A stretch of DNA of 64,000 nucleotides from an uncultured Gemmatimonadales bacterium (GTDB taxonomy: Bacteria; Gemmatimonadota; Gemmatimonadetes; Gemmatimonadales; Gemmatimonadaceae): assembly GCA_963851265.1 (NCBI GenBank), contig CAWKNZ010000002.1, forward strand, positions 1,472,001 through 1,536,000, in the 5' to 3' direction. The notes below the pieces were generated by a model. The model was not told the DNA's origin. It saw only the letters and a list, made by a program, of their open reading frames with translations, and did no database searches. Position numbers and translations under genes: made by a program. Positions 1 through 64,000 of the stretch are shown here, one piece after another (the first letter of the stretch is position 1; each line of letters begins with the position of its first letter).

Positions 1-265
1 CACGGGCCCCGGTCGCGACCGTCTCGACGTCCTCGCGCCCGGGCTCGCGCAGGTGGCAGTGCACGTCGATGAACCCGGGCGAGACGACGAGTCCGGCACA
101 GTCCACGACCTCCGCACCGTCGGGGCGGCCGACGCGCTCCCCCGCGTGTTCTACGCGCCCGTCCACGAGCAGCACGTCGCCGACCGCGAGATCGAGGCCC
201 TGCGACGGGTCGAGCACGCGCCCGCCCGCGAGCAGCAGTGGACGGCCGTGCGGCACGTCGCTCAC
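1..265 (-). CDS. pyrC: Dihydroorotase (5' part; runs off window start)
   Basis: Manual minus-strand translation from GTG 265: [20 protein letters not shown]...[25 protein letters not shown] (DxHxHLREPG motif). GTGA overlap with the pyrB stop. Confidence 0.9.
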
Positions 266-1242
266 GCGTCCCCCCGCGCCGCGTCGCCCCGCGCGGCGTC
301 GGCCAGCTCCGGGCGGCCGCCGGCCAGCAGGTAGAGCACGGCCATGCGCACGGCCACGCCATTCGTGACCTGCTCGAGGATGACGGAGTGCGGTCCGTCG
401 GCCACGTCGGAATCGATCTCGACGCCGCGGTTCATCGGTCCGGGGTGCAGGATGAGGAGGTCGCGCGGCGCGCGCTCGAGGCGCTCGCGCGTCACGCCGA
501 ACACGCGGTTGTACTCGCGCTGCGACGGGATGTAGCCGGCGGTCATGCGCTCCAGCTGCAGCCGGAGCACGTTGAGCGCCTCGGCCCACTCGATCGCGGC
601 CTCGACGCGGTCGAACACTTCGACGCCGAGCTGGTCGACCGCGTTGGGGAGAAGAGACCGCGGGCCGCACACGCCGACTTCGGCGCCCAACGCCTTCAGG
701 CCCCAGATGTTCGAGCGCGCCACGCGCGAATGGAGCACGTCGCCGACGATGCAGACGCGCCGACCGTCGAGCGACCCGAACCGGTCGCGGAGCGTGAGCA
801 GGTCCAGCAGCCCCTGTGTGGGGTGCTCGTGCGTGCCGTCGCCCGCGTTGATCACGGTCGAGTCGATGCGTTCGGCGAGGAACCGCGCCGCACCCGACGA
901 CCCGTGCCGGATGACGACGGTGTCGATCTTCATCGCCTCGAGGTTCCGCGCCGTGTCGACGAGCGTCTCGCCCTTCGACACGCTCGACCCGGCGGACGCG
1001 ATACTCACCGTGTCCGCGCTCAGGCGCTTCTCGGCGAACTCGAACGACACGCGCGTGCGCGTGGACGCCTCGAAGAACAGGTTGACGACGGTCTGCCCCC
1101 GCAGCGTGGGCACCTTCTTGATCGCCCGCTCGCTCACGGCGCGCAGGGGCGCGGCGGTGTCGAGCACGAGCTCGATCTGGGCGCGCGACAGCGACGAGAG
1201 GCCGAGCAGGTCCTTGCCTAACGAGACGGGTACCGCGCTCAC
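262..1242 (-). CDS. pyrB: Aspartate carbamoyltransferase catalytic subunit
   Basis: [29 protein letters not shown] and [11 protein letters not shown] motifs. Start taken at the GTG overlapping the pyrR stop. Confidence 0.96.
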
Positions 1243-1787
1243 GCCGCCCCCGGCGGCTCGTGCACGAGGACCGCGTCGCGGCCGTCCAGCTCCGTGACGA
1301 GCACGTCGACCCGCCCGCCGGCCGGCACCTCCACGCGTCGGCCGACCACGTCGGCGTGGATCGGCAGCTCGCGCGCGCCGCGGTCGACGAGCACGGCGAG
1401 CGCGATACGCGCCGGGCGTCCGAAGTCGGCCAGCTCGTCGAGCGCGGCCCGCACCGTGCGCCCCGTGTAGAGCACGTCGTCGACGATCACGACGTGCGCG
1501 CCGTCCACGCTCGTGGGCAGCGAGGTCGGCCCGACCACGGGGCGGGGGCCGACCGTCTGGAGGTCGTCGCGGTAGAGCGTGATGTCGAGCGCCCCGCGCG
1601 CGACCTCGACACCCTCGCTCGCGCGAATGGTGCGCGCCAGGCGCTCCGCGAGCTGCACGCCGCGGCGCTGGATTCCGACGAGCAAGAGGGCGTCGGTCCC
1701 GGCGTTCAGCTCGAGGATCTCGCTCGCCATGCGCGTCAACGTCCGCTCGAACGCACGCGCATCGAGCAGGGTGCGCTCCGATGACAT
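1239..1787 (-). CDS. pyrR: Pyrimidine regulatory protein / uracil phosphoribosyltransferase
   Basis: [27 protein letters not shown] and [11 protein letters not shown] motifs; directly upstream of pyrB. Confidence 0.95.
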
Positions 1788-1816
1788 GGCGCGCGAATAT
1801 AGCGGCCGCGCCGCGA

Positions 1817-1903
1817 CGGACAGGGAGGGATTCGAACCCTCGAGACGGTTGCCCGCCCACACGCTTTCCAGGCGTGCGCCTTAAACCACTCGGCCACCTG
1901 TCC
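1817..1903 (-). tRNA. tRNA-Ser (anticodon GGA), CCA not encoded
   Basis: GGACAGGTGGCCGAGTGGTTTAAGGCGCACGCCT-GGA-AAGCGTG...GGGTTCGAATCCCTCCCTGTCCG; long variable arm, T-loop GTTCGAATC. Confidence 0.95.
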
Positions 1904-1919
1904 TCTGTTCCACAACGCG

Positions 1920-1951
1920 CGGGGCCGCGGAGCGTAGGCCCCGCGGCCCCG
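1920..1951. repeat. GC-rich inverted repeat (hairpin) between the two tRNA-Ser genes
   Basis: CGGGGCCGCGG-N10-CCGCGGCCCCG perfect 11-bp stem; no U-tract. Confidence 0.6.
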
Positions 1952-1954
1952 GAA

Positions 1955-2041
1955 CGGACAGGGTGAGATTCGAACTCACGGTACCGTTGCCGGTACGCCG
2001 GTTTTCGAGACCGGTGCCTTCAACCACTCGGCCACCTGTCC
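1955..2041 (-). tRNA. tRNA-Ser (anticodon CGA), CCA not encoded
   Basis: GGACAGGTGGCCGAGTGGTTGAAGGCACCGGTCT-CGA-AAACCGG...GTGAGTTCGAATCTCACCCTGTCCG; long variable arm. Confidence 0.95.
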
Positions 2042-2055
2042 AAGTCCGGGCGGAG

Positions 2056-2084
2056 AGTCTAGCCCTGGCCGCCGGGGGTGTCAA
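2056..2084 (-). promoter_or_regulatory. Sigma-70-type promoter for the tRNA-Ser pair, within the 3' end of tadA
   Basis: Minus strand TTGACA-N17-TAGACT, 14 nt before the first tRNA. Confidence 0.75.
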
Positions 2085-2547
2085 CGTCGCGCGGGACGCC
2101 ACGCCGTCGCGCGAAAAACGCGCGCAGCAGCTCGCCGCACTCGCGTTCCAGCACGCCGCCGCGCACCGCCGGACGGTGGTTGAGGCGCGCGTGGCGCAGC
2201 ACGTCGCCGACCGAGCCGGCCATGCCCGCCTTGTCGTCCCACGCGCCGAACACGACCCGGTCGACGCGCGCGAGCACGAGCGCGCCGGCGCACATCGCGC
2301 ACGGTTCCAGGGTGACGTACAACGTGCACCCGTCGAGTCGCCAGCGGCCAAGGGCGGCGGACGCGGCGCGTATCGCCAGCACCTCGGCGTGCGCCGTCGG
2401 ATCCTGATCGCGCATGGTCCGGTTACTCGCGTCGGCGACGACGCGCGCGTCGCGCACGATCACCGCACCGACGGGCACGTCCGCGCCCGCGCCACCCGCG
2501 ACCGCGAGCGCCGCGCCCATCCACCGTTCGTCGTCGGCGGGCGACAT
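2059..2547 (-). CDS. tadA: tRNA-specific adenosine deaminase
   Basis: DPTAHAE and [14 protein letters not shown] zinc-deaminase motifs; VPVGAVIV. Confidence 0.93.
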
Positions 2548-2880
2548 CGTCGGATGCTAGTGCAAGTCGCGGTCGAGTGTAGGCGAAGCGGCAGGGTGCG
2601 GGGAAGCTCCAGGCCCGAGTTCCCCGACCATCCGACCGTCGTCTCGGTCGCGGTCTCTGACACCGAGCGGGACGTGAGAATCTGGCGTTCCCCGGCGCGC
2701 GGGTGCGCGGATCCGGGCGCGTCGGCCGCACGAGATGTAAGCTGGTCGGGTCACCACCCCAGCGCCGTGTCCGGGGTGTCGCGCGGCGCCCCATGCGGCG
2801 CGACCGGGCGGCACGCGCCCGGTGCCCGGCCCGTCGGTGTGCGATCTATTCGCGCGCCGCCCATCCCGAGGAGGTCCCCG

Positions 2881-3690
2881 GTGTCCCGTCACGTCGCGCT
2901 CTACGACACGTCCTACCGCCACTTCGCCGCGGCCGCCGAGGCGGCCGTTCGGGCCGAGACCTACGGCGAGGACCTCGGCCAGAGCAGCTGGCTCACGGCG
3001 GACGAGTGGCGCGCGAGCATCGCACTGCTCGCGCTTTCGCCCGACGCCCACGTGCTCGAGGTGGGCAGCGGCTCCGGCGGCCCGGCCGTCTACCTCGCGC
3101 GCGCCACGGGGTGCCGCGTCACTGGCGTGGACGTGAACGCGCACGGCGTGGCGAACGCCGAGGCGCTCGCGCGCGCGCAGGGCGTGCAAGGGTGCGCCGC
3201 GTTCCGCGCACTGGACGCGCGCCGGCCGCTGCCCTTCGCCGACGACACGTTCGACGCGGTGATCGCGAACGACGCGATGTGCCACCTCGCGAACCGCGGC
3301 GCCGTGCTTCGCGAGTGGCACCGCGTGGTCCGCCCCGGCGGCCGCGTGCTGTTCACCGACGCGATGGTGGTCACCGGCGAAGTGTCGGACGAGGAGCTCG
3401 CCGCGCGCAGTTCGATCGGCCAGTACGTGTTCGTGCCGCCGGGGCTGAACGAGCGGCTGCTCGGTGAGGCGGGGTTCGCCGTCGAGCGCGTCGAGGACGC
3501 GACCGCGAACGCGGCGGCGATCTCGGCGCGCTGGCGCGCGGCGCGCGAGCGGCACAGAGAGGCGCTGGTCGCGGAAGAGGGAGCGGCGACCTTCGACGGG
3601 CTGCAGGCGTTCCTCGCCTGCGTGCACGCGCTCTCGGCGGAGCGGCGGCTGACGCGATGGCTCTACCTCGCGGCCAAGCCGCCGGCGTGA
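2881..3690 (+). CDS. Class I SAM-dependent methyltransferase
   Basis: GAGGAGG RBS before GTG 2881; VLEVGSGSGG motif I, LPFADDTFDAV, RVVRPGGRV. Confidence 0.88.
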   Translation: MSRHVALYDTSYRHFAAAAEAAVRAETYGEDLGQSSWLTADEWRASIALLALSPDAHVLEVGSGSGGPAVYLARATGCRVTGVDVNAHGVANAEALARAQGVQGCAAFRALDARRPLPFADDTFDAVIANDAMCHLANRGAVLREWHRVVRPGGRVLFTDAMVVTGEVSDEELAARSSIGQYVFVPPGLNERLLGEAGFAVERVEDATANAAAISARWRAARERHREALVAEEGAATFDGLQAFLACVHALSAERRLTRWLYLAAKPPA

Positions 3691-4073
3691 GCCGGGCGAC
3701 GCGGGCGGCTCGTCGAAACCCCTCGAACGGGGTGCGACGAACGCAGGCGCGTGCGCGACGGTCGTCGCACGCGTCGCCGGCCGACGACGTCCGGAACGCT
3801 CGGCGGCGAGAACGAAGATGACCGGTTTTCAGGCGAGCGAGACGGGCACGGCCGCGTTGCGCGGACGGACAGGTTCTGCAACGGGTTACGCGACGACGGA
3901 CGCGCCGTCGAGAGGGCTGCGGGCCGTGACGACCGTCGCAACGCACGCGGGAATCATCGTGCTTGCTACAATCGAACGCGAACTGCTCTAACGTTCGCCC
4001 GTCGCCGCCGAGCGCCCGGCGGCGCCCGTCGCGCCGTGCGACCGAACTGCCCGAGCCTGGATCGAGAGCCCGC

Positions 4074-4700
4074 ATGAACGGACGCGCGACGTTGATCGCA
4101 GGCCGGCTCGCGCTGGCGCTGCTCGTCCTTGCGGCCGTCGGCGCGCAGCTCGCGATCCACGTCGCAGCCGGCTACAGCGTGGTGTCGTTTTTCAGCTACT
4201 TCACGAATCTCTCGAACCTGTTTGCGGCGGCCGTCCTTACCGTCGGCGCGACGCGTCTCGCGCGGGGTCGCGCGCCGACGCGGACCAGCGATTCGATGCG
4301 CGGGGCGGCCGTCGTGAACATGCTCGTTGTCGGCCTCGTGTTCAGCCTCCTGCTCCGGAACGTCGATCTCGGCGCGCTGCGGCCGTGGGTCAACGGAGTG
4401 CTGCACTACGTCATGCCGGTCGCGGTCGCTCTCGAGTGGGTACTCGCCCCACCGACGGCGCGGCTCGGCCGTGGCGACGCGATACGCTGGCTCGCCTTCC
4501 CGACGGCATACCTCGCGTACTCGCTCGCGCGCGGCGCCCTCACCGGGTGGTACCCGTATCCGTTCCTCAACCCGGCGACGATCGGCGGGTACGGACACGT
4601 CGCGGCGTACGCGGTCGGGATTTTCGGCCTGTTCGCGGTGCTCGCGTTGCTCGTGCTCGCCGTGGGCAACGCCCGGCGGCGACCGGCCGCACCCGCATGA
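4074..4700 (+). CDS. Pr6Pr (FAR-17a/AIG1-like) family integral membrane protein
   Basis: FFSYFTNLSN, LHYVMP and GWYPYPFLNP motifs with several hydrophobic helices. Confidence 0.82.
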   Translation: MNGRATLIAGRLALALLVLAAVGAQLAIHVAAGYSVVSFFSYFTNLSNLFAAAVLTVGATRLARGRAPTRTSDSMRGAAVVNMLVVGLVFSLLLRNVDLGALRPWVNGVLHYVMPVAVALEWVLAPPTARLGRGDAIRWLAFPTAYLAYSLARGALTGWYPYPFLNPATIGGYGHVAAYAVGIFGLFAVLALLVLAVGNARRRPAAPA

Positions 4701-4785
4701 ACGCGCCGCCTCCCGCAACGGTCGGCGGACCGCCGTGGGTGCCTCGGCCGCGAAACCGGCGGCGAGCGACGACGTAGGACGGCGT

Positions 4786-5466
4786 ATGCAGCCCCCGCCT
4801 ACGCCTACGCCTACGCCGATGCCAGCGCCGGACCCACCGTCCGCGCCGGCCCCGTTCGAAGCGAACGCCTCGACAGGCGCCGCTCCGCGGACCGTCCAGG
4901 AACTCGCCGGTCTGCGGCGGCAGCGCGACGAACTCACGCAACAGCTCGTCGCGACGCATTCCCGTCGCGGCGAACTCGTTCGTGAAATGGTCAGCACCGA
5001 CCCGGGCGCGCGCGGCGTCCTGCGCGAGCAGATGGCCCAGCTCGACTTCCGGGTGCTGATGCTCGAGAAGGACGTCACGTCTGTCGATCATGCGATCGCG
5101 TCCGCGCCCCCCTCAATCGCGGCCGACGCGTCGCCGAACATTCCGGGGTTTCGCACCCTCGTACCGCCGCGCGGTTTCGTGCTCGCCGGCCCGCGCGGCC
5201 CGTCGGCGAACACCGTACCGGTGTTGCTGGTCCTCATCTTCGCGATGCAACTGTCGGCGATCGCTCGCGGGCGTTGGCGCCGCGGGCGCGCGGCCGCGGT
5301 CGACCCGATGTTGCGCGAATCGGCCGCGCGCCTGGCCCGCGTCGAACAAGCGGTCGAGGCGATCGCGATCGAGGTGGAGCGCGTCAGCGAGGGCCAACGC
5401 TTCATCACGCGCGCGCTCGGCCCGGCGCGCGCCGAGCCGGCATACCTGGACGTGGACGGGCGCTGA
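4786..5466 (+). CDS. Hypothetical membrane-anchored coiled-coil protein
   Basis: Pro-rich N-terminus, coiled-coil segment, one TM (VLLVLIFAMQL), C-terminal RLARVEQAVEAIAIEVERVSEGQRF. Confidence 0.65.
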   Translation: MQPPPTPTPTPMPAPDPPSAPAPFEANASTGAAPRTVQELAGLRRQRDELTQQLVATHSRRGELVREMVSTDPGARGVLREQMAQLDFRVLMLEKDVTSVDHAIASAPPSIAADASPNIPGFRTLVPPRGFVLAGPRGPSANTVPVLLVLIFAMQLSAIARGRWRRGRAAAVDPMLRESAARLARVEQAVEAIAIEVERVSEGQRFITRALGPARAEPAYLDVDGR

Positions 5467-5561
5467 CGCGTCCGCGGCGCGGGCCGCGGTGGTCGAGATC
5501 CGACGGGATGCGCAACCCGCGCGGGACCCTATGTTGAGCCGCACCGCGCTCCACAGCTCTT

Positions 5562-6389
5562 ATGTCTGCGCAGCCTGAGGCCACATTGTTCCATCGACCG
5601 CCGCCCCGCTATACGCCACGCGTTGTCCTCGTGACGGCCTTGTTCGCCGTTCCCGGGTTCGCGCGCGCGCAGCCCGCGTGCGTGTCGGGCACCGTCACCG
5701 ATTACGCTGGACTCGGGTCCACCGGCTGCGCCATCGGCGACGTGACGTTCAGGTACCTCGACGACATTCCCGACCGGAGCGCGATCTCGACCGCGCGGCT
5801 CACCCCATTCTCGCTTCCGCTGGTCGGCGGTGCGCGGCTCGTCGGTTTCGACTTCGCGTTCGCGACGCCAAACGTACTCACGCAGACCGTGCCTGCTGGC
5901 GCGCCCGGCACGACCGACGGGGACTCCCCACTCGTCGCGTTTCTCGCGTCGGCGACGAACGGCAGCAGCATCACCGGCGTGAGGTTGCTCGGGTACACCA
6001 TCAGCGCTGCGTCGGCGACCGCGGCGCTCGGCGCAGACGCGCGCGTCGCGGCCACCGTGGGCTCGGCCACCTCGACCGACATCCATCAGGTGAGCGCACA
6101 TGTCTCGTCGCCGCCGCCGTGCGTCTTTTCGTTCTGTCCGGGCAACGTCGACGCCGTCGATTTCGCCCCGATCTCCGTCGGGTCTTTCTACCTGGGGAAC
6201 GGCGTCGAACTCCTCGCGACGGGTCAGCTCGATACGGCCCCGGGAACGGCCTACGCCAGGGTTGACGGTTTTCAGGCCGCGCTCGTCGTCGGCCCGGCCG
6301 TTGTCCCAGAACCGTCCTCGCGCGCGCTCGTTATGCTCGCGGTGATGAGCGGGGGGGTGCTCATAAGGTGGCGCGCGCGCCGACGCTGA
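5562..6389 (+). CDS. PEP-CTERM sorting-signal exported protein
   Basis: Signal-peptide-like N-terminus (..GFARA-Q); C-terminal VPEPSS plus hydrophobic stretch plus RWRARRR. Confidence 0.8.
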   Translation: MSAQPEATLFHRPPPRYTPRVVLVTALFAVPGFARAQPACVSGTVTDYAGLGSTGCAIGDVTFRYLDDIPDRSAISTARLTPFSLPLVGGARLVGFDFAFATPNVLTQTVPAGAPGTTDGDSPLVAFLASATNGSSITGVRLLGYTISAASATAALGADARVAATVGSATSTDIHQVSAHVSSPPPCVFSFCPGNVDAVDFAPISVGSFYLGNGVELLATGQLDTAPGTAYARVDGFQAALVVGPAVVPEPSSRALVMLAVMSGGVLIRWRARRR

Positions 6390-6455
6390 GGCATGTGCGA
6401 ACAGGGCGCGGACTCGCGTCCGCGCCCCGTCGCGACACTCGCGGCTCCGCGCCGC

Positions 6456-9065
<2,610 letters not shown>

Positions 9066-9155
9066 CTGGGTCGGGCGTTGAACGTGAGAGAGTAACGGCT
9101 CGCGGGGGCGCGCCGACGGCGCTGCTCGACCCGCGCGCGGGACGCCCCAGTGTAG

Positions 9156-9171
9156 AGCAACGCGAGTGCCC
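9156..9171 (-). promoter_or_regulatory. Putative sigma-54 (-24/-12) promoter of clpB
   Basis: Minus strand GGGCAC-TCGCG-TTGCT, exact GG-N10-GC spacing, about 90 nt upstream of the ATG. Confidence 0.6.
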
Positions 9172-9337
9172 CGCCTGTAGGACATCATGGCGCGCTCTCG
9201 CGTGGCGGCCCTGCCGGTTTCGCCGGTGTGGATGCCGAAACGACGCTGGGCATCGCCGACGCGGCGAACCCATCTTTGAAGCTACTCGCGTGCTGCCGCG
9301 CGGACCCGCCGTATCGTCCCGCGCTCGACGAGCTCCG

Positions 9338-10150
9338 CTACGCGCGACCGCCCTGAGCGCCGCCCGCGAGCGCGGCACCTTCCCACACCTCGAATGCCCG
9401 GAGCGGGCGCCCGTCCGTCAGGTGCTCGCGAAGGAACTCGCGCAGCAACCGCTGGTGCGCCCGCACCGTCGCGCCGTCCATGGGTACGATCTCGCGCACC
9501 AGCGTCGCGCCGGCGATGTCGTGCGGGTCCGCGCCGAGCCACACGCGGAGCGACGCGCGCGCGGCGACCGGCAGCGTGCGCGTGGTCCCGCCGAGTCGCG
9601 CGCAGCCGTCGCAGAGCGCACCGCCCAACGGCTGGCTGAACCGCGCCGCCGCGTCGGCGTCCAGCTCGCGCCCGCACCGGGCGCAGGCGTCGAGCGACGG
9701 CGTGAAGCCTAACGCGCCGACCAACGCCCACGCGCCGGCGAGCCCGGCCTCGCGCGCGAGTCCCGCCGGCACGGTCTCGATCGCGTCGAGTGCGGCGACG
9801 AGCGCGTCGTACCACGCCGGATCGGGCTCGTCGCGCCCGAAGCGCAGCACGAGTTCCGCGATCACCGCCGCGGTCGTGAACCGATCGAGGTCATGGCCGA
9901 GCGCGACCCGCGCACGCGTCACGTCGAACGCGGCGAGCGTGTGCAGGTCGCGGCCGGACTTCGCGTAGTACGCCGCCTCGCCCTGGGCAAACAGATCGAC
10001 GGCCGACCCGAAGCGGCGTTGTGTCTTACGCGCGCCCTTCGCCATCACCGACACGACGCCGTGCGCGCGCGTCGCGAGCCGCAGGATGCGCGAACTCTCG
10101 GAGTAGAGCTGCGCGTGTAGCACGACGGCGTCGGTCGCGGCAAGGGCCAT
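9338..10150 (-). CDS. recO: DNA repair protein RecO
   Basis: YSESSRILRLAT...GVVSVMAKGARK N-terminal OB fold; LGFTPSLDACARC...CDGC zinc motif. Confidence 0.92.
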   Translation of the reverse strand: MALAATDAVVLHAQLYSESSRILRLATRAHGVVSVMAKGARKTQRRFGSAVDLFAQGEAAYYAKSGRDLHTLAAFDVTRARVALGHDLDRFTTAAVIAELVLRFGRDEPDPAWYDALVAALDAIETVPAGLAREAGLAGAWALVGALGFTPSLDACARCGRELDADAAARFSQPLGGALCDGCARLGGTTRTLPVAARASLRVWLGADPHDIAGATLVREIVPMDGATVRAHQRLLREFLREHLTDGRPLRAFEVWEGAALAGGAQGGRA

Positions 10151-10203
10151 CTGCGAAAGCTACCCCGGCTTGCGCGCCCCCACGCGCCGCGGCGCCGTCG
10201 ATC

Positions 10204-11457
10204 TCACACGGCGGCCGCGGAGCCCTCGAGTTGCTCCGCCAGCTGGCGCTTCAACCGCTCGCGCGCACGCGCGTACGCCTCCGCCTCGGCGTCGGACGTT
10301 TCCGATCCTGCGGCCGCCCGCGCCGAGTGTGCGTCATCGAGCGCCGCGAGTTCGGCGAGCAGCGCGTCGGCCGTCTGTGGCGCGGCCGTGCCAGCGGGAC
10401 GCCCTATCGTTTCCGTGGGGCGCGACGCGGCGCGACGCCGGTACGCGGCAAGCAGTCCGACCGTCATAGCCCCGCCGACGCTCGCGATGAGCGCGGGGAC
10501 CGCCCACGTCGGCCACACGTTCCCCGGCGTGGTGGGGACGTCGACCGTCACCGGCGTGCCCGCGGGCACGTCCTGCGCGAGATAGCGGTGAAACGTGTGC
10601 CCTTCGACCGCCGCCGGTGCTGCCTGCACGAGCGTTCCGCCCGTCGCGATCCCGCGCGGGTCCTCAATGAGTACTTCGAGCACCGACGTCGGCGCGTCGA
10701 CCGGGACCGACATCGGGAAACGCGCGGCCGGGATCCGATACGAGAATGCCACCTGCTTGAGCCCGGGGGCGAGCGGCGCGCGCAACACCGCCCGTCCGTT
10801 CGTCAGGGACATGCCGTCAGGCGGTACGTCGGCGCTCGGGCGCACGGCAAACGCGGTCGCGCCGGCGGGGAGCGGAGCCGACCACACCCCGGCCGACGAC
10901 GTGGCCGACGGTACGCCGGTTCGAGGACCGTCGTTCGACAACTCGTACACGTCCAGCACGTCGCGCGCGCCGTCCGGCGTTGCCCGCCCGATCGCGACGT
11001 GACGCCCGCGCACGGTGACGGGTACGCGCGCCGAGGTCGTGTCGAATACGGTGACCTCGGCCTTCTCCCCAGTGACGACGGCATCGCGCAGTGGCGCCGA
11101 GAAGTACGCGATGCCTCCGTACTGGACCGAGACGAAGTAGATCGCGCTGGCGACGCCCGTGGGACGGTACGTGAACGCGAACGTTCCGTCCGCCCCGGTG
11201 CGCACGGAGTCGAGCGGGCCCGCGGCGTCGGACGCGACCCGGTGGAGCGTGACCCAGGTGCCAGGCACCGGCTGCATCGCGCTGTCGCGGGGCGTGACCA
11301 CGCGCCCGCGCACCCGCCGCGTGCCGTTCGGCAACACGGCCGGGCGGTCGACGCTGGCCGAGTCGAGCGCGTTCTGTGCCGCGGCCCGCGCCGGAACGGA
11401 CGCGGCGCCCGCGAATGCGAGCGTCGCCGCCGGCCACGCGGCCCATGTGGCGCGCAC
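10204..11457 (-). CDS. Hypothetical exported protein with C-terminal membrane anchor (carboxypeptidase-regulatory-like N-terminal domain)
   Basis: Signal-like N-terminus, GTWVTLHRV...TGADGTFAF, TM near the C-terminus, then a helical tail. Start uncertain. Confidence 0.6.
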   Translation of the reverse strand: MRATWAAWPAATLAFAGAASVPARAAAQNALDSASVDRPAVLPNGTRRVRGRVVTPRDSAMQPVPGTWVTLHRVASDAAGPLDSVRTGADGTFAFTYRPTGVASAIYFVSVQYGGIAYFSAPLRDAVVTGEKAEVTVFDTTSARVPVTVRGRHVAIGRATPDGARDVLDVYELSNDGPRTGVPSATSSAGVWSAPLPAGATAFAVRPSADVPPDGMSLTNGRAVLRAPLAPGLKQVAFSYRIPAARFPMSVPVDAPTSVLEVLIEDPRGIATGGTLVQAAPAAVEGHTFHRYLAQDVPAGTPVTVDVPTTPGNVWPTWAVPALIASVGGAMTVGLLAAYRRRAASRPTETIGRPAGTAAPQTADALLAELAALDDAHSARAAAGSETSDAEAEAYARARERLKRQLAEQLEGSAAAV

Positions 11458-11464
11458 CGCCGCC

Positions 11465-12001
11465 CTACAGCCCGAACTTCCCAAAATCTTCGGGACGCAT
11501 GTTCTCGAGGTGCGCTTTCAGCTGCTCGGCGCTCAGGGCGTCCGGCTCGCGCGCCGCACGCGGCACGGCCGGCGGCGAGGCATACCCCTGCGAGTCGTCG
11601 TCCTCGTCGCGCTCGGCCAGCGTGGTCAGCAGGCCCTCGGGCGCGTAGATGGGTGCGCCAAGTCGGACGGCGATCGCGATCGAGTCAGACGGGCGCGCGT
11701 CGACTCGCACGGCGCCGGTCGGGCCCTGCAGGTGCAGCTCGGCGAAGTACGTCCGTTGCTGCACCTTGGTGATCTGGACGCGCTGCAGCGTCCCGCCGAG
11801 TCCGACGACGAGCGATTTGCAAAGGTCGTGGGTGAGCGGCCGTTCGCGTTTGGCACCGTTCAGGTGCATGGCGATCGATTCGGCCTCGGGGTGCCCGATC
11901 CAGATGGGCAGCACGCGCCGTCCGTTCTTCTCCTGCAGGATGACGACGTAGCTGTTCGTCGAGCTATCGAGCCCGAGGCGGGAGATTGCGACTTCGACCA
12001 T
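11465..12001 (-). CDS. Bifunctional nuclease family protein (DUF151)
   Basis: RVLPIWIGHPEAESIA, RPLTHDL and VDARPSDSIAIA motifs. Confidence 0.92.
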   Translation of the reverse strand: MVEVAISRLGLDSSTNSYVVILQEKNGRRVLPIWIGHPEAESIAMHLNGAKRERPLTHDLCKSLVVGLGGTLQRVQITKVQQRTYFAELHLQGPTGAVRVDARPSDSIAIAVRLGAPIYAPEGLLTTLAERDEDDDSQGYASPPAVPRAAREPDALSAEQLKAHLENMRPEDFGKFGL

Positions 12002-12114
12002 CGATGAACACTCCGGCGCAACGGACGGGCCTCGCGCGACGGAAACGTGGGGCGTTTCCGTCCGGCGCGGCGACCGATCCCGCCGCGCCGCACGAGGTAC
12101 CCCGGAGGTTCGTC

Positions 12115-12155
12115 GGCGGCCCGCGCGGTGTCAACCGGGCGCCGCGCGGGCCGCC
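12115..12155. terminator. Hairpin downstream of metK (possible terminator)
   Basis: GGCGGCCCGCGCGG-N13-CCGCGCGGGCCGCC 14-bp stem; no clear U-tract; loop contains TTGACA on the minus strand. Confidence 0.45.
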
Positions 12156-12171
12156 CGCCGCCGACCGCGGA

Positions 12172-13428
12172 TCAGCTCCGGCGCGCGACCGCGGCGAGCT
12201 GTTCCGCCCGGTCCGTGCCTTCCCAGGTGAAGCCCGGGTTGGTTTGGACCAACTCCTTCCCGTCGCGAGTCGCCGTGTGCGTGACCGCCTGCGGCGCGCG
12301 CCCGAAGTGTCCGTACGCCGCGGTCGGCGAGTAGATCGGCGTCCGGAGCGCGAGCGCCTCGGTGATCCCCTTGGGCGTGAGATCGAACACCTCGCGCACC
12401 GCACGCACGATCGCGTCGTCCGACACCGTCCCGGTGCCGAACGTGCTCACCATGATCGAGACCGGCTCGCGGACCCCGATCGCGTACGCGAGCTGGACCT
12501 CGCAGCGGCGCGCCAGCCCGGCCGCGACGACGTTCTTCGCGACCCAGCGGGCCGCGTACGCCGCCGAACGGTCCACCTTCGACGGGTCCTTGCCGCTGAA
12601 CGCGCCGCCGCCGTGGCGCCCCATCCCGCCGTACGTGTCGACGATGATCTTGCGTCCGGTGAGCCCCGCGTCGCCCATCGGTCCGCCGACCACGAAACGC
12701 CCGGTCGGGTTGATGTGGTAGGCGATGTTGGGGCTGCGGAGCGAGTCCGGGATCACCGGCTCGATCACGTGCTCGATGATCGCCGCGCGCAGGTCGTCCG
12801 CCGAGATGTCTTCGGCGTGCTGCGTCGAGACCACGACGGTCTCGACCGACACCGGGCGGTCGCCCTCGTACGCCACGCTCACCTGCGCCTTGCCGTCGGG
12901 GCGCAGCCAGGGAAGCGTCTTGTTCTTCCGCAGCTCCGACAGGCGCTGCGTGAGACGGTGCGAGAGGAGGATCGGCAGCGGCATCAGCTCCGCCGTCTCG
13001 TCGGTCGCGTAGCCGAACATCATCCCCTGGTCGCCGGCGCCGCCCGTGTCGACGCCCTGCGCGATGTCGGCGCTCTGCTTATCGATCGTGCTCATCACCG
13101 CGCACGTCTTGCTGTCGAAGCCGTACGTCGCGTCGTCGTAGCCGATGCGCTGGATCGTGTCGCGCACGAGCTTCGGCAGGTCGACCCACGCGTGCGTGGT
13201 GATCTCGCCGGCGATCACCGCGAGGCCCGTCGTGACGAGCGTCTCGCACGCCACACGGCCCGCGGGGTCGAGGTGCAGGATCGCGTCGAGCACCGCGTCG
13301 GAGATTTGGTCGGCGATCTTGTCGGGATGCCCCTCGGTGACCGACTCCGAGGTGAACAGGTGGCGCGTGCCGGCCGGCGCCGCGGCGGGCGCCGACGCCA
13401 GGGCGTCGGGCATGAGCGTCGTGGACAT
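12172..13428 (-). CDS. metK: S-adenosylmethionine synthetase
   Basis: [19 protein letters not shown] and [16 protein letters not shown] motifs. Confidence 0.97.
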
Positions 13429-13451
13429 GAGGCGGGGGTCCCTGGCGTGGA

Positions 13452-14993
13452 TTAGTAGCGGTAGTGGGCGGGCTTGTACGGGCCGTGCTCGGGCACCCCG
13501 ATGTACTCGGCCTGCGCCGGCGTCAGCTCGGTCAGCTTCACGCCGAGCTTGTCGAGGTGCAGACGCGCGACCTCCTCGTCGAGGTGCTTCGGCAGCACGT
13601 ACACTTCTTTCGCGTAACGCTCGGTGTGGCCAAACAGCTCGATCTGCGCGGCCACCTGGTTGGTGAACGAGCACGACATCACGAAGCTCGGGTGCCCGGT
13701 CGCGCAGCCGAGGTTCATGAGGCGGCCTTCGGCGAGGATGAGCACCGAGTGGCCGTCGGGGAACACGTACTCGTCGTACTGCGGCTTGATGTTCACGCGC
13801 TGTACGCCCGGCATCTTCTTGAGCCCGGCCATGTCGATCTCGTTGTCAAAGTGGCCGATGTTGGCCACGATGGCCTTGTCCTTCATGCGCGCCATGTGCT
13901 GCGCGTCGATGATGCCGTAGTTGCCGGTGGCGGTGATGAAGAGGTCGGCCGTGCCGATCACGTCTTCGAGCGTGAGGACCTGGTACCCCTCCATCGCCGC
14001 CTGCAGCGCGCAGATCGGATCGATCTCGGTGACGATGACGCGCGCGCCCTGCCCGCGGAGCGCCTGCGCGCACCCCTTGCCGACGTCGCCATAACCGCAA
14101 ACCACCGCGACCTTGCCCGCGAGCATCACGTCGGTCGCGCGGTTCAGACCGTCGATGATCGAGTGGCGGCAGCCGTACAGGTTGTCGAACTTGGACTTGG
14201 TGACCGAGTCGTTGACGTTGATCGCCGGGAAGCGGAGCGTGCCCGCCTTCTGCATCTCGTACAGGCGGTGCACGCCCGTCGTCGTCTCCTCGGTCACGCC
14301 CTTGATCGCGGCGGCGACCTTCGTCCAGCGGCCGGGGTTCCGCTGCTGCTCCTGGCGCAGCAGGTCGAGGATCACGCCCCACTCCTCGGGGTCCTTGTCA
14401 GCGTCGAACGCCGGTACCGCGCCCGCGGCCTCGTAGTCCGCGCCGCGGTGAATGAGCAGCGTCGCGTCGCCACCGTCATCGAGCAACATGTTGGGGCCCG
14501 CGCCGTCCGGCCACGTGAGCGCCTGTTCGGTGCACCACCAGTACTCCTCGAGCGTCTCACCCTTCCACGCGAACACCGGGATTCCGCGCGGCTCCTCCAC
14601 CGTGCCGTCGCGTCCGACGGCGACAGCCGCCGCCGCGTGGTCCTGGGTCGAGAAGATGTTGCACGACACCCAGCGGACGTCGGCGCCGAGATCGACGAGG
14701 GTCTCGATCAGCACGGCGGTCTGCACGGTCATGTGGAGCGAGCCCATGATGCGCGCGCCGGTGAGCGGCTTGCTCGCCGAGTAGCGCGCGCGCATCGCCA
14801 TGAGGCCGGGCATCTCCTGCTCGGCGAGCCGGATTTCCTTGCGTCCGAGCTCGGCCTGCGCGAGGTCGCGCACCTTGAACGGCGGGCGATCCGGCGTGCC
14901 GTTGGGCGACGCGGTCGCGGGCGCGGCGTCGTACTCCTTGGTCGTGGTGCCGCGCGACGCGGGGGCGTCGGCGACCGAACTCGGCGGTGTCAT
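13452..14993 (-). CDS. ahcY: Adenosylhomocysteinase
   Basis: [44 protein letters not shown]; ends [14 protein letters not shown] overlap with the regulator stop. Confidence 0.97.
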
Positions 14994-15991
14994 ACGGTAC
15001 GCGGGGTTGAGTGGCTGGCGAGTGGAGCGTCGATGGACGGAACGCGCGCGGCGGGGCGCGCGGCCGATCGCCGGGCCGTGGCCGCGACGAGTTGGGGCCC
15101 GCGTGCGGCCGGGTCGACCGGGAGCGGGGTGTAGCGAAGCGCGCCGAATCCGGCTTCGGCGAGCCACTCCGCGAGTTGTGCCTCGCCGAAGCCGAGCCAA
15201 ACGTGGCCCATTTCCTGGCGATAGCGTTCGCGGTCGTGTGGGGCCATGTCGATCACGACGAGGCGGCCACGCGGGCGAAGCGCGCGCGCCGCCTGTTCGA
15301 ACACGGCGAGCGGGTCGGGCAGGTGGTGCAACGTGAGTACGAGCAGCGCGGCGTCGAGCTCGCCGTCGCCGATCGGAAGGGCCTCGAGATCGCCCTCGCG
15401 CAACTCGACGTTCGCGCGCCCGTCCAGGCGCCGGCGGGCGACCGCGAGCATCTCGCGCGAGTGGTCGACCGCGATCACGCGTCCGACGAACGGCGCGAGC
15501 ACGTCCGCTACGGCTCCGGTCCCACAGCCGAGGTCGCCGAGGACCATCTCGTCGTCGAGCAGCGCGAGAAGCGCGAGCAGGTCGGCCCGTGCCCCGAACA
15601 GCTCCACCCGCAACCGGTCCCAGGCCTCGGCCGTCGACGAGAAGAAGGCCCGCGTGGCCGACCGCCGCTCCGCCAGCACCGCGCGCAACCGTTCCGCGTC
15701 GTGCGGCGCGGCCGGTAGCGCCGCGAGCGGGTCGCGTACGGCGGCCCAGAGCGCGCCCGTCGACGACTTCCGGCCCACGTCGGCGATGTGGTATCGGCGG
15801 CTCGGACCGTCGGCGCGCGCCGCGACCCACCCAGCGTCGACCAGCGTCTTCAGATGCCGGCTGACCGTGCTCTGCGGCAGCTGGAGCGTGGCCGCGAGCT
15901 CACCGACCGCGAGCTCGTGCCGTTCGAGCGCGAGCAAGAGCCGCCCCCGGACGGGGTCGGCGAGCGCGGCGAGCGAGTCGAGGACATCCAC
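14990..15991 (-). CDS. ArsR-family HTH fused to a SAM-binding methyltransferase-like domain (SahR-type methionine-cycle regulator)
   Basis: [11 protein letters not shown]...[16 protein letters not shown] followed by DLGCGTG; first gene of the ahcY-metK operon. Confidence 0.88.
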
Positions 15992-16000
15992 GTTGATGAT

Positions 16001-16055
16001 TTCCTTTCATCCGGATAGACGGATGAAAGGAACGCCCGCGCACCGGCTGCGTCAA
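16001..16055 (-). promoter_or_regulatory. Promoter and palindromic operator of the sahR-ahcY-metK operon
   Basis: Perfect 13-bp inverted repeat TTCCTTTCATCCG-N6-CGGATGAAAGGAA (16001-16032); TTGACG -35 at 16050-16055 with 17-nt spacing to a weak -10 lying in the palindrome. Confidence 0.7.
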
Positions 16056-17824
16056 CCGGCGGCGTTCGTCAATCCCGAAGCGCCGGTGCTGCGCCCGAGT
16101 TCGGCGTCGAGCGCGGCGTGAAGGATCACCTCGGCTTCGCGCGCCGTGGCGGAGTTCAGCGCCCGCTCCGCGGCGGCGGTCGCGCGGGAGGCATGCACGC
16201 CGCGCACGATGCGCTTCACCACCGCGACGTTGCGCGGTCCCACCGAGAGCTGCCGCAGGCCGAGCCCGAGCAGCGCGTAGGCCATGAGGGGCTGAGACGC
16301 CATCTCACCGCACACGCACACGTCGAGGCCGTGGTCCGCCCCGACCTGCACGACGTGGCGGAGGAGGCGGAGTACGGAAGGGTGCAGCGGCGTGAACCGC
16401 GGCGCGAGCTGCGCATTCCCGCGGTCCACGGCGAGCGTGTACTGCACGAGGTCGTTGGTGCCGATCGAGAAGAACGCGACCTCGCCTACGAACGACTCGG
16501 CGGCCAACGCGGCGGCCGGCGTCTCGATCATGACGCCGAGCGGCACGTCGTCGCGAAACGACGCGCCGCGCGCGCGCAGCTCCGCGGCGGCTTCGCCCAT
16601 GAGCGCCCGTGCGGCGCGCACCTCGTCCACGCTCACCACGAGCGGGAGCATGATGCGCACGTCCCCGTGGGTCGCGGCGCGCAGGAGCGCGCGCAGCTGG
16701 CCCTTGAACAGTTCGGGCTGGTCGAGACACATCCGGATCGCGCGCCAGCCCAGGAACGGGTTGGGCTCGGCCGGGAATCCGCCGACCGGCAGCTTGTCGC
16801 CGCCGATGTCGAAGGTCCGGATCACCACCGGGCGGCCGCGGAACGCGTCGACCACGCGCGCGTAGGCCCGGTACTGCTCGTCCTCGTCGGGCATCGTCGC
16901 CCGACCGACGACGAGGAATTCGGTGCGCAGCAGCCCGACCCCGTCCGCCCCACTCGTCGCCGCCGCGTCGGCCTCCTCCGGCAGATCGACGTTGGCGCGC
17001 AGCGTCACGCACACGTCGTCGCGCGTGACCGCGTCCAGCGCGGAGAGCTGGCGCAACTCGGCCGTCTCCTGCACTTCGAGCTGCGCGCGCGCCGCATACG
17101 CCGCGAGTTCCGTCGCGTCGGGGTCGAGCGCGAGCGTGCCCGCCGCCCCGTCGAGCACCGCGCGCTCGCCACCGCGGAGCCGCGACGTCGCGTCGCGCAG
17201 GCCGACCACGGCGGGCAGGCCTAACGACCGCGCGAGGATCGCGATGTGCGACGTGTTCGTCCCGGCGTCGGTGGCGATCGCGGAGATCGCCTCGCGGTCG
17301 AGCTGGACCGTCAGCGACGGCGTCAGGTCGTGCGTGACGAGGATCGCCCCCGCGCCCTTGGGCACCGAGATCGGGTCGTAGTCGGGCAGGTCGAGCAGCA
17401 GCGATAGGAGGCGGATCTGCACGTCCGTCAGGTCGCCGACGCGCTCGCGGAGCATCGCGTGCGGATGCTTCGCGAACTGCTGGCGCCACTCGAGCATCGC
17501 CAGGTCGACCGCCTTCTCGGCGCCGAGGTTCTGGCGCACCAGCGTCTCCATCTGGTCGACGAGCGCCTCGTCGCGGAGGATCGAGAGCTGCACGTCGAAG
17601 ATCGCGGCCTCGTCGGGCCCGGCCTGGCGCTCGGCGCGCGCGCGGACGAGCTCGAGCCGGTCGGCCGCGCCGGCGATCGCGGCGCGGAGCCGCGCCAACT
17701 CCGCGGGGATCATGTCGTCGGCGACGATCCGCTGGGGCACGTCGGGCACCTCCCAGCGCAGGAGGTGCACGGGCCCCACGACGATCCCCGGCGACGCGGC
17801 GATCCCCGCGAGTTGCAGCCGCAC
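16052..17824 (-). CDS. ptsI: PTS enzyme I (phosphoenolpyruvate-protein phosphotransferase)
   Basis: TSHIAILARS phospho-His motif, GVGLLRTEF, RTFDIGGDK, FSIGTNDLVQY. Confidence 0.95.
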   Translation of the reverse strand: MRLQLAGIAASPGIVVGPVHLLRWEVPDVPQRIVADDMIPAELARLRAAIAGAADRLELVRARAERQAGPDEAAIFDVQLSILRDEALVDQMETLVRQNLGAEKAVDLAMLEWRQQFAKHPHAMLRERVGDLTDVQIRLLSLLLDLPDYDPISVPKGAGAILVTHDLTPSLTVQLDREAISAIATDAGTNTSHIAILARSLGLPAVVGLRDATSRLRGGERAVLDGAAGTLALDPDATELAAYAARAQLEVQETAELRQLSALDAVTRDDVCVTLRANVDLPEEADAAATSGADGVGLLRTEFLVVGRATMPDEDEQYRAYARVVDAFRGRPVVIRTFDIGGDKLPVGGFPAEPNPFLGWRAIRMCLDQPELFKGQLRALLRAATHGDVRIMLPLVVSVDEVRAARALMGEAAAELRARGASFRDDVPLGVMIETPAAALAAESFVGEVAFFSIGTNDLVQYTLAVDRGNAQLAPRFTPLHPSVLRLLRHVVQVGADHGLDVCVCGEMASQPLMAYALLGLGLRQLSVGPRNVAVVKRIVRGVHASRATAAAERALNSATAREAEVILHAALDAELGRSTGASGLTNAAG

Positions 17825-17828
17825 GGTC

Positions 17829-18101
17829 CTACCGCTCCCCGAACTTGCCGTCGACGAGCGCTTCGAGCGCGGCGACCGCCGCGTCCGCGTCGGGCCCCGT
17901 CGCCCTCAGCACGATCGTCGCGCCGCACTCGGCGGCGAGCATCATCACTCCCATGATGCTCTTGCCGTTGACCTCCATGTCGTCGCGCGTGATGGTCACG
18001 TCGCTCTGGAACCGCGACGCGGCCTTCACCATCTCGGCCGCAGGTCGGGCGTGCAGGCCGTGCTTGTTCTGGATCTGGACTGGCCGTTCGACCGTCGGCA
18101 T
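17829..18101 (-). CDS. ptsH: Phosphocarrier protein HPr
   Basis: GLHARPAA (His15) and NGKSIMGVMML (Ser46). Confidence 0.95.
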   Translation of the reverse strand: MPTVERPVQIQNKHGLHARPAAEMVKAASRFQSDVTITRDDMEVNGKSIMGVMMLAAECGATIVLRATGPDADAAVAALEALVDGKFGER

Positions 18102-18148
18102 GGGCGTGGGTACTGGGCGACCGGGGGTGGCAGGCGGCACGGCGCTGG

Positions 18149-18946
18149 TCAGCGAAGGAGGCCGTAGAGCGTAAAGATGGCGAGGAGCGTGAGCGCGAGG
18201 CGCCATCCGTCGAGGCGGCCGTGCAACCGTGCGAGCACGACGGCCGCGACGACGATCACGACGAGCGCCGCGCCGAGCAGCGTACGCCCCGGCCCGATCG
18301 CGCGGTCGAGGGCGAGCGGCAGCGCCGCCCCCCCGACCAGCGCGGCGGCCTGCGACAGCCGTTCGGGCCCCTGGCGGAACAGCGGATGCGCGAGCCCCTG
18401 CGCCACCCGCAGCCCGCGCGCGAGGCCGGTCCGCAGCCCCCACACACGGAGCGCGACGTGCCCGGCGTTGTACAGGAGCAGGAAGCCGCCCACGGTCACG
18501 AGCGGCGACGCGCCGGCGCCGAACAGCAGCAGCCCGACGGCCGAGCAGAACGGCAGCCACGCCGCCCAGACCAGCCGGTCGCCGACGCTGCCTAACGGGC
18601 CGCAGAGCGCGGTGCGGAACCGCTCGATCCGCACGGCCGGCTCGCCGTCGAGCTCCGCGCGCGCGAGGGCGCCCACGGCGAGCGCGGCGAGGTACGGGTG
18701 CGCGTTGAAATACGCGCTCTCGCGCGCGAGCGCCTCCCGGTACGCGGCGCCCCCTCGCCCGCCGGGCAGCAGCGCGAGTGCGGGCTCGACGGCGTAGCCG
18801 ACGCCGGTCCCGAGCAGCAGCTCGTAGTTCCACGACGCCTGGATCGCGAACAGCCGGACGAGCATCAGCGCCCGGGTCGCGAACGGCACCACCGCGCCGG
18901 ACGTCGTGCCGGGCGCCGCGCCGAGCGGCAGCGCGGCGCCGCTCAC
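18149..18946 (-). CDS. PTS mannose/fructose/sorbose family IID component
   Basis: QASWNYE, YFNAHPY and GPLGSVGDRLVW motifs. Confidence 0.88.
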   Translation of the reverse strand: MSGAALPLGAAPGTTSGAVVPFATRALMLVRLFAIQASWNYELLLGTGVGYAVEPALALLPGGRGGAAYREALARESAYFNAHPYLAALAVGALARAELDGEPAVRIERFRTALCGPLGSVGDRLVWAAWLPFCSAVGLLLFGAGASPLVTVGGFLLLYNAGHVALRVWGLRTGLARGLRVAQGLAHPLFRQGPERLSQAAALVGGAALPLALDRAIGPGRTLLGAALVVIVVAAVVLARLHGRLDGWRLALTLLAIFTLYGLLR

Positions 18947-19671
18947 TGCAGGGCGAGCCGCAGAAGGCCGGCCGCGATCCCGGCGGCGAACAGGAGTCGT
19001 GCGCGCGGTACGAGGTGGAACAGCTTCCAGACGGCGCTGCCCGCCACGGTTGCGGCCACGCTCACCACCACGGCGCGCGACAGCCGCGCGTCCGCACCCC
19101 AATGCCCGACCGCCGTCGCGAGCAGCGGGAGCGAGAGCTGCAGCGCAAGCACCGTGAGCGCGAACCCGCGCAGCAGGTCGAAGCCGAGCCCCGCGAACTG
19201 CAGACGCGACACCGTCCGCCGCGACCCGGTCTGAAGCGCCGGGGCCTGCGCGCGCGCGAACTGGCCGTTGATGCGCCGGAGCAGGATCATCGACTCGCCG
19301 CCGACCCAGGCGGTCGCGAGCGCGCACGTGACGGCGAGCACGAGTGCGCCCGCCGCGCCTTCGGGATGCAGTGCGTAGAGCGCGCCGCCGACCACCGCGG
19401 CCGATCCCCACTCGGGGTAGCGCGACGCGCCCACCGGCAGCGTCTCGAGTGCCACGAGTTCGAGCACCGCACCGACGAGCAGACCGCGCCCGGGCTCGCC
19501 CACGACCGCGCCGGCGAGCGTCGCGGCGACGAGCGGGCGCGATATCATCGCCTGCGGAAAGCTGACCACGTCGAGCCCGAGCACCGCGCCGAGGAGCGCG
19601 AAACGAAGGACGTCGAAGTTCGCGAGTCGCAGCTTTTCTAGCGCCGTGAGGGCCGTCCCCGGCTCAAACAT
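18943..19671 (-). CDS. PTS mannose family IIC component
   Basis: QAMISRPLVAATLAG...GAVLEL...PVGA; hydrophobic. Confidence 0.85.
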   Translation of the reverse strand: MFEPGTALTALEKLRLANFDVLRFALLGAVLGLDVVSFPQAMISRPLVAATLAGAVVGEPGRGLLVGAVLELVALETLPVGASRYPEWGSAAVVGGALYALHPEGAAGALVLAVTCALATAWVGGESMILLRRINGQFARAQAPALQTGSRRTVSRLQFAGLGFDLLRGFALTVLALQLSLPLLATAVGHWGADARLSRAVVVSVAATVAGSAVWKLFHLVPRARLLFAAGIAAGLLRLALQ

Positions 19672-20173
19672 CCACGCGCCCCGCGAGCACGTCGAACAGG
19701 GTCACCGGCTTCGCCGCGGGTACGTCCTGCGCGGTCACCTGCACGCCCGACGCGGCGAGCGCGCGGAGCGCCGCCTCCTCGTCGGGCGTGAGGAACACGT
19801 AGCGCATGCGCTGGACGCGACCGGCGCGGTGGTGTACGCCGCCGACGTTCACGCCGGAGATCTTGGCCGCGGTGCCACTCGCGCGCACCGCGTCGACGAA
19901 CCGGCGCATCGTCGTGACGTCGCCGGCGAGCACGATGGCGCGCGCGCGCCCGGCGACGAGCCCCGCGTGCATGCGCGCCGCGTCGTCCACCGACGCGAAC
20001 CGGACGTCCATCTCGGGAGGCACCGCCATGCGGTAGAGCTCCTGCTCCCACTCGCTCACGGCCAGCTCGTCGTCGACGACCACGATGAGCTGAACGTCGA
20101 GCGGGCGGGCCCACCCGAGCACGACCTGCCCGTGGATCAGCCGGTCGTCGATCCGGTACAGCTCAACCGGCAC
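19664..20173 (-). CDS. PTS mannose family IIB component
   Basis: RIDDRLIHGQV phospho-His motif; VNVGG. Confidence 0.92.
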   Translation of the reverse strand: MPVELYRIDDRLIHGQVVLGWARPLDVQLIVVVDDELAVSEWEQELYRMAVPPEMDVRFASVDDAARMHAGLVAGRARAIVLAGDVTTMRRFVDAVRASGTAAKISGVNVGGVHHRAGRVQRMRYVFLTPDEEAALRALAASGVQVTAQDVPAAKPVTLFDVLAGRVDV

Positions 20174-20657
20174 GTGGCGCGCCCGGGAGCGAGGTGAGCG
20201 CGACCTGTCCGCGCGAGACGGCGCGCGCCGCGGCGGCCCGCGCCCCGTCGGGCGTCTGCACGTCGCCGTCGCACCCGCCGTCGGCCGCACACACGAAGTC
20301 GAGCAGCGTGCCGAGGTTCGTCCCCGTGACGACCGTGACGTCGGGGCGGTCGCGTTGTACGCGGCGCGCGGCCATCGCGCAGCTGCCGGCCGGCAGGTCG
20401 GTGAAGATGACGAACGCGGCCGCGGCGTCGAGCTTCTCGCGGATCGCGCGTTCGATGTCGGCCCCTCCCAGGTCGCGGTTGCTCAGCACGTCGAGCAGCG
20501 CGCCGCGCCCGGTAATCTGCTCGACGGCCGACCGCAGGCCCGTCGCGAGGTCGCCGTGCGCGGCGATGAGCGCGACCGGCCGGCGTGGCGCGTCGAGCAC
20601 CGCGGCCTCGCCGGAGCCGGCCACGCTCTGCATATTCGCAGCCGGTTCGTTATTCAT
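20163..20657 (-). CDS. PTS mannose family IIA component
   Basis: IAAHGDLA, FTDLPAGS and VTGTNL motifs. Confidence 0.88.
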   Translation of the reverse strand: MNNEPAANMQSVAGSGEAAVLDAPRRPVALIAAHGDLATGLRSAVEQITGRGALLDVLSNRDLGGADIERAIREKLDAAAAFVIFTDLPAGSCAMAARRVQRDRPDVTVVTGTNLGTLLDFVCAADGGCDGDVQTPDGARAAAARAVSRGQVALTSLPGAPRAG

Positions 20658-21696
20658 CGTCGTCGCGCAGGTAACGCTGGATGTCGATCGTCCGGTCGCG
20701 CCGCGCGCCGTTGACGGGCGCGCCGGTGCGGGTCTGCTCGCGCGCGGCGGCCTGCGCGCGCATGCGACCGATCAGCCGCTCGTTGAACGCCTCGGCGGGG
20801 TCGACGCCGGTGCTGTAGCGCAGCAGGTGGTTCATCGCGATCACCTCGGCGATGACGGTGATGTTCTTCCCCGGGTTGAGCGGCACCCGGATGCGCGGCA
20901 GCGCCACGCCGAGGATGTCGTGCGTCTCGCCATCGAGCCCCGTGCGGTCGACGACGGCTTCCTGGTCCCACGGCTCGAGGTGTACGCACACCTCGACGCG
21001 CTTCTGCTGGCGCACGGCCCGAATGCCGAAGATCGCCGGGATGTCGATGAGACCGATCCCGCGAATCTCCATGTGGTGCCGCTGCAACTCGTGGCCGCGC
21101 CCGATCAGGACGTCCGCGCCGCGCCGCTTCACGATGAGCAGATCGTCGGCCACGAGTCGGTGGCCGCGCTCGACGAGGTCGAGTACGCACTCGCTCTTGC
21201 CGATGCCGCTCATGCCGGTGAAGAACAGCCCGACGCCGTAGACGTCGGCGAGCGAGCCGTGGAGCGTCGCCGTCGGCGCGAACTCGTCCGCGAGCAGCGG
21301 CTTGATCTGCTCGTAGAACTCGGCGGTCTTGATCGTGGTCCGGAACACGGCCACGTTCGCGCGCTCGGCCAACGCGAGCAGCGGGTCCGGCGGTTGGAGG
21401 CCCTTCGTGATGAACACGCACGGAATCGGGAACGAGAAGAACCGCTCGAGATTCCGTTCGCGCGTGTCGCGGTCGAGCGACATGAGATAGGTGATCTCGG
21501 TCTCGCCGAACACCTGCACCCGCTCGTGCGCGAAGCGGTCGACGTAGCCGGCGAGCACCAGTCCCGGGCTCGACGCCTCGGGCCCGGGCACGGGACGCGA
21601 GAGCCCCACCCCCGCCCCGAGCTGCTCGACCGGCGTCGAGTCGCTCAGCCGCTCGGCCAGCTGCCCGACCGTGAACGGCGCGCGTCCCGGGCTCAC
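20650..21696 (-). CDS. hprK: HPr(Ser) kinase/phosphorylase
   Basis: GMSGIGKSE Walker A, GHRLVADD, HHMEIRGIGLIDI. Confidence 0.95.
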   Translation of the reverse strand: MSPGRAPFTVGQLAERLSDSTPVEQLGAGVGLSRPVPGPEASSPGLVLAGYVDRFAHERVQVFGETEITYLMSLDRDTRERNLERFFSFPIPCVFITKGLQPPDPLLALAERANVAVFRTTIKTAEFYEQIKPLLADEFAPTATLHGSLADVYGVGLFFTGMSGIGKSECVLDLVERGHRLVADDLLIVKRRGADVLIGRGHELQRHHMEIRGIGLIDIPAIFGIRAVRQQKRVEVCVHLEPWDQEAVVDRTGLDGETHDILGVALPRIRVPLNPGKNITVIAEVIAMNHLLRYSTGVDPAEAFNERLIGRMRAQAAAREQTRTGAPVNGARRDRTIDIQRYLRDDDE

Positions 21697-22826
21697 CGCG
21701 CGCCACCCCCCGCGCGCGCGCCGCGCGGGGTCGCTACGACCTCGGCCAGGTGTGCCGCGGTCTGGACCGCGGCCCGCTCCCAGGTGAACGACTCCGCGAA
21801 GTGGCGGGCGCTCGCACCCATTTCTGCGACGAGTGCGGGCCGCGCGGCGAGGGCGTCGAGGCGTTCGGCAATAGCGCCCACGTCGCCGTGGCGCACCAGG
21901 AAGCCGGTCTCCCCGTCACGAACGCTCTCCCGCAATCCGGGCGCGTCTGACGCGACCACTGGCGTGGCGCACGCGGCGGCTTCGAGGTTCGTGATCCCCC
22001 ACCCCTCCTTTGGCGACGCGAAGACGAGTGCCCAAGCGCGCCGAAGCAGCGCGAGCTTCTCGGATTCGCTGACCCGCCCAAGAAACCGCACGCGCGCGCC
22101 GAGGGCAAGAGAGTCGACGAGCCGCTCGAGCGCCGGGCGATAGTCGCCGACGCCCGCGATTTCGAGACGCGCGCGCGGGTCGGCCACCCGCGCGAACGCG
22201 CGCACGACGAGGTCGACTCCCTTGTAGCGCTTGAGTCGGCCGAGGTATGCGAACACCGGCTCGGCCGCCCGGACGCTCGCGTCGGGCGTGTATGCGCGCG
22301 CGTCGATCCCGGGGTAGATCACGCGCACGCGCGCGCGCGGGATGCCGCGCGCGACGAGGTCGTCCGCCGTGCTCTCGGAGATCGCTTCGAAGGGCACGTC
22401 CCGGTACGCGCGCGCGAGCGGTCGCTCGGCGAGCCAGACCGCGGCCGCGACGGGCGGCGGCGCCTCGCGAAACACCGTCCCGCCGAACAGATGCGGCACG
22501 AGCGCGACCGAGCGCCGCGCGCCCCAGCGCGCCGTGTGCAGCGGCACCTTGTTGATGTCCTCCACGAGGACGTCGGCGTCCAACCGCGCGAGGTGCTCTC
22601 GATAGTAGCGACGTGCGACGAACGGAAAGGTGTAGCGCGTCCCCGCGCGGTGCACGGCGATGCCGTCGAGGGTCGCGCGCGGCGGGCAGCCGGGCCACCC
22701 GCCGCACAGGAGCGTCACCTCGTGCCCCGCCGCGGCGAGCCGGCCGAAGATCTCGTGCAGGTGGATCTCCGCGCCGCCGGCGAGCGGCGCCTCACGATCC
22801 TGCCAGTTGACGACGAGAATGCGCAC
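21693..22826 (-). CDS. Glycosyltransferase family 4
   Basis: GGAEIH, YLGRLKRYKG and EGWGITNLEAAAC (EX7E) motifs. Confidence 0.9.
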   Translation of the reverse strand: MRILVVNWQDREAPLAGGAEIHLHEIFGRLAAAGHEVTLLCGGWPGCPPRATLDGIAVHRAGTRYTFPFVARRYYREHLARLDADVLVEDINKVPLHTARWGARRSVALVPHLFGGTVFREAPPPVAAAVWLAERPLARAYRDVPFEAISESTADDLVARGIPRARVRVIYPGIDARAYTPDASVRAAEPVFAYLGRLKRYKGVDLVVRAFARVADPRARLEIAGVGDYRPALERLVDSLALGARVRFLGRVSESEKLALLRRAWALVFASPKEGWGITNLEAAACATPVVASDAPGLRESVRDGETGFLVRHGDVGAIAERLDALAARPALVAEMGASARHFAESFTWERAAVQTAAHLAEVVATPRGARAGGGAR

Positions 22827-22853
22827 GCGACGACCGCGGGACCGCCGCGGGCG

Positions 22854-23267
22854 TCAGAGCCGGCCGAGCCGGCGCGCGAGCGCGTCGACGACACCGTTCA
22901 CGAAGCGAGCGCTCTGCGCGCTTCCGTAGCGCTCGGCGAGGCGCACCGCCTCCTGGATCACGACCTTCGGCGGCGCATCGTCGAGGCGCAGCTCCGCGGC
23001 GGCGAGGCGCAGCACGCAGCGCTCGATCGTCCCGAGTCGTTCCAGGCGCCAATTGGTCGTCACCGCCGCGAGCTGCGCGTCGACGTCGCCGCGGTCGCGC
23101 ACGATCTCGCCGACGATCCGCGCGGCGAGCTTGCGCTCTTCCGGGCCTACGCCCAGGTCGTCCCACACGTTTTGCGCGACGCGCTCGAGCCCTTCCTCGC
23201 CGCGCACGTCCCACGCGTACAGCGCCTGCAGCGCGCGGGCGCGCGCGCGGCTCTCGACGCGGGCCAT
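22854..23267 (-). CDS. nusB: Transcription antitermination factor NusB
   Basis: RARARALQALY, WRLERL, VVIQEAVRLAERY, FVNGVVD. Confidence 0.94.
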   Translation of the reverse strand: MARVESRARARALQALYAWDVRGEEGLERVAQNVWDDLGVGPEERKLAARIVGEIVRDRGDVDAQLAAVTTNWRLERLGTIERCVLRLAAAELRLDDAPPKVVIQEAVRLAERYGSAQSARFVNGVVDALARRLGRL

Positions 23268-23779
23268 CAGCCGTCCGACGGCGCGCCGTCGAACTCGTCT
23301 TCCGCTTCCGCAGCCGCGTCGAGCATGGCGAACAGGTCGGCCATCTCGAGCGCGGCGAGCGCCGCGTCCCACCCCTTGTTGCCGTGCTCGCCGCCGGCAC
23401 GTGCCTCGGCCTGCGCCATGTTGTCGGTGGTCAGCAGCCCGAGCGCGACCGGCACGTCGGCCTCGGCCGACGCGTCCGCGAGCCCGCGCGCGGCCTCGCC
23501 CGCGACGATGTCGAAGTGCGGCGTGTCGCCGCGGACGACCGCGCCGACGGCAACCACCGCGGCGTAACGGTCGCTCGCAAGTACGCGACGCACCGCCGCC
23601 GGCAGCTCCCACGCGCCTGGGACCCAGACCACGTCGACGTCGTCGAACGCGGTGCCGTGGCGGACGAGCGCGTCGACGGCGCCGTCGGCGAGCGCGCGCG
23701 TGATCGTCTCGTTGAAGCGGCTGGCGACCACCGCGAAGCGGCGGCCGTCTCCGCGCGGCGTGCCGACGAACTCGGGCAT
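23267..23779 (-). CDS. ribH: 6,7-dimethyl-8-ribityllumazine synthase
   Basis: VVASRFN, VPGAWELP, VRGDTPHFD, NKGWDAA. Alternative upstream ATG at 23821. Confidence 0.95.
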   Translation of the reverse strand: MPEFVGTPRGDGRRFAVVASRFNETITRALADGAVDALVRHGTAFDDVDVVWVPGAWELPAAVRRVLASDRYAAVVAVGAVVRGDTPHFDIVAGEAARGLADASAEADVPVALGLLTTDNMAQAEARAGGEHGNKGWDAALAALEMADLFAMLDAAAEAEDEFDGAPSDG

Positions 23780-23844
23780 GGGGGCGGGCGTGGGGTCTAC
23801 GATGGGAAGCTGGCGCGGCATGCTGGCGGCGGGACGGTCCGTGC

Positions 23845-23917
23845 TGTCATGCTGAGCGAAGCGCCGACGCGTAGTGCCTGTCGGCGTCGGCGATCGGTCG
23901 CCGCGCCCGGGATGACA
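23845..23917. repeat. REP-like palindromic intergenic element
   Basis: TGTCAT...ATGACA termini with internal GCCGACGC...GCGTCGGC stem, between ribBA and ribH. Confidence 0.55.
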
Positions 23918-23947
23918 ACGTAGCGTGACCGGTCGGTGTCGCGCCCC

Positions 23948-25162
23948 TCACGACGCCAGCAGGTGCCCGAGCTTGGCCCGTTTGGTGTCGAGGTACGCCG
24001 AGTTCCCCTCCGTCCGCGGCGCGACGATCCGCACGCCCTCCAGCACCGTGAGCCCGTACCCTTCGATCCCGACCAGCTTCCGCGGATTGTTGGTCATGAT
24101 GCGCACCGCCTTCAGCCCGAGATCGAGAAGGATCTGCGACCCGATCCCGTAATTCCGGAGGTCGGGTTGGAACCCGAGACGTTCGTTCGCCTCGACCGTG
24201 TCGGCGCCGCGGTCCTGCAGCTCGTAGGCGCGCAGCTTGTTGAGAAGGCCGATCCCCCGCCCTTCCTGGTCGAGGTAGACGATCACGCCGCAGCCCGCCT
24301 CGACGATCATGTCCATCGCGCGCTCGAGCTGCCACCCGCAGTCGCATCGGTCGGAGTGGAACACGTCGCCCGTGAGGCACTTGGAGTGCATGCGGACGAG
24401 CACCCCGTCGCCGCGCGCGACGGCAGCGTCGATGTCGCCGTGGACGAGCGCGACGTGCTCGCGGTTGTCCACGTCGTTCTTGTAGCCGACGATGCGCCAG
24501 AGCCCGCGCGCGGTGGGCAGTCGCGCGTCGGCCACGCGGTGCACGAGCCGCTCGTGCTTGAGGCGGTGCGCGACGAGTTGCGCGACCGTGATGAACGTGA
24601 TGCCGTGCCGCTCACAGTACGCCTCGAGGTCGGGACGCCTGGCCGTCGAGCCGTCGGAGTTGAGAACCTCACAGATCACGCCCGCCGGCGTGAGGCCGGC
24701 GAGGCGGCAGAGGTCCACCGCCGCCTCGGTGTGACCGACGCGGTGCAGCACCCCGCCCTCGCGCGCACGCAGCGGGTGGATGTGGCCCGGCCGGCGCAGG
24801 TCGCGCGGCGCCGACGTCGGGTCGGCCGCCACGCGGATCGTCGCGGCGCGGTCGGACGCCGAGATCCCCGTCGTCACCCCGAAACGGGGCGCCGCGTCGA
24901 TGCTGACCGTGAACGCCGTCCGCATCGCCTCGGTGTTGTCCTCGGTCATCAGCGGGAGGTCGAGCCGCGCGCAGTGTTCCGGGCTCAGCGCGAGGCAGAT
25001 CATGCCCTTCGCGTCGAGCATCTGGTTCACCATCGCGGGCGTGACGAGCTCCGCGGCGCAGATGAGGTCGCCCTCGTTCTCCCGATCCTCGTCGTCCGCG
25101 ACGACGATGAACTTGCCGGCGCGCAGGTCGGCGGTCGCCTGCTCGATGGTCCCGAAGGGCAT
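23948..25162 (-). CDS. ribBA: Bifunctional DHBP synthase / GTP cyclohydrolase II
   Basis: DDEDRENEGD, RPGHIHPL, GHTEAAVDL, RMHSKCLTGD...RCDCG, QEGRGIGL. Confidence 0.96.
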   Translation of the reverse strand: MPFGTIEQATADLRAGKFIVVADDEDRENEGDLICAAELVTPAMVNQMLDAKGMICLALSPEHCARLDLPLMTEDNTEAMRTAFTVSIDAAPRFGVTTGISASDRAATIRVAADPTSAPRDLRRPGHIHPLRAREGGVLHRVGHTEAAVDLCRLAGLTPAGVICEVLNSDGSTARRPDLEAYCERHGITFITVAQLVAHRLKHERLVHRVADARLPTARGLWRIVGYKNDVDNREHVALVHGDIDAAVARGDGVLVRMHSKCLTGDVFHSDRCDCGWQLERAMDMIVEAGCGVIVYLDQEGRGIGLLNKLRAYELQDRGADTVEANERLGFQPDLRNYGIGSQILLDLGLKAVRIMTNNPRKLVGIEGYGLTVLEGVRIVAPRTEGNSAYLDTKRAKLGHLLAS

Positions 25163-25186
25163 GCTCGAACTCCTGTAGCGGGTGCG

Positions 25187-25822
25187 TTAGGCCGCGCGGG
25201 CCGCGAGGTACGGCGCCACGAGGCGCTGCACGTACTTCCCGACGACGTCGCCCTCGACGTGCACGGGGTCACCCGGCGCGCGGAGCCCGAGCGTGGTGTG
25301 GCGGTGCGTGTACTCGATGATCGATAGCTGCAACACGCCGGGCGCGGGCAGCGCGTTGACCGTGAGACTCACGCCGTCGACCGTCACGGAGCCGTGCGGG
25401 ACCATGAGCGCGTCGAGCCCCGCGGGGAGCGCGACGTCGATGAGCCACGCGTCGCCGCGTCGCACGACGCGTTCGACGGTGCCGACGCCGTCCACGTGCC
25501 CCTGCACGAGGTGGCCGCCGAGTCGGTCGCCCGCGCGCAGCGCGCGCTCGAGATTGACCCGGCGCCCCTCGCGCCACGCGCCGAGCGCGGTGCGGTCGAG
25601 CGTCGTCACGACCGCGGCCACGGTGAACCAGCTGCGCGCGCCGTCTCCGTCGGCGCCGGCGATCGGCCCCGAACTCCTCACGGTGAGACACACGCCGTCG
25701 CACGCGACGCTCTCGCCGTCGGCGAGGGCCTCGTACGCGGTGTGGATGCGGAACTCGCGCCCCGCCTCCGTATCGTCTACGGAGGCGATGGTGCCGACGT
25801 CGTCGACGAGACCGGTGAACAT
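25187..25822 (-). CDS. ribE: Riboflavin synthase (alpha chain)
   Basis: MFTGL start, GVCLTV, VNLERAL, GGHLVQGHVD. Confidence 0.95.
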   Translation of the reverse strand: MFTGLVDDVGTIASVDDTEAGREFRIHTAYEALADGESVACDGVCLTVRSSGPIAGADGDGARSWFTVAAVVTTLDRTALGAWREGRRVNLERALRAGDRLGGHLVQGHVDGVGTVERVVRRGDAWLIDVALPAGLDALMVPHGSVTVDGVSLTVNALPAPGVLQLSIIEYTHRHTTLGLRAPGDPVHVEGDVVGKYVQRLVAPYLAARAA

Positions 25823-25852
25823 GGTTCGGTTCGGGCCCGTCGCGCGGGCGTG

Positions 25853-26995
25853 TTAGGGACTGGGTGCGAGCGGGTCGGAACCGTCGGCCATGCGAGTGGG
25901 GACGGCGTGCACGGCATACGCGGTCATGACATCGTCGCCGAGCACGCGCCGGCGGACCACCGTCAGCCGGTGCGCGCCGCGCGCCGCGCGCGGCGGCGCA
26001 CTCGCGAACGCGCCGAGCGCGCCGGCCCCGAGTACGACCGGCGCCTGAAAGGTAACCAGGCGGTCCACGAGATCCGCGCCCCAGAGCGCGCCGGCGATCC
26101 CGGCTCCCCCTTCCACCAGGAGCGCGCGTACCCCGCCGGCACGCAGTGCCGCGCACGCGTCCGCGAGCGTGCCGGCGACGATCACGCTGACGCCCTCGCG
26201 TTCGAGGGCGACGCGGCGTTCGAGCGGCGCGTCGGCCGAACACACGATCGCGGTGCGCACCTCGCGCGCGCTCCGCACGAGTGCGGCGGCGAGGGGAAGA
26301 CGCGCGGCGCGGTCGAAGACCACGCGCATTGGTGCCACGCGCGGCGCGGGCACGTCGCGCACCGTGAGCGCCGGGTCGTCGGCGAGCGCGGTTCCGACGC
26401 CGACCGCGATGGCGTCGCTCCCCGCACGCATCCGGTGCACGGCGCGACGCGACTCCGCCCCGGTGAGCCACGCCGGCGTGTGCGTGTGGTCCGCGATCGC
26501 GCCGTCGATCGAGGTTGCGAGCTTGAGCGTGATCCAGGGCCGCCCGCCGCCGGTGACGTCGTGAAAGAACGCGGCGTTGAGCTCGACCGCCGCGTGGGCG
26601 AGGACGCCGACGTCGACCGCCACGCCCGCCGCGCGCAGCCGGTCGGCGCCCCCGGAGGCAATCGCGTGCGGGTCGGCCGCCGCCACCACCACGCGCCCGA
26701 CGCCCGCCGCGAGCAGCGCATCCACACACGGCGGCGTGCGTCCCCAGTGGTTGCACGGTTCGAGCGTCACGTAGGCGGTCGCGCCACGCGCCGCGGAGCC
26801 AGCCGCGCGCAGCGCGGCAACCTCGGCGTGCGGACCGCCGTACTCCGCGTGCCACCCCTCGCCGACGACCAGACCGTCGCGCACGATCAGCGCGCCGACC
26901 AGCGGGTTGGGCGCGACGCGGCCCCACCCGCGCCGCGCGAGCTGCAGCGCGCGGCGCATGTGGCGCTCGTCCTCCGGGGCGCGCAGGTCGGTCAC
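25853..26995 (-). CDS. ribD: Bifunctional riboflavin deaminase/reductase
   Basis: PNPLVGA, HAE, TLEPCNHWGRTPPC, KLATSIDG, LVEGG. Confidence 0.95.
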   Translation of the reverse strand: MTDLRAPEDERHMRRALQLARRGWGRVAPNPLVGALIVRDGLVVGEGWHAEYGGPHAEVAALRAAGSAARGATAYVTLEPCNHWGRTPPCVDALLAAGVGRVVVAAADPHAIASGGADRLRAAGVAVDVGVLAHAAVELNAAFFHDVTGGGRPWITLKLATSIDGAIADHTHTPAWLTGAESRRAVHRMRAGSDAIAVGVGTALADDPALTVRDVPAPRVAPMRVVFDRAARLPLAAALVRSAREVRTAIVCSADAPLERRVALEREGVSVIVAGTLADACAALRAGGVRALLVEGGAGIAGALWGADLVDRLVTFQAPVVLGAGALGAFASAPPRAARGAHRLTVVRRRVLGDDVMTAYAVHAVPTRMADGSDPLAPSP

Positions 26996-27008
26996 GATCC
27001 CGCGCGCG

Positions 27009-28070
27009 TCACCGGCCCACGCGCACCCCGACCGAGACGTAGGTGTACGCGTCGGTCGGCGTACGGCCCGAGAACCCGTTGTAGGTCGGGACGTCGCCTC
27101 CCCCGGAGACCCGCCCGACCTCCGCGACGAGCTGCGCGATCCCGCCCGCGGGGAGGCTGGCCGCCCCGTAGACGTTCGTGCGGGTCACGCGTTGCGCGTA
27201 CGCCTGCGAGAAGCTGGACACGCCGGTGCCGTACCCCGGGACGTTCACGGCGACGCTCCCGGCGATCGTCGCGCGCGCGTCGTACCGGTCCTGCCCCACG
27301 CCCGCGCTGAGTCCGAGCAGCGAAACGCGCTGGTTGGCGGCGAGCCGCCACGAGTCGGTCGACACGCGCGCCCCCGACACGCCGATCGTACCGCCGTCGG
27401 TCGTCGACGCGAGAATCGACGTTTGCGGCAGCTCGCGGCGCAGGTACGTCACGCCGATTCCGGGCACGAATCGCGACCGCTCGAGCAGCCCGAGTCGAGC
27501 GCCGTAGCCGATCTGCAGCGCGCTCCCGGTCCGCGTCACGCGCACCTGCCCCGAGGAGAACGACGGGACGTAGGCGCCGCTGAGCAGCAGGTCGAGTCCG
27601 CCAACCCGCGTGAGGCCGACCGGGACGCCCCCGAACAGCCCGATTCCTGCGTCGGCGGTCGGCAGTGCGAGGGTTTGCGAGTTGACCTGGAAGTTGGTGC
27701 GCTGCGCGCCGGTGTAGCTGAGCTGCACGTTTCCGAGGTCCGGAAGTCGGCCGCCGCCGACCACGTTGGCGCGGACACCGACGCCGAAGTGCCCGAGTCC
27801 GCCTAACGTTCCGCCGCGTCCGAGCTCCGCACTCCCCCCGCCGAGGAGCGCGCCGAGCTGCGGGGCGAGGTAGTTGAAGACGTCGATCGACTTCTGACAG
27901 GCGTCCTGCTGCACCAGCGCCGCGGCGCCGGCGGTGGTCGTCGGGAGGGTCGCGCCGCAGCGCGGGTCGACTCCGCCTGTCTGCGCGGCGGCGCGGTGTG
28001 GGACGGCGAACGCGGCGGCCAGCGCGGTTGCCCATGCGGTGGGCGGAACGGCGAACGAGTAGCGATGCAT
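27009..28070 (-). CDS. Hypothetical exported protein, probable outer-membrane beta-barrel
   Basis: Signal peptide (..HRAAA-Q), alternating beta-strand patterns, C-terminal YTYVSVGVRVGR. Confidence 0.65.
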   Translation of the reverse strand: MHRYSFAVPPTAWATALAAAFAVPHRAAAQTGGVDPRCGATLPTTTAGAAALVQQDACQKSIDVFNYLAPQLGALLGGGSAELGRGGTLGGLGHFGVGVRANVVGGGRLPDLGNVQLSYTGAQRTNFQVNSQTLALPTADAGIGLFGGVPVGLTRVGGLDLLLSGAYVPSFSSGQVRVTRTGSALQIGYGARLGLLERSRFVPGIGVTYLRRELPQTSILASTTDGGTIGVSGARVSTDSWRLAANQRVSLLGLSAGVGQDRYDARATIAGSVAVNVPGYGTGVSSFSQAYAQRVTRTNVYGAASLPAGGIAQLVAEVGRVSGGGDVPTYNGFSGRTPTDAYTYVSVGVRVGR

Positions 28071-28209
28071 GGAACGTGAACGGGTCGGGTCACGGGTCGG
28101 AGCAATCCGCAGGCCTGGAACCTCGACAGGCGCGGGCGCGATCGAGCCGCGCGGCGCGCGCACTCCACTGCATGACACGCCGCGGGTCAGGAGGCCCTCA
28201 CCGGGCCCC

Positions 28210-29241
28210 TCAGCGCAGGACGACGCGCCCCCGGCCGGCGGTCACGTGTCCGATCGGTCGGGCCGCGACCCCGGCCCGGGCCGCCGCGTCGACGACGGCG
28301 TCGACGTCGGCCGGCGCGACCAGCGCGCACAGGCCGATCCCCATGTTGAACGTTCGGAACTGCTCGTCCCGCGCGATCTCCCCCGCTTCGGCGAGGACGC
28401 GGAACAGGTGCGGGATCTCCCACGCGCCGGTATCGATCACCGCGTCGCACTCCGCGGGGAGCGACCGGTCGAGGTTGCCGGGGAGTCCGCCGCCGGTGAT
28501 GTGCGCCATCGCGTGCACGCGACCGAGCACGGGGCGTACGGCCGCGAGGTACGAGCGGTGCACGGCGAGCAGCACGTCGCCCACCGACGCGTCCGTGCCC
28601 GGGAACACGTCGCCGACGCCGAGACGCAGCCGGTCACTCACGACGCGGCGCGCGAGCGAATAGCCGTTCGTGTGCAGGCCGCTGCTCTCCAGTCCGACCA
28701 CGACGTCACCTACCCGGACGCGGTCCGCGCCAAGCACGGCGTCCTCCTCGACCGCGCCGACGATGAACCCTGCGAGGTCGAAGTCCGGCGGCGTGTACAC
28801 GCCCGGCATTTCCGCGGTCTCGCCGCCGATGAGCGCGCAGCCGTTCTCGCGGCATCCGGCGGCGACGCCGGCGACCACCGCCTCGACGGCCGCCGGTTCC
28901 AACTTCCCGAACGCCACGTAATCGAGGAAGAACAGCGGCAGCGCACCCTGCACGAGGATGTCGTTGACACAGTGGTTCACGAGGTCGTGGCCCACGGTGT
29001 CGAGGCGGCCCGCGTCGACCGCGACCTTCACCTTCGTGCCCACGCCGTCCGCGCTCGCGACGAGCAGCGGCGCGCGCACGCCCGCCGGCATGCGAAACAT
29101 TCCGCCGAAGCCACCGAACGCGCCGCGGGTCCCGGCCGTACGCGTCGAATCGACGAGCGCCTTGAGGCGGTGCTTCGCGTCGTCCGCCGCGTGCAGGTCG
29201 ACGCCGGCCGTGCGGTAATCGAGCGGAACGTCGCCCGACAT
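28210..29241 (-). CDS. purM: Phosphoribosylformylglycinamidine cyclo-ligase
   Basis: YRTAGVD, DGVGTK, HCVNDILVQGA, GGETAEMPG, SSGLHTNGYSL, HITGGG. Confidence 0.96.
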   Translation of the reverse strand: MSGDVPLDYRTAGVDLHAADDAKHRLKALVDSTRTAGTRGAFGGFGGMFRMPAGVRAPLLVASADGVGTKVKVAVDAGRLDTVGHDLVNHCVNDILVQGALPLFFLDYVAFGKLEPAAVEAVVAGVAAGCRENGCALIGGETAEMPGVYTPPDFDLAGFIVGAVEEDAVLGADRVRVGDVVVGLESSGLHTNGYSLARRVVSDRLRLGVGDVFPGTDASVGDVLLAVHRSYLAAVRPVLGRVHAMAHITGGGLPGNLDRSLPAECDAVIDTGAWEIPHLFRVLAEAGEIARDEQFRTFNMGIGLCALVAPADVDAVVDAAARAGVAARPIGHVTAGRGRVVLR

Positions 29242-29243
29242 CG

Positions 29244-30188
29244 TCACGCGGTCGCGTCCGCCGGAAGCGCGGACACCGGCATCTCCGTGTCGAACGTGAC
29301 CAACCGGCGGAAGGCGGCGACGCGCTCGTCGATCTCCGCCCGCGTGAGGGCGATCGTGCGCTCGTTCGAGAACCGCTCGACCGCGAAGGAGCCCATCGCG
29401 GAGCCGTAGACGACGGCGCGGCGCAGGTTGGCGTCGCTGAGGTCGTCGGTCGCGGCGAGCCATCCGATGAACCCGCCCGCGAACGAATCGCCCGCGCCGG
29501 TCGGGTCGAAGATGCTCTCGAGCGGGTAGGCCGGCGCGAAGAACACGGACTCGCCCGAAAAGAGAAACGCGCCGTGCTCGCCCTTCTTGATGACGACGTG
29601 CTTCGGGCCCCGCGCCATGATCCAGCGCGCCGCGCGCACGACGTTCGACTCCTCGGTCAGCTGTCGCGCTTCGGCGTCGTTGAGCGTGATGAGGTCGACG
29701 TGGCCGAGGAGCGCCACGAGGTCGGTGCGGCGGCTCTCGATCCAGAAGTTCATCGTGTCGCACGCGACGAGCTTGGGGCGTGCGACCTGGCGGAGCACGT
29801 CGAGCTGCAGCCGCGGATCGATGTTGCCGAGGAAGACGTACGGCGCGTTGCGGAACGCGTCGGGGATGCGCGGCCTGAAGTGCGAGAACACGCCAAGGCG
29901 CGTCTCGAGCGTCTCGGCCGAGTTGAGGTCGTGGCGGTAGCGCGCGCGCCAGCGAAAGCTCTCGCCATCGGCCTGCTCGAGACCGGAGAGGTCGACGCCG
30001 CGGGCGCGGAGCGGCTCGAGCTTCTGCATCGGGTAGTCGCTGCCGACGACGCCGACCAACTGCACCGGGCCGAAGTGGCACGCCGACGACGCGAACATCG
30101 TGGCGGAGCCGCCGAGCACTTCGTCGGCCTTGCCGAACGGGGTCTCGACCGAATCGAGCGCGACGGAGCCTACGACGAGTACGGGCAT
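29244..30188 (-). CDS. PfkB/ribokinase-family kinase
   Basis: VVGSVALD, GGSA, DPTGAGDSFAGG anion-hole motif. Confidence 0.9.
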   Translation of the reverse strand: MPVLVVGSVALDSVETPFGKADEVLGGSATMFASSACHFGPVQLVGVVGSDYPMQKLEPLRARGVDLSGLEQADGESFRWRARYRHDLNSAETLETRLGVFSHFRPRIPDAFRNAPYVFLGNIDPRLQLDVLRQVARPKLVACDTMNFWIESRRTDLVALLGHVDLITLNDAEARQLTEESNVVRAARWIMARGPKHVVIKKGEHGAFLFSGESVFFAPAYPLESIFDPTGAGDSFAGGFIGWLAATDDLSDANLRRAVVYGSAMGSFAVERFSNERTIALTRAEIDERVAAFRRLVTFDTEMPVSALPADATA

Positions 30189-30228
30189 GGCGTTGGAGAG
30201 GGGGTGCCGTGCTGGGGCGACCGACGGA

Positions 30229-31980
30229 TCACATCCGGTCCGGCGCCGAGATGCCGAGCAAGGTGAGCGCGTTGCGCAGCACGACCTGCGTCGCCCGCGC
30301 CAGCGCGAGCCGCGCGGCCGTGAGCGCGGGCTCCTCGCCTAACACGTGGTGCTTGTGGTACCACGCGTGCGCGAGGTTCGCGGTCTCGAGCAGGTACGCG
30401 GCGACCCGGTGCGGCTCGAGCGACTCCGCCGCCTGCCCGATCACGCGCGGGAAGTCGACGAGCTTGGTGATCAACTCCTGCTCCGCGGGCTCAGCGAGCA
30501 GACCGTACTCCACGGGCGTCGCCAGGATGCCGTCCACGTCGAGCCCCTCGAGGCCGGCGTTGCGGAAGATGCCCGACATCCGCGCGTGCGCCATCTGCAC
30601 GCGGTAGACCGGGTTCTCGTCGCTCTCGCTCCGCGCGAGGTCGACGTCGAACACGAGGTGCGAGTCCCCCTTCCGCATGAGGTAGAAGTAGCGCACCGCG
30701 TCGCGCCCGACCCAGTCGATCAGGTCGCGCACCGTGACGTAGCTGCCCGCGCGCTTGGAGATCTTCACCTCCTCCCCGCCGCGCATCACGGTGACCATCT
30801 GGTGCAGCACGTACTCGGGGTAGCCGGGCGGGATCCCGGCGCCTAACGCCTGCAGTCCCGCGCGCACGCGCGCCGTCGTCCCGTGGTGGTCGCTCCCCTG
30901 CACGTTCACCGCGCGCGCGTAGCCGCGCTCCCACTTGGTCACGTGGTACGCGACGTCCGGGACGAAGTACGTGTACTCGCCCCCCTTCCCGGCGCTACGC
31001 CGCATCACCCGGTCCTTGTCGTCGCCGAACGCCGTGGTCCGCAGGAACAGCGCGCCGTCCTGCTCGTACGTCGCCCCCGCCTCGACGAGCGCGTGCACCG
31101 TGCGGTCCACGCGCCCGTCGGCGTAGAGCGAACTCTCGAGGTAGTAGGTGTCGAACGCGACGCCGAACGCGCGCAGGTCGAGGTCCTGCTCGGCGCGGAG
31201 CGCGGCCACCGCGAACCGGCGCATCTGCTCGAACACGTGCCCCTGCTCGGGCCTCCGCCCCTCCGCGATCCGAATCGCGCCCTCGTACAGCACCTCGCGG
31301 TCCGGCATCCCGTGCTCGGCGACGAACGCGTCCGCGATCTCGGCGACGTACTCCCCGTGGTAGCCGCCTTCCGGCACCTCGGCGGTCGCGCCCGCGCGTT
31401 GCGCGACGCGCGCCCACACGGTCTTGGCCAGGTTCTCGATCTGCGCGCCGGCGTCGTTGTAGTAGAACTCACGGCTGACGTCCCACCCCGACCACGCGAG
31501 CAGCGCGCTGACCGCGTCGCCGAGCGCGGCCTGGCGCCCGTGCCCGACGTGCAGTGGCCCGGTCGGGTTCGCGGACACGAACTCCACGACGACCCGCTCG
31601 CCGGCCCACGCGGCGTCTCGGCCGTAGTTCGCGCCTTGCGCGAGGATGGGCGCGATGCCGCGCGCGACCAGCGCCGGGTCGAGGCGAAAGTTGAGGAACC
31701 CGGCGCCCGCAATCTCGACCGCGCGTACGCCGGCCGCCGCGAGGTCGAGCTGCCCGACGATCGCGTCGGCGATCTCGCGTGGCTTCCGACGCAGCGAGCG
31801 CGCGAGCGTCATCGCGAGATTCGTCGTCCAGTCACCGAACGCGGGATCACGCGGGCGTTCGAGGACGACGTCGACCGAGTCGTCCGCGCCGATCGCGCGC
31901 GCGGCGGCGACGAGCGCCGACCGGATCGCGTCGGGGCCGGCGAGCGGCGAGGCCGCGCCGTCGGCGTCGCGCACGGTCAC
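30229..31980 (-). CDS. argS: Arginine--tRNA ligase
   Basis: VEFVSANPTGPLHVGHGR (HIGH), KISKRAG, NPVYRVQMAHAR. Confidence 0.96.
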   Translation of the reverse strand: MTVRDADGAASPLAGPDAIRSALVAAARAIGADDSVDVVLERPRDPAFGDWTTNLAMTLARSLRRKPREIADAIVGQLDLAAAGVRAVEIAGAGFLNFRLDPALVARGIAPILAQGANYGRDAAWAGERVVVEFVSANPTGPLHVGHGRQAALGDAVSALLAWSGWDVSREFYYNDAGAQIENLAKTVWARVAQRAGATAEVPEGGYHGEYVAEIADAFVAEHGMPDREVLYEGAIRIAEGRRPEQGHVFEQMRRFAVAALRAEQDLDLRAFGVAFDTYYLESSLYADGRVDRTVHALVEAGATYEQDGALFLRTTAFGDDKDRVMRRSAGKGGEYTYFVPDVAYHVTKWERGYARAVNVQGSDHHGTTARVRAGLQALGAGIPPGYPEYVLHQMVTVMRGGEEVKISKRAGSYVTVRDLIDWVGRDAVRYFYLMRKGDSHLVFDVDLARSESDENPVYRVQMAHARMSGIFRNAGLEGLDVDGILATPVEYGLLAEPAEQELITKLVDFPRVIGQAAESLEPHRVAAYLLETANLAHAWYHKHHVLGEEPALTAARLALARATQVVLRNALTLLGISAPDRM

Positions 31981-32453
31981 GACGCGCTGCCCGTACCGCC
32001 TGAGGTCGTCGACGAGCCGCCCGAGGACGAAGAGCCGCTCGAGGAACCGCCGCCGGATGAGGTGCCCCCCGACGTGTTCGCCCCCGTGCTGCTCGACGAT
32101 CCTCCGCCGCTGGTCGCCCCCCCGGTTGACGCGCCGCCCGTCGACCCGCCGCCCGTCGACCCGCTGCCGGTCGACCCGCTGCCGTCCTTCGTCCCGGAGC
32201 TTTCGCCCTTGCCGCCCGACTCCCCTGCTTCGCCCTTCGTCGACGATGCGCCGCCGCTCGTGCGGTGCGCGTTCTTCCCGTAGTCGGTGAGGTAGAAACC
32301 GCTGCCTTTGAAGACGAGCCCAGCGCCGCCCGAAATCGCGCGTTCCGCGACCGCGCCGCAGATCGGGCAGATCGCCGTGCTCGGCGCGTCGCTGATCTTG
32401 TGCATCTGATCGAACGTGTGACCGTTGCTGCAGCGAAACTCGTAAGTCGGCAT
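31977..32453 (-). CDS. FmdB-family zinc-ribbon protein with long Gly/Ser/Thr tail
   Basis: MPTYEFRC...CPICG...FKGSGFYLTDY followed by low-complexity GGGST-type repeats. Confidence 0.88.
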   Translation of the reverse strand: MPTYEFRCSNGHTFDQMHKISDAPSTAICPICGAVAERAISGGAGLVFKGSGFYLTDYGKNAHRTSGGASSTKGEAGESGGKGESSGTKDGSGSTGSGSTGGGSTGGASTGGATSGGGSSSSTGANTSGGTSSGGGSSSGSSSSGGSSTTSGGTGSAS

Positions 32454-32615
32454 CGATTCGGTACTTATGGCGAGGGCTCGAACGCGCGAAGGATACCGGC
32501 CGAATGCGTTGCCTACAAGCCGGAGACCGCGCTCGACGCGGCACGCGTCTTCCCATCGGGCGCGACACGTGACGGCGTTCCGCGGTCGCGCCCACGCCAT
32601 CTGCCGACTCTCGTC

Positions 32616-33542
32616 ATGCCGACCGCGCCGCCACCGATCGCCCCGCCGCACCCGCCAGCCGACACCGACGACCGCCGCGATCCGACTGTGTCGGATTCGG
32701 GCGAACACGCGTCGTCGTCGCAGACTCCGGCCGTGGGCACGCGCCTGTCCGCGGCCGAGATCCACGACAACGTGGTGGTCGCGGCCGACGAGGAAATGCG
32801 GCGGTCGACGACGGAACTCGCGTTTTCGGCGTTCCAGGCCGGATTGATGATCGGCTTCAGCCTGCTCGCGGCGGCGTACCTGGCGTCGCTCGTCGGCCCG
32901 GAGCACCGCGCCGCAGCCGCCGCAGCGGGCTACCCGCTCGGCTTCATCTTCGTCGTGCTCGCGCGCAACCAGCTGTTCACGGAAAACACGCTCGATCCGC
33001 TCCTCCCATTGCTGGAGCGCCGAGACCAGGAGACGCTCAACGGCGTCGTTCGCCTCTGGAGCATCGTCCTGCCCGGCAACCTGCTCGGCGCGCTCGCGTT
33101 CGCCCTGCTCGCGGCGCACACGCCGATGATCGACGGCCCGCTCCAGACGTCGCTGCACGACGTCGCCGAGCACGCGACCAGCGGCGGGTTCGGTATCGTA
33201 TTCTACCGCGCGATTTTCGGCGGGTGGCTGGTCGCGCTCATGGCGTGGCTGGTGGCCTCGACGTCGTTCACCGGCGCGCAGATCCTGTTCGTGTGGCTCA
33301 CGACGGCGCCGATCGCCGCGTTCGGGTTCCGCCACGCCATCGCAGGCGCGGCCGAAGCCTTTTACCAGGCCGCCTCCGGCCGCTCGACGTGGGCCGAGAT
33401 GTTAGGCGCGTTTCTCGTGCCGGCCATCCTCGGCAACATCGTCGGCGGCGGCGTGCTCGTCGCGTTGCTGAACCACGGACAGGTGTTCTCGCGGCTCGCG
33501 CGCCGCATGCGACGCAGGGAAGGCGACGCGAAGCGGACCTAG
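32616..33542 (+). CDS. Formate/nitrite transporter (FNT) family protein
   Basis: YPLGFIFVVLARNQLFTENT, GNLLG and LGNIVGG motifs; multiple TMs. Start uncertain. Confidence 0.88.
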   Translation: MPTAPPPIAPPHPPADTDDRRDPTVSDSGEHASSSQTPAVGTRLSAAEIHDNVVVAADEEMRRSTTELAFSAFQAGLMIGFSLLAAAYLASLVGPEHRAAAAAAGYPLGFIFVVLARNQLFTENTLDPLLPLLERRDQETLNGVVRLWSIVLPGNLLGALAFALLAAHTPMIDGPLQTSLHDVAEHATSGGFGIVFYRAIFGGWLVALMAWLVASTSFTGAQILFVWLTTAPIAAFGFRHAIAGAAEAFYQAASGRSTWAEMLGAFLVPAILGNIVGGGVLVALLNHGQVFSRLARRMRRREGDAKRT

Positions 33543-33988
33543 AGCGCCGAACGCGCCCTTTCGCGCCGAGGGTCACGCGTCGCGCGCGGCCCGCAGCCGG
33601 GCGAGTGCCGCGTCGACGGACCGCGGCAGTGCCGGCGCGTCCCCGCACGGTGCTACGCCCACTGCCGTCGTGAACGAGCATAGCGAACGCGAACCGGGCG
33701 GTCCAACTGAGTCCGCGATTCGCTCGCCCATCGTCACCGGCGTGTGTCGGTCGGCGCCGCTGTCGTCTGCGTCGTGCGCTCAACGACGCTCGAATGCAGA
33801 CTCTCTCCCAGCGTTCCTCGATCGACGTGAGGTTCTAGCGCCGGGAGGCTTGGCCGACGACCCACAGCCGCCCGCGTTCGGCATCGTATGCGAGCCGGCT
33901 CGTGACCGCGAATCCGTCGAGCGGCTCGTCGCACCCCAGATCCCAATTCCGCGACCCGCGTCGCGTATACACCGGCGCGGTCGCCGCG

Positions 33989-35626
33989 TCAGGCGCTCGG
34001 CCGGTAGCGCCCCCACGCGGCGGCGAGTGTGTCCGAGATCTCGCCCACCGACGCGCGGGCACGCACCGCGTCGACGACCAGCGGCATCAAGGGCGCGCGG
34101 GCCGCACCCGGAACCGCGTACGGCGGCGCGGCGGCGGCGAGGGCGCCCAACGTGCGCTCGACGGCGACGGCGTCGCGCCGACGGCGGACCGACGCGAGCG
34201 CGTCGACCTGCGCGCGTTCGAGCGCACTGAAGTCGGGAGCAGGGATGATCGGCGGCTCCTGCGCGTCCGCGAACTTGTTGACGCCGACGACGACCGTCTC
34301 GCCGGCCTCGACGCGGAGCTGGTGTTCGTACGCGCTCCGCGCGATCTCCTCCTGAAAGAAGCCGCGCGCGATCGCCTCCGCCGCTCCGCCCATCGCGTCC
34401 ACGCGCTCGAGCAACTCGCGCGCGCGCCGTTCCAACTCGTCGGTGAGCGACTCCACGTAATAGCTTCCCGCCAGCGGGTCAACCGTCTGGGCGGTGCCGC
34501 TCTCGTATCCGAGGATCTGCTGCGTGCGCAGCGCGAGCGTTGCCGCCTCGGCGGTCGGCAGCGCGAGCGCCTCGTCGTAACCGTTGGTGTGGAGCGACTG
34601 CGTGCCGCCCAACACGGCGGCGAGCGCCTGCACCGTCACCCGGACCACGTTGTTGAGCGGTTGCTGCGCCTGCAGCGTGACGCCGCCGGTCTGCGTGTGG
34701 AAGCGCAGCCGCGCGCTCGCGTCGGACGCGCCGAACCGCTCGCGCATCAGGCGCGCGTAAAGGCGACGCGCGGCGCGGAACTTCGCGGCCTCCTCGAACA
34801 GGTCGTTGTGCGCGGCGAAGAAGAAGGACAGGCGCGGCGCGAAGGCGTCGACCGGGAGTCCGGCGTCCACCGCGCGCCGCACGTACTCCATCGCGTTGGC
34901 GAACGTGAACGCGAGCTCCTGCACGGCCGTCGCGCCCGCCTCGCGGATGTGGTACCCGGAGATCGAGATCGGATTCCACAACGGCACCTCGGCCGCGCAG
35001 AACCGGAACGTCTCGGCCACGAGGTTGAGCGACGGCTCGGGCGGGAAGACGTAGGTGCCGCGCGCCGCGTACTCCTTGAGGATGTCGTTCTGCGTCGTGC
35101 CCGACAGCTTGTCGCGCGCGATCCCCCGCTCCTCTGCCACCACGACGTACATCGCGAGCAGGACCGACGCGGTGGCGTTGATCGTCATCGAGGTCGAGAC
35201 GCGGTCGAGCGGCAGGCCCGCCAGCAGCGCGTGCATGTCCTCGACGGTGTCGATCGCGACCCCCACCCGCCCGACCTCGCCTAACGCGCGCGGCGAGTCC
35301 GAATCGATGCCCATCTGCGTGGGGAGGTCGAACGCCGTCGAGAGTCCGGTCTGTCCGGCATCGAGGAGCAGCTTGAACCGCGCGTTCGTGTCGGCCGCGG
35401 TGCCGAAGCCGGCGTACTGGCGCATCGTCCACAGCCGGCCCCGGTACATCGAGGCCTGCACGCCGCGCGTGAACGGGAACGCGCCCGGGTCGCCGAGGTC
35501 GACCCGGTAATCGATGTGCGCCCCGCCCTCGCCCGCGTCGGCGGGTCGGTACACGGGCGCGACCGGGATGTCGGACGGCGAGCGCCGCTCGTCGCCCGAC
35601 GCGGCCGGCCTAACAGGAGCGGCCAC
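33989..35626 (-). CDS. Methylmalonyl-CoA mutase family, substrate-binding subunit (no B12-binding domain)
   Basis: PFTRG...[52 protein letters not shown]; no DxHxxG seen. Confidence 0.93.
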
Positions 35627-35635
35627 GATCCCGCC

Positions 35636-36748
<1,113 letters not shown>

Positions 36749-36770
36749 GGGACTGGGCCTCGGCAGGGGT

Positions 36771-37202
36771 TCAGCCGGGCAGCCGACGGGGAACAGACGG
36801 TCGGGCCGCGGCGGCCGTGCTCGCCCGTGCGAGTTGAGCACTCGCGAAGCGATCGGCCTCGGTCTCGAAACGGTTCCGGGCGTACCCGTGTCGCAGCGAC
36901 TCCCAGCAGTACAGCAGCGGGAACGCGCGCTGCCGGGCAAACTGACGGACGTGCGCGAGTTCGTGCAAGAGCAACGCGGCCGACGCACCCTCGGCATCCG
37001 CGAGGAAGATCGTTCCCCAGAGTGTGATGCCCGCCACGGTGGCCTGCCCCAGGCACCACCCGCCGACGCGCAGCGGCAGCCCGCCCGTGCGCCAGCGCGC
37101 GTCCGCGAGTTCGGGATGTCGCGCCAGCAAGGCCGTCGCGAGCGTGATCGGTCGGCCGACGAGCGCGACGCGCACGCGCGCGAGGAGGGACGCGCGCCTC
37201 AC
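36771..37202 (-). CDS. Small HExxH zinc-metallopeptidase-like protein (DUF4157-like)
   Basis: [37 protein letters not shown] overlap with the comEC stop. Confidence 0.75.
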
Positions 37203-39538
37203 GGCGCCCCAGGCTCGACGGCAACGGAGCGACCGTCCGTGGTCACGACGAGGGTTCCATCGGCATCGGTGCGTCGCACCTCCGCGCCGCCCGCGCGGAG
37301 CCGGCCGACGACCTCCGGGCTCGGGTGTCCGTACATGTTGGCTGCACCCACGCTGACGAGCGCGAGTCGCGGTCGGACGGCACCGAGAAACGCCGCGGTC
37401 GAACTGGTCGCACTTCCGTGGTGGGCCACCTTGAGCACGTCTGCGGTAAGGCTCGCGTCCGGACCGCCGGTCGCGGCGCGCGCTACGAGCCACGCCTCCT
37501 CGGGACCTTCCGCGTCGCCGGTCAGCAGAAAGCGCACCGCGCCGTACTCGACGCGTACCACGACGCTCGAAAGGTTGGGGTCGTGCAGCTCGGCCGTCCA
37601 CGCCGAATCGGGCGCGAGCGCGGTCAACCGTACGCCGTCGATGGTGAGGACGTCGTCGGGCCGCACGCGGTGCCAGGTCGCGCCCGCGTCGCGCGTCGCG
37701 GCGAGCACGTCGCGGTACGTGGCGCTGCCGAGTGCGTAGCCGCCGTCCCACACGGTGGCGGGGCGCAGTCGCCGGATGACCGACGGCGCGCCGCCGACGT
37801 GATCGGCGTGCGGGTGCGACAGCACGAGGGCAGCCACGCGGCCGCCGCGGCGGCGCACGTAGGGCACGACGACGTGAGCCCCGGCATCCACGCCGATTCC
37901 GCCCGGGCCGGCGTCGAACAACACCCAATCGCCGTGCGGCGTCCGGAGTGCCACGGCGTCGCCCTGCCCGACGTCGAGCACGTGCAGTTCGAGTCGCCCG
38001 CTCCCACCCGGCCGGGCCCACGCGAGGGCCGCGCCGGCGAGCGCGATCACACCGGCGAGGGCGACGCGTGCGGACTGGCGGCGTCCGGTCGCCGCTCGCG
38101 CGACGAACGCCCCCGCCGCGATCGCCGCACACGCGGCGCCCAACAGCGTCGGCGCGACCGCGACGGTCGCGCCGGGAAACGCGCCCAGGTGTTCGGCAAG
38201 CGCCGTGAGCGCGCGCAGGAGGAGTCGCGTCCCGTCCGCGAGGAGCGTGGCGAGCGGCCGGAGCGGCGCGACGACGACGGTGAGGAACAGTGCCGGCTGC
38301 AGGAGTGCGAGCACCGGTTCGGCGGCGAGGTTCGCGACGATGCCCACGGTGCTCACGCGGCCGAAGTGCCACGCGACGAGCGGCGCGGTCGCGAGCGTCG
38401 CGACCGCGCCGACCAGCGTGTCGGTGGCGAGGCGCGCTCGCCACGCGACGCGCCCGTGCGCGGTCAGGCCGCCCCAGAGGCGCACCTGGGGCGAAGGAGC
38501 CGGAGGAGGCGCCGCATAGGGCGACGGACGGTGCGCGGCGCGCGCAGCGCGCGTCCACCGGGCCCCGAGCGCGCGAGAGGCGACGAGTGCCGCCATTCCC
38601 GACATCGATAGCTGATAGCCGAGATCGAGTACGACTCGCGGGTCGACCAGCGGGACGAGGCCGCCAGCGGCGAACGCGGTCCAAGGCGACGTCGGGCGCT
38701 GCGAGACGCGCGATGCGGCGCCCGCGGCGAGCATGACGGCGGCCCGCACCGCCGGCGCAGGCGCACCGATCAGCAGCACGTACGCCCCGACCGCCGCCGT
38801 GCTCGTGACGGCCACCGTGCCGGGCGCCAGGCGTCCCGCACGAAGCAGAAGCGTGAGCGCGCCGGCGACGATCGCGACGTGGAGTCCAGACACGCTGAGG
38901 GCGTGCACGAGCCCTGCATCGGCGTACGCGTCGCGGACCGCCGGCGGGATGTCGTCCTCGTCGGCGATCACGAGGGCCCGCGCGAGCGGCGCGTCGCGCG
39001 AACCGAACAAGGTGTCGAGCACCGCGCCGACGCGCGCGCGAGTGCGCACGAGGTGGTCGACGCCACCGATCGGCGTGATCACCGTCTCGGGCACCCGCAC
39101 GCCGCGCGGGGTCGGCCAGGCGATACCGCGCGCGGCGATGCGCGCGCCCGCGCTCGCGGAGCCCGCTGCGACGTGGAGCGAGGCGCGCGCGGCGCACGGC
39201 GCCTCGACGGCGACGCGGGCGCGGTCACCAGGCCCTGCGTCGGCGAGGATCACGCCTTGGAACGCGCCCTCCTGCACGAGTCGCGCGCGACAGGCCGTGT
39301 CGGCGCGCGTCGCGAGTGCGCCCGAGAGCAGGCCGCCCGCACCGCACGCGGCAGCGAACGCGGTGGCGCGCCAGCGTCGGGCGTGGCGGTCGCCCAGCGC
39401 GCGTGCGAAGCACGCGGCGGCGACTCCGGCCGAGGCCAGGGCGAGCGCGATCGCGGCGGCAGGCTGCCGGGCGGCCACGAGCAACCCGGCCGCGGCTCCG
39501 CCCGCGAGCGCGACGTAAGTTCGGAAGAGCGGCGACAC
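37199..39538 (-). CDS. comEC: DNA internalization competence protein ComEC/Rec2
   Basis: GLVHALSVSGLHV competence domain; LDVGQGDA, SHPHADHVGG and LKVAHHGS metallo-beta-lactamase domain. Confidence 0.93.
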   Translation of the reverse strand: MSPLFRTYVALAGGAAAGLLVAARQPAAAIALALASAGVAAACFARALGDRHARRWRATAFAAACGAGGLLSGALATRADTACRARLVQEGAFQGVILADAGPGDRARVAVEAPCAARASLHVAAGSASAGARIAARGIAWPTPRGVRVPETVITPIGGVDHLVRTRARVGAVLDTLFGSRDAPLARALVIADEDDIPPAVRDAYADAGLVHALSVSGLHVAIVAGALTLLLRAGRLAPGTVAVTSTAAVGAYVLLIGAPAPAVRAAVMLAAGAASRVSQRPTSPWTAFAAGGLVPLVDPRVVLDLGYQLSMSGMAALVASRALGARWTRAARAAHRPSPYAAPPPAPSPQVRLWGGLTAHGRVAWRARLATDTLVGAVATLATAPLVAWHFGRVSTVGIVANLAAEPVLALLQPALFLTVVVAPLRPLATLLADGTRLLLRALTALAEHLGAFPGATVAVAPTLLGAACAAIAAGAFVARAATGRRQSARVALAGVIALAGAALAWARPGGSGRLELHVLDVGQGDAVALRTPHGDWVLFDAGPGGIGVDAGAHVVVPYVRRRGGRVAALVLSHPHADHVGGAPSVIRRLRPATVWDGGYALGSATYRDVLAATRDAGATWHRVRPDDVLTIDGVRLTALAPDSAWTAELHDPNLSSVVVRVEYGAVRFLLTGDAEGPEEAWLVARAATGGPDASLTADVLKVAHHGSATSSTAAFLGAVRPRLALVSVGAANMYGHPSPEVVGRLRAGGAEVRRTDADGTLVVTTDGRSVAVEPGAP

Positions 39539-39633
39539 GCGCGCAGCATACCGGCGGCGCGCTGGCCACCATCCATCACGGCCTTGCATGGTGGGCTGAA
39601 ACGTCGCCCGCCCGACCGTTCACTCCGTCATCC

Positions 39634-40197
39634 GTGTCCGACCCGCGTCCCCGGTCCGAACTGCTCGACCGCGTCCTGTCCGCGTCGGCCGCCCTCGTCG
39701 CCGCGTCGGCGCTCGCCGTCTCCGTGTACCAGGCGAGGATCATGCGCGAACAGCAGGTGATGAGCGCGTGGCCGTACGTCGTTCAGGGCAACACGGGCGT
39801 CGACCCCTATGCTCGCATCGTCCAGAACGTCGGACTCGGCCCGGCGCTCGTGCGAAGTTTCATCGTGGAAGTCGACGGCCGCCCGGTCCACTACTGGGGC
39901 GAGCTGCGCGAGGCGGTCGAGCACGGCTCCAGGCCGGCACCCATCGCGACGCGCAGCACGAGTTCTACGCTTCGCCGGGGACTGGTACTGCTACCCGGCA
40001 CGCCGAGCGAGGTGCTGCACGTGGAGGGTGCCGACGCGGCGGCGCGCATGCGCGCCGTGCTCACCGACGAGCGCGTTCGGATGCGCGTGTGCTACTGCTC
40101 CCTGTACGAGGACTGCTGGACGTCCGACACGCGCGAGTACGAGCCCGTCCGCGTGGCCGCGTGCCCGTCCGACGCGACGCGCGAGTTCTACCGTTAG
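39634..40197 (+). CDS. Hypothetical protein with N-terminal TM and C-terminal CYCSxxxxCW motif
   Basis: SAALVAASALAVSVYQ TM, SAWPY, QNVGLGPA, CYCSLYEDCW. Start at GTG 39634. Confidence 0.7.
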   Translation: MSDPRPRSELLDRVLSASAALVAASALAVSVYQARIMREQQVMSAWPYVVQGNTGVDPYARIVQNVGLGPALVRSFIVEVDGRPVHYWGELREAVEHGSRPAPIATRSTSSTLRRGLVLLPGTPSEVLHVEGADAAARMRAVLTDERVRMRVCYCSLYEDCWTSDTREYEPVRVAACPSDATREFYR

Positions 40198-41543
40198 GCG
40201 AACGCGGCCATCGGCAGCGCCGCGCGACGCGGCTCCGCGTCGCGCACCACGCTCCCGGTGAACGTCGACCCTGTCGTTCCCGTCAGCTCCACCGTCACGT
40301 AGTCCCCGATCGCGGCGTGGTCCGACGGCAGCATCACCGTCTTGAAGTCCCGGGTCCGCGCTTGCAGCAGCCCGCCGCGCCGCGCTTCCTTCTCGACGAG
40401 CACCTCGTGCCGCGTGCCCAACAGCCGGAGATTGCGCTCTCGCGCCCCGCCGCGCACCGTCGCGATCAGCCGCTCGAGTCGCGCGCTGGCGACGTCGTCG
40501 GGTACGAAGGTTGACGCGTCCATGCGCGTCGCCGGCGTGCCGTCGCGCGGGGAGAACTTGAACGTGTACGCGTCCTCGAATCCCAGTTCCTCAACGAGCG
40601 ACAGCGTCTCGGCAAAGTCCTCCTCGGTTTCGCCCGGGAAGCCGACGATCACGTCCGTCGTGAGATTGACGCGCGGGATGGCCGCGCGCAGGCGCGCCAC
40701 GCAGTCGCGGTATCCCTCGCGCGTGTAGCGGCGCAGCATGCGCTTCAGCACCCGCGTCGACCCGCTCTGCATCGGCAGGTGGACGTGCTCGCACAGCTGC
40801 CGTACCTCGGCCATCGCCGCGAGGACGCGGTCGGTGAAGTCGTTGGGATGCGGGCTCGTGAAGCGAATGCGGCGCACGCCCTCGACCCCGCCCACGGCCC
40901 GGAGCAGGTCGGCAAAATCGTGCGTCCCGTCGTGGTACGAGTTCACCGTCTGGCCGAGCAGCACGACCTCGCCGATGCCGTCGCGGACGACCTGCTCCGT
41001 CTCGCGCACCACGTCGGCGAGCTTGCGGCTCCGCTCCGACCCGCGCGTGTACGGCACGATGCAGTACGTACATCGGTAGTCGCACCCGCGCTGCACCGGA
41101 ATCCACGCCTTCACGCCGTCGAACCGCCGCGGCGTGAAGTCCTCGTAGTGCTCCTCGAGGTCGAAGCTCGTCGCGGTCACGCGCTCGCCCGCGCGGGCGC
41201 TCTCGAGCATGAGCGGGAGCGCGCGGTAGCCGTCCGGCCCGACGACGAGCGACACGTGCCGCGCCTTCTCGAGCAGCGTCGGCCCGAGACGCTGCGCCAT
41301 GCACCCGGCGACGCCTAACACGCTCCCCGGCTTCATGTGCCGCTTGAGCTCGCCCAGGCGCCCCACCACACGCTGCTCCGCGTGGTCGCGGATCGCGCAC
41401 GTGTTCACGAGAATCACGTCTGCGCCGTCGGGCGCGTCGACCGCGTCGTAGCCGTTCGCGGCGAGGCTGCCGTACATGAGCTCCGAATCGCTCACGTTCA
41501 TCTGGCAGCCGTAGGTTTCGATGTAGACGGTCGGACGGGACAT
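40194..41543 (-). CDS. miaB: tRNA-2-methylthio-N6-dimethylallyladenosine synthase
   Basis: ETYGCQMN, radical-SAM CDYRCTYC, RFTSPHP, C-terminal TRAM domain. Confidence 0.95.
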   Translation of the reverse strand: MSRPTVYIETYGCQMNVSDSELMYGSLAANGYDAVDAPDGADVILVNTCAIRDHAEQRVVGRLGELKRHMKPGSVLGVAGCMAQRLGPTLLEKARHVSLVVGPDGYRALPLMLESARAGERVTATSFDLEEHYEDFTPRRFDGVKAWIPVQRGCDYRCTYCIVPYTRGSERSRKLADVVRETEQVVRDGIGEVVLLGQTVNSYHDGTHDFADLLRAVGGVEGVRRIRFTSPHPNDFTDRVLAAMAEVRQLCEHVHLPMQSGSTRVLKRMLRRYTREGYRDCVARLRAAIPRVNLTTDVIVGFPGETEEDFAETLSLVEELGFEDAYTFKFSPRDGTPATRMDASTFVPDDVASARLERLIATVRGGARERNLRLLGTRHEVLVEKEARRGGLLQARTRDFKTVMLPSDHAAIGDYVTVELTGTTGSTFTGSVVRDAEPRRAALPMAAFA

Positions 41544-41592
41544 CACGCGCCTGAGGCAGAAGGCAGCGCCGACGGTGCGCCGGCTCCGGAAG

Positions 41593-42828
41593 CTACCCCG
41601 CCGTCCGCGCCTTCGTAACCGGTTGTCCCGTAACCGCTTGCGGCGTCGCCGACGGCGCGAGCGGGAGTAAGACGTGGAACGCTGCGCCCGGGAACTCGGC
41701 GTCGGGCGTCGCGCTCTGGACCCACACGCGCCCGCCGTGCGCCTCGACCGCGAGCTTGCAGAACGCCAGCCCGAGCCCGGAGCCGCGGCCGTGCGCGCGA
41801 TCCACCGGCGCGCCGGGCAGCCGTGCCGTCTGGAACTTGCGGAAGATCAACTCGCGATACTCGGGCGGCACGCCGGGCCCGCGGTCCTCGACGGTGAACA
41901 GCACGCCGTCCAACGCGGGCCGCGCACCCACGCGGACGGCGAGCCGCCCGTCGGCGCCGCCGCCGTGCACGAGCGCGTTCTGCAGCAGGTTGTTGAACAC
42001 GCGCCGTACGAGCGCCCGGTCCGCGGCCAACGTCGGCGTCCGGGCCGCGACATCGGTCGCGAGCGTCGCTTCCGCCGCGGCCAGTCGCACGGCCCAGTCG
42101 CGCCGCAGGTCGTCGAGCAGTTCGGCCGGCGCGATCGGTTCCGGGCGCAGCACCACCGACTCCTCCTCCACGCGCGCGACCTCGAGCAGGTCGTCGATCA
42201 GACCGAGCAGCTCCTCGGACTTCGACCTGGCGTCGCCGAGTGCGCCGCGCTGCACCGCCGACACGGTCCCATAGTCGCCATCCGACACCATCTCGAGCGT
42301 GGCGAGGACCGACGTGAGCGGCGACTTGAGGTCGTGCACCATCATCTTGAGCAGGTCGTCACGGACCTTTTCGAGCTCGCGCAGGCGGCGCACCGTATCC
42401 TCGAGCGCGTCGGTCGCGCGCTTGAGTCGCAGGAGGGACCGCACGCGCGCGCCGAGCACCTGGCGGTTGTGCGGCTTCGTGAGGAAATCGTCGCCGCCCG
42501 CCTCGATTGCGAGCACGCGGTCGTTCGTGTCGGTGAGCGCGGTGACGAAGATGACGGGAACGCGCGCGGTGCGCGCGTCCCGCTTGAGGCGGCGACACAC
42601 TTCGTAGCCGGCGGCGCGGTCCGGGACGCCGAGGTCTCCCGCCGGCATGGACACGTCGAGCAGGCAGATGTCGGGACGCGCCTCGAACGCGGTCGCGAGC
42701 GCGGACGGCGCGTCCGTCGCGGTCGCGGTCCGGTATCCCAGGATGTGCAACTGGTCGACGAGCAGCTCCACATTCGCGGGCACGTCGTCCGCGACGAGAA
42801 CAAGCGGGGCGTCGCTCCCGTCGGTCAC
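41593..42828 (-). CDS. Hybrid response regulator / histidine kinase (REC-HisKA-HATPase)
   Basis: VLVADD, LLDVSMP, DDFLTKP; HDLKSPL; NLLQNA, DRGPGV, GSGLGLAFC. Confidence 0.9.
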   Translation of the reverse strand: MTDGSDAPLVLVADDVPANVELLVDQLHILGYRTATATDAPSALATAFEARPDICLLDVSMPAGDLGVPDRAAGYEVCRRLKRDARTARVPVIFVTALTDTNDRVLAIEAGGDDFLTKPHNRQVLGARVRSLLRLKRATDALEDTVRRLRELEKVRDDLLKMMVHDLKSPLTSVLATLEMVSDGDYGTVSAVQRGALGDARSKSEELLGLIDDLLEVARVEEESVVLRPEPIAPAELLDDLRRDWAVRLAAAEATLATDVAARTPTLAADRALVRRVFNNLLQNALVHGGGADGRLAVRVGARPALDGVLFTVEDRGPGVPPEYRELIFRKFQTARLPGAPVDRAHGRGSGLGLAFCKLAVEAHGGRVWVQSATPDAEFPGAAFHVLLPLAPSATPQAVTGQPVTKARTAG

Positions 42829-44015
42829 GGCCGCAGCGTGAACCCGAGACTCAGCGTCCACGCGCGCTCGCGGACCCCGCTCAGCGCCGTCGGCTCGTCC
42901 ACGGCGCTGCGCAGCGCGCGCTGGAGCGTGAGGTCCGTGACCGCGCGCCCCCCAGCTAACGGCAGCCCGAGCCCGCCCGTGTACGCCGTCTCCCGGATCT
43001 GCGCCCCGTCGATCGCGAACGGGAGCGTGCGCTGCCGCGCGCCGAGTCGCAGAATCACCGGCGCGGCGCCGACCGAGGGACCCAGGGCCTCGATCCCGCC
43101 CATCAGTTCGTGCGTATCGCGGGCGTCGAGGCGCGAGGAACCGAGCCCGTTCATGCTCGACCAAATGGTGCGCGCGTATGACGCAGCGATGGTCGCGCCC
43201 GTGATCCGGTCGACGCGGAGCCCGAGTCCGTAGCGGTTCGGCACGGTGCCGCGGCCGACCACGGTGTCGCCGAACTCGGCCCTCATGCTCCCCCCGCGAC
43301 GGACCGAACCGGCCAGACTCAGGCCCCGGACCGGCGAGACCAGCGCGCCCGCACTGAACGCCGACCCTGTGAAGCTGAGTGTCGTCGAATCGGTGATCGA
43401 GCCGAAATTCGTGGTGTCGTAGAACTGGCGACCCGTGACGAGGCGATTGTTGCCCGTGAGCCGGTGCACCGCGACGCCGACCTGCAGCCAGCGCGTGACG
43501 ACGGCCCCCACCCCGAGGCGCAGATCCGAGATGCTGCCGCGCGACTCGACCGTCTCACGCGCCGAGACGGTCGAATCGCCGACGCTCGTCGCCGTCGAAT
43601 CGGTCGTCGTGAAGGAGCGGTCGAGAAAGGTCGACGCGCTGAACCCGAACGTGAACCGCTGCCGGAACGGGACGCCGATCGCGACCACCGGGAAGCGCGC
43701 GATGGTGTTGCGCGCGACGGCCGATCCGACCGTCGTGGTGCGAAACTCGGGGTCGTACTGGAAGGCGAACGCCGTGCGACCGTAGAGCGTGAGCGACGCG
43801 GGGTTGAGCGGCGACACCGGGTCGAACTCGGCCAACCCGCCGCCCGTCCCGAGCGCGCGCGTACTGAGCTGACCGGTGGGGTACCCGTAGCCCTGGCCCG
43901 ACAGACTGCCCTGCGCGGCGGCAGTGCCGCCGAGAAGCCCGAGACACGTTCCGGCTACGACCGTCGCCCCGGCAGAAGTGCGCGCCGCTCGGCGCAGATG
44001 GAGCGATCGCATCAC
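42825..44015 (-). CDS. Hypothetical outer-membrane beta-barrel (FadL/PorV-like N-terminus)
   Basis: Signal peptide; RALGTGG...NPASL hatch-like motif; ends WTLSLGFTLRP. Confidence 0.65.
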   Translation of the reverse strand: MMRSLHLRRAARTSAGATVVAGTCLGLLGGTAAAQGSLSGQGYGYPTGQLSTRALGTGGGLAEFDPVSPLNPASLTLYGRTAFAFQYDPEFRTTTVGSAVARNTIARFPVVAIGVPFRQRFTFGFSASTFLDRSFTTTDSTATSVGDSTVSARETVESRGSISDLRLGVGAVVTRWLQVGVAVHRLTGNNRLVTGRQFYDTTNFGSITDSTTLSFTGSAFSAGALVSPVRGLSLAGSVRRGGSMRAEFGDTVVGRGTVPNRYGLGLRVDRITGATIAASYARTIWSSMNGLGSSRLDARDTHELMGGIEALGPSVGAAPVILRLGARQRTLPFAIDGAQIRETAYTGGLGLPLAGGRAVTDLTLQRALRSAVDEPTALSGVRERAWTLSLGFTLRP

Positions 44016-45364
44016 GGAACGCCGAACGAGGTGCGGGGAACGTACGTGAGCCGAAGCCGCGGGCGCACTGCGACCGGCGCTTCGTTCGAGAAGAAACGGA
44101 CCTCGCTCGCCTGCGCGCCCTCGAGTGGCACGCGCAGCGCGATCGCCCGCATCGTCGTCGCCGGAAGCGACCGGAACGCTCGCACCAGGGTGACGAGCGA
44201 GAGCGAGCGCACGCCGCTGTCGGCCGGCGAAAGGGTGAGCGAGTCGGCGCTGAGGCCCGCCGGCGCCGCGAGAAGCGCCGCCTGGAACGGATCGGTCACG
44301 CTCGTGGTCGCGAGCACGGCCTCGCTCCGAAGGCGTACGGAGTCGCGCGCCGCCGCGTATCGCACCGGTTTTTGGGTCAGCTCCAGCACGGCGCGCACGA
44401 CGTCGGTCGAGTCGGTGAGCTTCACCGGGATGTTGAACTGCATCAGCGCCCGGAGCCCCGGCGTGCCCCCGACGACCAGGTCGGTCCCGTTCGGCGTCCG
44501 CGGCGACACGACGACGAGCGTCTGGTCGACTGCCGCCCCCGACGCGGTCACGTCTGACGCGGGGATGGCCGAGCTCGGGTTCACGGGCACCGCCTTGTAG
44601 CCGGTGTCGGTCGCGGCGTCGAACGAGAGCGATGGGCTCAGGGCGGAGAGCGAGGTGCCGCTCCGCACGCCGCGAATGCGCAGCTGGGCCCGCCCGCTGC
44701 TGACGATGCGAAGCCCGATCCGGAGGCGAGCGCCGGCCTTCGCCTTGGCCGCGAACGCGCTATCGCTCAGCGCGATGCGAAGCGTGTCGGCATAGATCCG
44801 ACCCGCCGGCAGTGCGAGCGTCCCGATCCGCCGGTCGCGCGTGAACTGCGCCGCGAGCGTCGCGGTGAGCGTGTCGGCCCCGCTCGGCGTATCGACGTCG
44901 TACGCCTCCAGCGTCGCGGGGTTCGCCAGCGAGTCCACCGTCGTCGTGTCACGGATGAGGCGCAGAAACGTGCTGTCCACTGCGGTGATCGCCACCGAGT
45001 CGCCGCCCGCCGCCGGTCCGTACTTCGAGGGAATCGTGTCGAACCGGATCACCGCGCGCACGTCGACGGAGTCCGGCGCGGGCGCGGTCGCGACGAACAG
45101 CGAGCGCGTCGCGCCCGTGAGCGGAAATCCGCTCAGCGTCGTGTCCAGCGCGACGGGGTCGAGCACGGTATCGCGGAGTTGCTCGTTGGCGAGCGGACAG
45201 AGAGTCGCACACGCCTTGCCGCTGTCGAGTTGCTCCGAACACGCGGCCGCGACCACGAGCACGACGAGGGCGAGGACGCCCGCCACGCGGCCGCGTACGG
45301 TGCCGCGCCACGAAGGGAGTGCGCGCAGCCAGAGCACTGCGCGCCTGAAGTACGAGTTCGACAT
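44012..45364 (-). CDS. Hypothetical lipoprotein
   Basis: Hydrophobic stretch ending VAAAC lipobox; beta-rich body; ends RPRLRLTYVPRTSFGVP. Confidence 0.65.
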   Translation of the reverse strand: MSNSYFRRAVLWLRALPSWRGTVRGRVAGVLALVVLVVAAACSEQLDSGKACATLCPLANEQLRDTVLDPVALDTTLSGFPLTGATRSLFVATAPAPDSVDVRAVIRFDTIPSKYGPAAGGDSVAITAVDSTFLRLIRDTTTVDSLANPATLEAYDVDTPSGADTLTATLAAQFTRDRRIGTLALPAGRIYADTLRIALSDSAFAAKAKAGARLRIGLRIVSSGRAQLRIRGVRSGTSLSALSPSLSFDAATDTGYKAVPVNPSSAIPASDVTASGAAVDQTLVVVSPRTPNGTDLVVGGTPGLRALMQFNIPVKLTDSTDVVRAVLELTQKPVRYAAARDSVRLRSEAVLATTSVTDPFQAALLAAPAGLSADSLTLSPADSGVRSLSLVTLVRAFRSLPATTMRAIALRVPLEGAQASEVRFFSNEAPVAVRPRLRLTYVPRTSFGVP

Positions 45365-45425
45365 CACGAACGTGAAAGAGTCGGCGCCGCCCGCGATCTG
45401 GCGGGGACGCGAGGGCCGGCAGCCG

Positions 45426-45848
45426 TCACGCGACGCCGAGCGAGGCGGGAACGAAGGGGCGCGGCAGCAGGTCGGCGAGCGTCCAGTCCATCGCGCGCCC
45501 GTCGGCCGCGACGCTTCGGATGGGCAGACTGGGCGCGAATTCGACGAGCACCTGGCGGCACTGGCCGCACGGCGGCGTCGGGTCGGCACCGTCGGTCACC
45601 AGCACGAGACGCTGGAACGTGCGGTGCCCGGCCGCGACGGCCGCCATCACCGCGCCGCGCTCGGCGCACATCCCGGCCGGGAACGCCGCGTTCTCGACGT
45701 TGCAGCCGGCCGCGATGGTACCGTCGGTCGTGAGAAGCGCGGCTCCGACCCGGAACCGCGAGTACGGCGCGTACGCGTTGTTCATCGCGCCCCGCGCCGC
45801 GGCCTCGACTGGGTCAGCCGCGAGCGCATCCGATGGCTCGACCGTCAT
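45426..45848 (-). CDS. cdd: Cytidine deaminase
   Basis: [31 protein letters not shown]. Confidence 0.95.
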
Positions 45849-47032
45849 CGGGCCGCGCCGCCGAGCAGCGTCGGCAGGAACGAGGTGCCGGCGCCCGTGA
45901 ACGGTACGCCGAACCACGCGGCCACCGTCGCCCCAAGATCGGCGAACGTCGCCCGCGTACCCAGCGGAACGGGACGGACGCGCGGCCCCCGCACGAGCAG
46001 CGGGACGAACTCGCGCGCGTGGTCGGTAGACGGCGTGGTCGGGTCGTTGCCGTGGTCGGCGGTTATGAACAGCAGGTCGTCCTCGCGGAGCGCGGCTTCG
46101 AGCGCGGGCACCGCGGCGTCGACCGCGCGGAGCGCATCGGCGAACCCGACCGGATCGTTCCGGTGCCCGTACAGAGTGTCGAAATCTACGAGGTTGGCGA
46201 AGAGCAGTCCGTCACCGCCGTTCGCGACCCACTCCTTCACGCGCGCGAGCCCTTCCGCGTTGCCGTCCGTATGGTGGGCGACGAGCGACCGACCGGCGAA
46301 CAGATCGTCGACCTTTCCGACGCCGCGGCGCGCGATCCCTGCGCTCGCGAGCGCGTCGAGCACCGTCTCGGCCGGCGGCGGGAGCGAGTAGTCCCGGCGA
46401 TTGGCCGTCCGCCGGTACGCCCCCGCCTCGCCGACGAACGGTCGCGCGATCACGCGCGACACGTCATGCGGCGCGACGAGCAGCGCGCGTGCGGTCTCGC
46501 ACGCCGCGTACAACTCGTCGAGCGGCACGACGTGCTCGTGCGCCGCGATCTGGAAGACCGAATCTGCGGACGTGTAGACGATCCACGCGCCGCGTGCGGC
46601 CTGCTCGGCGCCGAACGCGTCGAGCACCGCCGTTCCGCTCGCGACGACGTTACCGATCACTGGCCGGCCCGTGAGGCGCTCGAACTCGTGGATCAGCGAG
46701 ACCGGAAATCCACCCGGGTAGGTGGGGAACGGGCGAGCGAGTCGAATCCCGGCGATCTCCCAGTGTCCGGTCGTGCTGTCCTTGCCGGCGGACGCCGGTT
46801 GCATGCGCCCCCACGCCGCGGCCGGCGCTGCGACCGGCGGCACACCGCGCAGATGGGCGATGCACCCGAGGCCGAGCCGTTCGAAGTTCGGCAACGCGAG
46901 GCCGCCGACCGCGTCACAGACATGAGCGAGCGTGTCGCTGCCGACGTCACCGTACGCGGCGGCGTCGGGCGCGGCACCGATTCCGACGCCGTCGAGCACG
47001 AGGATGATCGCGCGGCGACTCGGCTTCGTCAC
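45845..47032 (-). CDS. deoB: Phosphopentomutase
   Basis: [48 protein letters not shown]. Confidence 0.95.
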
Positions 47033-47056
47033 GCCGCCACCGTCACGTTCGCCACG

Positions 47057-48202
47057 TCACGACGCGGCGCCGACGTAGCGGCGCGGCACGCGCATCGCGA
47101 GCCCAGTCAGCAACTCGTACGGCGACAGCTCCGCACGCGCGGCCACGCCGGCCACGGTCAGCACGCCGCCGGCGGAGGTGCCGATGAGCGTGGCCACGTC
47201 GCCGATCGCGCACGGGATGTCAGTGACGTCGAGCATCGTCATGTCCATGGTCACGAGGCCGGCGACGCGGGCGAGCCGGCCGTTGAGCAACACCTCACCC
47301 CGGTTGGACAGGGCGCGGCGATAACCGTCCGCGTACCCCGCCGCGACGGTCGCGATCCGCCGCGCGTGCTCGGCACGCGACGTCGCGCCATAGCTGACGC
47401 CCTCCCCGGCCGGGAGCTCGCGCAGATCGACGACGCGCGCGCGCAGATGCGCGACGGGCGCGGGCTCGAGCAGATCGACGGCGCGACGCGCCGCGGTCGA
47501 AACGCCGTACACGAAGATTCCGGGCCGAACGAGGTCCCACGGCGAGGGCGCGACGGATTCCACCGCCGGCCCGTTCTCCGCATGCAGTAGTCGCGGTCGG
47601 GCCGGGAGTCGCGCGATCGCGCTCAGGAAGCGCGAGGTCTGCTCGTCGCGCGTGCCGTCCGCCCGGTCCGCGGAGTGGAAATGCGTGTACGCGCCCTCCG
47701 GGGGATGCGCCGCGATCGCGGCGATGAGGTCGTCGTCGAGCGCGTACCACGGCACGCCCGCGCGCGACATCCCGGTATCGATCCCGAGGTGCCACGGCGC
47801 GTCCAGCGCCGCGGCGGCCCACGCGCGGACGTCGCCCGCACGGTGGAGCGTCGGCGTCATGCCTAACGCATGCGCGTGCGCGAACTCGCACACGAGCAGC
47901 GGAGTCGTCACCAGCAGCCGAGCGGAGATCCGCGCGGCCCGCAACGCCGCGCCCTCGGCCACGCTCGCGACGCCGAATCCCCAGGGATCACCGGCCGCGC
48001 CGAGCGCGCGCGCGACCGCGACCGCGCCCAGGCCGTAGCCGTCGGCCTTGATCATCGGCACGAGCGGCACGCGCGCGCGCGCGCGCAGCGACCGCGCGTT
48101 CGCGACGAGGGCGTCGAGATCGACGTCGAGCCACGCCCGCGCCGTCGACGCATCGTCGAACCCGGCGCCCGAGCTCACGCGTCCGATAGATTCTGCGGCC
48201 AT
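47057..48202 (-). CDS. alr: Alanine racemase
   Basis: MIKADGYGLG (PLP Lys), DTGMSR, VRPGI, GYADG, MDM. Confidence 0.93.
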   Translation of the reverse strand: MAAESIGRVSSGAGFDDASTARAWLDVDLDALVANARSLRARARVPLVPMIKADGYGLGAVAVARALGAAGDPWGFGVASVAEGAALRAARISARLLVTTPLLVCEFAHAHALGMTPTLHRAGDVRAWAAAALDAPWHLGIDTGMSRAGVPWYALDDDLIAAIAAHPPEGAYTHFHSADRADGTRDEQTSRFLSAIARLPARPRLLHAENGPAVESVAPSPWDLVRPGIFVYGVSTAARRAVDLLEPAPVAHLRARVVDLRELPAGEGVSYGATSRAEHARRIATVAAGYADGYRRALSNRGEVLLNGRLARVAGLVTMDMTMLDVTDIPCAIGDVATLIGTSAGGVLTVAGVAARAELSPYELLTGLAMRVPRRYVGAAS

Positions 48203-48250
48203 GGGCGCGCAACGTACCAACCGCTGAAGAGTTCGGGCAAGAACGAAGGC

Positions 48251-49033
48251 ATGCAACACAAGGCCACGCTTGCGGATACGCTCGCGCTGATGCGCGACCT
48301 GCGCGCGCGCTGCGAGTGGGACCGCGCGCAAACGCACAGCTCGCTGCGACCGTACCTGATCGAGGAAGCACACGAGGTCGACGACGCGATCCGCGAGGGC
48401 GACGACGCCGCCCTGCGCGAGGAGCTCGGCGACCTGCTGCTTCAGGTCGTCTTCCACGCCGTCGTCGCCGAGGAGCGAGGGGCGTTCGACCTCGGCGACG
48501 TCGCGCAGTCGCTCGTCACGAAGATGCGCGACCGGCACCCGCACCTGTACCCGACCGACGGCGCCGACGGCCCGACCGAGCGCCCGAGCTGGGAGGGGAT
48601 GAAGGCCCGCGCGCGCAAGGGCGGCATCGACCGCGGGCTGCCGGCCGCCCTCCCCGCCCTCCACCGCGCGCATCGGCTGCAGGACCGCGCCGCGGGCGTG
48701 GGCTTCGACTGGCCTAACGCGGACGGGCCGGCCGACAAGGTCGCCGAGGAACTCGGCGAGGTGCGCCAGGAGCTCGCGGCGGGCGGCGGAGCGGGCGGGC
48801 GCGACCACGGCGCGGTCGAAGCCGAACTCGGCGACCTGCTGTTCGCCGTCGTCAACCTGTGTCGCAAGAGCGGCGTGCACGCCTCGCTCGCGCTCGACCG
48901 CGCGAACGCCAAGTTCACGAGCCGGTTCAACGCCGTCGAGCGCCTCGCGGCCGAACGCGGAATCGACGTGGCCGACGCCGGGATCGAGGTCCTCGACGGG
49001 CTGTGGGACGAGGTGAAGGCCGCGGAGCGCTGA
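48251..49033 (+). CDS. mazG: Nucleoside triphosphate pyrophosphohydrolase MazG
   Basis: CEWDRAQT, EEAHE, EELGDLLLQVVFH, GFDW, ELGDLLF. Confidence 0.93.
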   Translation: MQHKATLADTLALMRDLRARCEWDRAQTHSSLRPYLIEEAHEVDDAIREGDDAALREELGDLLLQVVFHAVVAEERGAFDLGDVAQSLVTKMRDRHPHLYPTDGADGPTERPSWEGMKARARKGGIDRGLPAALPALHRAHRLQDRAAGVGFDWPNADGPADKVAEELGEVRQELAAGGGAGGRDHGAVEAELGDLLFAVVNLCRKSGVHASLALDRANAKFTSRFNAVERLAAERGIDVADAGIEVLDGLWDEVKAAER

Positions 49034-49059
49034 CCGCGCGGCGGCCGGCCGAGCAGGTC

Positions 49060-50361
49060 CTACGGCCGGAGCCGCTCCATCATCCGCGGGAACGGGATCA
49101 CCTCGCGGATGTGCTCGATGCCGCAGATCCAGGCCACCGTCCGTTCGAGCCCGAGCCCGAAGCCCGAGTGGACGAAGCTGCCGTACTTCCGCAGGTCGAG
49201 GTACCACCCGTACGCGTCGAGGGGCAGCCCTTCCTCGATGATCCGCGCGCGCAGCTTGTCGTAGTCGTCCTCGCGCTGTGACCCGCCGACGATCTCGCCG
49301 CGGCCTTCGGGCGCGAGCAGGTCCGAGCATCGCACGGTCCGCGGGTCGGCCGGGTTCTCTTTCATGTAGAAGGCCTTCGCCTCCTTCGGGTAGTTCACGA
49401 CGAACACCGGCCGGTCGTACGCGTCGACGATCTTGGCCTCGTCGGGCGCGCCGAGGTCCTCGCCCCACACGGTCTCGCTCCCCTTGCTCCGCACCAGTTC
49501 GACCGCGTCGCCGTAATCGAGGCGCACGAAGGGCGGCGTGATCAGCGTAAGCCGCGCGGTGTCGCGCTCGAGCACCTTCAGCTCCTCGCCACGCCGCTCG
49601 AGCGTACGCTCGACGAGGTACGCGACGAGCTCCTCCTGCAGCCGCATGTTGTCGTCCTGATCGAACCACGCCATCTCGGGCTCGATCATCCAGAACTCGG
49701 TGAGGTGCCGCCGCGTCTTCGACTTCTCCGCGCGGAACGTCGGTCCGAACGTGTAGATCCGGCCTAACGCCGCGGCGAGCGCCTCGCCGTAGAGCTGCCC
49801 GGTCTGAGCGAGGTAGGCGGTGCCCTCGTCGAAGTACTCGGTCGAGAACAGCCCCGAGCGCTCGCCGATCGCGGCGGTGAGGATCGGCGTGTCGCAGCGG
49901 ACGAACTCGCGCGCGTAGAAGAAGTCGTGGATCGCCTGCTCGATCTCGTGCCGCACGCGCAGGATCGCGGCCTGCCGCTGGCTTCGCAGCCAGAGGTGGC
50001 GGTGGTCGAGCAGGAAGTCGACGCCGTGCTCCTTCGGCTGGATCGGGTAGTCCGGGTCGCTCGCGCCGAGCAACTCTACGCTGTCGGCGCCCATCTCGTA
50101 CCCGCCGGGCGCCCGCGCATCGGCCCGGACCTCGCCGGTGACCGCCACGGCGCTCTCGAGCGTGAGCGCGCCGAACGTGGCCCACGTCTCCGGGCTCACC
50201 GCATTCTTGACGAGCACGGCCTGCAGCACGCCCGTGCCGTCACGCACGACGAGGAAGGCCACCTTGCCCGACGATCGGACACGCGTGACCCATGCGCGTA
50301 CCGTGACGCGCGATCCGACATGGCGACCCAACTCGGCGATCCGGGCGAACGGAGATGTCAT
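49060..50361 (-). CDS. asnS: Asparagine--tRNA ligase
   Basis: RHLWLRS, FGPTFRAEKSKTRRHLTEFWMIEPE, GEIVGGSQRE, GFGLGLER. Confidence 0.95.
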   Translation of the reverse strand: MTSPFARIAELGRHVGSRVTVRAWVTRVRSSGKVAFLVVRDGTGVLQAVLVKNAVSPETWATFGALTLESAVAVTGEVRADARAPGGYEMGADSVELLGASDPDYPIQPKEHGVDFLLDHRHLWLRSQRQAAILRVRHEIEQAIHDFFYAREFVRCDTPILTAAIGERSGLFSTEYFDEGTAYLAQTGQLYGEALAAALGRIYTFGPTFRAEKSKTRRHLTEFWMIEPEMAWFDQDDNMRLQEELVAYLVERTLERRGEELKVLERDTARLTLITPPFVRLDYGDAVELVRSKGSETVWGEDLGAPDEAKIVDAYDRPVFVVNYPKEAKAFYMKENPADPRTVRCSDLLAPEGRGEIVGGSQREDDYDKLRARIIEEGLPLDAYGWYLDLRKYGSFVHSGFGLGLERTVAWICGIEHIREVIPFPRMMERLRP

Positions 50362-50410
50362 TGTCTGCAAAGGAGTTAGCTGGCGCGTCCGCGCCTGGAA
50401 CGGCCGTCGC

Positions 50411-50440
50411 AACCTACCCCGCGCAGGACGACCGCGTCAA
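50411..50440 (-). promoter_or_regulatory. Putative sigma-70 promoter of asnS
   Basis: Minus strand TTGACG-N18-TAGGTT, about 50 nt upstream of the ATG. Confidence 0.5.
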
Positions 50441-50529
50441 CGCGACGCGCGGCCACGCGGCGGGCACACCGCTCGCGTGCCCGCCGTGAGCGCTATCTTC
50501 GCCGGGACCGCTTTCCCGTCCGACCAACC

Positions 50530-52092
50530 GTGACGCTCCGACTCCGCCTCGTCCTCGGCCTCGCGGCCGTGGTCCTGTTGCTCGCGACACCGCTCGGCCT
50601 GGCGCTTCACGCGCTCCGCGGCGCGGAGTCGGCCGCGTCCAACCTCCGAACACAGGACGTGGCGGCGTCGCTGCTCCTCGGCCGCGTTCGCGCGACGACG
50701 CAGGCCCTCCGGGACAACGACCTGTCCGCGACCGCCGGCTGGCCCGGTGATCCGAGAACGCTGTCCGAGATCGACGCGAACGCGGCGACGTTGCACATGC
50801 TCGCGGACTCGACCCGTGCGTACGGGCTCAACGCCTTCGCCGCCCAGATCGCGACGACCGCCGCGATCGTCGCCGCGAACGGACCCGCGGAGTGGACGGC
50901 GTACGCCAACAAGCAGCCGCTGCTCGCCGACAGCATCTCCACCCATCGGGTGATTCCCGCTCTCGTCGACGTCGACCGCGCGCTCGCCGAGGCGACTCGC
51001 GAGATCGATGCGCGTGCGGAGCGGCACACCTCGGAGGTCGAGACGGCTGCCGGCCTCGCGCGCCAACAGGCGTTCTCGCTCTTCGTCGCGGCGCTCGCCG
51101 GCGCGCTCGCGGTCACGGTGTGGCTCACGCGAACGGTGAGCGGCTCGGTCCGCACCATCGAGCGCGGTCTCGCCGCGGTCGCCGCGGGCCGGTTCGACCA
51201 CACGCTCGGCGTGCGCGCCTCCGATCGCGACGAGTTCGGCCGCCTGGCGGGCAGCTTCGAGCAGATGGCGGCGAAGCTCGCCGAGCTCGACAAACTCAAG
51301 TCCGCGTTCGTCTCGGTCGCGTCGCACGAGCTCAAGACGCCGATCAACGTCATCCTGGGTTACCTCACCCTCCTGAACGACGGGATCTACGGGCCCGTCG
51401 CGGAATCGCAGTGCGACGTGCTCTCGACCATCGAACGGCAGACGCGGACGCTCTCCCGCCTCGTCCAACACTTGCTCGACGTGAGTCGATTCGAAGCCGG
51501 CGTGGCACGCCTCGAACTCCGCCCCGTGGCACTCCGCCCGATCCTCCACGAAACCGAACAGTCGCACGCGGTGCTCGCACACCAGCGCAACATCGCGTTT
51601 CACGCGCGCGTCGCGCCCGAGCTGCCAGACGTCGTCACGTGGGACGCGGACCGCGTGCGCGAGGTGCTCGACAACCTGCTCAGCAACGCGGTCAAGTTCA
51701 CCCCGCCCGGCGGATCGGTCGAACTCGAGGTCTCGTGCGACCGGCGTCAGCACCCGCCATCCGTCCGCCTCACCGTCTGCGATTCCGGCGTCGGCATCCC
51801 CGCGGAGCAGCTGCCGCGCGTGTTCGAAAAGTTCTACCAGGCGAACAACCAGGGCGGCGCCGCGGCAAAGGGCACCGGGCTGGGACTCGCGATCTCGAAG
51901 GAGATCGTCGAGGCGCACGGCGGCTTCATCGAGGTGTCGAGCACGCCGGGCGTGTGCACGGAGTTTGTCGTGACGCTGCCGGTCACGGCGCACGACGTGA
52001 CCGCGCTGGTCACCGCGGACGAGCGGCCGGAGCCCGATCACGAGACGGACGCGCTGCAACGCCGCGCATCGGCCGGGGCTACGATCGCGTGA
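50530..52092 (+). CDS. Membrane sensor histidine kinase (two TMs, HAMP, HisKA, HATPase)
   Basis: DEFGRLAGSFEQM HAMP, SHELKTP, NLLSNAVKF, GTGLGLAI. Confidence 0.92.
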   Translation: MTLRLRLVLGLAAVVLLLATPLGLALHALRGAESAASNLRTQDVAASLLLGRVRATTQALRDNDLSATAGWPGDPRTLSEIDANAATLHMLADSTRAYGLNAFAAQIATTAAIVAANGPAEWTAYANKQPLLADSISTHRVIPALVDVDRALAEATREIDARAERHTSEVETAAGLARQQAFSLFVAALAGALAVTVWLTRTVSGSVRTIERGLAAVAAGRFDHTLGVRASDRDEFGRLAGSFEQMAAKLAELDKLKSAFVSVASHELKTPINVILGYLTLLNDGIYGPVAESQCDVLSTIERQTRTLSRLVQHLLDVSRFEAGVARLELRPVALRPILHETEQSHAVLAHQRNIAFHARVAPELPDVVTWDADRVREVLDNLLSNAVKFTPPGGSVELEVSCDRRQHPPSVRLTVCDSGVGIPAEQLPRVFEKFYQANNQGGAAAKGTGLGLAISKEIVEAHGGFIEVSSTPGVCTEFVVTLPVTAHDVTALVTADERPEPDHETDALQRRASAGATIA

Positions 52093-52700
52093 GCCGCGAC
52101 GTGTCGATCGTGCCAACGACGGCGGGACGCACGTGGGCCGGCCCACGCACGCTGCTCGCGTGCGCGAGTGTCGTCGCAGCGGGTTGCGCCGGTCGACGCC
52201 CGCCGGTAGCGGCTCCGGTCGTCGACCCGGTCGTCGCGCTGTGGTCGACGACGCTCGATAGCGCTCGCGCCGCGATCGCGAACGGGCACGGACCGCACGC
52301 CGATACGCTGCTGACCACATTCCGGCAACGCTTCGCCGGTCGACCGGAAAGCGCCGAAGCGCTCTACTGGCGCGCCCTCGCGCGCGTCGACGCGCCGGCG
52401 CCCGCCGGGGGCGTCCGCCCGGCCGTGTCGGACCTCGACGCCTATCGCGCCACGCTCACGCCCGCGCACCGGGCCGAGGCGTCCGCTCTCCGCCGCGTCT
52501 TCGCGCAACTCGACTCGGCGCGCGCGGTGACGATCGTGGTCGACCGTCCAGCCGCGGCATCGCGCGCGGGACTCGTCTCGCGCGACAGCCTCCGCGCCCT
52601 CGAGGACGAGTTGCAACGCGTTCGCACCGACGCGGCGGCTACGCAGACAGAGCTCGACCGCGTCCGCCGCCGCCTCGCCGCGCCGAGCCGCCGCCCGTAG
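52089..52700 (+). CDS. Hypothetical lipoprotein (TPR-like helices plus C-terminal coiled coil)
   Basis: VAAGC lipobox; AEALYWRAL; LEDELQRVR...ELDRVRRRL; GTGA overlap with the kinase stop. Confidence 0.7.
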   Translation: MSRDVSIVPTTAGRTWAGPRTLLACASVVAAGCAGRRPPVAAPVVDPVVALWSTTLDSARAAIANGHGPHADTLLTTFRQRFAGRPESAEALYWRALARVDAPAPAGGVRPAVSDLDAYRATLTPAHRAEASALRRVFAQLDSARAVTIVVDRPAAASRAGLVSRDSLRALEDELQRVRTDAAATQTELDRVRRRLAAPSRRP

Positions 52701-52726
52701 CGCCGGGTCGGGCTCGGCCGGGGCGT

Positions 52727-54817
52727 CTACCCGACGCGGAACAGCTCCATCGCGCGGGCGTACCGCGCGCCGAGGATCGCGCGGAACTCACGGTGCTCCG
52801 GGCGCGCCAGCTCCGGATCGCTCGCGAGCAGCAGGTCGGCCGACGCGCGCGCGCGGAGGTTGAGTTCCTCGTCGCGCACGGGGTCGGCGATGCGGAACGC
52901 GGGATCGCCGCTCTGCTGCTTGCCGAACAGGTCGCCCATTCCCCGCAGCTGCAGGTCGGCGCGCGCGATCTCGAACCCGTCCTCCGTGCCGACGAACACG
53001 CGCAGCCGTTCGGCCGCCTCGTTGCCGACGTCGCCGAGCAGCACGCAGTAGCTCTGCTCGCCGCCGCGCCCGACGCGCCCGCGCAGCTGGTGCAGCTGTG
53101 AGAGGCCGAAACGCTCAGGGTGCTCGATCAGCATCACCGTCGCGTTCGCGACGTCGATGCCGACCTCGATCACCGTCGTGGCCACGAGCACGTCGAGCTC
53201 GCCGTCGCGGAAGGCGCGCATCACTGCGTCCTTGTCGTCCCCCGGAAGCTTGCCGTGCAGCAACCCGAGCCTGCGGTGCGCGAGCGCGCCGCCGCGCAGC
53301 TCGTCGAAGGCCACGGTCGCGGCCTTGAGGTCGAGCTTTTCGCTCTCGGCGACCAGTGGGTAGACGATGTACGCCTGCCGCCCGGCCGCGACCTGCTGGT
53401 CGACGAAGGCGAGCACGCGGTCGCGCGCGTTCTCCGGGCGGAGCGCGCTCGTGATCGGACGGCGTCCCGGCGGCTTCTCGTCGAGGATGCTCACGTCGAG
53501 GTCGCCGTGCAGCGTGAGCGCGAGCGACCGCGGGATGGGGGTTGCCGTCATGAGCAGCACGTCGGGCGTGCGACCCTTCGCGCCTAACGCCTTCCGCTGC
53601 TCCACGCCGAACCGGTGCTGCTCGTCGATCGCGACGAAGCCGAGCCGCGCGAAGTGGGTCGCCTCCTGCACGAGCGCGTGCGTGCCGACCACGAGGAGCG
53701 GCTCGTCGCGCGCCATGCGCGCGGCCGCTTCGCGCCGCTCCCGCGCGCCGAGCCGGCCGGTGACGAGCACCGGTTCGATCCCGAGGGGCGCGAGGAGGCG
53801 CGCGAAGGTGCGCTGGTGCTGCTCGGCGAGCAGTTCGGTGGGCACCATCACGGCCGCCTGCGCGCCGTTCTCCATCGCGAGCAGCGAGGCGAACAGCGCG
53901 ACGATCGTCTTCCCGCTGCCGACGTCGCCCTGGAGCAACCGGTGCATCCGGCGCGCGCTCGTCATGTCGATCACGATCTCGCGGAGCGCGCGCGTCTGGG
54001 CGCCGGTCAGCTCGAACGGCAACGCGGCCTTCAGCTTGGACGTCAGGTCCCGCCGGTTGACGAGGGCCACCCCGTCGCGCCCCTCGCGCGCGATCGCGTT
54101 CGCGCGGCGGTGAAGGATCTGCCACGCGAGCAGTTCCTCGAACGCGAGCCGCGCGCGCCCGTCCAGCGCCTCGGCGATCGACGTCGGACGGTGCACCATG
54201 CGCAGCGCGTCGGGCAGGTCCGGGACGCCCGCGTCGCGCAGAATCGCCGCGGGTAGGTGCTCGCGAATTTGCGGCAGGAGCTCGTCGAGGTGCGCCTCGA
54301 TCAGCGCCCGGATCTGCTTGAAGCTGAGGCCCTCGGTCGCCGGGTACACCGACAGCACGCGACCGCCGACGGTGCCGGCGTCCTCGGGCCCGAGGTTGAC
54401 GAACTCGCGCGGCTGCAGCTGACGACCGTGGAAGAAGCGGACGCTACCACTCAGCAGGAGCATGTCGTTCTTCTGGATCACGCGGTCGAGGAACGGCTGG
54501 CCCGGCCAGCTCGCCTCGAGCATCCCGCTCGCGTCCTGCACCACCGCCTGGAAGATGCGGAGCCCCTTCCGCGTCGGCACCACGCCCTTGGAGATCACGC
54601 GCCCGATCACCGTGCCGTCCATCCCGGGTTCGAGCGCGGCGATCCGCGTGACGGTGCTCGCGTCCTCGTAGCGGTGCGGTACGTGGAGGAGGAGGTCGCG
54701 CGCGGTGTGAATTCCGAGGCGGCCGAGCGCTTCGGCGCGCGCCGGCCCCACGCCCTTGATGTAGGTGACCGGCGTGTCCAGCGTGAGGCGCGGGGCGGCG
54801 CTGCGCGACGCGGGCAC
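52727..54817 (-). CDS. recG: ATP-dependent DNA helicase RecG
   Basis: LLQGDVGSGKT, DEQHRFG, MTATPIPRSL, QLHQLRGRVGRG. Confidence 0.97.
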   Translation of the reverse strand: MPASRSAAPRLTLDTPVTYIKGVGPARAEALGRLGIHTARDLLLHVPHRYEDASTVTRIAALEPGMDGTVIGRVISKGVVPTRKGLRIFQAVVQDASGMLEASWPGQPFLDRVIQKNDMLLLSGSVRFFHGRQLQPREFVNLGPEDAGTVGGRVLSVYPATEGLSFKQIRALIEAHLDELLPQIREHLPAAILRDAGVPDLPDALRMVHRPTSIAEALDGRARLAFEELLAWQILHRRANAIAREGRDGVALVNRRDLTSKLKAALPFELTGAQTRALREIVIDMTSARRMHRLLQGDVGSGKTIVALFASLLAMENGAQAAVMVPTELLAEQHQRTFARLLAPLGIEPVLVTGRLGARERREAAARMARDEPLLVVGTHALVQEATHFARLGFVAIDEQHRFGVEQRKALGAKGRTPDVLLMTATPIPRSLALTLHGDLDVSILDEKPPGRRPITSALRPENARDRVLAFVDQQVAAGRQAYIVYPLVAESEKLDLKAATVAFDELRGGALAHRRLGLLHGKLPGDDKDAVMRAFRDGELDVLVATTVIEVGIDVANATVMLIEHPERFGLSQLHQLRGRVGRGGEQSYCVLLGDVGNEAAERLRVFVGTEDGFEIARADLQLRGMGDLFGKQQSGDPAFRIADPVRDEELNLRARASADLLLASDPELARPEHREFRAILGARYARAMELFRVG

Positions 54818-54826
54818 GGGTCCTCG

Positions 54827-55759
54827 CTACGCCTCGGCCAGCTCCCGCGCGAACGCGGCCGCGTCGAACGGCTCGAGATCGTCGGCCGCCTCGCCCGTCC
54901 CCACGAACTTGACCGGCAGGTCGAGCGCCTCGTGCACCGCGACCACCACACCACCCTTTGCGGTGCTGTCGAGTTTCGTCACCACGAGCCCGGTCACCGG
55001 CACGGCCTCGGCGAACTGCTTCGCCTGCTGCACCGCGTTCTGCCCGATGGTCCCGTCGAGCACGAGCAGCGTCTCGTGCGGCGCGCCCGGCAGGCGCTTC
55101 GCGATCACGCGATGCACCTTCTTCATCTCGTCCATCAGCCCGGCGCTCGTGTGCAGCCGCCCGGCGGTGTCGATGATCACCACGTCGACGCCGCGCGTGA
55201 CCGCGGCATCGACGGCGTCGAACGCGACCGCGGCCGGGTCGGTCCCGGCCTTCGCGCCGACGAAGTCCGCCCCGGAGCGCTCGGCCCACACGCGCAGCTG
55301 GTCGATGGCGCCCGCCCGGAACGTGTCGCCGGCGCCGACGAGCACGCGCTTACGCTCCTTCCGCAAGCGGGCGGCGAGCTTGCCGATGAAGGTCGTCTTC
55401 CCCGCCCCGTTCACACCGATGACGAGGATCACCGCCGGTCCGCTCGCCGGCATGTTCAGCGCGACGTCGCTATTCCCTTCCCGCAGTTCCGCTTCGACCA
55501 ACCGACGGAGCGCGTCCTGGAATTCGTGCTCGGTCCGGATGAACCCCTTCTGCGCGTAGCCACCGATCTTGTCGACGAGCGCGAGCGTCGTCGGCACGCC
55601 GAAGTCGGCGGCGAGCAGCCCTTCCTCCAGCTGTTCGAGCGATCCCTCGCGCACGCCGCCGCGCAGGATTACCCCGACGTCCGCATTCGCGATGTCCTTG
55701 AACCGCTGCCAGAGTGAGCGTTTCGGGGCGTCGCCTTCGCGACGAAAGAGCCGAGCCAT
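54827..55759 (-). CDS. ftsY: Signal recognition particle receptor FtsY
   Basis: GVNGAGKTT, DTFRAGA, DTAGR, TKLDSTAKGG. Confidence 0.96.
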   Translation of the reverse strand: MARLFRREGDAPKRSLWQRFKDIANADVGVILRGGVREGSLEQLEEGLLAADFGVPTTLALVDKIGGYAQKGFIRTEHEFQDALRRLVEAELREGNSDVALNMPASGPAVILVIGVNGAGKTTFIGKLAARLRKERKRVLVGAGDTFRAGAIDQLRVWAERSGADFVGAKAGTDPAAVAFDAVDAAVTRGVDVVIIDTAGRLHTSAGLMDEMKKVHRVIAKRLPGAPHETLLVLDGTIGQNAVQQAKQFAEAVPVTGLVVTKLDSTAKGGVVVAVHEALDLPVKFVGTGEAADDLEPFDAAAFARELAEA

Positions 55760-55823
55760 GAACGGAAGGTTTGCGGGCGAAGAAGAGCGCCGTGCCGAAG
55801 CACGTGCGAGATGCGCGGCCGTG

Positions 55824-57680
55824 CTAGCGGAGCCCGAGCCGGCGCCGCGCGCCCCACTCGGCGCACAGTAACAGCGTCGCCGCCGCGAGGGGCCAGCCCG
55901 GAGTGATGGGCGTGGTCGGCGCGCCGGTCGTCGCGCGGGCCACTCCGACCGGGCCCGATCGCACGGACGCTCGGCGTGGGAGCAGTTCGGCCGACGCGTT
56001 CACGACGAGCAGTCCGCCACCCGCCACGTCGTACACCCCGGGCGCCGGAGAGTCGCTCCGCAGCTCGCCCGTCGCCGGATCGCGGCGCGCCGTGAGCGAG
56101 AGCGTGTCGCGCGTGTCGCGGCGCACCAGCCGAACGCGCGCGATACTGTCGGCCGGCCGTACGCCGCGCCAGCGGATCGCCGCGCCCGAGCGCACCGCCA
56201 GTTCGGCGGGTGTGACGTTCGGCGTCGCGGCCGCGGGCGCATCTGCGAGCCAGTCGAACAGCGCGCCCCAGAGGGCCGGGGCGGCGACTGCGCCCGCGCC
56301 GCCGCGAAACGACCAGCGCCAGAATCCGGCGCCCGAGACGATCGCGACCCGCCGCCCCGACGCCTCCGTTCCACCCCCGACGACCGCGCGCGGCGGGCCA
56401 CGCCGCCCGGCGCGCGCGACGACGCCCGTCCATCGTTGCGCGAGGCCGCGGGTCGCCGCGAGCGCATCTCCGCCGCCCGGCGCCAGATTGAGCGGCGGGA
56501 GACTGTCCCACGACAGGTCGCTGATCGCAGCGAGCGGGCCCGAGGCGCCCGACGGTCCGGCATACCAGTCCGTCGTGGTGTCTACGGCATCGACTGCCGG
56601 GAGGAGGGCGAGCGCCCCGCGTCCGAGCGCGCGGGGGCTGCCGAGTGCGGCGGTGTCCCCATGCAACACGAGGAGACCCGCCCCGGCCGCCGCGGCACGG
56701 ACGTCCGCCTCGCGAGCCGGTGCGAGCGTGCCCGCAACGCGCCACTCGCCCGGCGCCACGCGGTAGTACGCCCGCACCGGTACGGCGAGCGCGCCTCGGA
56801 GGACCGAGAGCGCCTGCCCGACGTCGTAGTCCGGCGCGGTGCTGACCACGACGGCGCGAGGCGCAGACGTCACGCCGATCGCGCGCGACGCGGTGTCGTT
56901 TCGGGGATCGCGGTCACCCCGTCCGGCGACGAAGGCCGCGAGAACGCCGGTGTGCGCGCGCACGTCGGCGCCAATCGGGACGCGAACCGTCACCGTCGCG
57001 CGGGCGAAGGCGCCCAACGCGGACAGCGGCCGCTCGATTGGCGCGCCGCCGTCGAGGCGAACACCGACGCGACCCGGCATCGCGCCCGCCGAATCGGCCG
57101 CGACGGTGACGGTGACGGTCGCGGTGTCGCCGGGCGCGACGTCCGTGGGGGCGTCGACGTCGACGACGGCCGCGTCCGCCGCGCGTGCCGGGCGCAGGAC
57201 GAGCACGCGCGATCCCGCCGGAGCGCGAGCGAGCGCTTCGGGGTCGTCGACCTCGCCGTCGCTCACGAGCACCAACGCCCGTCCGGCCGCCGCCGCCGAG
57301 TCGGCGGCCCCGGCGACGCGGCTGGCGCGGTCGCGCGGTACGCGCACGCTGGCCCCGGGCGCGACGCGCAACGACTCCCCGACGGCTACGACGGGCGCAC
57401 CACCGGTGGACGCGATGCGCGCCGCGCTGTCGCGGGCCGCACCGATCGCGCTCGCGTCGGTCGCCCGGGTCCAACTGGCCGAGGCGTCGAGCGCGACGAG
57501 CGGCGTGTCACGCTGCGCGTTGGGCACTGGTGCGCCGAGCGCGACGGCGGTAACGAGTGTCGTTGCCAAGGCGCGCGCGGCGGCGAGCCAGCCGAACGCG
57601 GCGCGGCGTCGGGCGGCCGGCAGGTAGCCGAGCAGCGCGACCGCGATCCCGACGGTCGCTGCCGCGAGCCAAGCCGTCAC
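55824..57680 (-). CDS. Membrane-anchored vWA-like domain protein
   Basis: N-terminal TMs, LDASAS and VSDGE MIDAS-like motifs, Ig/CARDB-like segment (..DPRND..), C-terminal TM plus AEWGARRRLGLR. Confidence 0.65.
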   Translation of the reverse strand: MTAWLAAATVGIAVALLGYLPAARRRAAFGWLAAARALATTLVTAVALGAPVPNAQRDTPLVALDASASWTRATDASAIGAARDSAARIASTGGAPVVAVGESLRVAPGASVRVPRDRASRVAGAADSAAAAGRALVLVSDGEVDDPEALARAPAGSRVLVLRPARAADAAVVDVDAPTDVAPGDTATVTVTVAADSAGAMPGRVGVRLDGGAPIERPLSALGAFARATVTVRVPIGADVRAHTGVLAAFVAGRGDRDPRNDTASRAIGVTSAPRAVVVSTAPDYDVGQALSVLRGALAVPVRAYYRVAPGEWRVAGTLAPAREADVRAAAAGAGLLVLHGDTAALGSPRALGRGALALLPAVDAVDTTTDWYAGPSGASGPLAAISDLSWDSLPPLNLAPGGGDALAATRGLAQRWTGVVARAGRRGPPRAVVGGGTEASGRRVAIVSGAGFWRWSFRGGAGAVAAPALWGALFDWLADAPAAATPNVTPAELAVRSGAAIRWRGVRPADSIARVRLVRRDTRDTLSLTARRDPATGELRSDSPAPGVYDVAGGGLLVVNASAELLPRRASVRSGPVGVARATTGAPTTPITPGWPLAAATLLLCAEWGARRRLGLR

Positions 57681-57786
57681 TCGGCTCGAGAGTTCGAGTC
57701 GCGCTGCGTCGTCGGCTCGCCACGAAGCCGCGCGGGCGACCGGTCGCGGCACGCCCGCCACGACCGCGGCAGGCGCACCGCGCGGC

Positions 57787-59118
57787 TCACCCGCCGGCGG
57801 CTGCGGCGGTGCGCACCGCGGCCACCGTCGCCGGCCGGTCCGGGCCGAGGAGCCGCGCACGCAGCGCGTCGAACGCCGCTCGGTCACGCGCCGGAAGCAT
57901 CGCGGCCGCGCCATCCTGGAGCGCCGACCGCGGATCGCGCTGCGCGCCGCCGAGAAGCATCTCGAAGTGCAGGTGCGGTGCGGTGGCGAGCCCCGTCATG
58001 CCGACGAAACCAATCGTGCGCCCCATCGCCACCGGGGTGCCGGCCCGCACGCCGCGCGCGAACGCCCGCAAGTGACCGTACCGGCTCACGTATCCGTTCG
58101 CGTGGCGCACCTCGAGCACGTTGCCGTAGCCACCGTGTCGGCCGGCGAACACGACGGTGCCGTCACCGACCGCGCGGACCGGCGTGCCCGCGGCGGCGGC
58201 GTAGTCGGTCCCCGTGTGCATTTTCCAGATTCCGAGGATCGGGTGCTCGCGCATCCCGAAGGTGCTCGACACGCGTCGGAACGCGAGTGGCGCGCGCAGG
58301 AACGGCGCACGCAGCGACTTTCCGAACTGGTCGAAGTACTGCCCGGTCGTGTCGGAACGGGAGCCCGGGACGGGGCGAAAACGTACCGCCTGCACGGCCT
58401 CACCGCCGACGGTGAGCGCGACGGCGACGACGTGACCCGCGCGCGGCGTTCCGGCCGGGTCGATCTCGCGTTCGACGAGCACGCGCAACGAGTCGCCGCG
58501 CTCGAGGTCGCGTTCGACGTCGACGCGGTGTTCGAAGATGTGCGCGAGGTTGTCCACCAAGTGTGAACGCGCGTCGTGCGGCAGGCGTTCGCCGACCGCG
58601 GCATGGATGGCGTCGTAGAGCGTCGAGGCGACCGTGGCGCGCACGCTGATGGTGTCCGTGTGCCACGGCAGGCGTTCCTCGCGTGCGCGCCAGGCACCGG
58701 CGAGGAAGTCGAGGTGCACCAGGCGGTCGACGGCGGTCCGCGCGATGACTTCGGCCGCGGTCGAGTCGGCCCCGACCCGGCGCGTGGTGACCGCGACGCC
58801 GGAGGGCAACGCGCCTAGGGTCTGCGTCGCGCCGTGTGCCGCGGCCGCCGCGGCGACGCGGCTGAGGCCAGCGCGCACCAGGAGGTCGGCGAGGGTTTCT
58901 CGCTGGCCGAGGGTGTCGACGCGCTCGCGGACGAGCGGGAGCGCGAGGCGGCCCGCAGTCGGCGGCGCGGGCGCGAAGGCGGGGTGCGTGCGCGCGGGCG
59001 CGCGGCCGGTTTGCGCGACGATCGCCGCGGCCGCGAGCACGACCGTCAGGGTCACGGACGCGGTCGGGCGGCGCGGGAGCGGGGCGTTCGACGACGTGCG
59101 GCGATCAGGGTGGGACAA
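57787..59118 (-). CDS. M23 family metallopeptidase (peptidoglycan DD-endopeptidase, MepM-like)
   Basis: HTGTDYAA (HxxxD), YGHL and GLATAPHLHFE (HxH) motifs. Confidence 0.9.
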   Translation of the reverse strand: MSHPDRRTSSNAPLPRRPTASVTLTVVLAAAAIVAQTGRAPARTHPAFAPAPPTAGRLALPLVRERVDTLGQRETLADLLVRAGLSRVAAAAAAHGATQTLGALPSGVAVTTRRVGADSTAAEVIARTAVDRLVHLDFLAGAWRAREERLPWHTDTISVRATVASTLYDAIHAAVGERLPHDARSHLVDNLAHIFEHRVDVERDLERGDSLRVLVEREIDPAGTPRAGHVVAVALTVGGEAVQAVRFRPVPGSRSDTTGQYFDQFGKSLRAPFLRAPLAFRRVSSTFGMREHPILGIWKMHTGTDYAAAAGTPVRAVGDGTVVFAGRHGGYGNVLEVRHANGYVSRYGHLRAFARGVRAGTPVAMGRTIGFVGMTGLATAPHLHFEMLLGGAQRDPRSALQDGAAAMLPARDRAAFDALRARLLGPDRPATVAAVRTAAAAGG

Positions 59119-59169
59119 CGAGCGGCGGGATGGGCCGCCGTGCGAGCGGCCGGGGCTGGGCCCGGGCCG

Positions 59170-60375
59170 TCAGTCCATCTGGCGGCGGATGAACGTGGGG
59201 ATCTCCATGTCGCTGAGATCCTGCGCCGGAAGGCGCTCGGGGGGAACGTACGGCGTCGCGCGCGCGCGCGGGGCCTCGGCGGCCGGGGCGGCGCGCGGCG
59301 CCGGGGAGATGACGCGCGAACCGCCGAGCGGGGTACGGTCGCGGCTGTCACGGTTGAACGGCAGGACGTTGGGCCCCTTCACCGCGTCGCCGGCCGACGA
59401 CCCGCCGAGCGCGAGCACCTTGTCGAACCCGGTCGCGATCACCGTCACGCGGATCTCGCCCTGCATCGCGGGCTCGTGCACCGCGCCGAAGATGATCTCG
59501 GCGTCATCCCCGACGGCGTCGTGGACGATCTCGTTGATCTGGTGCACTTCGCCTAACGTCAGGTCGGCGCCGCCGGTGATGTTGACGAGCACGCCCGTCG
59601 CGCCCGACACGCTCACGTTGTCGAGCAGCGGCGACGAGATCGCCTGCTGCGCGGCCTCCATGGCGCGGTTCTCGCCGCGACCCATCCCCGTGCCCATGAG
59701 TGCCGAGCCGCCGTTCTGCATGACGGTGCGCACGTCGGCGAAGTCGACGTTCACGAGGCCGGTCACCGAGATGAGCGACGAGATGCCCTGCGTCGCGTGC
59801 AGCAGGACCTCGTCGGCCTTCTTGAGCGCGTCCTGGAACGGGATCCCCTTTCCGACGACGGCGAGCAGGCGCTCGTTAGGCACGACGATCATCGTGTCCA
59901 CGTGCTTGCGCATCTCGCTGATCCCCTGCTCCGCCTGGCGCATGCGCTTGCGCCCCTCGAACAGGAACGGCTTGGTGACGATGCCGACGGTGAGCGAGCC
60001 CGCCTCGCGGGCGAGCTCCGCCACCACCGGCGCCGCGCCCGTGCCCGTCCCGCCGCCCATCCCGCACGTGATGAACACGAGGTCGGTGTTCGCGACGACG
60101 CGACTCACCTCGTCGCGGTTCTCGTCCACGGCCTGACGCCCGATCTCGGGGCGCGCGCCCGCGCCGAGCCCGCGCGTGAGCTTCTTCCCGATCTGGATCT
60201 TCACGTCGCTCTTCGATCCGAGGAGCGCTTGCGCGTCCGTGTTGACCGAGATGAACTCGACACCTTCCAGGTGCTCCTCGATCATGCGGTTGACGGCGTT
60301 GCCGCCGCCGCCGCCAACGCCCACGACTTTCATGCGGGCGTTTTGCGCGGCGCTCTCCTCGAACTCGAAGATCAT
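59170..60375 (-). CDS. ftsZ: Cell division protein FtsZ
   Basis: [19 protein letters not shown] tubulin signature, C-terminal [11 protein letters not shown]. Confidence 0.98.
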
Positions 60376-60766
60376 TCGGACGCGACTCCGGAAAACTGCA
60401 GGGGTGGTGGATGCGGCGCACAGTGGCGTCGCGATGACCGGGGTGACCGGGCGTCGATCGCGCGCGCCGCGCGTCTCACGCGCGCGGCGTCCGGCGTGTC
60501 AAGCCGCGCCTGGGAGGGGGAGGGCGGCGCGCCGGCGGTAACGGAACCGAGGCCGAATATAACGAGCGCCGTCCGCGCTGCCACCGCGGCAAGTTGTGCC
60601 CGGCACGACGTGCCGAACGGCACACACGACTGCACTCAGAACGACACGCCGGAGCTCGCGTCGCGTGGTAGTCTGTGCGCTACGCCACACGCGCCACGCG
60701 CGCGGCACCGACACACGTGCGTCGGTCGCGCGTGAACGCTGGCGCAACGCGCGCGCCGCGGTAACG

Positions 60767-62032
60767 TCAGAAAAAATCCTGCAGCCAAAGCTTCGCGCGC
60801 TCGCGCCACTTGTCGACGGACGGCGCGCCCGGGGACGCGCGCCGCGGGGCGACGCCGGCGGTCGTGGTGCCCAACGCCGCGCGCGACGCGCCGTAGAGCG
60901 CGAGTCCCGCGACCGTCGCCTCGCGCGGCGTGTCGAGCGTCTCGCGCAACCCCGTCACGGCGTCGAGCGGACGGCCGACGCGCACCGTCGCGCCGAAGAC
61001 GTCGCGCGCGAGCTCCGCCGTTCCTGGAAGCTCCGCACCACCGCCGGTCAGGACGTACCCGCCGCCCACCTTGGCGCCAAAGCCGGCGTCGTGCACGCCT
61101 CGCACGACGAGGTCGAAGATCTCGTCGAGGCGCTGGTGGATGATGTGCGCGAGCAACTCGCGCGGCACCTCGCGGCTCGCGTGGGTCGCCGAGCCGGGAA
61201 GCGCGATCACCTCGTCGCCCGAGACCAACGTCTCGAGCGCGGCCCCGTACTGCTCCTTCAACTGCTCGGCGTCCGAGTGCGACACGTTGACGCCGTGCAC
61301 GAGATCGCTCGTCACGTGCGCGCCGCCGTAGGGGACGGTCGCGAGGTGGCGGATCTTTCCCTCGTGGAACACCGCGACGTCGGTGGCCGACGCGCCCATC
61401 TCGACGAGGGTGACGCCGAGTTCTTTCTCGTCCTCCGTCAACACGGCGAGCGCGCTCGCGAGCGGCTCGAGGACGAGCTCGCGCACGCGGTGGCCCGCGC
61501 GCTCCACCGCCTTGCGGACGTTGGCCGCCGGCTGACTGCCGATGGTCACGAGATACATCTCGGTCTCGAGCCGCATGCCGTTCATCCCGACCGGATCCTG
61601 GATGCCCGCGGTGCGGTCGACGGTGTACTCCTGCGGGATCGCGTGCAGCAACTCGCGGTCCGGCGGGATGGCGAGCGCGCGCGCGACGCCGTTCACGCGG
61701 TCGACGTCGGCGCGCGTGATCTCGTCGCCGGCCACCGCGACGATGCCCTGACTGGTCACCGCGCGCACGTGCTCGCCGGCGATGCCGCAGTACACGCCGT
61801 CCGGGCGCGCGCCGGCCATCCGCTCCGCCTCATCGAGCGCGGTCCGCACGGAGCGCGTCGCCTCCTCGATGTCGGCGATCGCGCCGCGGCGCAGCCCGGT
61901 GGTGCGCGCCTGGCCGACGCCTAACACGCGCACGCCGGGGCGGCGCGGCAGCTCGCCGACGACCTCGGCGATCACGGCCGTGGTGCGCGCCGACCCGATG
62001 TCGAGTCCGGCGACGATGCGTTCCTGCTTCAT
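60767..62032 (-). CDS. ftsA: Cell division protein FtsA
   Basis: GLDIGS, LEPLASA, VLTGGGA, amphipathic C-terminus WLQDFF. Confidence 0.96.
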   Translation of the reverse strand: MKQERIVAGLDIGSARTTAVIAEVVGELPRRPGVRVLGVGQARTTGLRRGAIADIEEATRSVRTALDEAERMAGARPDGVYCGIAGEHVRAVTSQGIVAVAGDEITRADVDRVNGVARALAIPPDRELLHAIPQEYTVDRTAGIQDPVGMNGMRLETEMYLVTIGSQPAANVRKAVERAGHRVRELVLEPLASALAVLTEDEKELGVTLVEMGASATDVAVFHEGKIRHLATVPYGGAHVTSDLVHGVNVSHSDAEQLKEQYGAALETLVSGDEVIALPGSATHASREVPRELLAHIIHQRLDEIFDLVVRGVHDAGFGAKVGGGYVLTGGGAELPGTAELARDVFGATVRVGRPLDAVTGLRETLDTPREATVAGLALYGASRAALGTTTAGVAPRRASPGAPSVDKWRERAKLWLQDFF

Positions 62033-62092
62033 GCGAAGGGGCGTGCGGGGAGGGCGCTGCTGGTACGGCGCAAGGAAGGGGGCCGCCGGGCG

Positions 62093-63082
62093 CTACGGCA
62101 GGCGCGCGACGACCTGGTCGCGAAAGCGGAGGTCCAGCTCGGCCGCGCGCACGCCGCGGCGCGCGAGGTCGCGCTCGACGGGGTCGAGCTCGGCGAAGCG
62201 AGCCGCGTCGACGTCGACCGCGGCTCGGACGAGCACGGGGGCGGCCGGCGCGGCGTCCGCGTTAGGCGCTGCGCCGGGCGCGGCCACCGCCGGAGGTGCG
62301 GCGGCGAGCACGAAATCGAGCTCGTCGTGCTCCCGAGCGGGAGCGCCCGGCGCGGCGCGTCGCGCGCCGAACCCGAGCGGCGTCGCCGACGGCGGCGCGG
62401 CCCTCGGCGCGCGTGCCGCCTCGAGCACCCGCGCGTACACGCGGGGCGCGTCGGCGCGCAACGCGCCGAGCGCGCGCAGCAAAGACGGGTCCGCACTGGC
62501 CGCGAGCGGCACGTCGAGCCCGCCGACCCGCGACGGGGCGAGCGGGAGCGCCGCTCCGGTCGCGTCGTACACGACCAGCGCGCCGCGCGCCCCCGTCACG
62601 ACCGCCACGGGCACGCGCTCGCGCACCACGACGCGCAGCACGCCGGGCAGCCGGCGTTCGACGCGCGCCTCCGCGACGAGCGGGTCGGCCGCGATGCGGC
62701 GGGTCATCGCGTCGAGGTCGGCCCAGACCGACACCGACGTGTCGACGGCCAGTCGCGCGACGAGCGCGCGCGGCGAGGCGTAGCGCGCGCCCTCGATCTC
62801 CACACGCCGGACGCGGAAGAACGCGAGCCGCGACAGCGCGCGCGGCCCCCACCACCCCGCCGACGCGATCGCGCCGAGCGCGCCGGCCACGGCGGCCGTC
62901 CAGACCGCACGTCGCACGCGGGCGCGGCGCCGCGAGGCGGGGGCCACCGCGTCCGCGGGCGTCGGCTCCGCGCCCGCGCCGCCCTCGCGGCCCGGTGCGT
63001 TAGGCGGTGCGGCCGCGCCGCGGCGCGCCCGCGTGCTCGCCGGGGCGGGCGCGGCGTCGGGCGGCGACAACAGGCCGTTCAC
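62093..63082 (-). CDS. ftsQ: Cell division protein FtsQ/DivIB
   Basis: Single TM, POTRA (FRVRRVEIEG...VERRLPG..RERVP), C-terminal LDLRFRDQVVAR; lies between murC and ftsA. Confidence 0.88.
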   Translation of the reverse strand: MNGLLSPPDAAPAPASTRARRGAAAPPNAPGREGGAGAEPTPADAVAPASRRRARVRRAVWTAAVAGALGAIASAGWWGPRALSRLAFFRVRRVEIEGARYASPRALVARLAVDTSVSVWADLDAMTRRIAADPLVAEARVERRLPGVLRVVVRERVPVAVVTGARGALVVYDATGAALPLAPSRVGGLDVPLAASADPSLLRALGALRADAPRVYARVLEAARAPRAAPPSATPLGFGARRAAPGAPAREHDELDFVLAAAPPAVAAPGAAPNADAAPAAPVLVRAAVDVDAARFAELDPVERDLARRGVRAAELDLRFRDQVVARLP

Positions 63083-64000
63083 GCGTCCACCGACGCGCGC
63101 GTGCGCGCGGCCGCACCAGCGCGGTCGTCCGACGCCGCCGAGAGCGCGTCGAGCAGCTCGGGACCGGTGCGCGTGACGTCACCCGCGCCGATCGTGAGCA
63201 CGACGTCGCCCGGGCGCACGCGGTCGGCCAGCGCACGCGCGAGCGCGTCGCGCGGCCCGCGCCACGCGGCTGGCGCGCCCGCCGCGCGCATCGCATCGCT
63301 GACCAGGTCCGCGGTCACGCCCGCGATGGGCTGCTCGCGCGCGGGGTACAGATCGGCGACGAGCGCGACGTCCGCCCCGGCGAGGGCCCGGGCGAAGTCG
63401 GGGGCGAAATCGCGCGTGCGCGTGTACAGGTGCGGCTGGAAGGCCGCCACGATCCGTCGACCCGGGTACGCGGCGCGGGCCGCGGCAAGCGTCGCGTCGA
63501 GCTCCGTCGGGTGGTGCGCGTAGTCGTCGATCACGAGCACGCCGGCGGCGTCGCCGAGGCGCTGGAACCGCCGCTCGACCCCGCCGAAGCCCTCGAGCCC
63601 GGGCCGGAGCGCCGCGAACGGCGCGCCGAGCAGCAGCCCGACCGCGACCGCCGCGAGCGCGTTCCGGACGTTGTGCAGTCCGGGAACGGCGAGCGCGAGC
63701 GTGCCTAACGTACGCCCGTCCCACACGACCTCGCACGCCGACCCGCCGGCGGCCGTCGGACGCACGTCGCGCGCGACGAGGCGCGCGTCGGAGTGCGCGT
63801 CCGCCCCGGCCGCGGCCGCGCTGTAGCGCACCACCTCCGAGTCGGCACGCGTCGGCAGCGTCGTCGCGCCCGCGTCGTCGGCGCACAGTACGACCAGCCG
63901 CGCGCGGCCGACGAACTCCGCGAACGCGGCACGGATCGCGGCCAGGTCGGCGTAGATGTCGAGGTGGTCGGCTTCGACGTTCGTGACGACCGCCACGCCA
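63079..64000 (-). CDS. murC: UDP-N-acetylmuramate--L-alanine ligase (3' part; runs off window end)
   Basis: VTNVEADHLD, PGLHNVRNA, DDYAHHPTE, FQPHLYTRT, GAGD. Confidence 0.95.
   Translation of the reverse strand, partial: GVAVVTNVEADHLDIYADLAAIRAAFAEFVGRARLVVLCADDAGATTLPTRADSEVVRYSAAAAGADAHSDARLVARDVRPTAAGGSACEVVWDGRTLGTLALAVPGLHNVRNALAAVAVGLLLGAPFAALRPGLEGFGGVERRFQRLGDAAGVLVIDDYAHHPTELDATLAAARAAYPGRRIVAAFQPHLYTRTRDFAPDFARALAGADVALVADLYPAREQPIAGVTADLVSDAMRAAGAPAAWRGPRDALARALADRVRPGDVVLTIGAGDVTRTGPELLDALSAASDDRAGAAARTRASVDA

What the first reader, a model, noticed from the sequence alone, without database searches (positions are those of the whole stretch)
1216..63709. Over-represented dispersed octamer YGTTAGGC embedded in core genes: candidate uptake-sequence, Chi-like or binding-site system
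Seen in sequence: 25 exact copies of GTTAGGC/GCCTAAC found by eye (19 read GCCTAAC on +, 6 read GTTAGGC on +). The base 5' of GTTAGGC is always a pyrimidine (20 C, 5 T). The word sits in four reading contexts: G-TTA-GGC (Leu-Gly, 18 copies), G-CCT-AAC (Pro-Asn, 4), GCC-TAA stop (2) and GTT-AGG (Val-Arg, 1). It is therefore a DNA-level word and not an amino-acid motif. A rough mononucleotide estimate at about 73% GC gives 5-6 heptamers, and fewer are expected since TTA and CCT codons are disfavoured at this GC. Established knowledge: Neisseria DUS, Pasteurellaceae USS, Chi, KOPS and cyanobacterial HIP1 are short words accumulated inside coding sequence in this way. Inference: this is a lineage-specific signal of that class. 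An intact comEC in the window makes a DNA-uptake role plausible, but a Chi-like site, nucleoid-protein site or methylation-linked repeat fits equally. I do not know of a described function for this word.
Basis: partly seen in the sequence, partly recalled or inferred. Interest (0 to 1): 0.85.

Follow-up and report, generated by a model that had tools for sequence, protein, structure and literature searches.

The report
Genome-wide GTTAGGC word, Gemmatimonadaceae
A soil bacterium and scattered relatives have written the short DNA word (C)GTTAGGC about 1,800 times into genes, stop codons and spacers using their rarest codons, much as Neisseria and Haemophilus carry DNA-uptake tags, and the word equals the recombination core of integron gene cassettes.

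Summary
The window holds 25 GTTAGGC (shuffles: mean 1.8, max 6) and its 4.6-Mb Gemmatimonadaceae genome holds 1,762 (96-397 expected).

It is a double-stranded DNA word, not a peptide, RNA or codon signal:
- TTA makes up 27% of Leu codons in NCG-Leu-GGC but 0.2% in NNC-Leu-GGC.
- Antisense frames, stop codons and spacers are used as heavily.

Strand polarity is absent or weak. Copies avoid each other within about 500 bp. Occupancy rises with gene GC3.

The trait is on/off. It occurs in 16 of 401 Gemmatimonadota genomes and in at least 6 separate clades of an FtsA-FtsZ tree. The same Leu-Gly sites are recoded in parallel.

The word equals the R box of the order's integron attC sites. However, intI, comEC, comEA, a pilin, a methyltransferase and Vsr do not track it.

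Best reading (about 0.4): an uptake-sequence-like tag spread by recombination-coupled drive, with an unknown reader.

This scan had already found the same word eight times in this genome and once in another.

The parts
1216..1222 (-). word copy, CGTTAGGC; sense frame xxG-TTA-GGC (Leu-Gly)
6759..6765 (-). word copy, CGTTAGGC; sense G-TTA-GGC inside clpB-type gene (6456-9188 -)
7656..7662 (-). word copy, CGTTAGGC; sense G-TTA-GGC inside clpB-type gene
9707..9713 (-). word copy, CGTTAGGC; sense G-TTA-GGC inside recO (9338-10150 -)
17219..17225 (-). word copy, CGTTAGGC; sense G-TTA-GGC inside ptsI-type gene (16052-17824 -)
18590..18596 (-). word copy, CGTTAGGC; sense G-TTA-GGC
25186..25192 (+). 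word copy, CGTTAGGC; on the opposite strand it supplies GCC-TAA, the stop codon of the gene ending at 25187
27801..27807 (-). word copy, CGTTAGGC; sense G-TTA-GGC
30337..30343 (-). word copy, TGTTAGGC; sense G-TTA-GGC
30841..30847 (-). word copy, CGTTAGGC; sense G-TTA-GGC inside argS (30229-32595 -)
33401..33407 (+). word copy, TGTTAGGC; sense G-TTA-GGC in a + strand ORF by my gene call
35279..35285 (-). word copy, CGTTAGGC; sense G-TTA-GGC inside methylmalonyl-CoA mutase gene (33989-35626 -)
35608..35614 (-). word copy, TGTTAGGC; sense GTT-AGG-C (Val-Arg) near the start of the mutase gene
40193..40199 (+). word copy, CGTTAGGC; supplies the GCC-TAA stop of the MiaB/RimO-type gene (40194-41546 -)
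41313..41319 (-). word copy, TGTTAGGC; sense G-TTA-GGC inside the MiaB/RimO-type gene
47861..47867 (-). word copy, CGTTAGGC; sense G-TTA-GGC
48712..48718 (-). word copy, CGTTAGGC; frame uncertain (GTT-AGG-C by my gene call; competing ORFs on both strands)
49762..49768 (-). word copy, CGTTAGGC; sense G-TTA-GGC. No relative aligned at this site has the word
53582..53588 (-). word copy, CGTTAGGC; sense G-TTA-GGC inside recG (52727-54817 -). Word-poor relatives read GCCGAGCG here
59551..59557 (-). word copy, CGTTAGGC; sense G-TTA-GGC inside ftsZ. The same site carries the word in 3 separate clades; word-poor loci read GCCGAGCG (CTC-GGC)
59875..59881 (+). word copy, CGTTAGGC; antisense G-CCT-AAC (Pro-Asn) inside ftsZ. 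Shared by 3 clades; word-poor loci read CGTTGGGC or CGTTCGGC
61919..61925 (-). word copy, TGTTAGGC; sense G-TTA-GGC inside ftsA (60767-62032 -)
62261..62267 (+). word copy, CGTTAGGC; antisense G-CCT-AAC inside ftsQ-type gene (62093-63082 -)
62999..63005 (+). word copy, CGTTAGGC; antisense G-CCT-AAC inside ftsQ-type gene
63703..63709 (-). word copy, CGTTAGGC; sense G-TTA-GGC. The same site carries the word in 4 separate clades

Best explanation
YGTTAGGC (mostly CGTTAGGC, followed by G or A more often than C or T) is a recognition word on double-stranded DNA. An unidentified sequence-specific protein reads it. A fragment-level, recombination-coupled process keeps it at roughly one copy per 1-3 kb.

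The best fit is the uptake-sequence mechanism of Neisseriaceae and Pasteurellaceae. DNA fragments that carry the word are preferentially taken up, or preferentially recombined, and then replace the homologous allele. Point mutations that create the word at tolerant places are therefore transmitted more often (molecular drive), even against strong codon bias. Tolerant places are Leu-Gly as TTA-GGC, Pro-Asn read on the other strand, TAA/TAG stop codons and spacers.

Shown here:
- The word acts at the DNA level.
- It is used on both strands.
- Copies repel each other at short range.
- It arises by substitution at pre-existing sites.
- It occurs patchily, with the identical extended motif in separate clades.

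Inferred, not shown:
- That a protein reads the word.
- That the process is DNA uptake or recombination.
For: Abundance
- 1,762 copies against 96-397 expected under Markov orders 0-3.
- All 12 contigs carry 0.33-0.55 copies per kb.

The exact word is required
- Composition-matched one-letter variants number 8-75 copies.
- TTA is 781 of 2,882 Leu codons (27.1%) in NCG-Leu-GGC, 4 of 2,316 (0.2%) in NNC-Leu-GGC and 6 of 599 (1.0%) in NCG-Leu-GGG.
- CCT is 209 of 1,121 Pro codons before AAC after a G-ending codon, and 3 of 511 after a C-ending codon.

Both strands are used
- Occupancy of eligible peptide contexts: sense Leu-Gly 990/10,925 (9.1%), antisense Pro-Asn 210/1,512 (13.9%), antisense xGC-CTA-ACx 80/1,937 (4.1%), sense Val-Arg 34/3,716 (0.9%).
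- 130 of 450 TAA stops and 83 of 769 TAG stops lie in the word.
- Spacers hold 0.60 copies per kb against 0.32 in genes. In tandem spacers 73 copies lie with and 72 against gene direction.

Diminishing returns per fragment
- Leu-Gly copies closer than 100/300/500 bp number 0/15/57, against 25/70/112 when 990 copies are drawn at random from the eligible sites (0 of 1,000 draws as low).
- The same holds between copy types: 3/26/73 against 21/78/130.
- It holds again in 100 kb of an independent word-rich genome, G012: 4 pairs under 100 bp against 14.4 expected, P=0.0005.

Link to recombination or residence time
- The TTA share in the exact context rises from 13.0% to 38.7% across GC3 quintiles of genes.

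Origin by substitution
- Word-poor relatives read GCCGAGCG (CG-CTC-GGC) where word-rich ones read GCCTAACG. 9 of 31 mapped sites carry the word in two or more separate clades.
- The one-step form TTG is raised to 8.8% in the word's context, against 0.9%.

Maintenance
- 6 of 8 window copies are kept in the closest locus L001, although third-codon positions are only 57.7% identical (1,354/2,345).

A single reader
- The same extended motif appears in separate clades. Position -1 is C in 105/125 (G012), 23/23 (L009+L018), 18/21 (L008) and 22/33 (L079); position +1 is mostly G.

Machinery present in G000
- comEC, comEA next to pilB/pilT, dprA, two secretins and pilins.

Match to described uptake sequences
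- These features match DUS/USS as described in PMC1939737 and PMC2817400 (passages read): excess in non-coding DNA, no orientation bias, rarity of singly mismatched forms, origin by point mutation, and reading-frame bias that does not depend on the strand.
Against: - No uptake, competence or receptor is shown for any Gemmatimonadota. My search found no paper joining 'Gemmatimonad' and 'uptake sequence' (0 papers).
- The competence-type genes do not discriminate. comEC is in 31/31 and comEA in 31/31 relatives. The orphan pilin is in 1 of 2 word-rich and 3 of 3 word-poor genomes tested.
- DUS dialects track phylogeny across a whole family. This word is on/off: 16 of 401 genomes, and 61 of 81 ftsZ loci with essentially none. 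It is identical in separate clades. The word-poor loci show no alternative word.
- Short-range repulsion was not seen in two 120-kb samples of genus mates (G004, n=50; G001, n=34).
- Known uptake sequences sit in frames with preferred codons (PMC2817400). This word uses the rarest codons, so the force must be much stronger than described there.
- A weak excess on the majority (leading-proxy) strand in spacers cannot be excluded. It was 50:28 (p=0.017) in one of five settings and 18:9 in the C2 replichore test.
- One 45-kb stretch of G000 with plenty of eligible sites has no copy, and the model does not explain it.
- All frame counts rest on my own crude gene caller.
Confidence: 0.4

Rival explanations
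1. The word is the binding site of an intracellular chromosomal protein, and each site is individually useful to the cell. Candidates are a nucleoid-associated or bridging protein, a loading or nicking site for repair, or a non-polar recombination hotspot. Selection on cell physiology keeps the sites, not transmission bias.
For: - About one site per 1-3 kb with short-range repulsion fits 'one site per domain is enough'.
- Both strands are used.
- The exact word is needed.
- The same extended motif appears in separate clades.
- Copies are kept between genus mates beyond the synonymous background.
Against: - Most of the family does without it: 61 of 81 ftsZ loci and 385 of 401 genomes. It is therefore an accessory trait, not a core chromosome function.
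- No regional pattern is conserved. The one large gap around parAB in G000 is absent in G012 and much smaller in G004 and G001.
- No candidate protein was found.
- The rise with GC3 is not predicted.
Confidence: 0.2
2. The word is read by the integron machinery. Either an IntI-type tyrosine recombinase, or a factor carried with integrons or cassettes, recognises the R box GTTAGGC. The chromosomal copies would then be secondary (attG-like) sites or a by-product of that factor.
For: - The word is identical to the R' box, and its complement to the R'' box, of attC sites in cassette arrays of related genomes. There were 30 R''...R' pairs 65-129 bp apart in L081-L083.
- In 28 of those 30 pairs the base before GTTAGGC is C or T, and none of the 30 has T after it. 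This matches the genome-wide flanks C 79% / T 14% before and only 5% T after.
- GTTRRRY is the IntI core and secondary-site motif (PMC10127599).
- Integrons are known in Gemmatimonadota (PMC8618304). IntI scored over the curated cut-off in 18 of 31 relatives.
- A mobile determinant would explain the same word appearing in separate clades.
Against: - intI does not track the word. Uninterrupted intI over the cut-off is in 6 of 14 word-rich and 14 of 22 word-poor genomes. It is intact in genomes with about 3,900-4,500 copies of CGTTAGGC (G235, G292, G299), and no intI over the cut-off was found in the word-rich G008, G018 and G396.
- intI of G000 is split by a serine-recombinase insertion.
- Only 8 attC-like pairs exist among the 1,762 copies.
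- Recombination at sites inside essential genes would be harmful (PMC10127599), and nothing explains why substitutions would create such sites.
Confidence: 0.12
3. The word is the product of a mutational or repair bias, as has been proposed for HIP1 and for Vsr-linked words. A sequence-specific modification and a repair nuclease would turn near-matches into the word, and the word itself would have no function.
For: - The one-step neighbour TTG is raised, and CTG and CTC are lowered, in the word's context.
- The same eligible sites are converted in parallel in separate clades.
- The on/off distribution is typical of accessory modification and repair genes.
Against: - A bias acting on each site alone does not predict that copies avoid each other within 500 bp, both within and between copy types.
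- Vsr was found in 3 of 31 genomes, all word-poor, and in 0 of 10 word-rich ones.
- The only large DNA methyltransferase I found (Eco57I/MmeI type) is vertically inherited in 30 of 31 genomes.
- The needed changes run towards A/T in a 73% G+C genome.
Confidence: 0.1
4. The word is a Chi-like site that regulates an AddAB-type helicase-nuclease and marks self DNA during double-strand-break repair.
For: - It is a 7-8-base over-represented asymmetric word.
- Two adjacent large ORFs with PD-(D/E)XK nuclease domains, AddAB/AdnAB-like, are present, and no RecC was found.
- Raw counts put 73% of coding copies on the inferred leading strand of C2 0.8-1.83 Mb (189:71). There is a weak spacer excess of 18:9 and 50:28.
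Against: - The raw skew is accounted for by gene orientation (79% and 75% of coding bases co-oriented) together with the abundance of Leu-Gly.
- Occupancy in leading against lagging genes is 9.2% against 7.0% (p=0.14). The antisense frame gives inconsistent directions under the two strand assignments.
- Stop-codon copies show no polarity (odds ratios 0.36-1.18, all non-significant).
- Tandem spacers give 73:72.
- Spacer and edge copies together give 29:30 (p=2.6e-5 against a 75% skew).
Confidence: 0.06
5. The word is an RNA- or translation-level signal: a rare TTA codon acting as a regulatory pause, or an RNA-binding motif.
For: - 56% of copies (990 of 1,762) are sense TTA-GGC, and 999 of 1,328 TTA codons precede GGC.
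- A tRNA-Leu(UAA) gene exists.
Against: - Antisense frames have equal or higher occupancy (13.9% against 9.1%).
- Stops and spacers carry the word in both orientations.
- The base before the codon matters more than 100-fold.
- Repulsion holds between sense and non-sense copies.
Confidence: 0.01

Closest known systems
DNA uptake sequences: DUS of Neisseriaceae (receptor ComP, a minor pilin) and USS of Pasteurellaceae
   Same: - Thousands of exact copies of a short asymmetric word.
- One-letter variants are much rarer.
- Most copies lie in genes, in a few tolerated frames on either strand.
- There is an excess in non-coding DNA and near gene ends.
- There is no strong chromosome polarity.
- Spacing is more even than chance.
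- Copies arise by point substitution at pre-existing sites.
(Here. For DUS/USS: passages of PMC1939737 and PMC2817400; abstracts of PMC2397512 and PMC3630211 from the listing. ComP as receptor is recalled.)
   Different: - Uptake bias, competence and a receptor are not shown.
- The word is shorter (7-8 bases against 9-12).
- It is written with the rarest codons, not preferred ones.
- The trait is on/off among genera, and even within one genus (G288 against G235, G292 and G396).
- The word is identical in separate clades, where DUS dialects follow the tree.
- It equals the integron core.
HIP1 (GCGATCGC) of cyanobacteria
   Same: It is a hyper-abundant short word of unknown function, written into coding DNA, patchily distributed among related lineages, and suspected to spread by substitution. 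These properties of HIP1 are recalled; no paper was read here.
   Different: HIP1 is a palindrome and has been linked to methyltransferases. This word is asymmetric, and I found no methyltransferase or Vsr that tracks it.
Integron core site / R box (GTTRRRY; canonical GTTAGGC) of attC and attI, and secondary (attG) sites
   Same: The sequence is identical letter for letter. The attC sites of cassette arrays in the same order carry GCCTAAC...YGTTAGGCV, and the flanking preferences are similar. The motif and the cleavage point are described in PMC10127599.
   Different: - More than 99% of copies are solitary, without the paired hairpin architecture (8 pairs).
- They lie inside conserved genes at synonymous positions.
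- They do not track intI.
Chi sites (RecBCD/AddAB) and KOPS (FtsK)
   Same: Short, over-represented, asymmetric words embedded in genes. An AddAB-like gene pair is present.
   Different: Both are defined by co-orientation with replication. Here polarity is absent or weak once coding context is controlled.

Membership tests
DNA uptake sequences (DUS/USS) | Hundreds to thousands of copies, far above composition-based expectation | tested here: met
   1,762 copies against 96-397 expected under Markov orders 0-3. 25 in the window against 1.8.
DNA uptake sequences (DUS/USS) | The exact word is much commoner than singly mismatched forms | tested here: met
   GTTAGGG 23, GTTAGCC 36 and [ACT]TTAGGC 8-14, against 1,762. 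TTA share is 27.1% in NCG-Leu-GGC and 1.0% in NCG-Leu-GGG.
DNA uptake sequences (DUS/USS) | No orientation bias with transcription or around the chromosome | tested here: inconclusive
   There is no transcription-strand preference. No significant replication polarity appears in coding frames or stop codons. Spacer copies give 50:28 in one of five settings and 18:9 in the C2 test. The replichores are inferred, because the genome is in 12 contigs.
DNA uptake sequences (DUS/USS) | Copies in genes sit in a few tolerated frames, and density is higher in non-coding DNA | tested here: met
   Density is 0.60 per kb in spacers against 0.32 in genes, and 1.33 per kb in convergent spacers.
DNA uptake sequences (DUS/USS) | Copies arise by point substitution in pre-existing sequence, not by insertion | tested here: met
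   Orthologous sites read CG-CTC-GGC in word-poor loci and CG-TTA-GGC in word-rich ones, without length change.
DNA uptake sequences (DUS/USS) | Spacing is more even than chance, with no clustering | tested here: met
   Met in G000 and in G012. Not seen in two 120-kb samples of G004 and G001.
DNA uptake sequences (DUS/USS) | Competent cells prefer DNA that carries the word | not testable with these tools
   Needs uptake or transformation assays.
DNA uptake sequences (DUS/USS) | A dedicated receptor (ComP-type pilin in Neisseria) | tested here: inconclusive
   Eight pilin-like proteins are in G000. The orphan pilin tested occurs in word-rich and word-poor genomes alike. The specificity of any pilin is unknown.
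DNA uptake sequences (DUS/USS) | The word or its dialects are shared by the whole family and follow its phylogeny | tested here: not met
   The trait is on/off: 16 of 401 genomes, with at least 6 changes on the FtsA-FtsZ tree. Word-poor loci have no alternative word. One relaxed form, CGTTAGG+N, occurs in L036.
Chi (RecBCD/AddAB) | Marked co-orientation with the leading strand, independent of gene orientation | tested here: not met
   Spacer and edge copies give 29:30 on C2 0.8-1.83 Mb. A weak bias is not excluded.
KOPS (FtsK) | Very strong skew that switches at dif | tested here: not met
   Occupancy differs by a factor of 1.3 or less between leading- and lagging-strand genes.
HIP1-type palindromic words | Palindromic word | tested here: not met
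   GTTAGGC and its complement GCCTAAC differ (seen directly in the sequence).
Integron attC site | Core sequence GTTRRRY with inverse core RYYYAAC | tested here: met
   GTTAGGC fits GTTRRRY (PMC10127599). The attC sites of relatives use exactly this pair.
Integron attC site | Paired R''...R' boxes 50-150 bp apart that form a hairpin at cassette boundaries | tested here: not met
   Only 8 R''...R' pairs within 30-200 bp among 1,762 copies, against 5 in the converse order and 20 same-strand pairs.
Integron attC site | Dependence on an integron integrase | tested here: not met
   Uninterrupted intI over the cut-off is in 6 of 14 word-rich and 14 of 22 word-poor genomes.
Vsr-type repair-driven words | A Vsr endonuclease is present in genomes that carry the word | tested here: not met
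   PF03852 was found in 3 of 31 genomes, all word-poor.

The most novel reading that the evidence does not exclude
A horizontally mobile DNA reader, whose specificity is the integron R box CGTTAGGC, has entered several Gemmatimonadales genera independently. By biasing which DNA fragments are taken up or recombined, it has rewritten thousands of synonymous sites in each host.

Cassette arrays carry about two copies per cassette. Such a reader would therefore couple DNA acquisition to the soil pool of integron cassettes. That would be a link between transformation-like uptake and integrons that has not been described.
Probability: 0.12. Interest if true: 0.92.

Novelty: new variant of a known kind. 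Interest (0 to 1): 0.74.

Why it matters
Sequence-tagged self-recognition of DNA is experimentally established only in Neisseriaceae and Pasteurellaceae (recalled).

- **Extends the phenomenon.** This would be a third, independent case in a poorly studied soil phylum.
- **Shows the strength of the force.** TTA is the second-rarest of the six Leu codons overall (1.0%; CTA 0.9%) yet takes 27-39% of Leu codons in the exact context. The force is therefore much stronger than the one described for USS.
- **Points to integrons.** The identity with the integron core raises a testable link between DNA acquisition and gene-cassette capture.

Practically, the word is a sharp marker for binning, for calling foreign islands and for tracing DNA exchange in Gemmatimonadaceae.

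Tried and rejected
1. **ParB/parS exclusion zone.** The only outlier gap is 45,086 bp at G000 C1:182876-227962. It holds mnmG-parA-parB...mnmE and two perfect plus one near parS-like palindromes. Eligible CGCTCGGC runs at 0.93 per kb there against 0.71 genome-wide. Relatives do not keep the gap. G012 has copies inside parB and beside parS. G004 and G001 have gaps of only 7.8 and 8.7 kb around parS. Rejected as a functional exclusion; the G000 gap stays unexplained.

2. **intI as reader, or as incompatible with the word.** No association either way.

3. **Candidate determinants by presence or absence in 31 relatives.**
   - comEC: 31/31.
   - comEA: 31/31.
   - Eco57I/MmeI-type methyltransferase: 30/31, with identities that follow kinship.
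   - Vsr: 3/31, all word-poor.
   - Orphan pilin: found in G012, G006, G010 and G014, not in G008.
   - A small secreted helix-hairpin-helix protein: found only in the window's own genus, so it is not the shared determinant.

4. **Cassette-borne reader.** ORFs next to the split intI and in the C10 cassette array are toxin-antitoxin pairs, IS transposases and small unknown proteins. Nothing there points to a DNA reader.

5. **Dialects in word-poor lineages.** The top 7-mers of 57 ftsZ loci of at least 12 kb show only ordinary coding words (z 5-9), except CGTTAGG+N in L036 and a modest GCCAATG excess in L040.

6. **Canonical parS.** No match with two or fewer mismatches in G000.

7. **Tandem-repeat explanation of the regularly spaced copies in G021.** No tandem repeats were found. 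They are cassette arrays.

8. **Literature.** A full-text search for the word gave 4,851 papers. The 20 listed were about unrelated subjects, mostly methods and constructs. 'Gemmatimonad' + 'uptake sequence' gave 0 papers. GTTRRRY + GTTAGGC together gave 0 papers.

9. **Not attempted.**
   - Read mapping for polymorphism.
   - Methylation data.

Full report
**Observation.** One search finds 25 GTTAGGC in the window, 19 on the minus strand and 6 on the plus strand, at the coordinates given. 100 dinucleotide-preserving shuffles gave mean 1.82 and at most 6. The base before the word is C in 20 and T in 5. By my gene calls, 18 copies are sense G-TTA-GGC, 3 are antisense G-CCT-AAC, 2 are sense GTT-AGG-C and 2 supply a GCC-TAA stop. 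The window carries ordinary core genes: clpB, recO, ptsI, ribBA, argS, methylmalonyl-CoA mutase, comEC, a MiaB/RimO-type gene, alr, recG and ftsQAZ.

**Genome-wide abundance.** The window is G000:C2:1472001-1536000 of a 4,601,510-base assembly in 12 contigs with 72.6-74.4% G+C.
- The genome holds 1,762 copies, at 0.33-0.55 per kb on every contig.
- Markov models of order 0-3 expect 397, 160, 96 and 127.
- 29% of all TTA trinucleotides of the genome lie inside the word (1,762 of 6,001).
- Composition-matched one-letter variants are 50-170 times rarer: GTTAGGG 23, GTTAGGA 36, GTTAGCC 36, CTTAGGC 10.
- The preceding base is C 1,396, T 243, G 69, A 54. The following base is G 953, A 390, C 336, T 83.
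- The working motif is therefore YGTTAGGC, rarely followed by T.

**It is a DNA word, not a codon, peptide or RNA signal.** No gene finder was on hand, so I called 3,754 genes with a codon-score ORF caller of my own. All frame counts carry that caveat.
- Of 1,328 TTA codons, 999 are followed by GGC and 1,198 follow a G-ending codon.
- In the exact context NCG-Leu-GGC, TTA is 781 of 2,882 Leu codons (27.1%). In NNC-Leu-GGC it is 4 of 2,316, and in NCG-Leu-GGG it is 6 of 599.
- On the other strand, CCT is 209 of 1,121 Pro codons in G-Pro-AAC and 3 of 511 in C-Pro-AAC.
- Occupancy of all contexts that could encode the word: sense Leu-Gly 990/10,925 (9.1%), antisense Pro-Asn 210/1,512 (13.9%), antisense xGC-CTA-ACx 80/1,937 (4.1%), sense Val-Arg 34/3,716 (0.9%).
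- The apparent sense-strand bias therefore reflects how common Leu-Gly is. It is not a strand preference.
- 130 of 450 TAA stops and 83 of 769 TAG stops lie in the word.
- 263 copies are fully intergenic, at 0.60 per kb against 0.32 in genes. Convergent spacers are densest, at 1.33 per kb. In tandem spacers, 73 copies lie with and 72 against gene direction.
- A tRNA-Leu(UAA) gene exists.

**Polarity.** On C2, gene orientation and GC skew both switch near 1.35 Mb. Coding bases on the plus strand go from 79% to 25%, and skew goes from +0.006 to -0.011. I took this point as a terminus.
- Raw counts put 189 coding copies on the inferred leading strand and 71 on the lagging strand.
- Occupancy of Leu-Gly sites is 9.2% in leading-strand genes and 7.0% in lagging-strand genes (p=0.14).
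- The Pro-Asn frame gives opposite directions under my two strand assignments.
- Stop-codon copies show no polarity (odds ratios 0.36-1.18).
- Purely non-coding copies give 18:9 in this region. With a local majority-strand proxy they give 50:28 (p=0.017), 21:10, 7:4, 20:11 and 9:6 across five settings.
- Non-coding and edge copies together give 29:30.
- A KOPS-like or strong Chi-like skew is excluded. A weak leading-strand preference is not.

**Spacing and gradients.**
- Counts per 10 kb are Poisson-like (mean 3.81, variance 3.83), but copies avoid each other at short range.
- Among the 990 Leu-Gly copies, 0, 6, 15 and 57 neighbours lie closer than 100, 200, 300 and 500 bp. Random draws from the 10,925 eligible sites give 25, 48, 70 and 112, and 0 of 1,000 draws are as low.
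- The avoidance also holds between copy types: 3, 9, 26 and 73 against 21, 50, 78 and 130. It is therefore not a cost of clustered TTA codons.
- In 100 kb of G012, an independent word-rich genome with 1.25 copies per kb, 4 pairs lie under 100 bp against 14.4 expected (P=0.0005).
- In two 120-kb samples of the genus mates G004 and G001 (50 and 34 copies), no avoidance was seen.
- The TTA share in the exact context rises from 13.0% to 38.7% across quintiles of gene GC3. Density rises with local G+C, from 0.25 to 0.55 per kb.
- I read this as more copies where DNA is long-resident or recombines most. That step is inference.

**Distribution among relatives.** Record titles place the window in Gemmatimonadaceae, and its nearest loci are MAGs.
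- CGTTAGGC is abundant in all 5 genomes of the window's genus (727-2,415 copies) and in G008, G012 (6,360), G017, G018 and G030. The other 21 relatives have 3-194 copies, below the reversed-word control.
- I called a genome word-rich if it had at least 300 copies and at least twice the control. Among 401 Gemmatimonadota genomes, 16 meet this: 13 of 95 in the window's family, 3 of 166 in a second family (all in one genus), 0 of 5 in a third family and 0 of 135 in the remaining families. One genus holds three genomes with 3,479-4,141 copies and one with 66.
- Four unpublished genomes (G011, G078, G117, G198) enter these tallies, only as word-poor counts.
- In 80 ftsZ loci plus the window, 14 are rich, 61 poor and 6 intermediate. 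The rich ones form six well-supported clades, and a quick FtsA+FtsZ tree needs at least 6 changes of state. The sister of the window's clade (L003) has no copy in 13.6 kb. This is a two-gene tree with 21 of 78 inner branches unsupported.
- Word-poor loci show no alternative word. L036 carries CGTTAGG followed by any base (7 copies).
- At orthologous sites, word-poor loci read GCCGAGCG (CG-CTC-GGC) where rich ones read GCCTAACG. 9 of 31 mapped sites carry the word in two or more clades.
- 6 of 8 window copies are kept in L001, although third-codon positions are only 57.7% identical.
- The flanks are the same in separate clades.

**The integron connection.** Earlier notes of this scan pointed out that the word equals the integron core. 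I checked this.
- The regularly spaced copies in word-poor G021 and G019 are cassette arrays. They contain 30 attC-like pairs, GCCTAAC...YGTTAGGC[G/A/C], 65-129 bp apart. In 28 of the 30 pairs the base before GTTAGGC is C or T.
- GTTRRRY is the IntI core and secondary-site motif (PMC10127599, passages). Integrons are known in the phylum (PMC8618304, passage).
- In G000 only 8 such pairs exist. They lie beside a split intI and in a cassette array of toxin-antitoxin genes and IS elements.
- intI does not track the word. It is uninterrupted and over the curated cut-off in 6 of 14 rich and 14 of 22 poor genomes.

**Search for a reader.** comEC, comEA, an orphan pilin, an Eco57I/MmeI-type methyltransferase and Vsr do not follow the trait. 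A small secreted helix-hairpin-helix protein is confined to the window's genus. G000 does have a full type IV pilus and competence-type gene set and an AddAB-like pair, but no RecC.

**Interpretation.** The exact-word requirement, use of both strands, excess in unconstrained DNA, origin by substitution and mutual avoidance are the hallmarks described for DUS/USS (PMC1939737, PMC2817400).
- The avoidance argues against a site-by-site mutational bias.
- The near absence of polarity argues against Chi and KOPS.
- I therefore favour an uptake-sequence-like tag spread by recombination-coupled drive (0.4).
- The rivals, in order, are a chromosomal protein site (0.2), an integron-linked reader (0.12), repair bias (0.1), Chi-like (0.06) and RNA/translation (0.01).
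- It fails one family feature of DUS: there are no family-wide dialects. The same word in separate clades suggests a mobile reader.

**Novelty.** No paper in the library joins Gemmatimonadota with uptake sequences. The scan itself had already reported this word eight times in this genome and once in another genome.

Noticed in passing
G000:C1:182876-227962 (L093-L095), outside the window: A 45,086-bp stretch has no copy of the word; the next largest gap is 22 kb. G+C is normal (0.738) and eligible CGCTCGGC is above average. It holds mnmG, parA, parB and mnmE. The gap is not kept in G012, G004 or G001, so it is specific to this genome and unexplained.
   Followed up: yes
G000:C1:192709 and 195715 (also 186276 with 2 mismatches); G004:C1:1524698, 1527620; G001:C5:732446, 735453; G012:C51:62899: The window's genus uses a G+C-rich parS-like 16-base perfect palindrome, present twice and flanking mnmG upstream of parA. 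G012 has the canonical parS once. G000 has no canonical parS with two or fewer mismatches.
   Followed up: partly
G000:C6:3005-6230 (L091): The integron integrase gene of this genome is split: model positions 2-265 and 260-313 lie about 2 kb apart. A large serine recombinase gene (890 aa) sits on the other strand between them. attC-like pairs and a BrnT-type cassette lie next to it.
   Followed up: partly
G000:C10:188000-205000 (L092): A cassette array without an integrase. It holds small ORFs of toxin-antitoxin type (DUF5615/DUF433, BrnT, HicAB, DUF4926/DUF6883), interrupted by IS481-, IS110- and DDE-type transposases, and has 4 attC-like pairs.
   Followed up: partly
G000:C7:579717-585511 (L096) and orthologues in 30 of 31 relatives: An Eco57I/MmeI-type N6-adenine methyltransferase (1,141 aa) sits next to an SNF2-type helicase and is inherited vertically across the whole order. 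Many orthologues show one in-frame TGA (or TAG), so the gene may be two ORFs or recoded in those genomes.
   Followed up: no
L036 (13.8 kb ftsZ locus of a related MAG): Seven copies of CGTTAGG are followed by any base (t, g, g, c, t, a, g), but only one full GTTAGGC is present. This is a relaxed 'dialect' of the word in one clade.
   Followed up: partly
L040, L011, L072, L052 (ftsZ loci of word-poor relatives): Other local oddities. GCCAATG occurs 16 times against 3 expected in L040. An ACCAGCCACCAATCAC-like element recurs in L011. There are 23 runs of seven G/C against 1.7 expected in L072. CCTCATTCC clusters occur in L052.
   Followed up: no
G000:C2 near 1,350,000 (about 120-190 kb left of the window): Gene orientation switches from 79% to 25% on the plus strand and GC skew changes sign. 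A Xer-like recombinase gene lies at C2:1346667-1347503. This is probably the replication terminus, and it explains why nearly all window genes are on the minus strand.
   Followed up: partly
window 47057-50185 (-), 50437-52320 (-), 55824-57914 (-): The 1,042-aa ORF has alanine racemase domains only in residues 688-1037, so its long N-terminal part may be a false extension or a separate gene. Two large ORFs (627 and 696 aa) have no Pfam family.
   Followed up: no
Genus g42: G235, G292, G396 against G288: Three genomes of one genus carry 3,479-4,141 copies of CGTTAGGC, and a fourth carries 66. This is the sharpest natural contrast for finding the determinant.
   Followed up: partly
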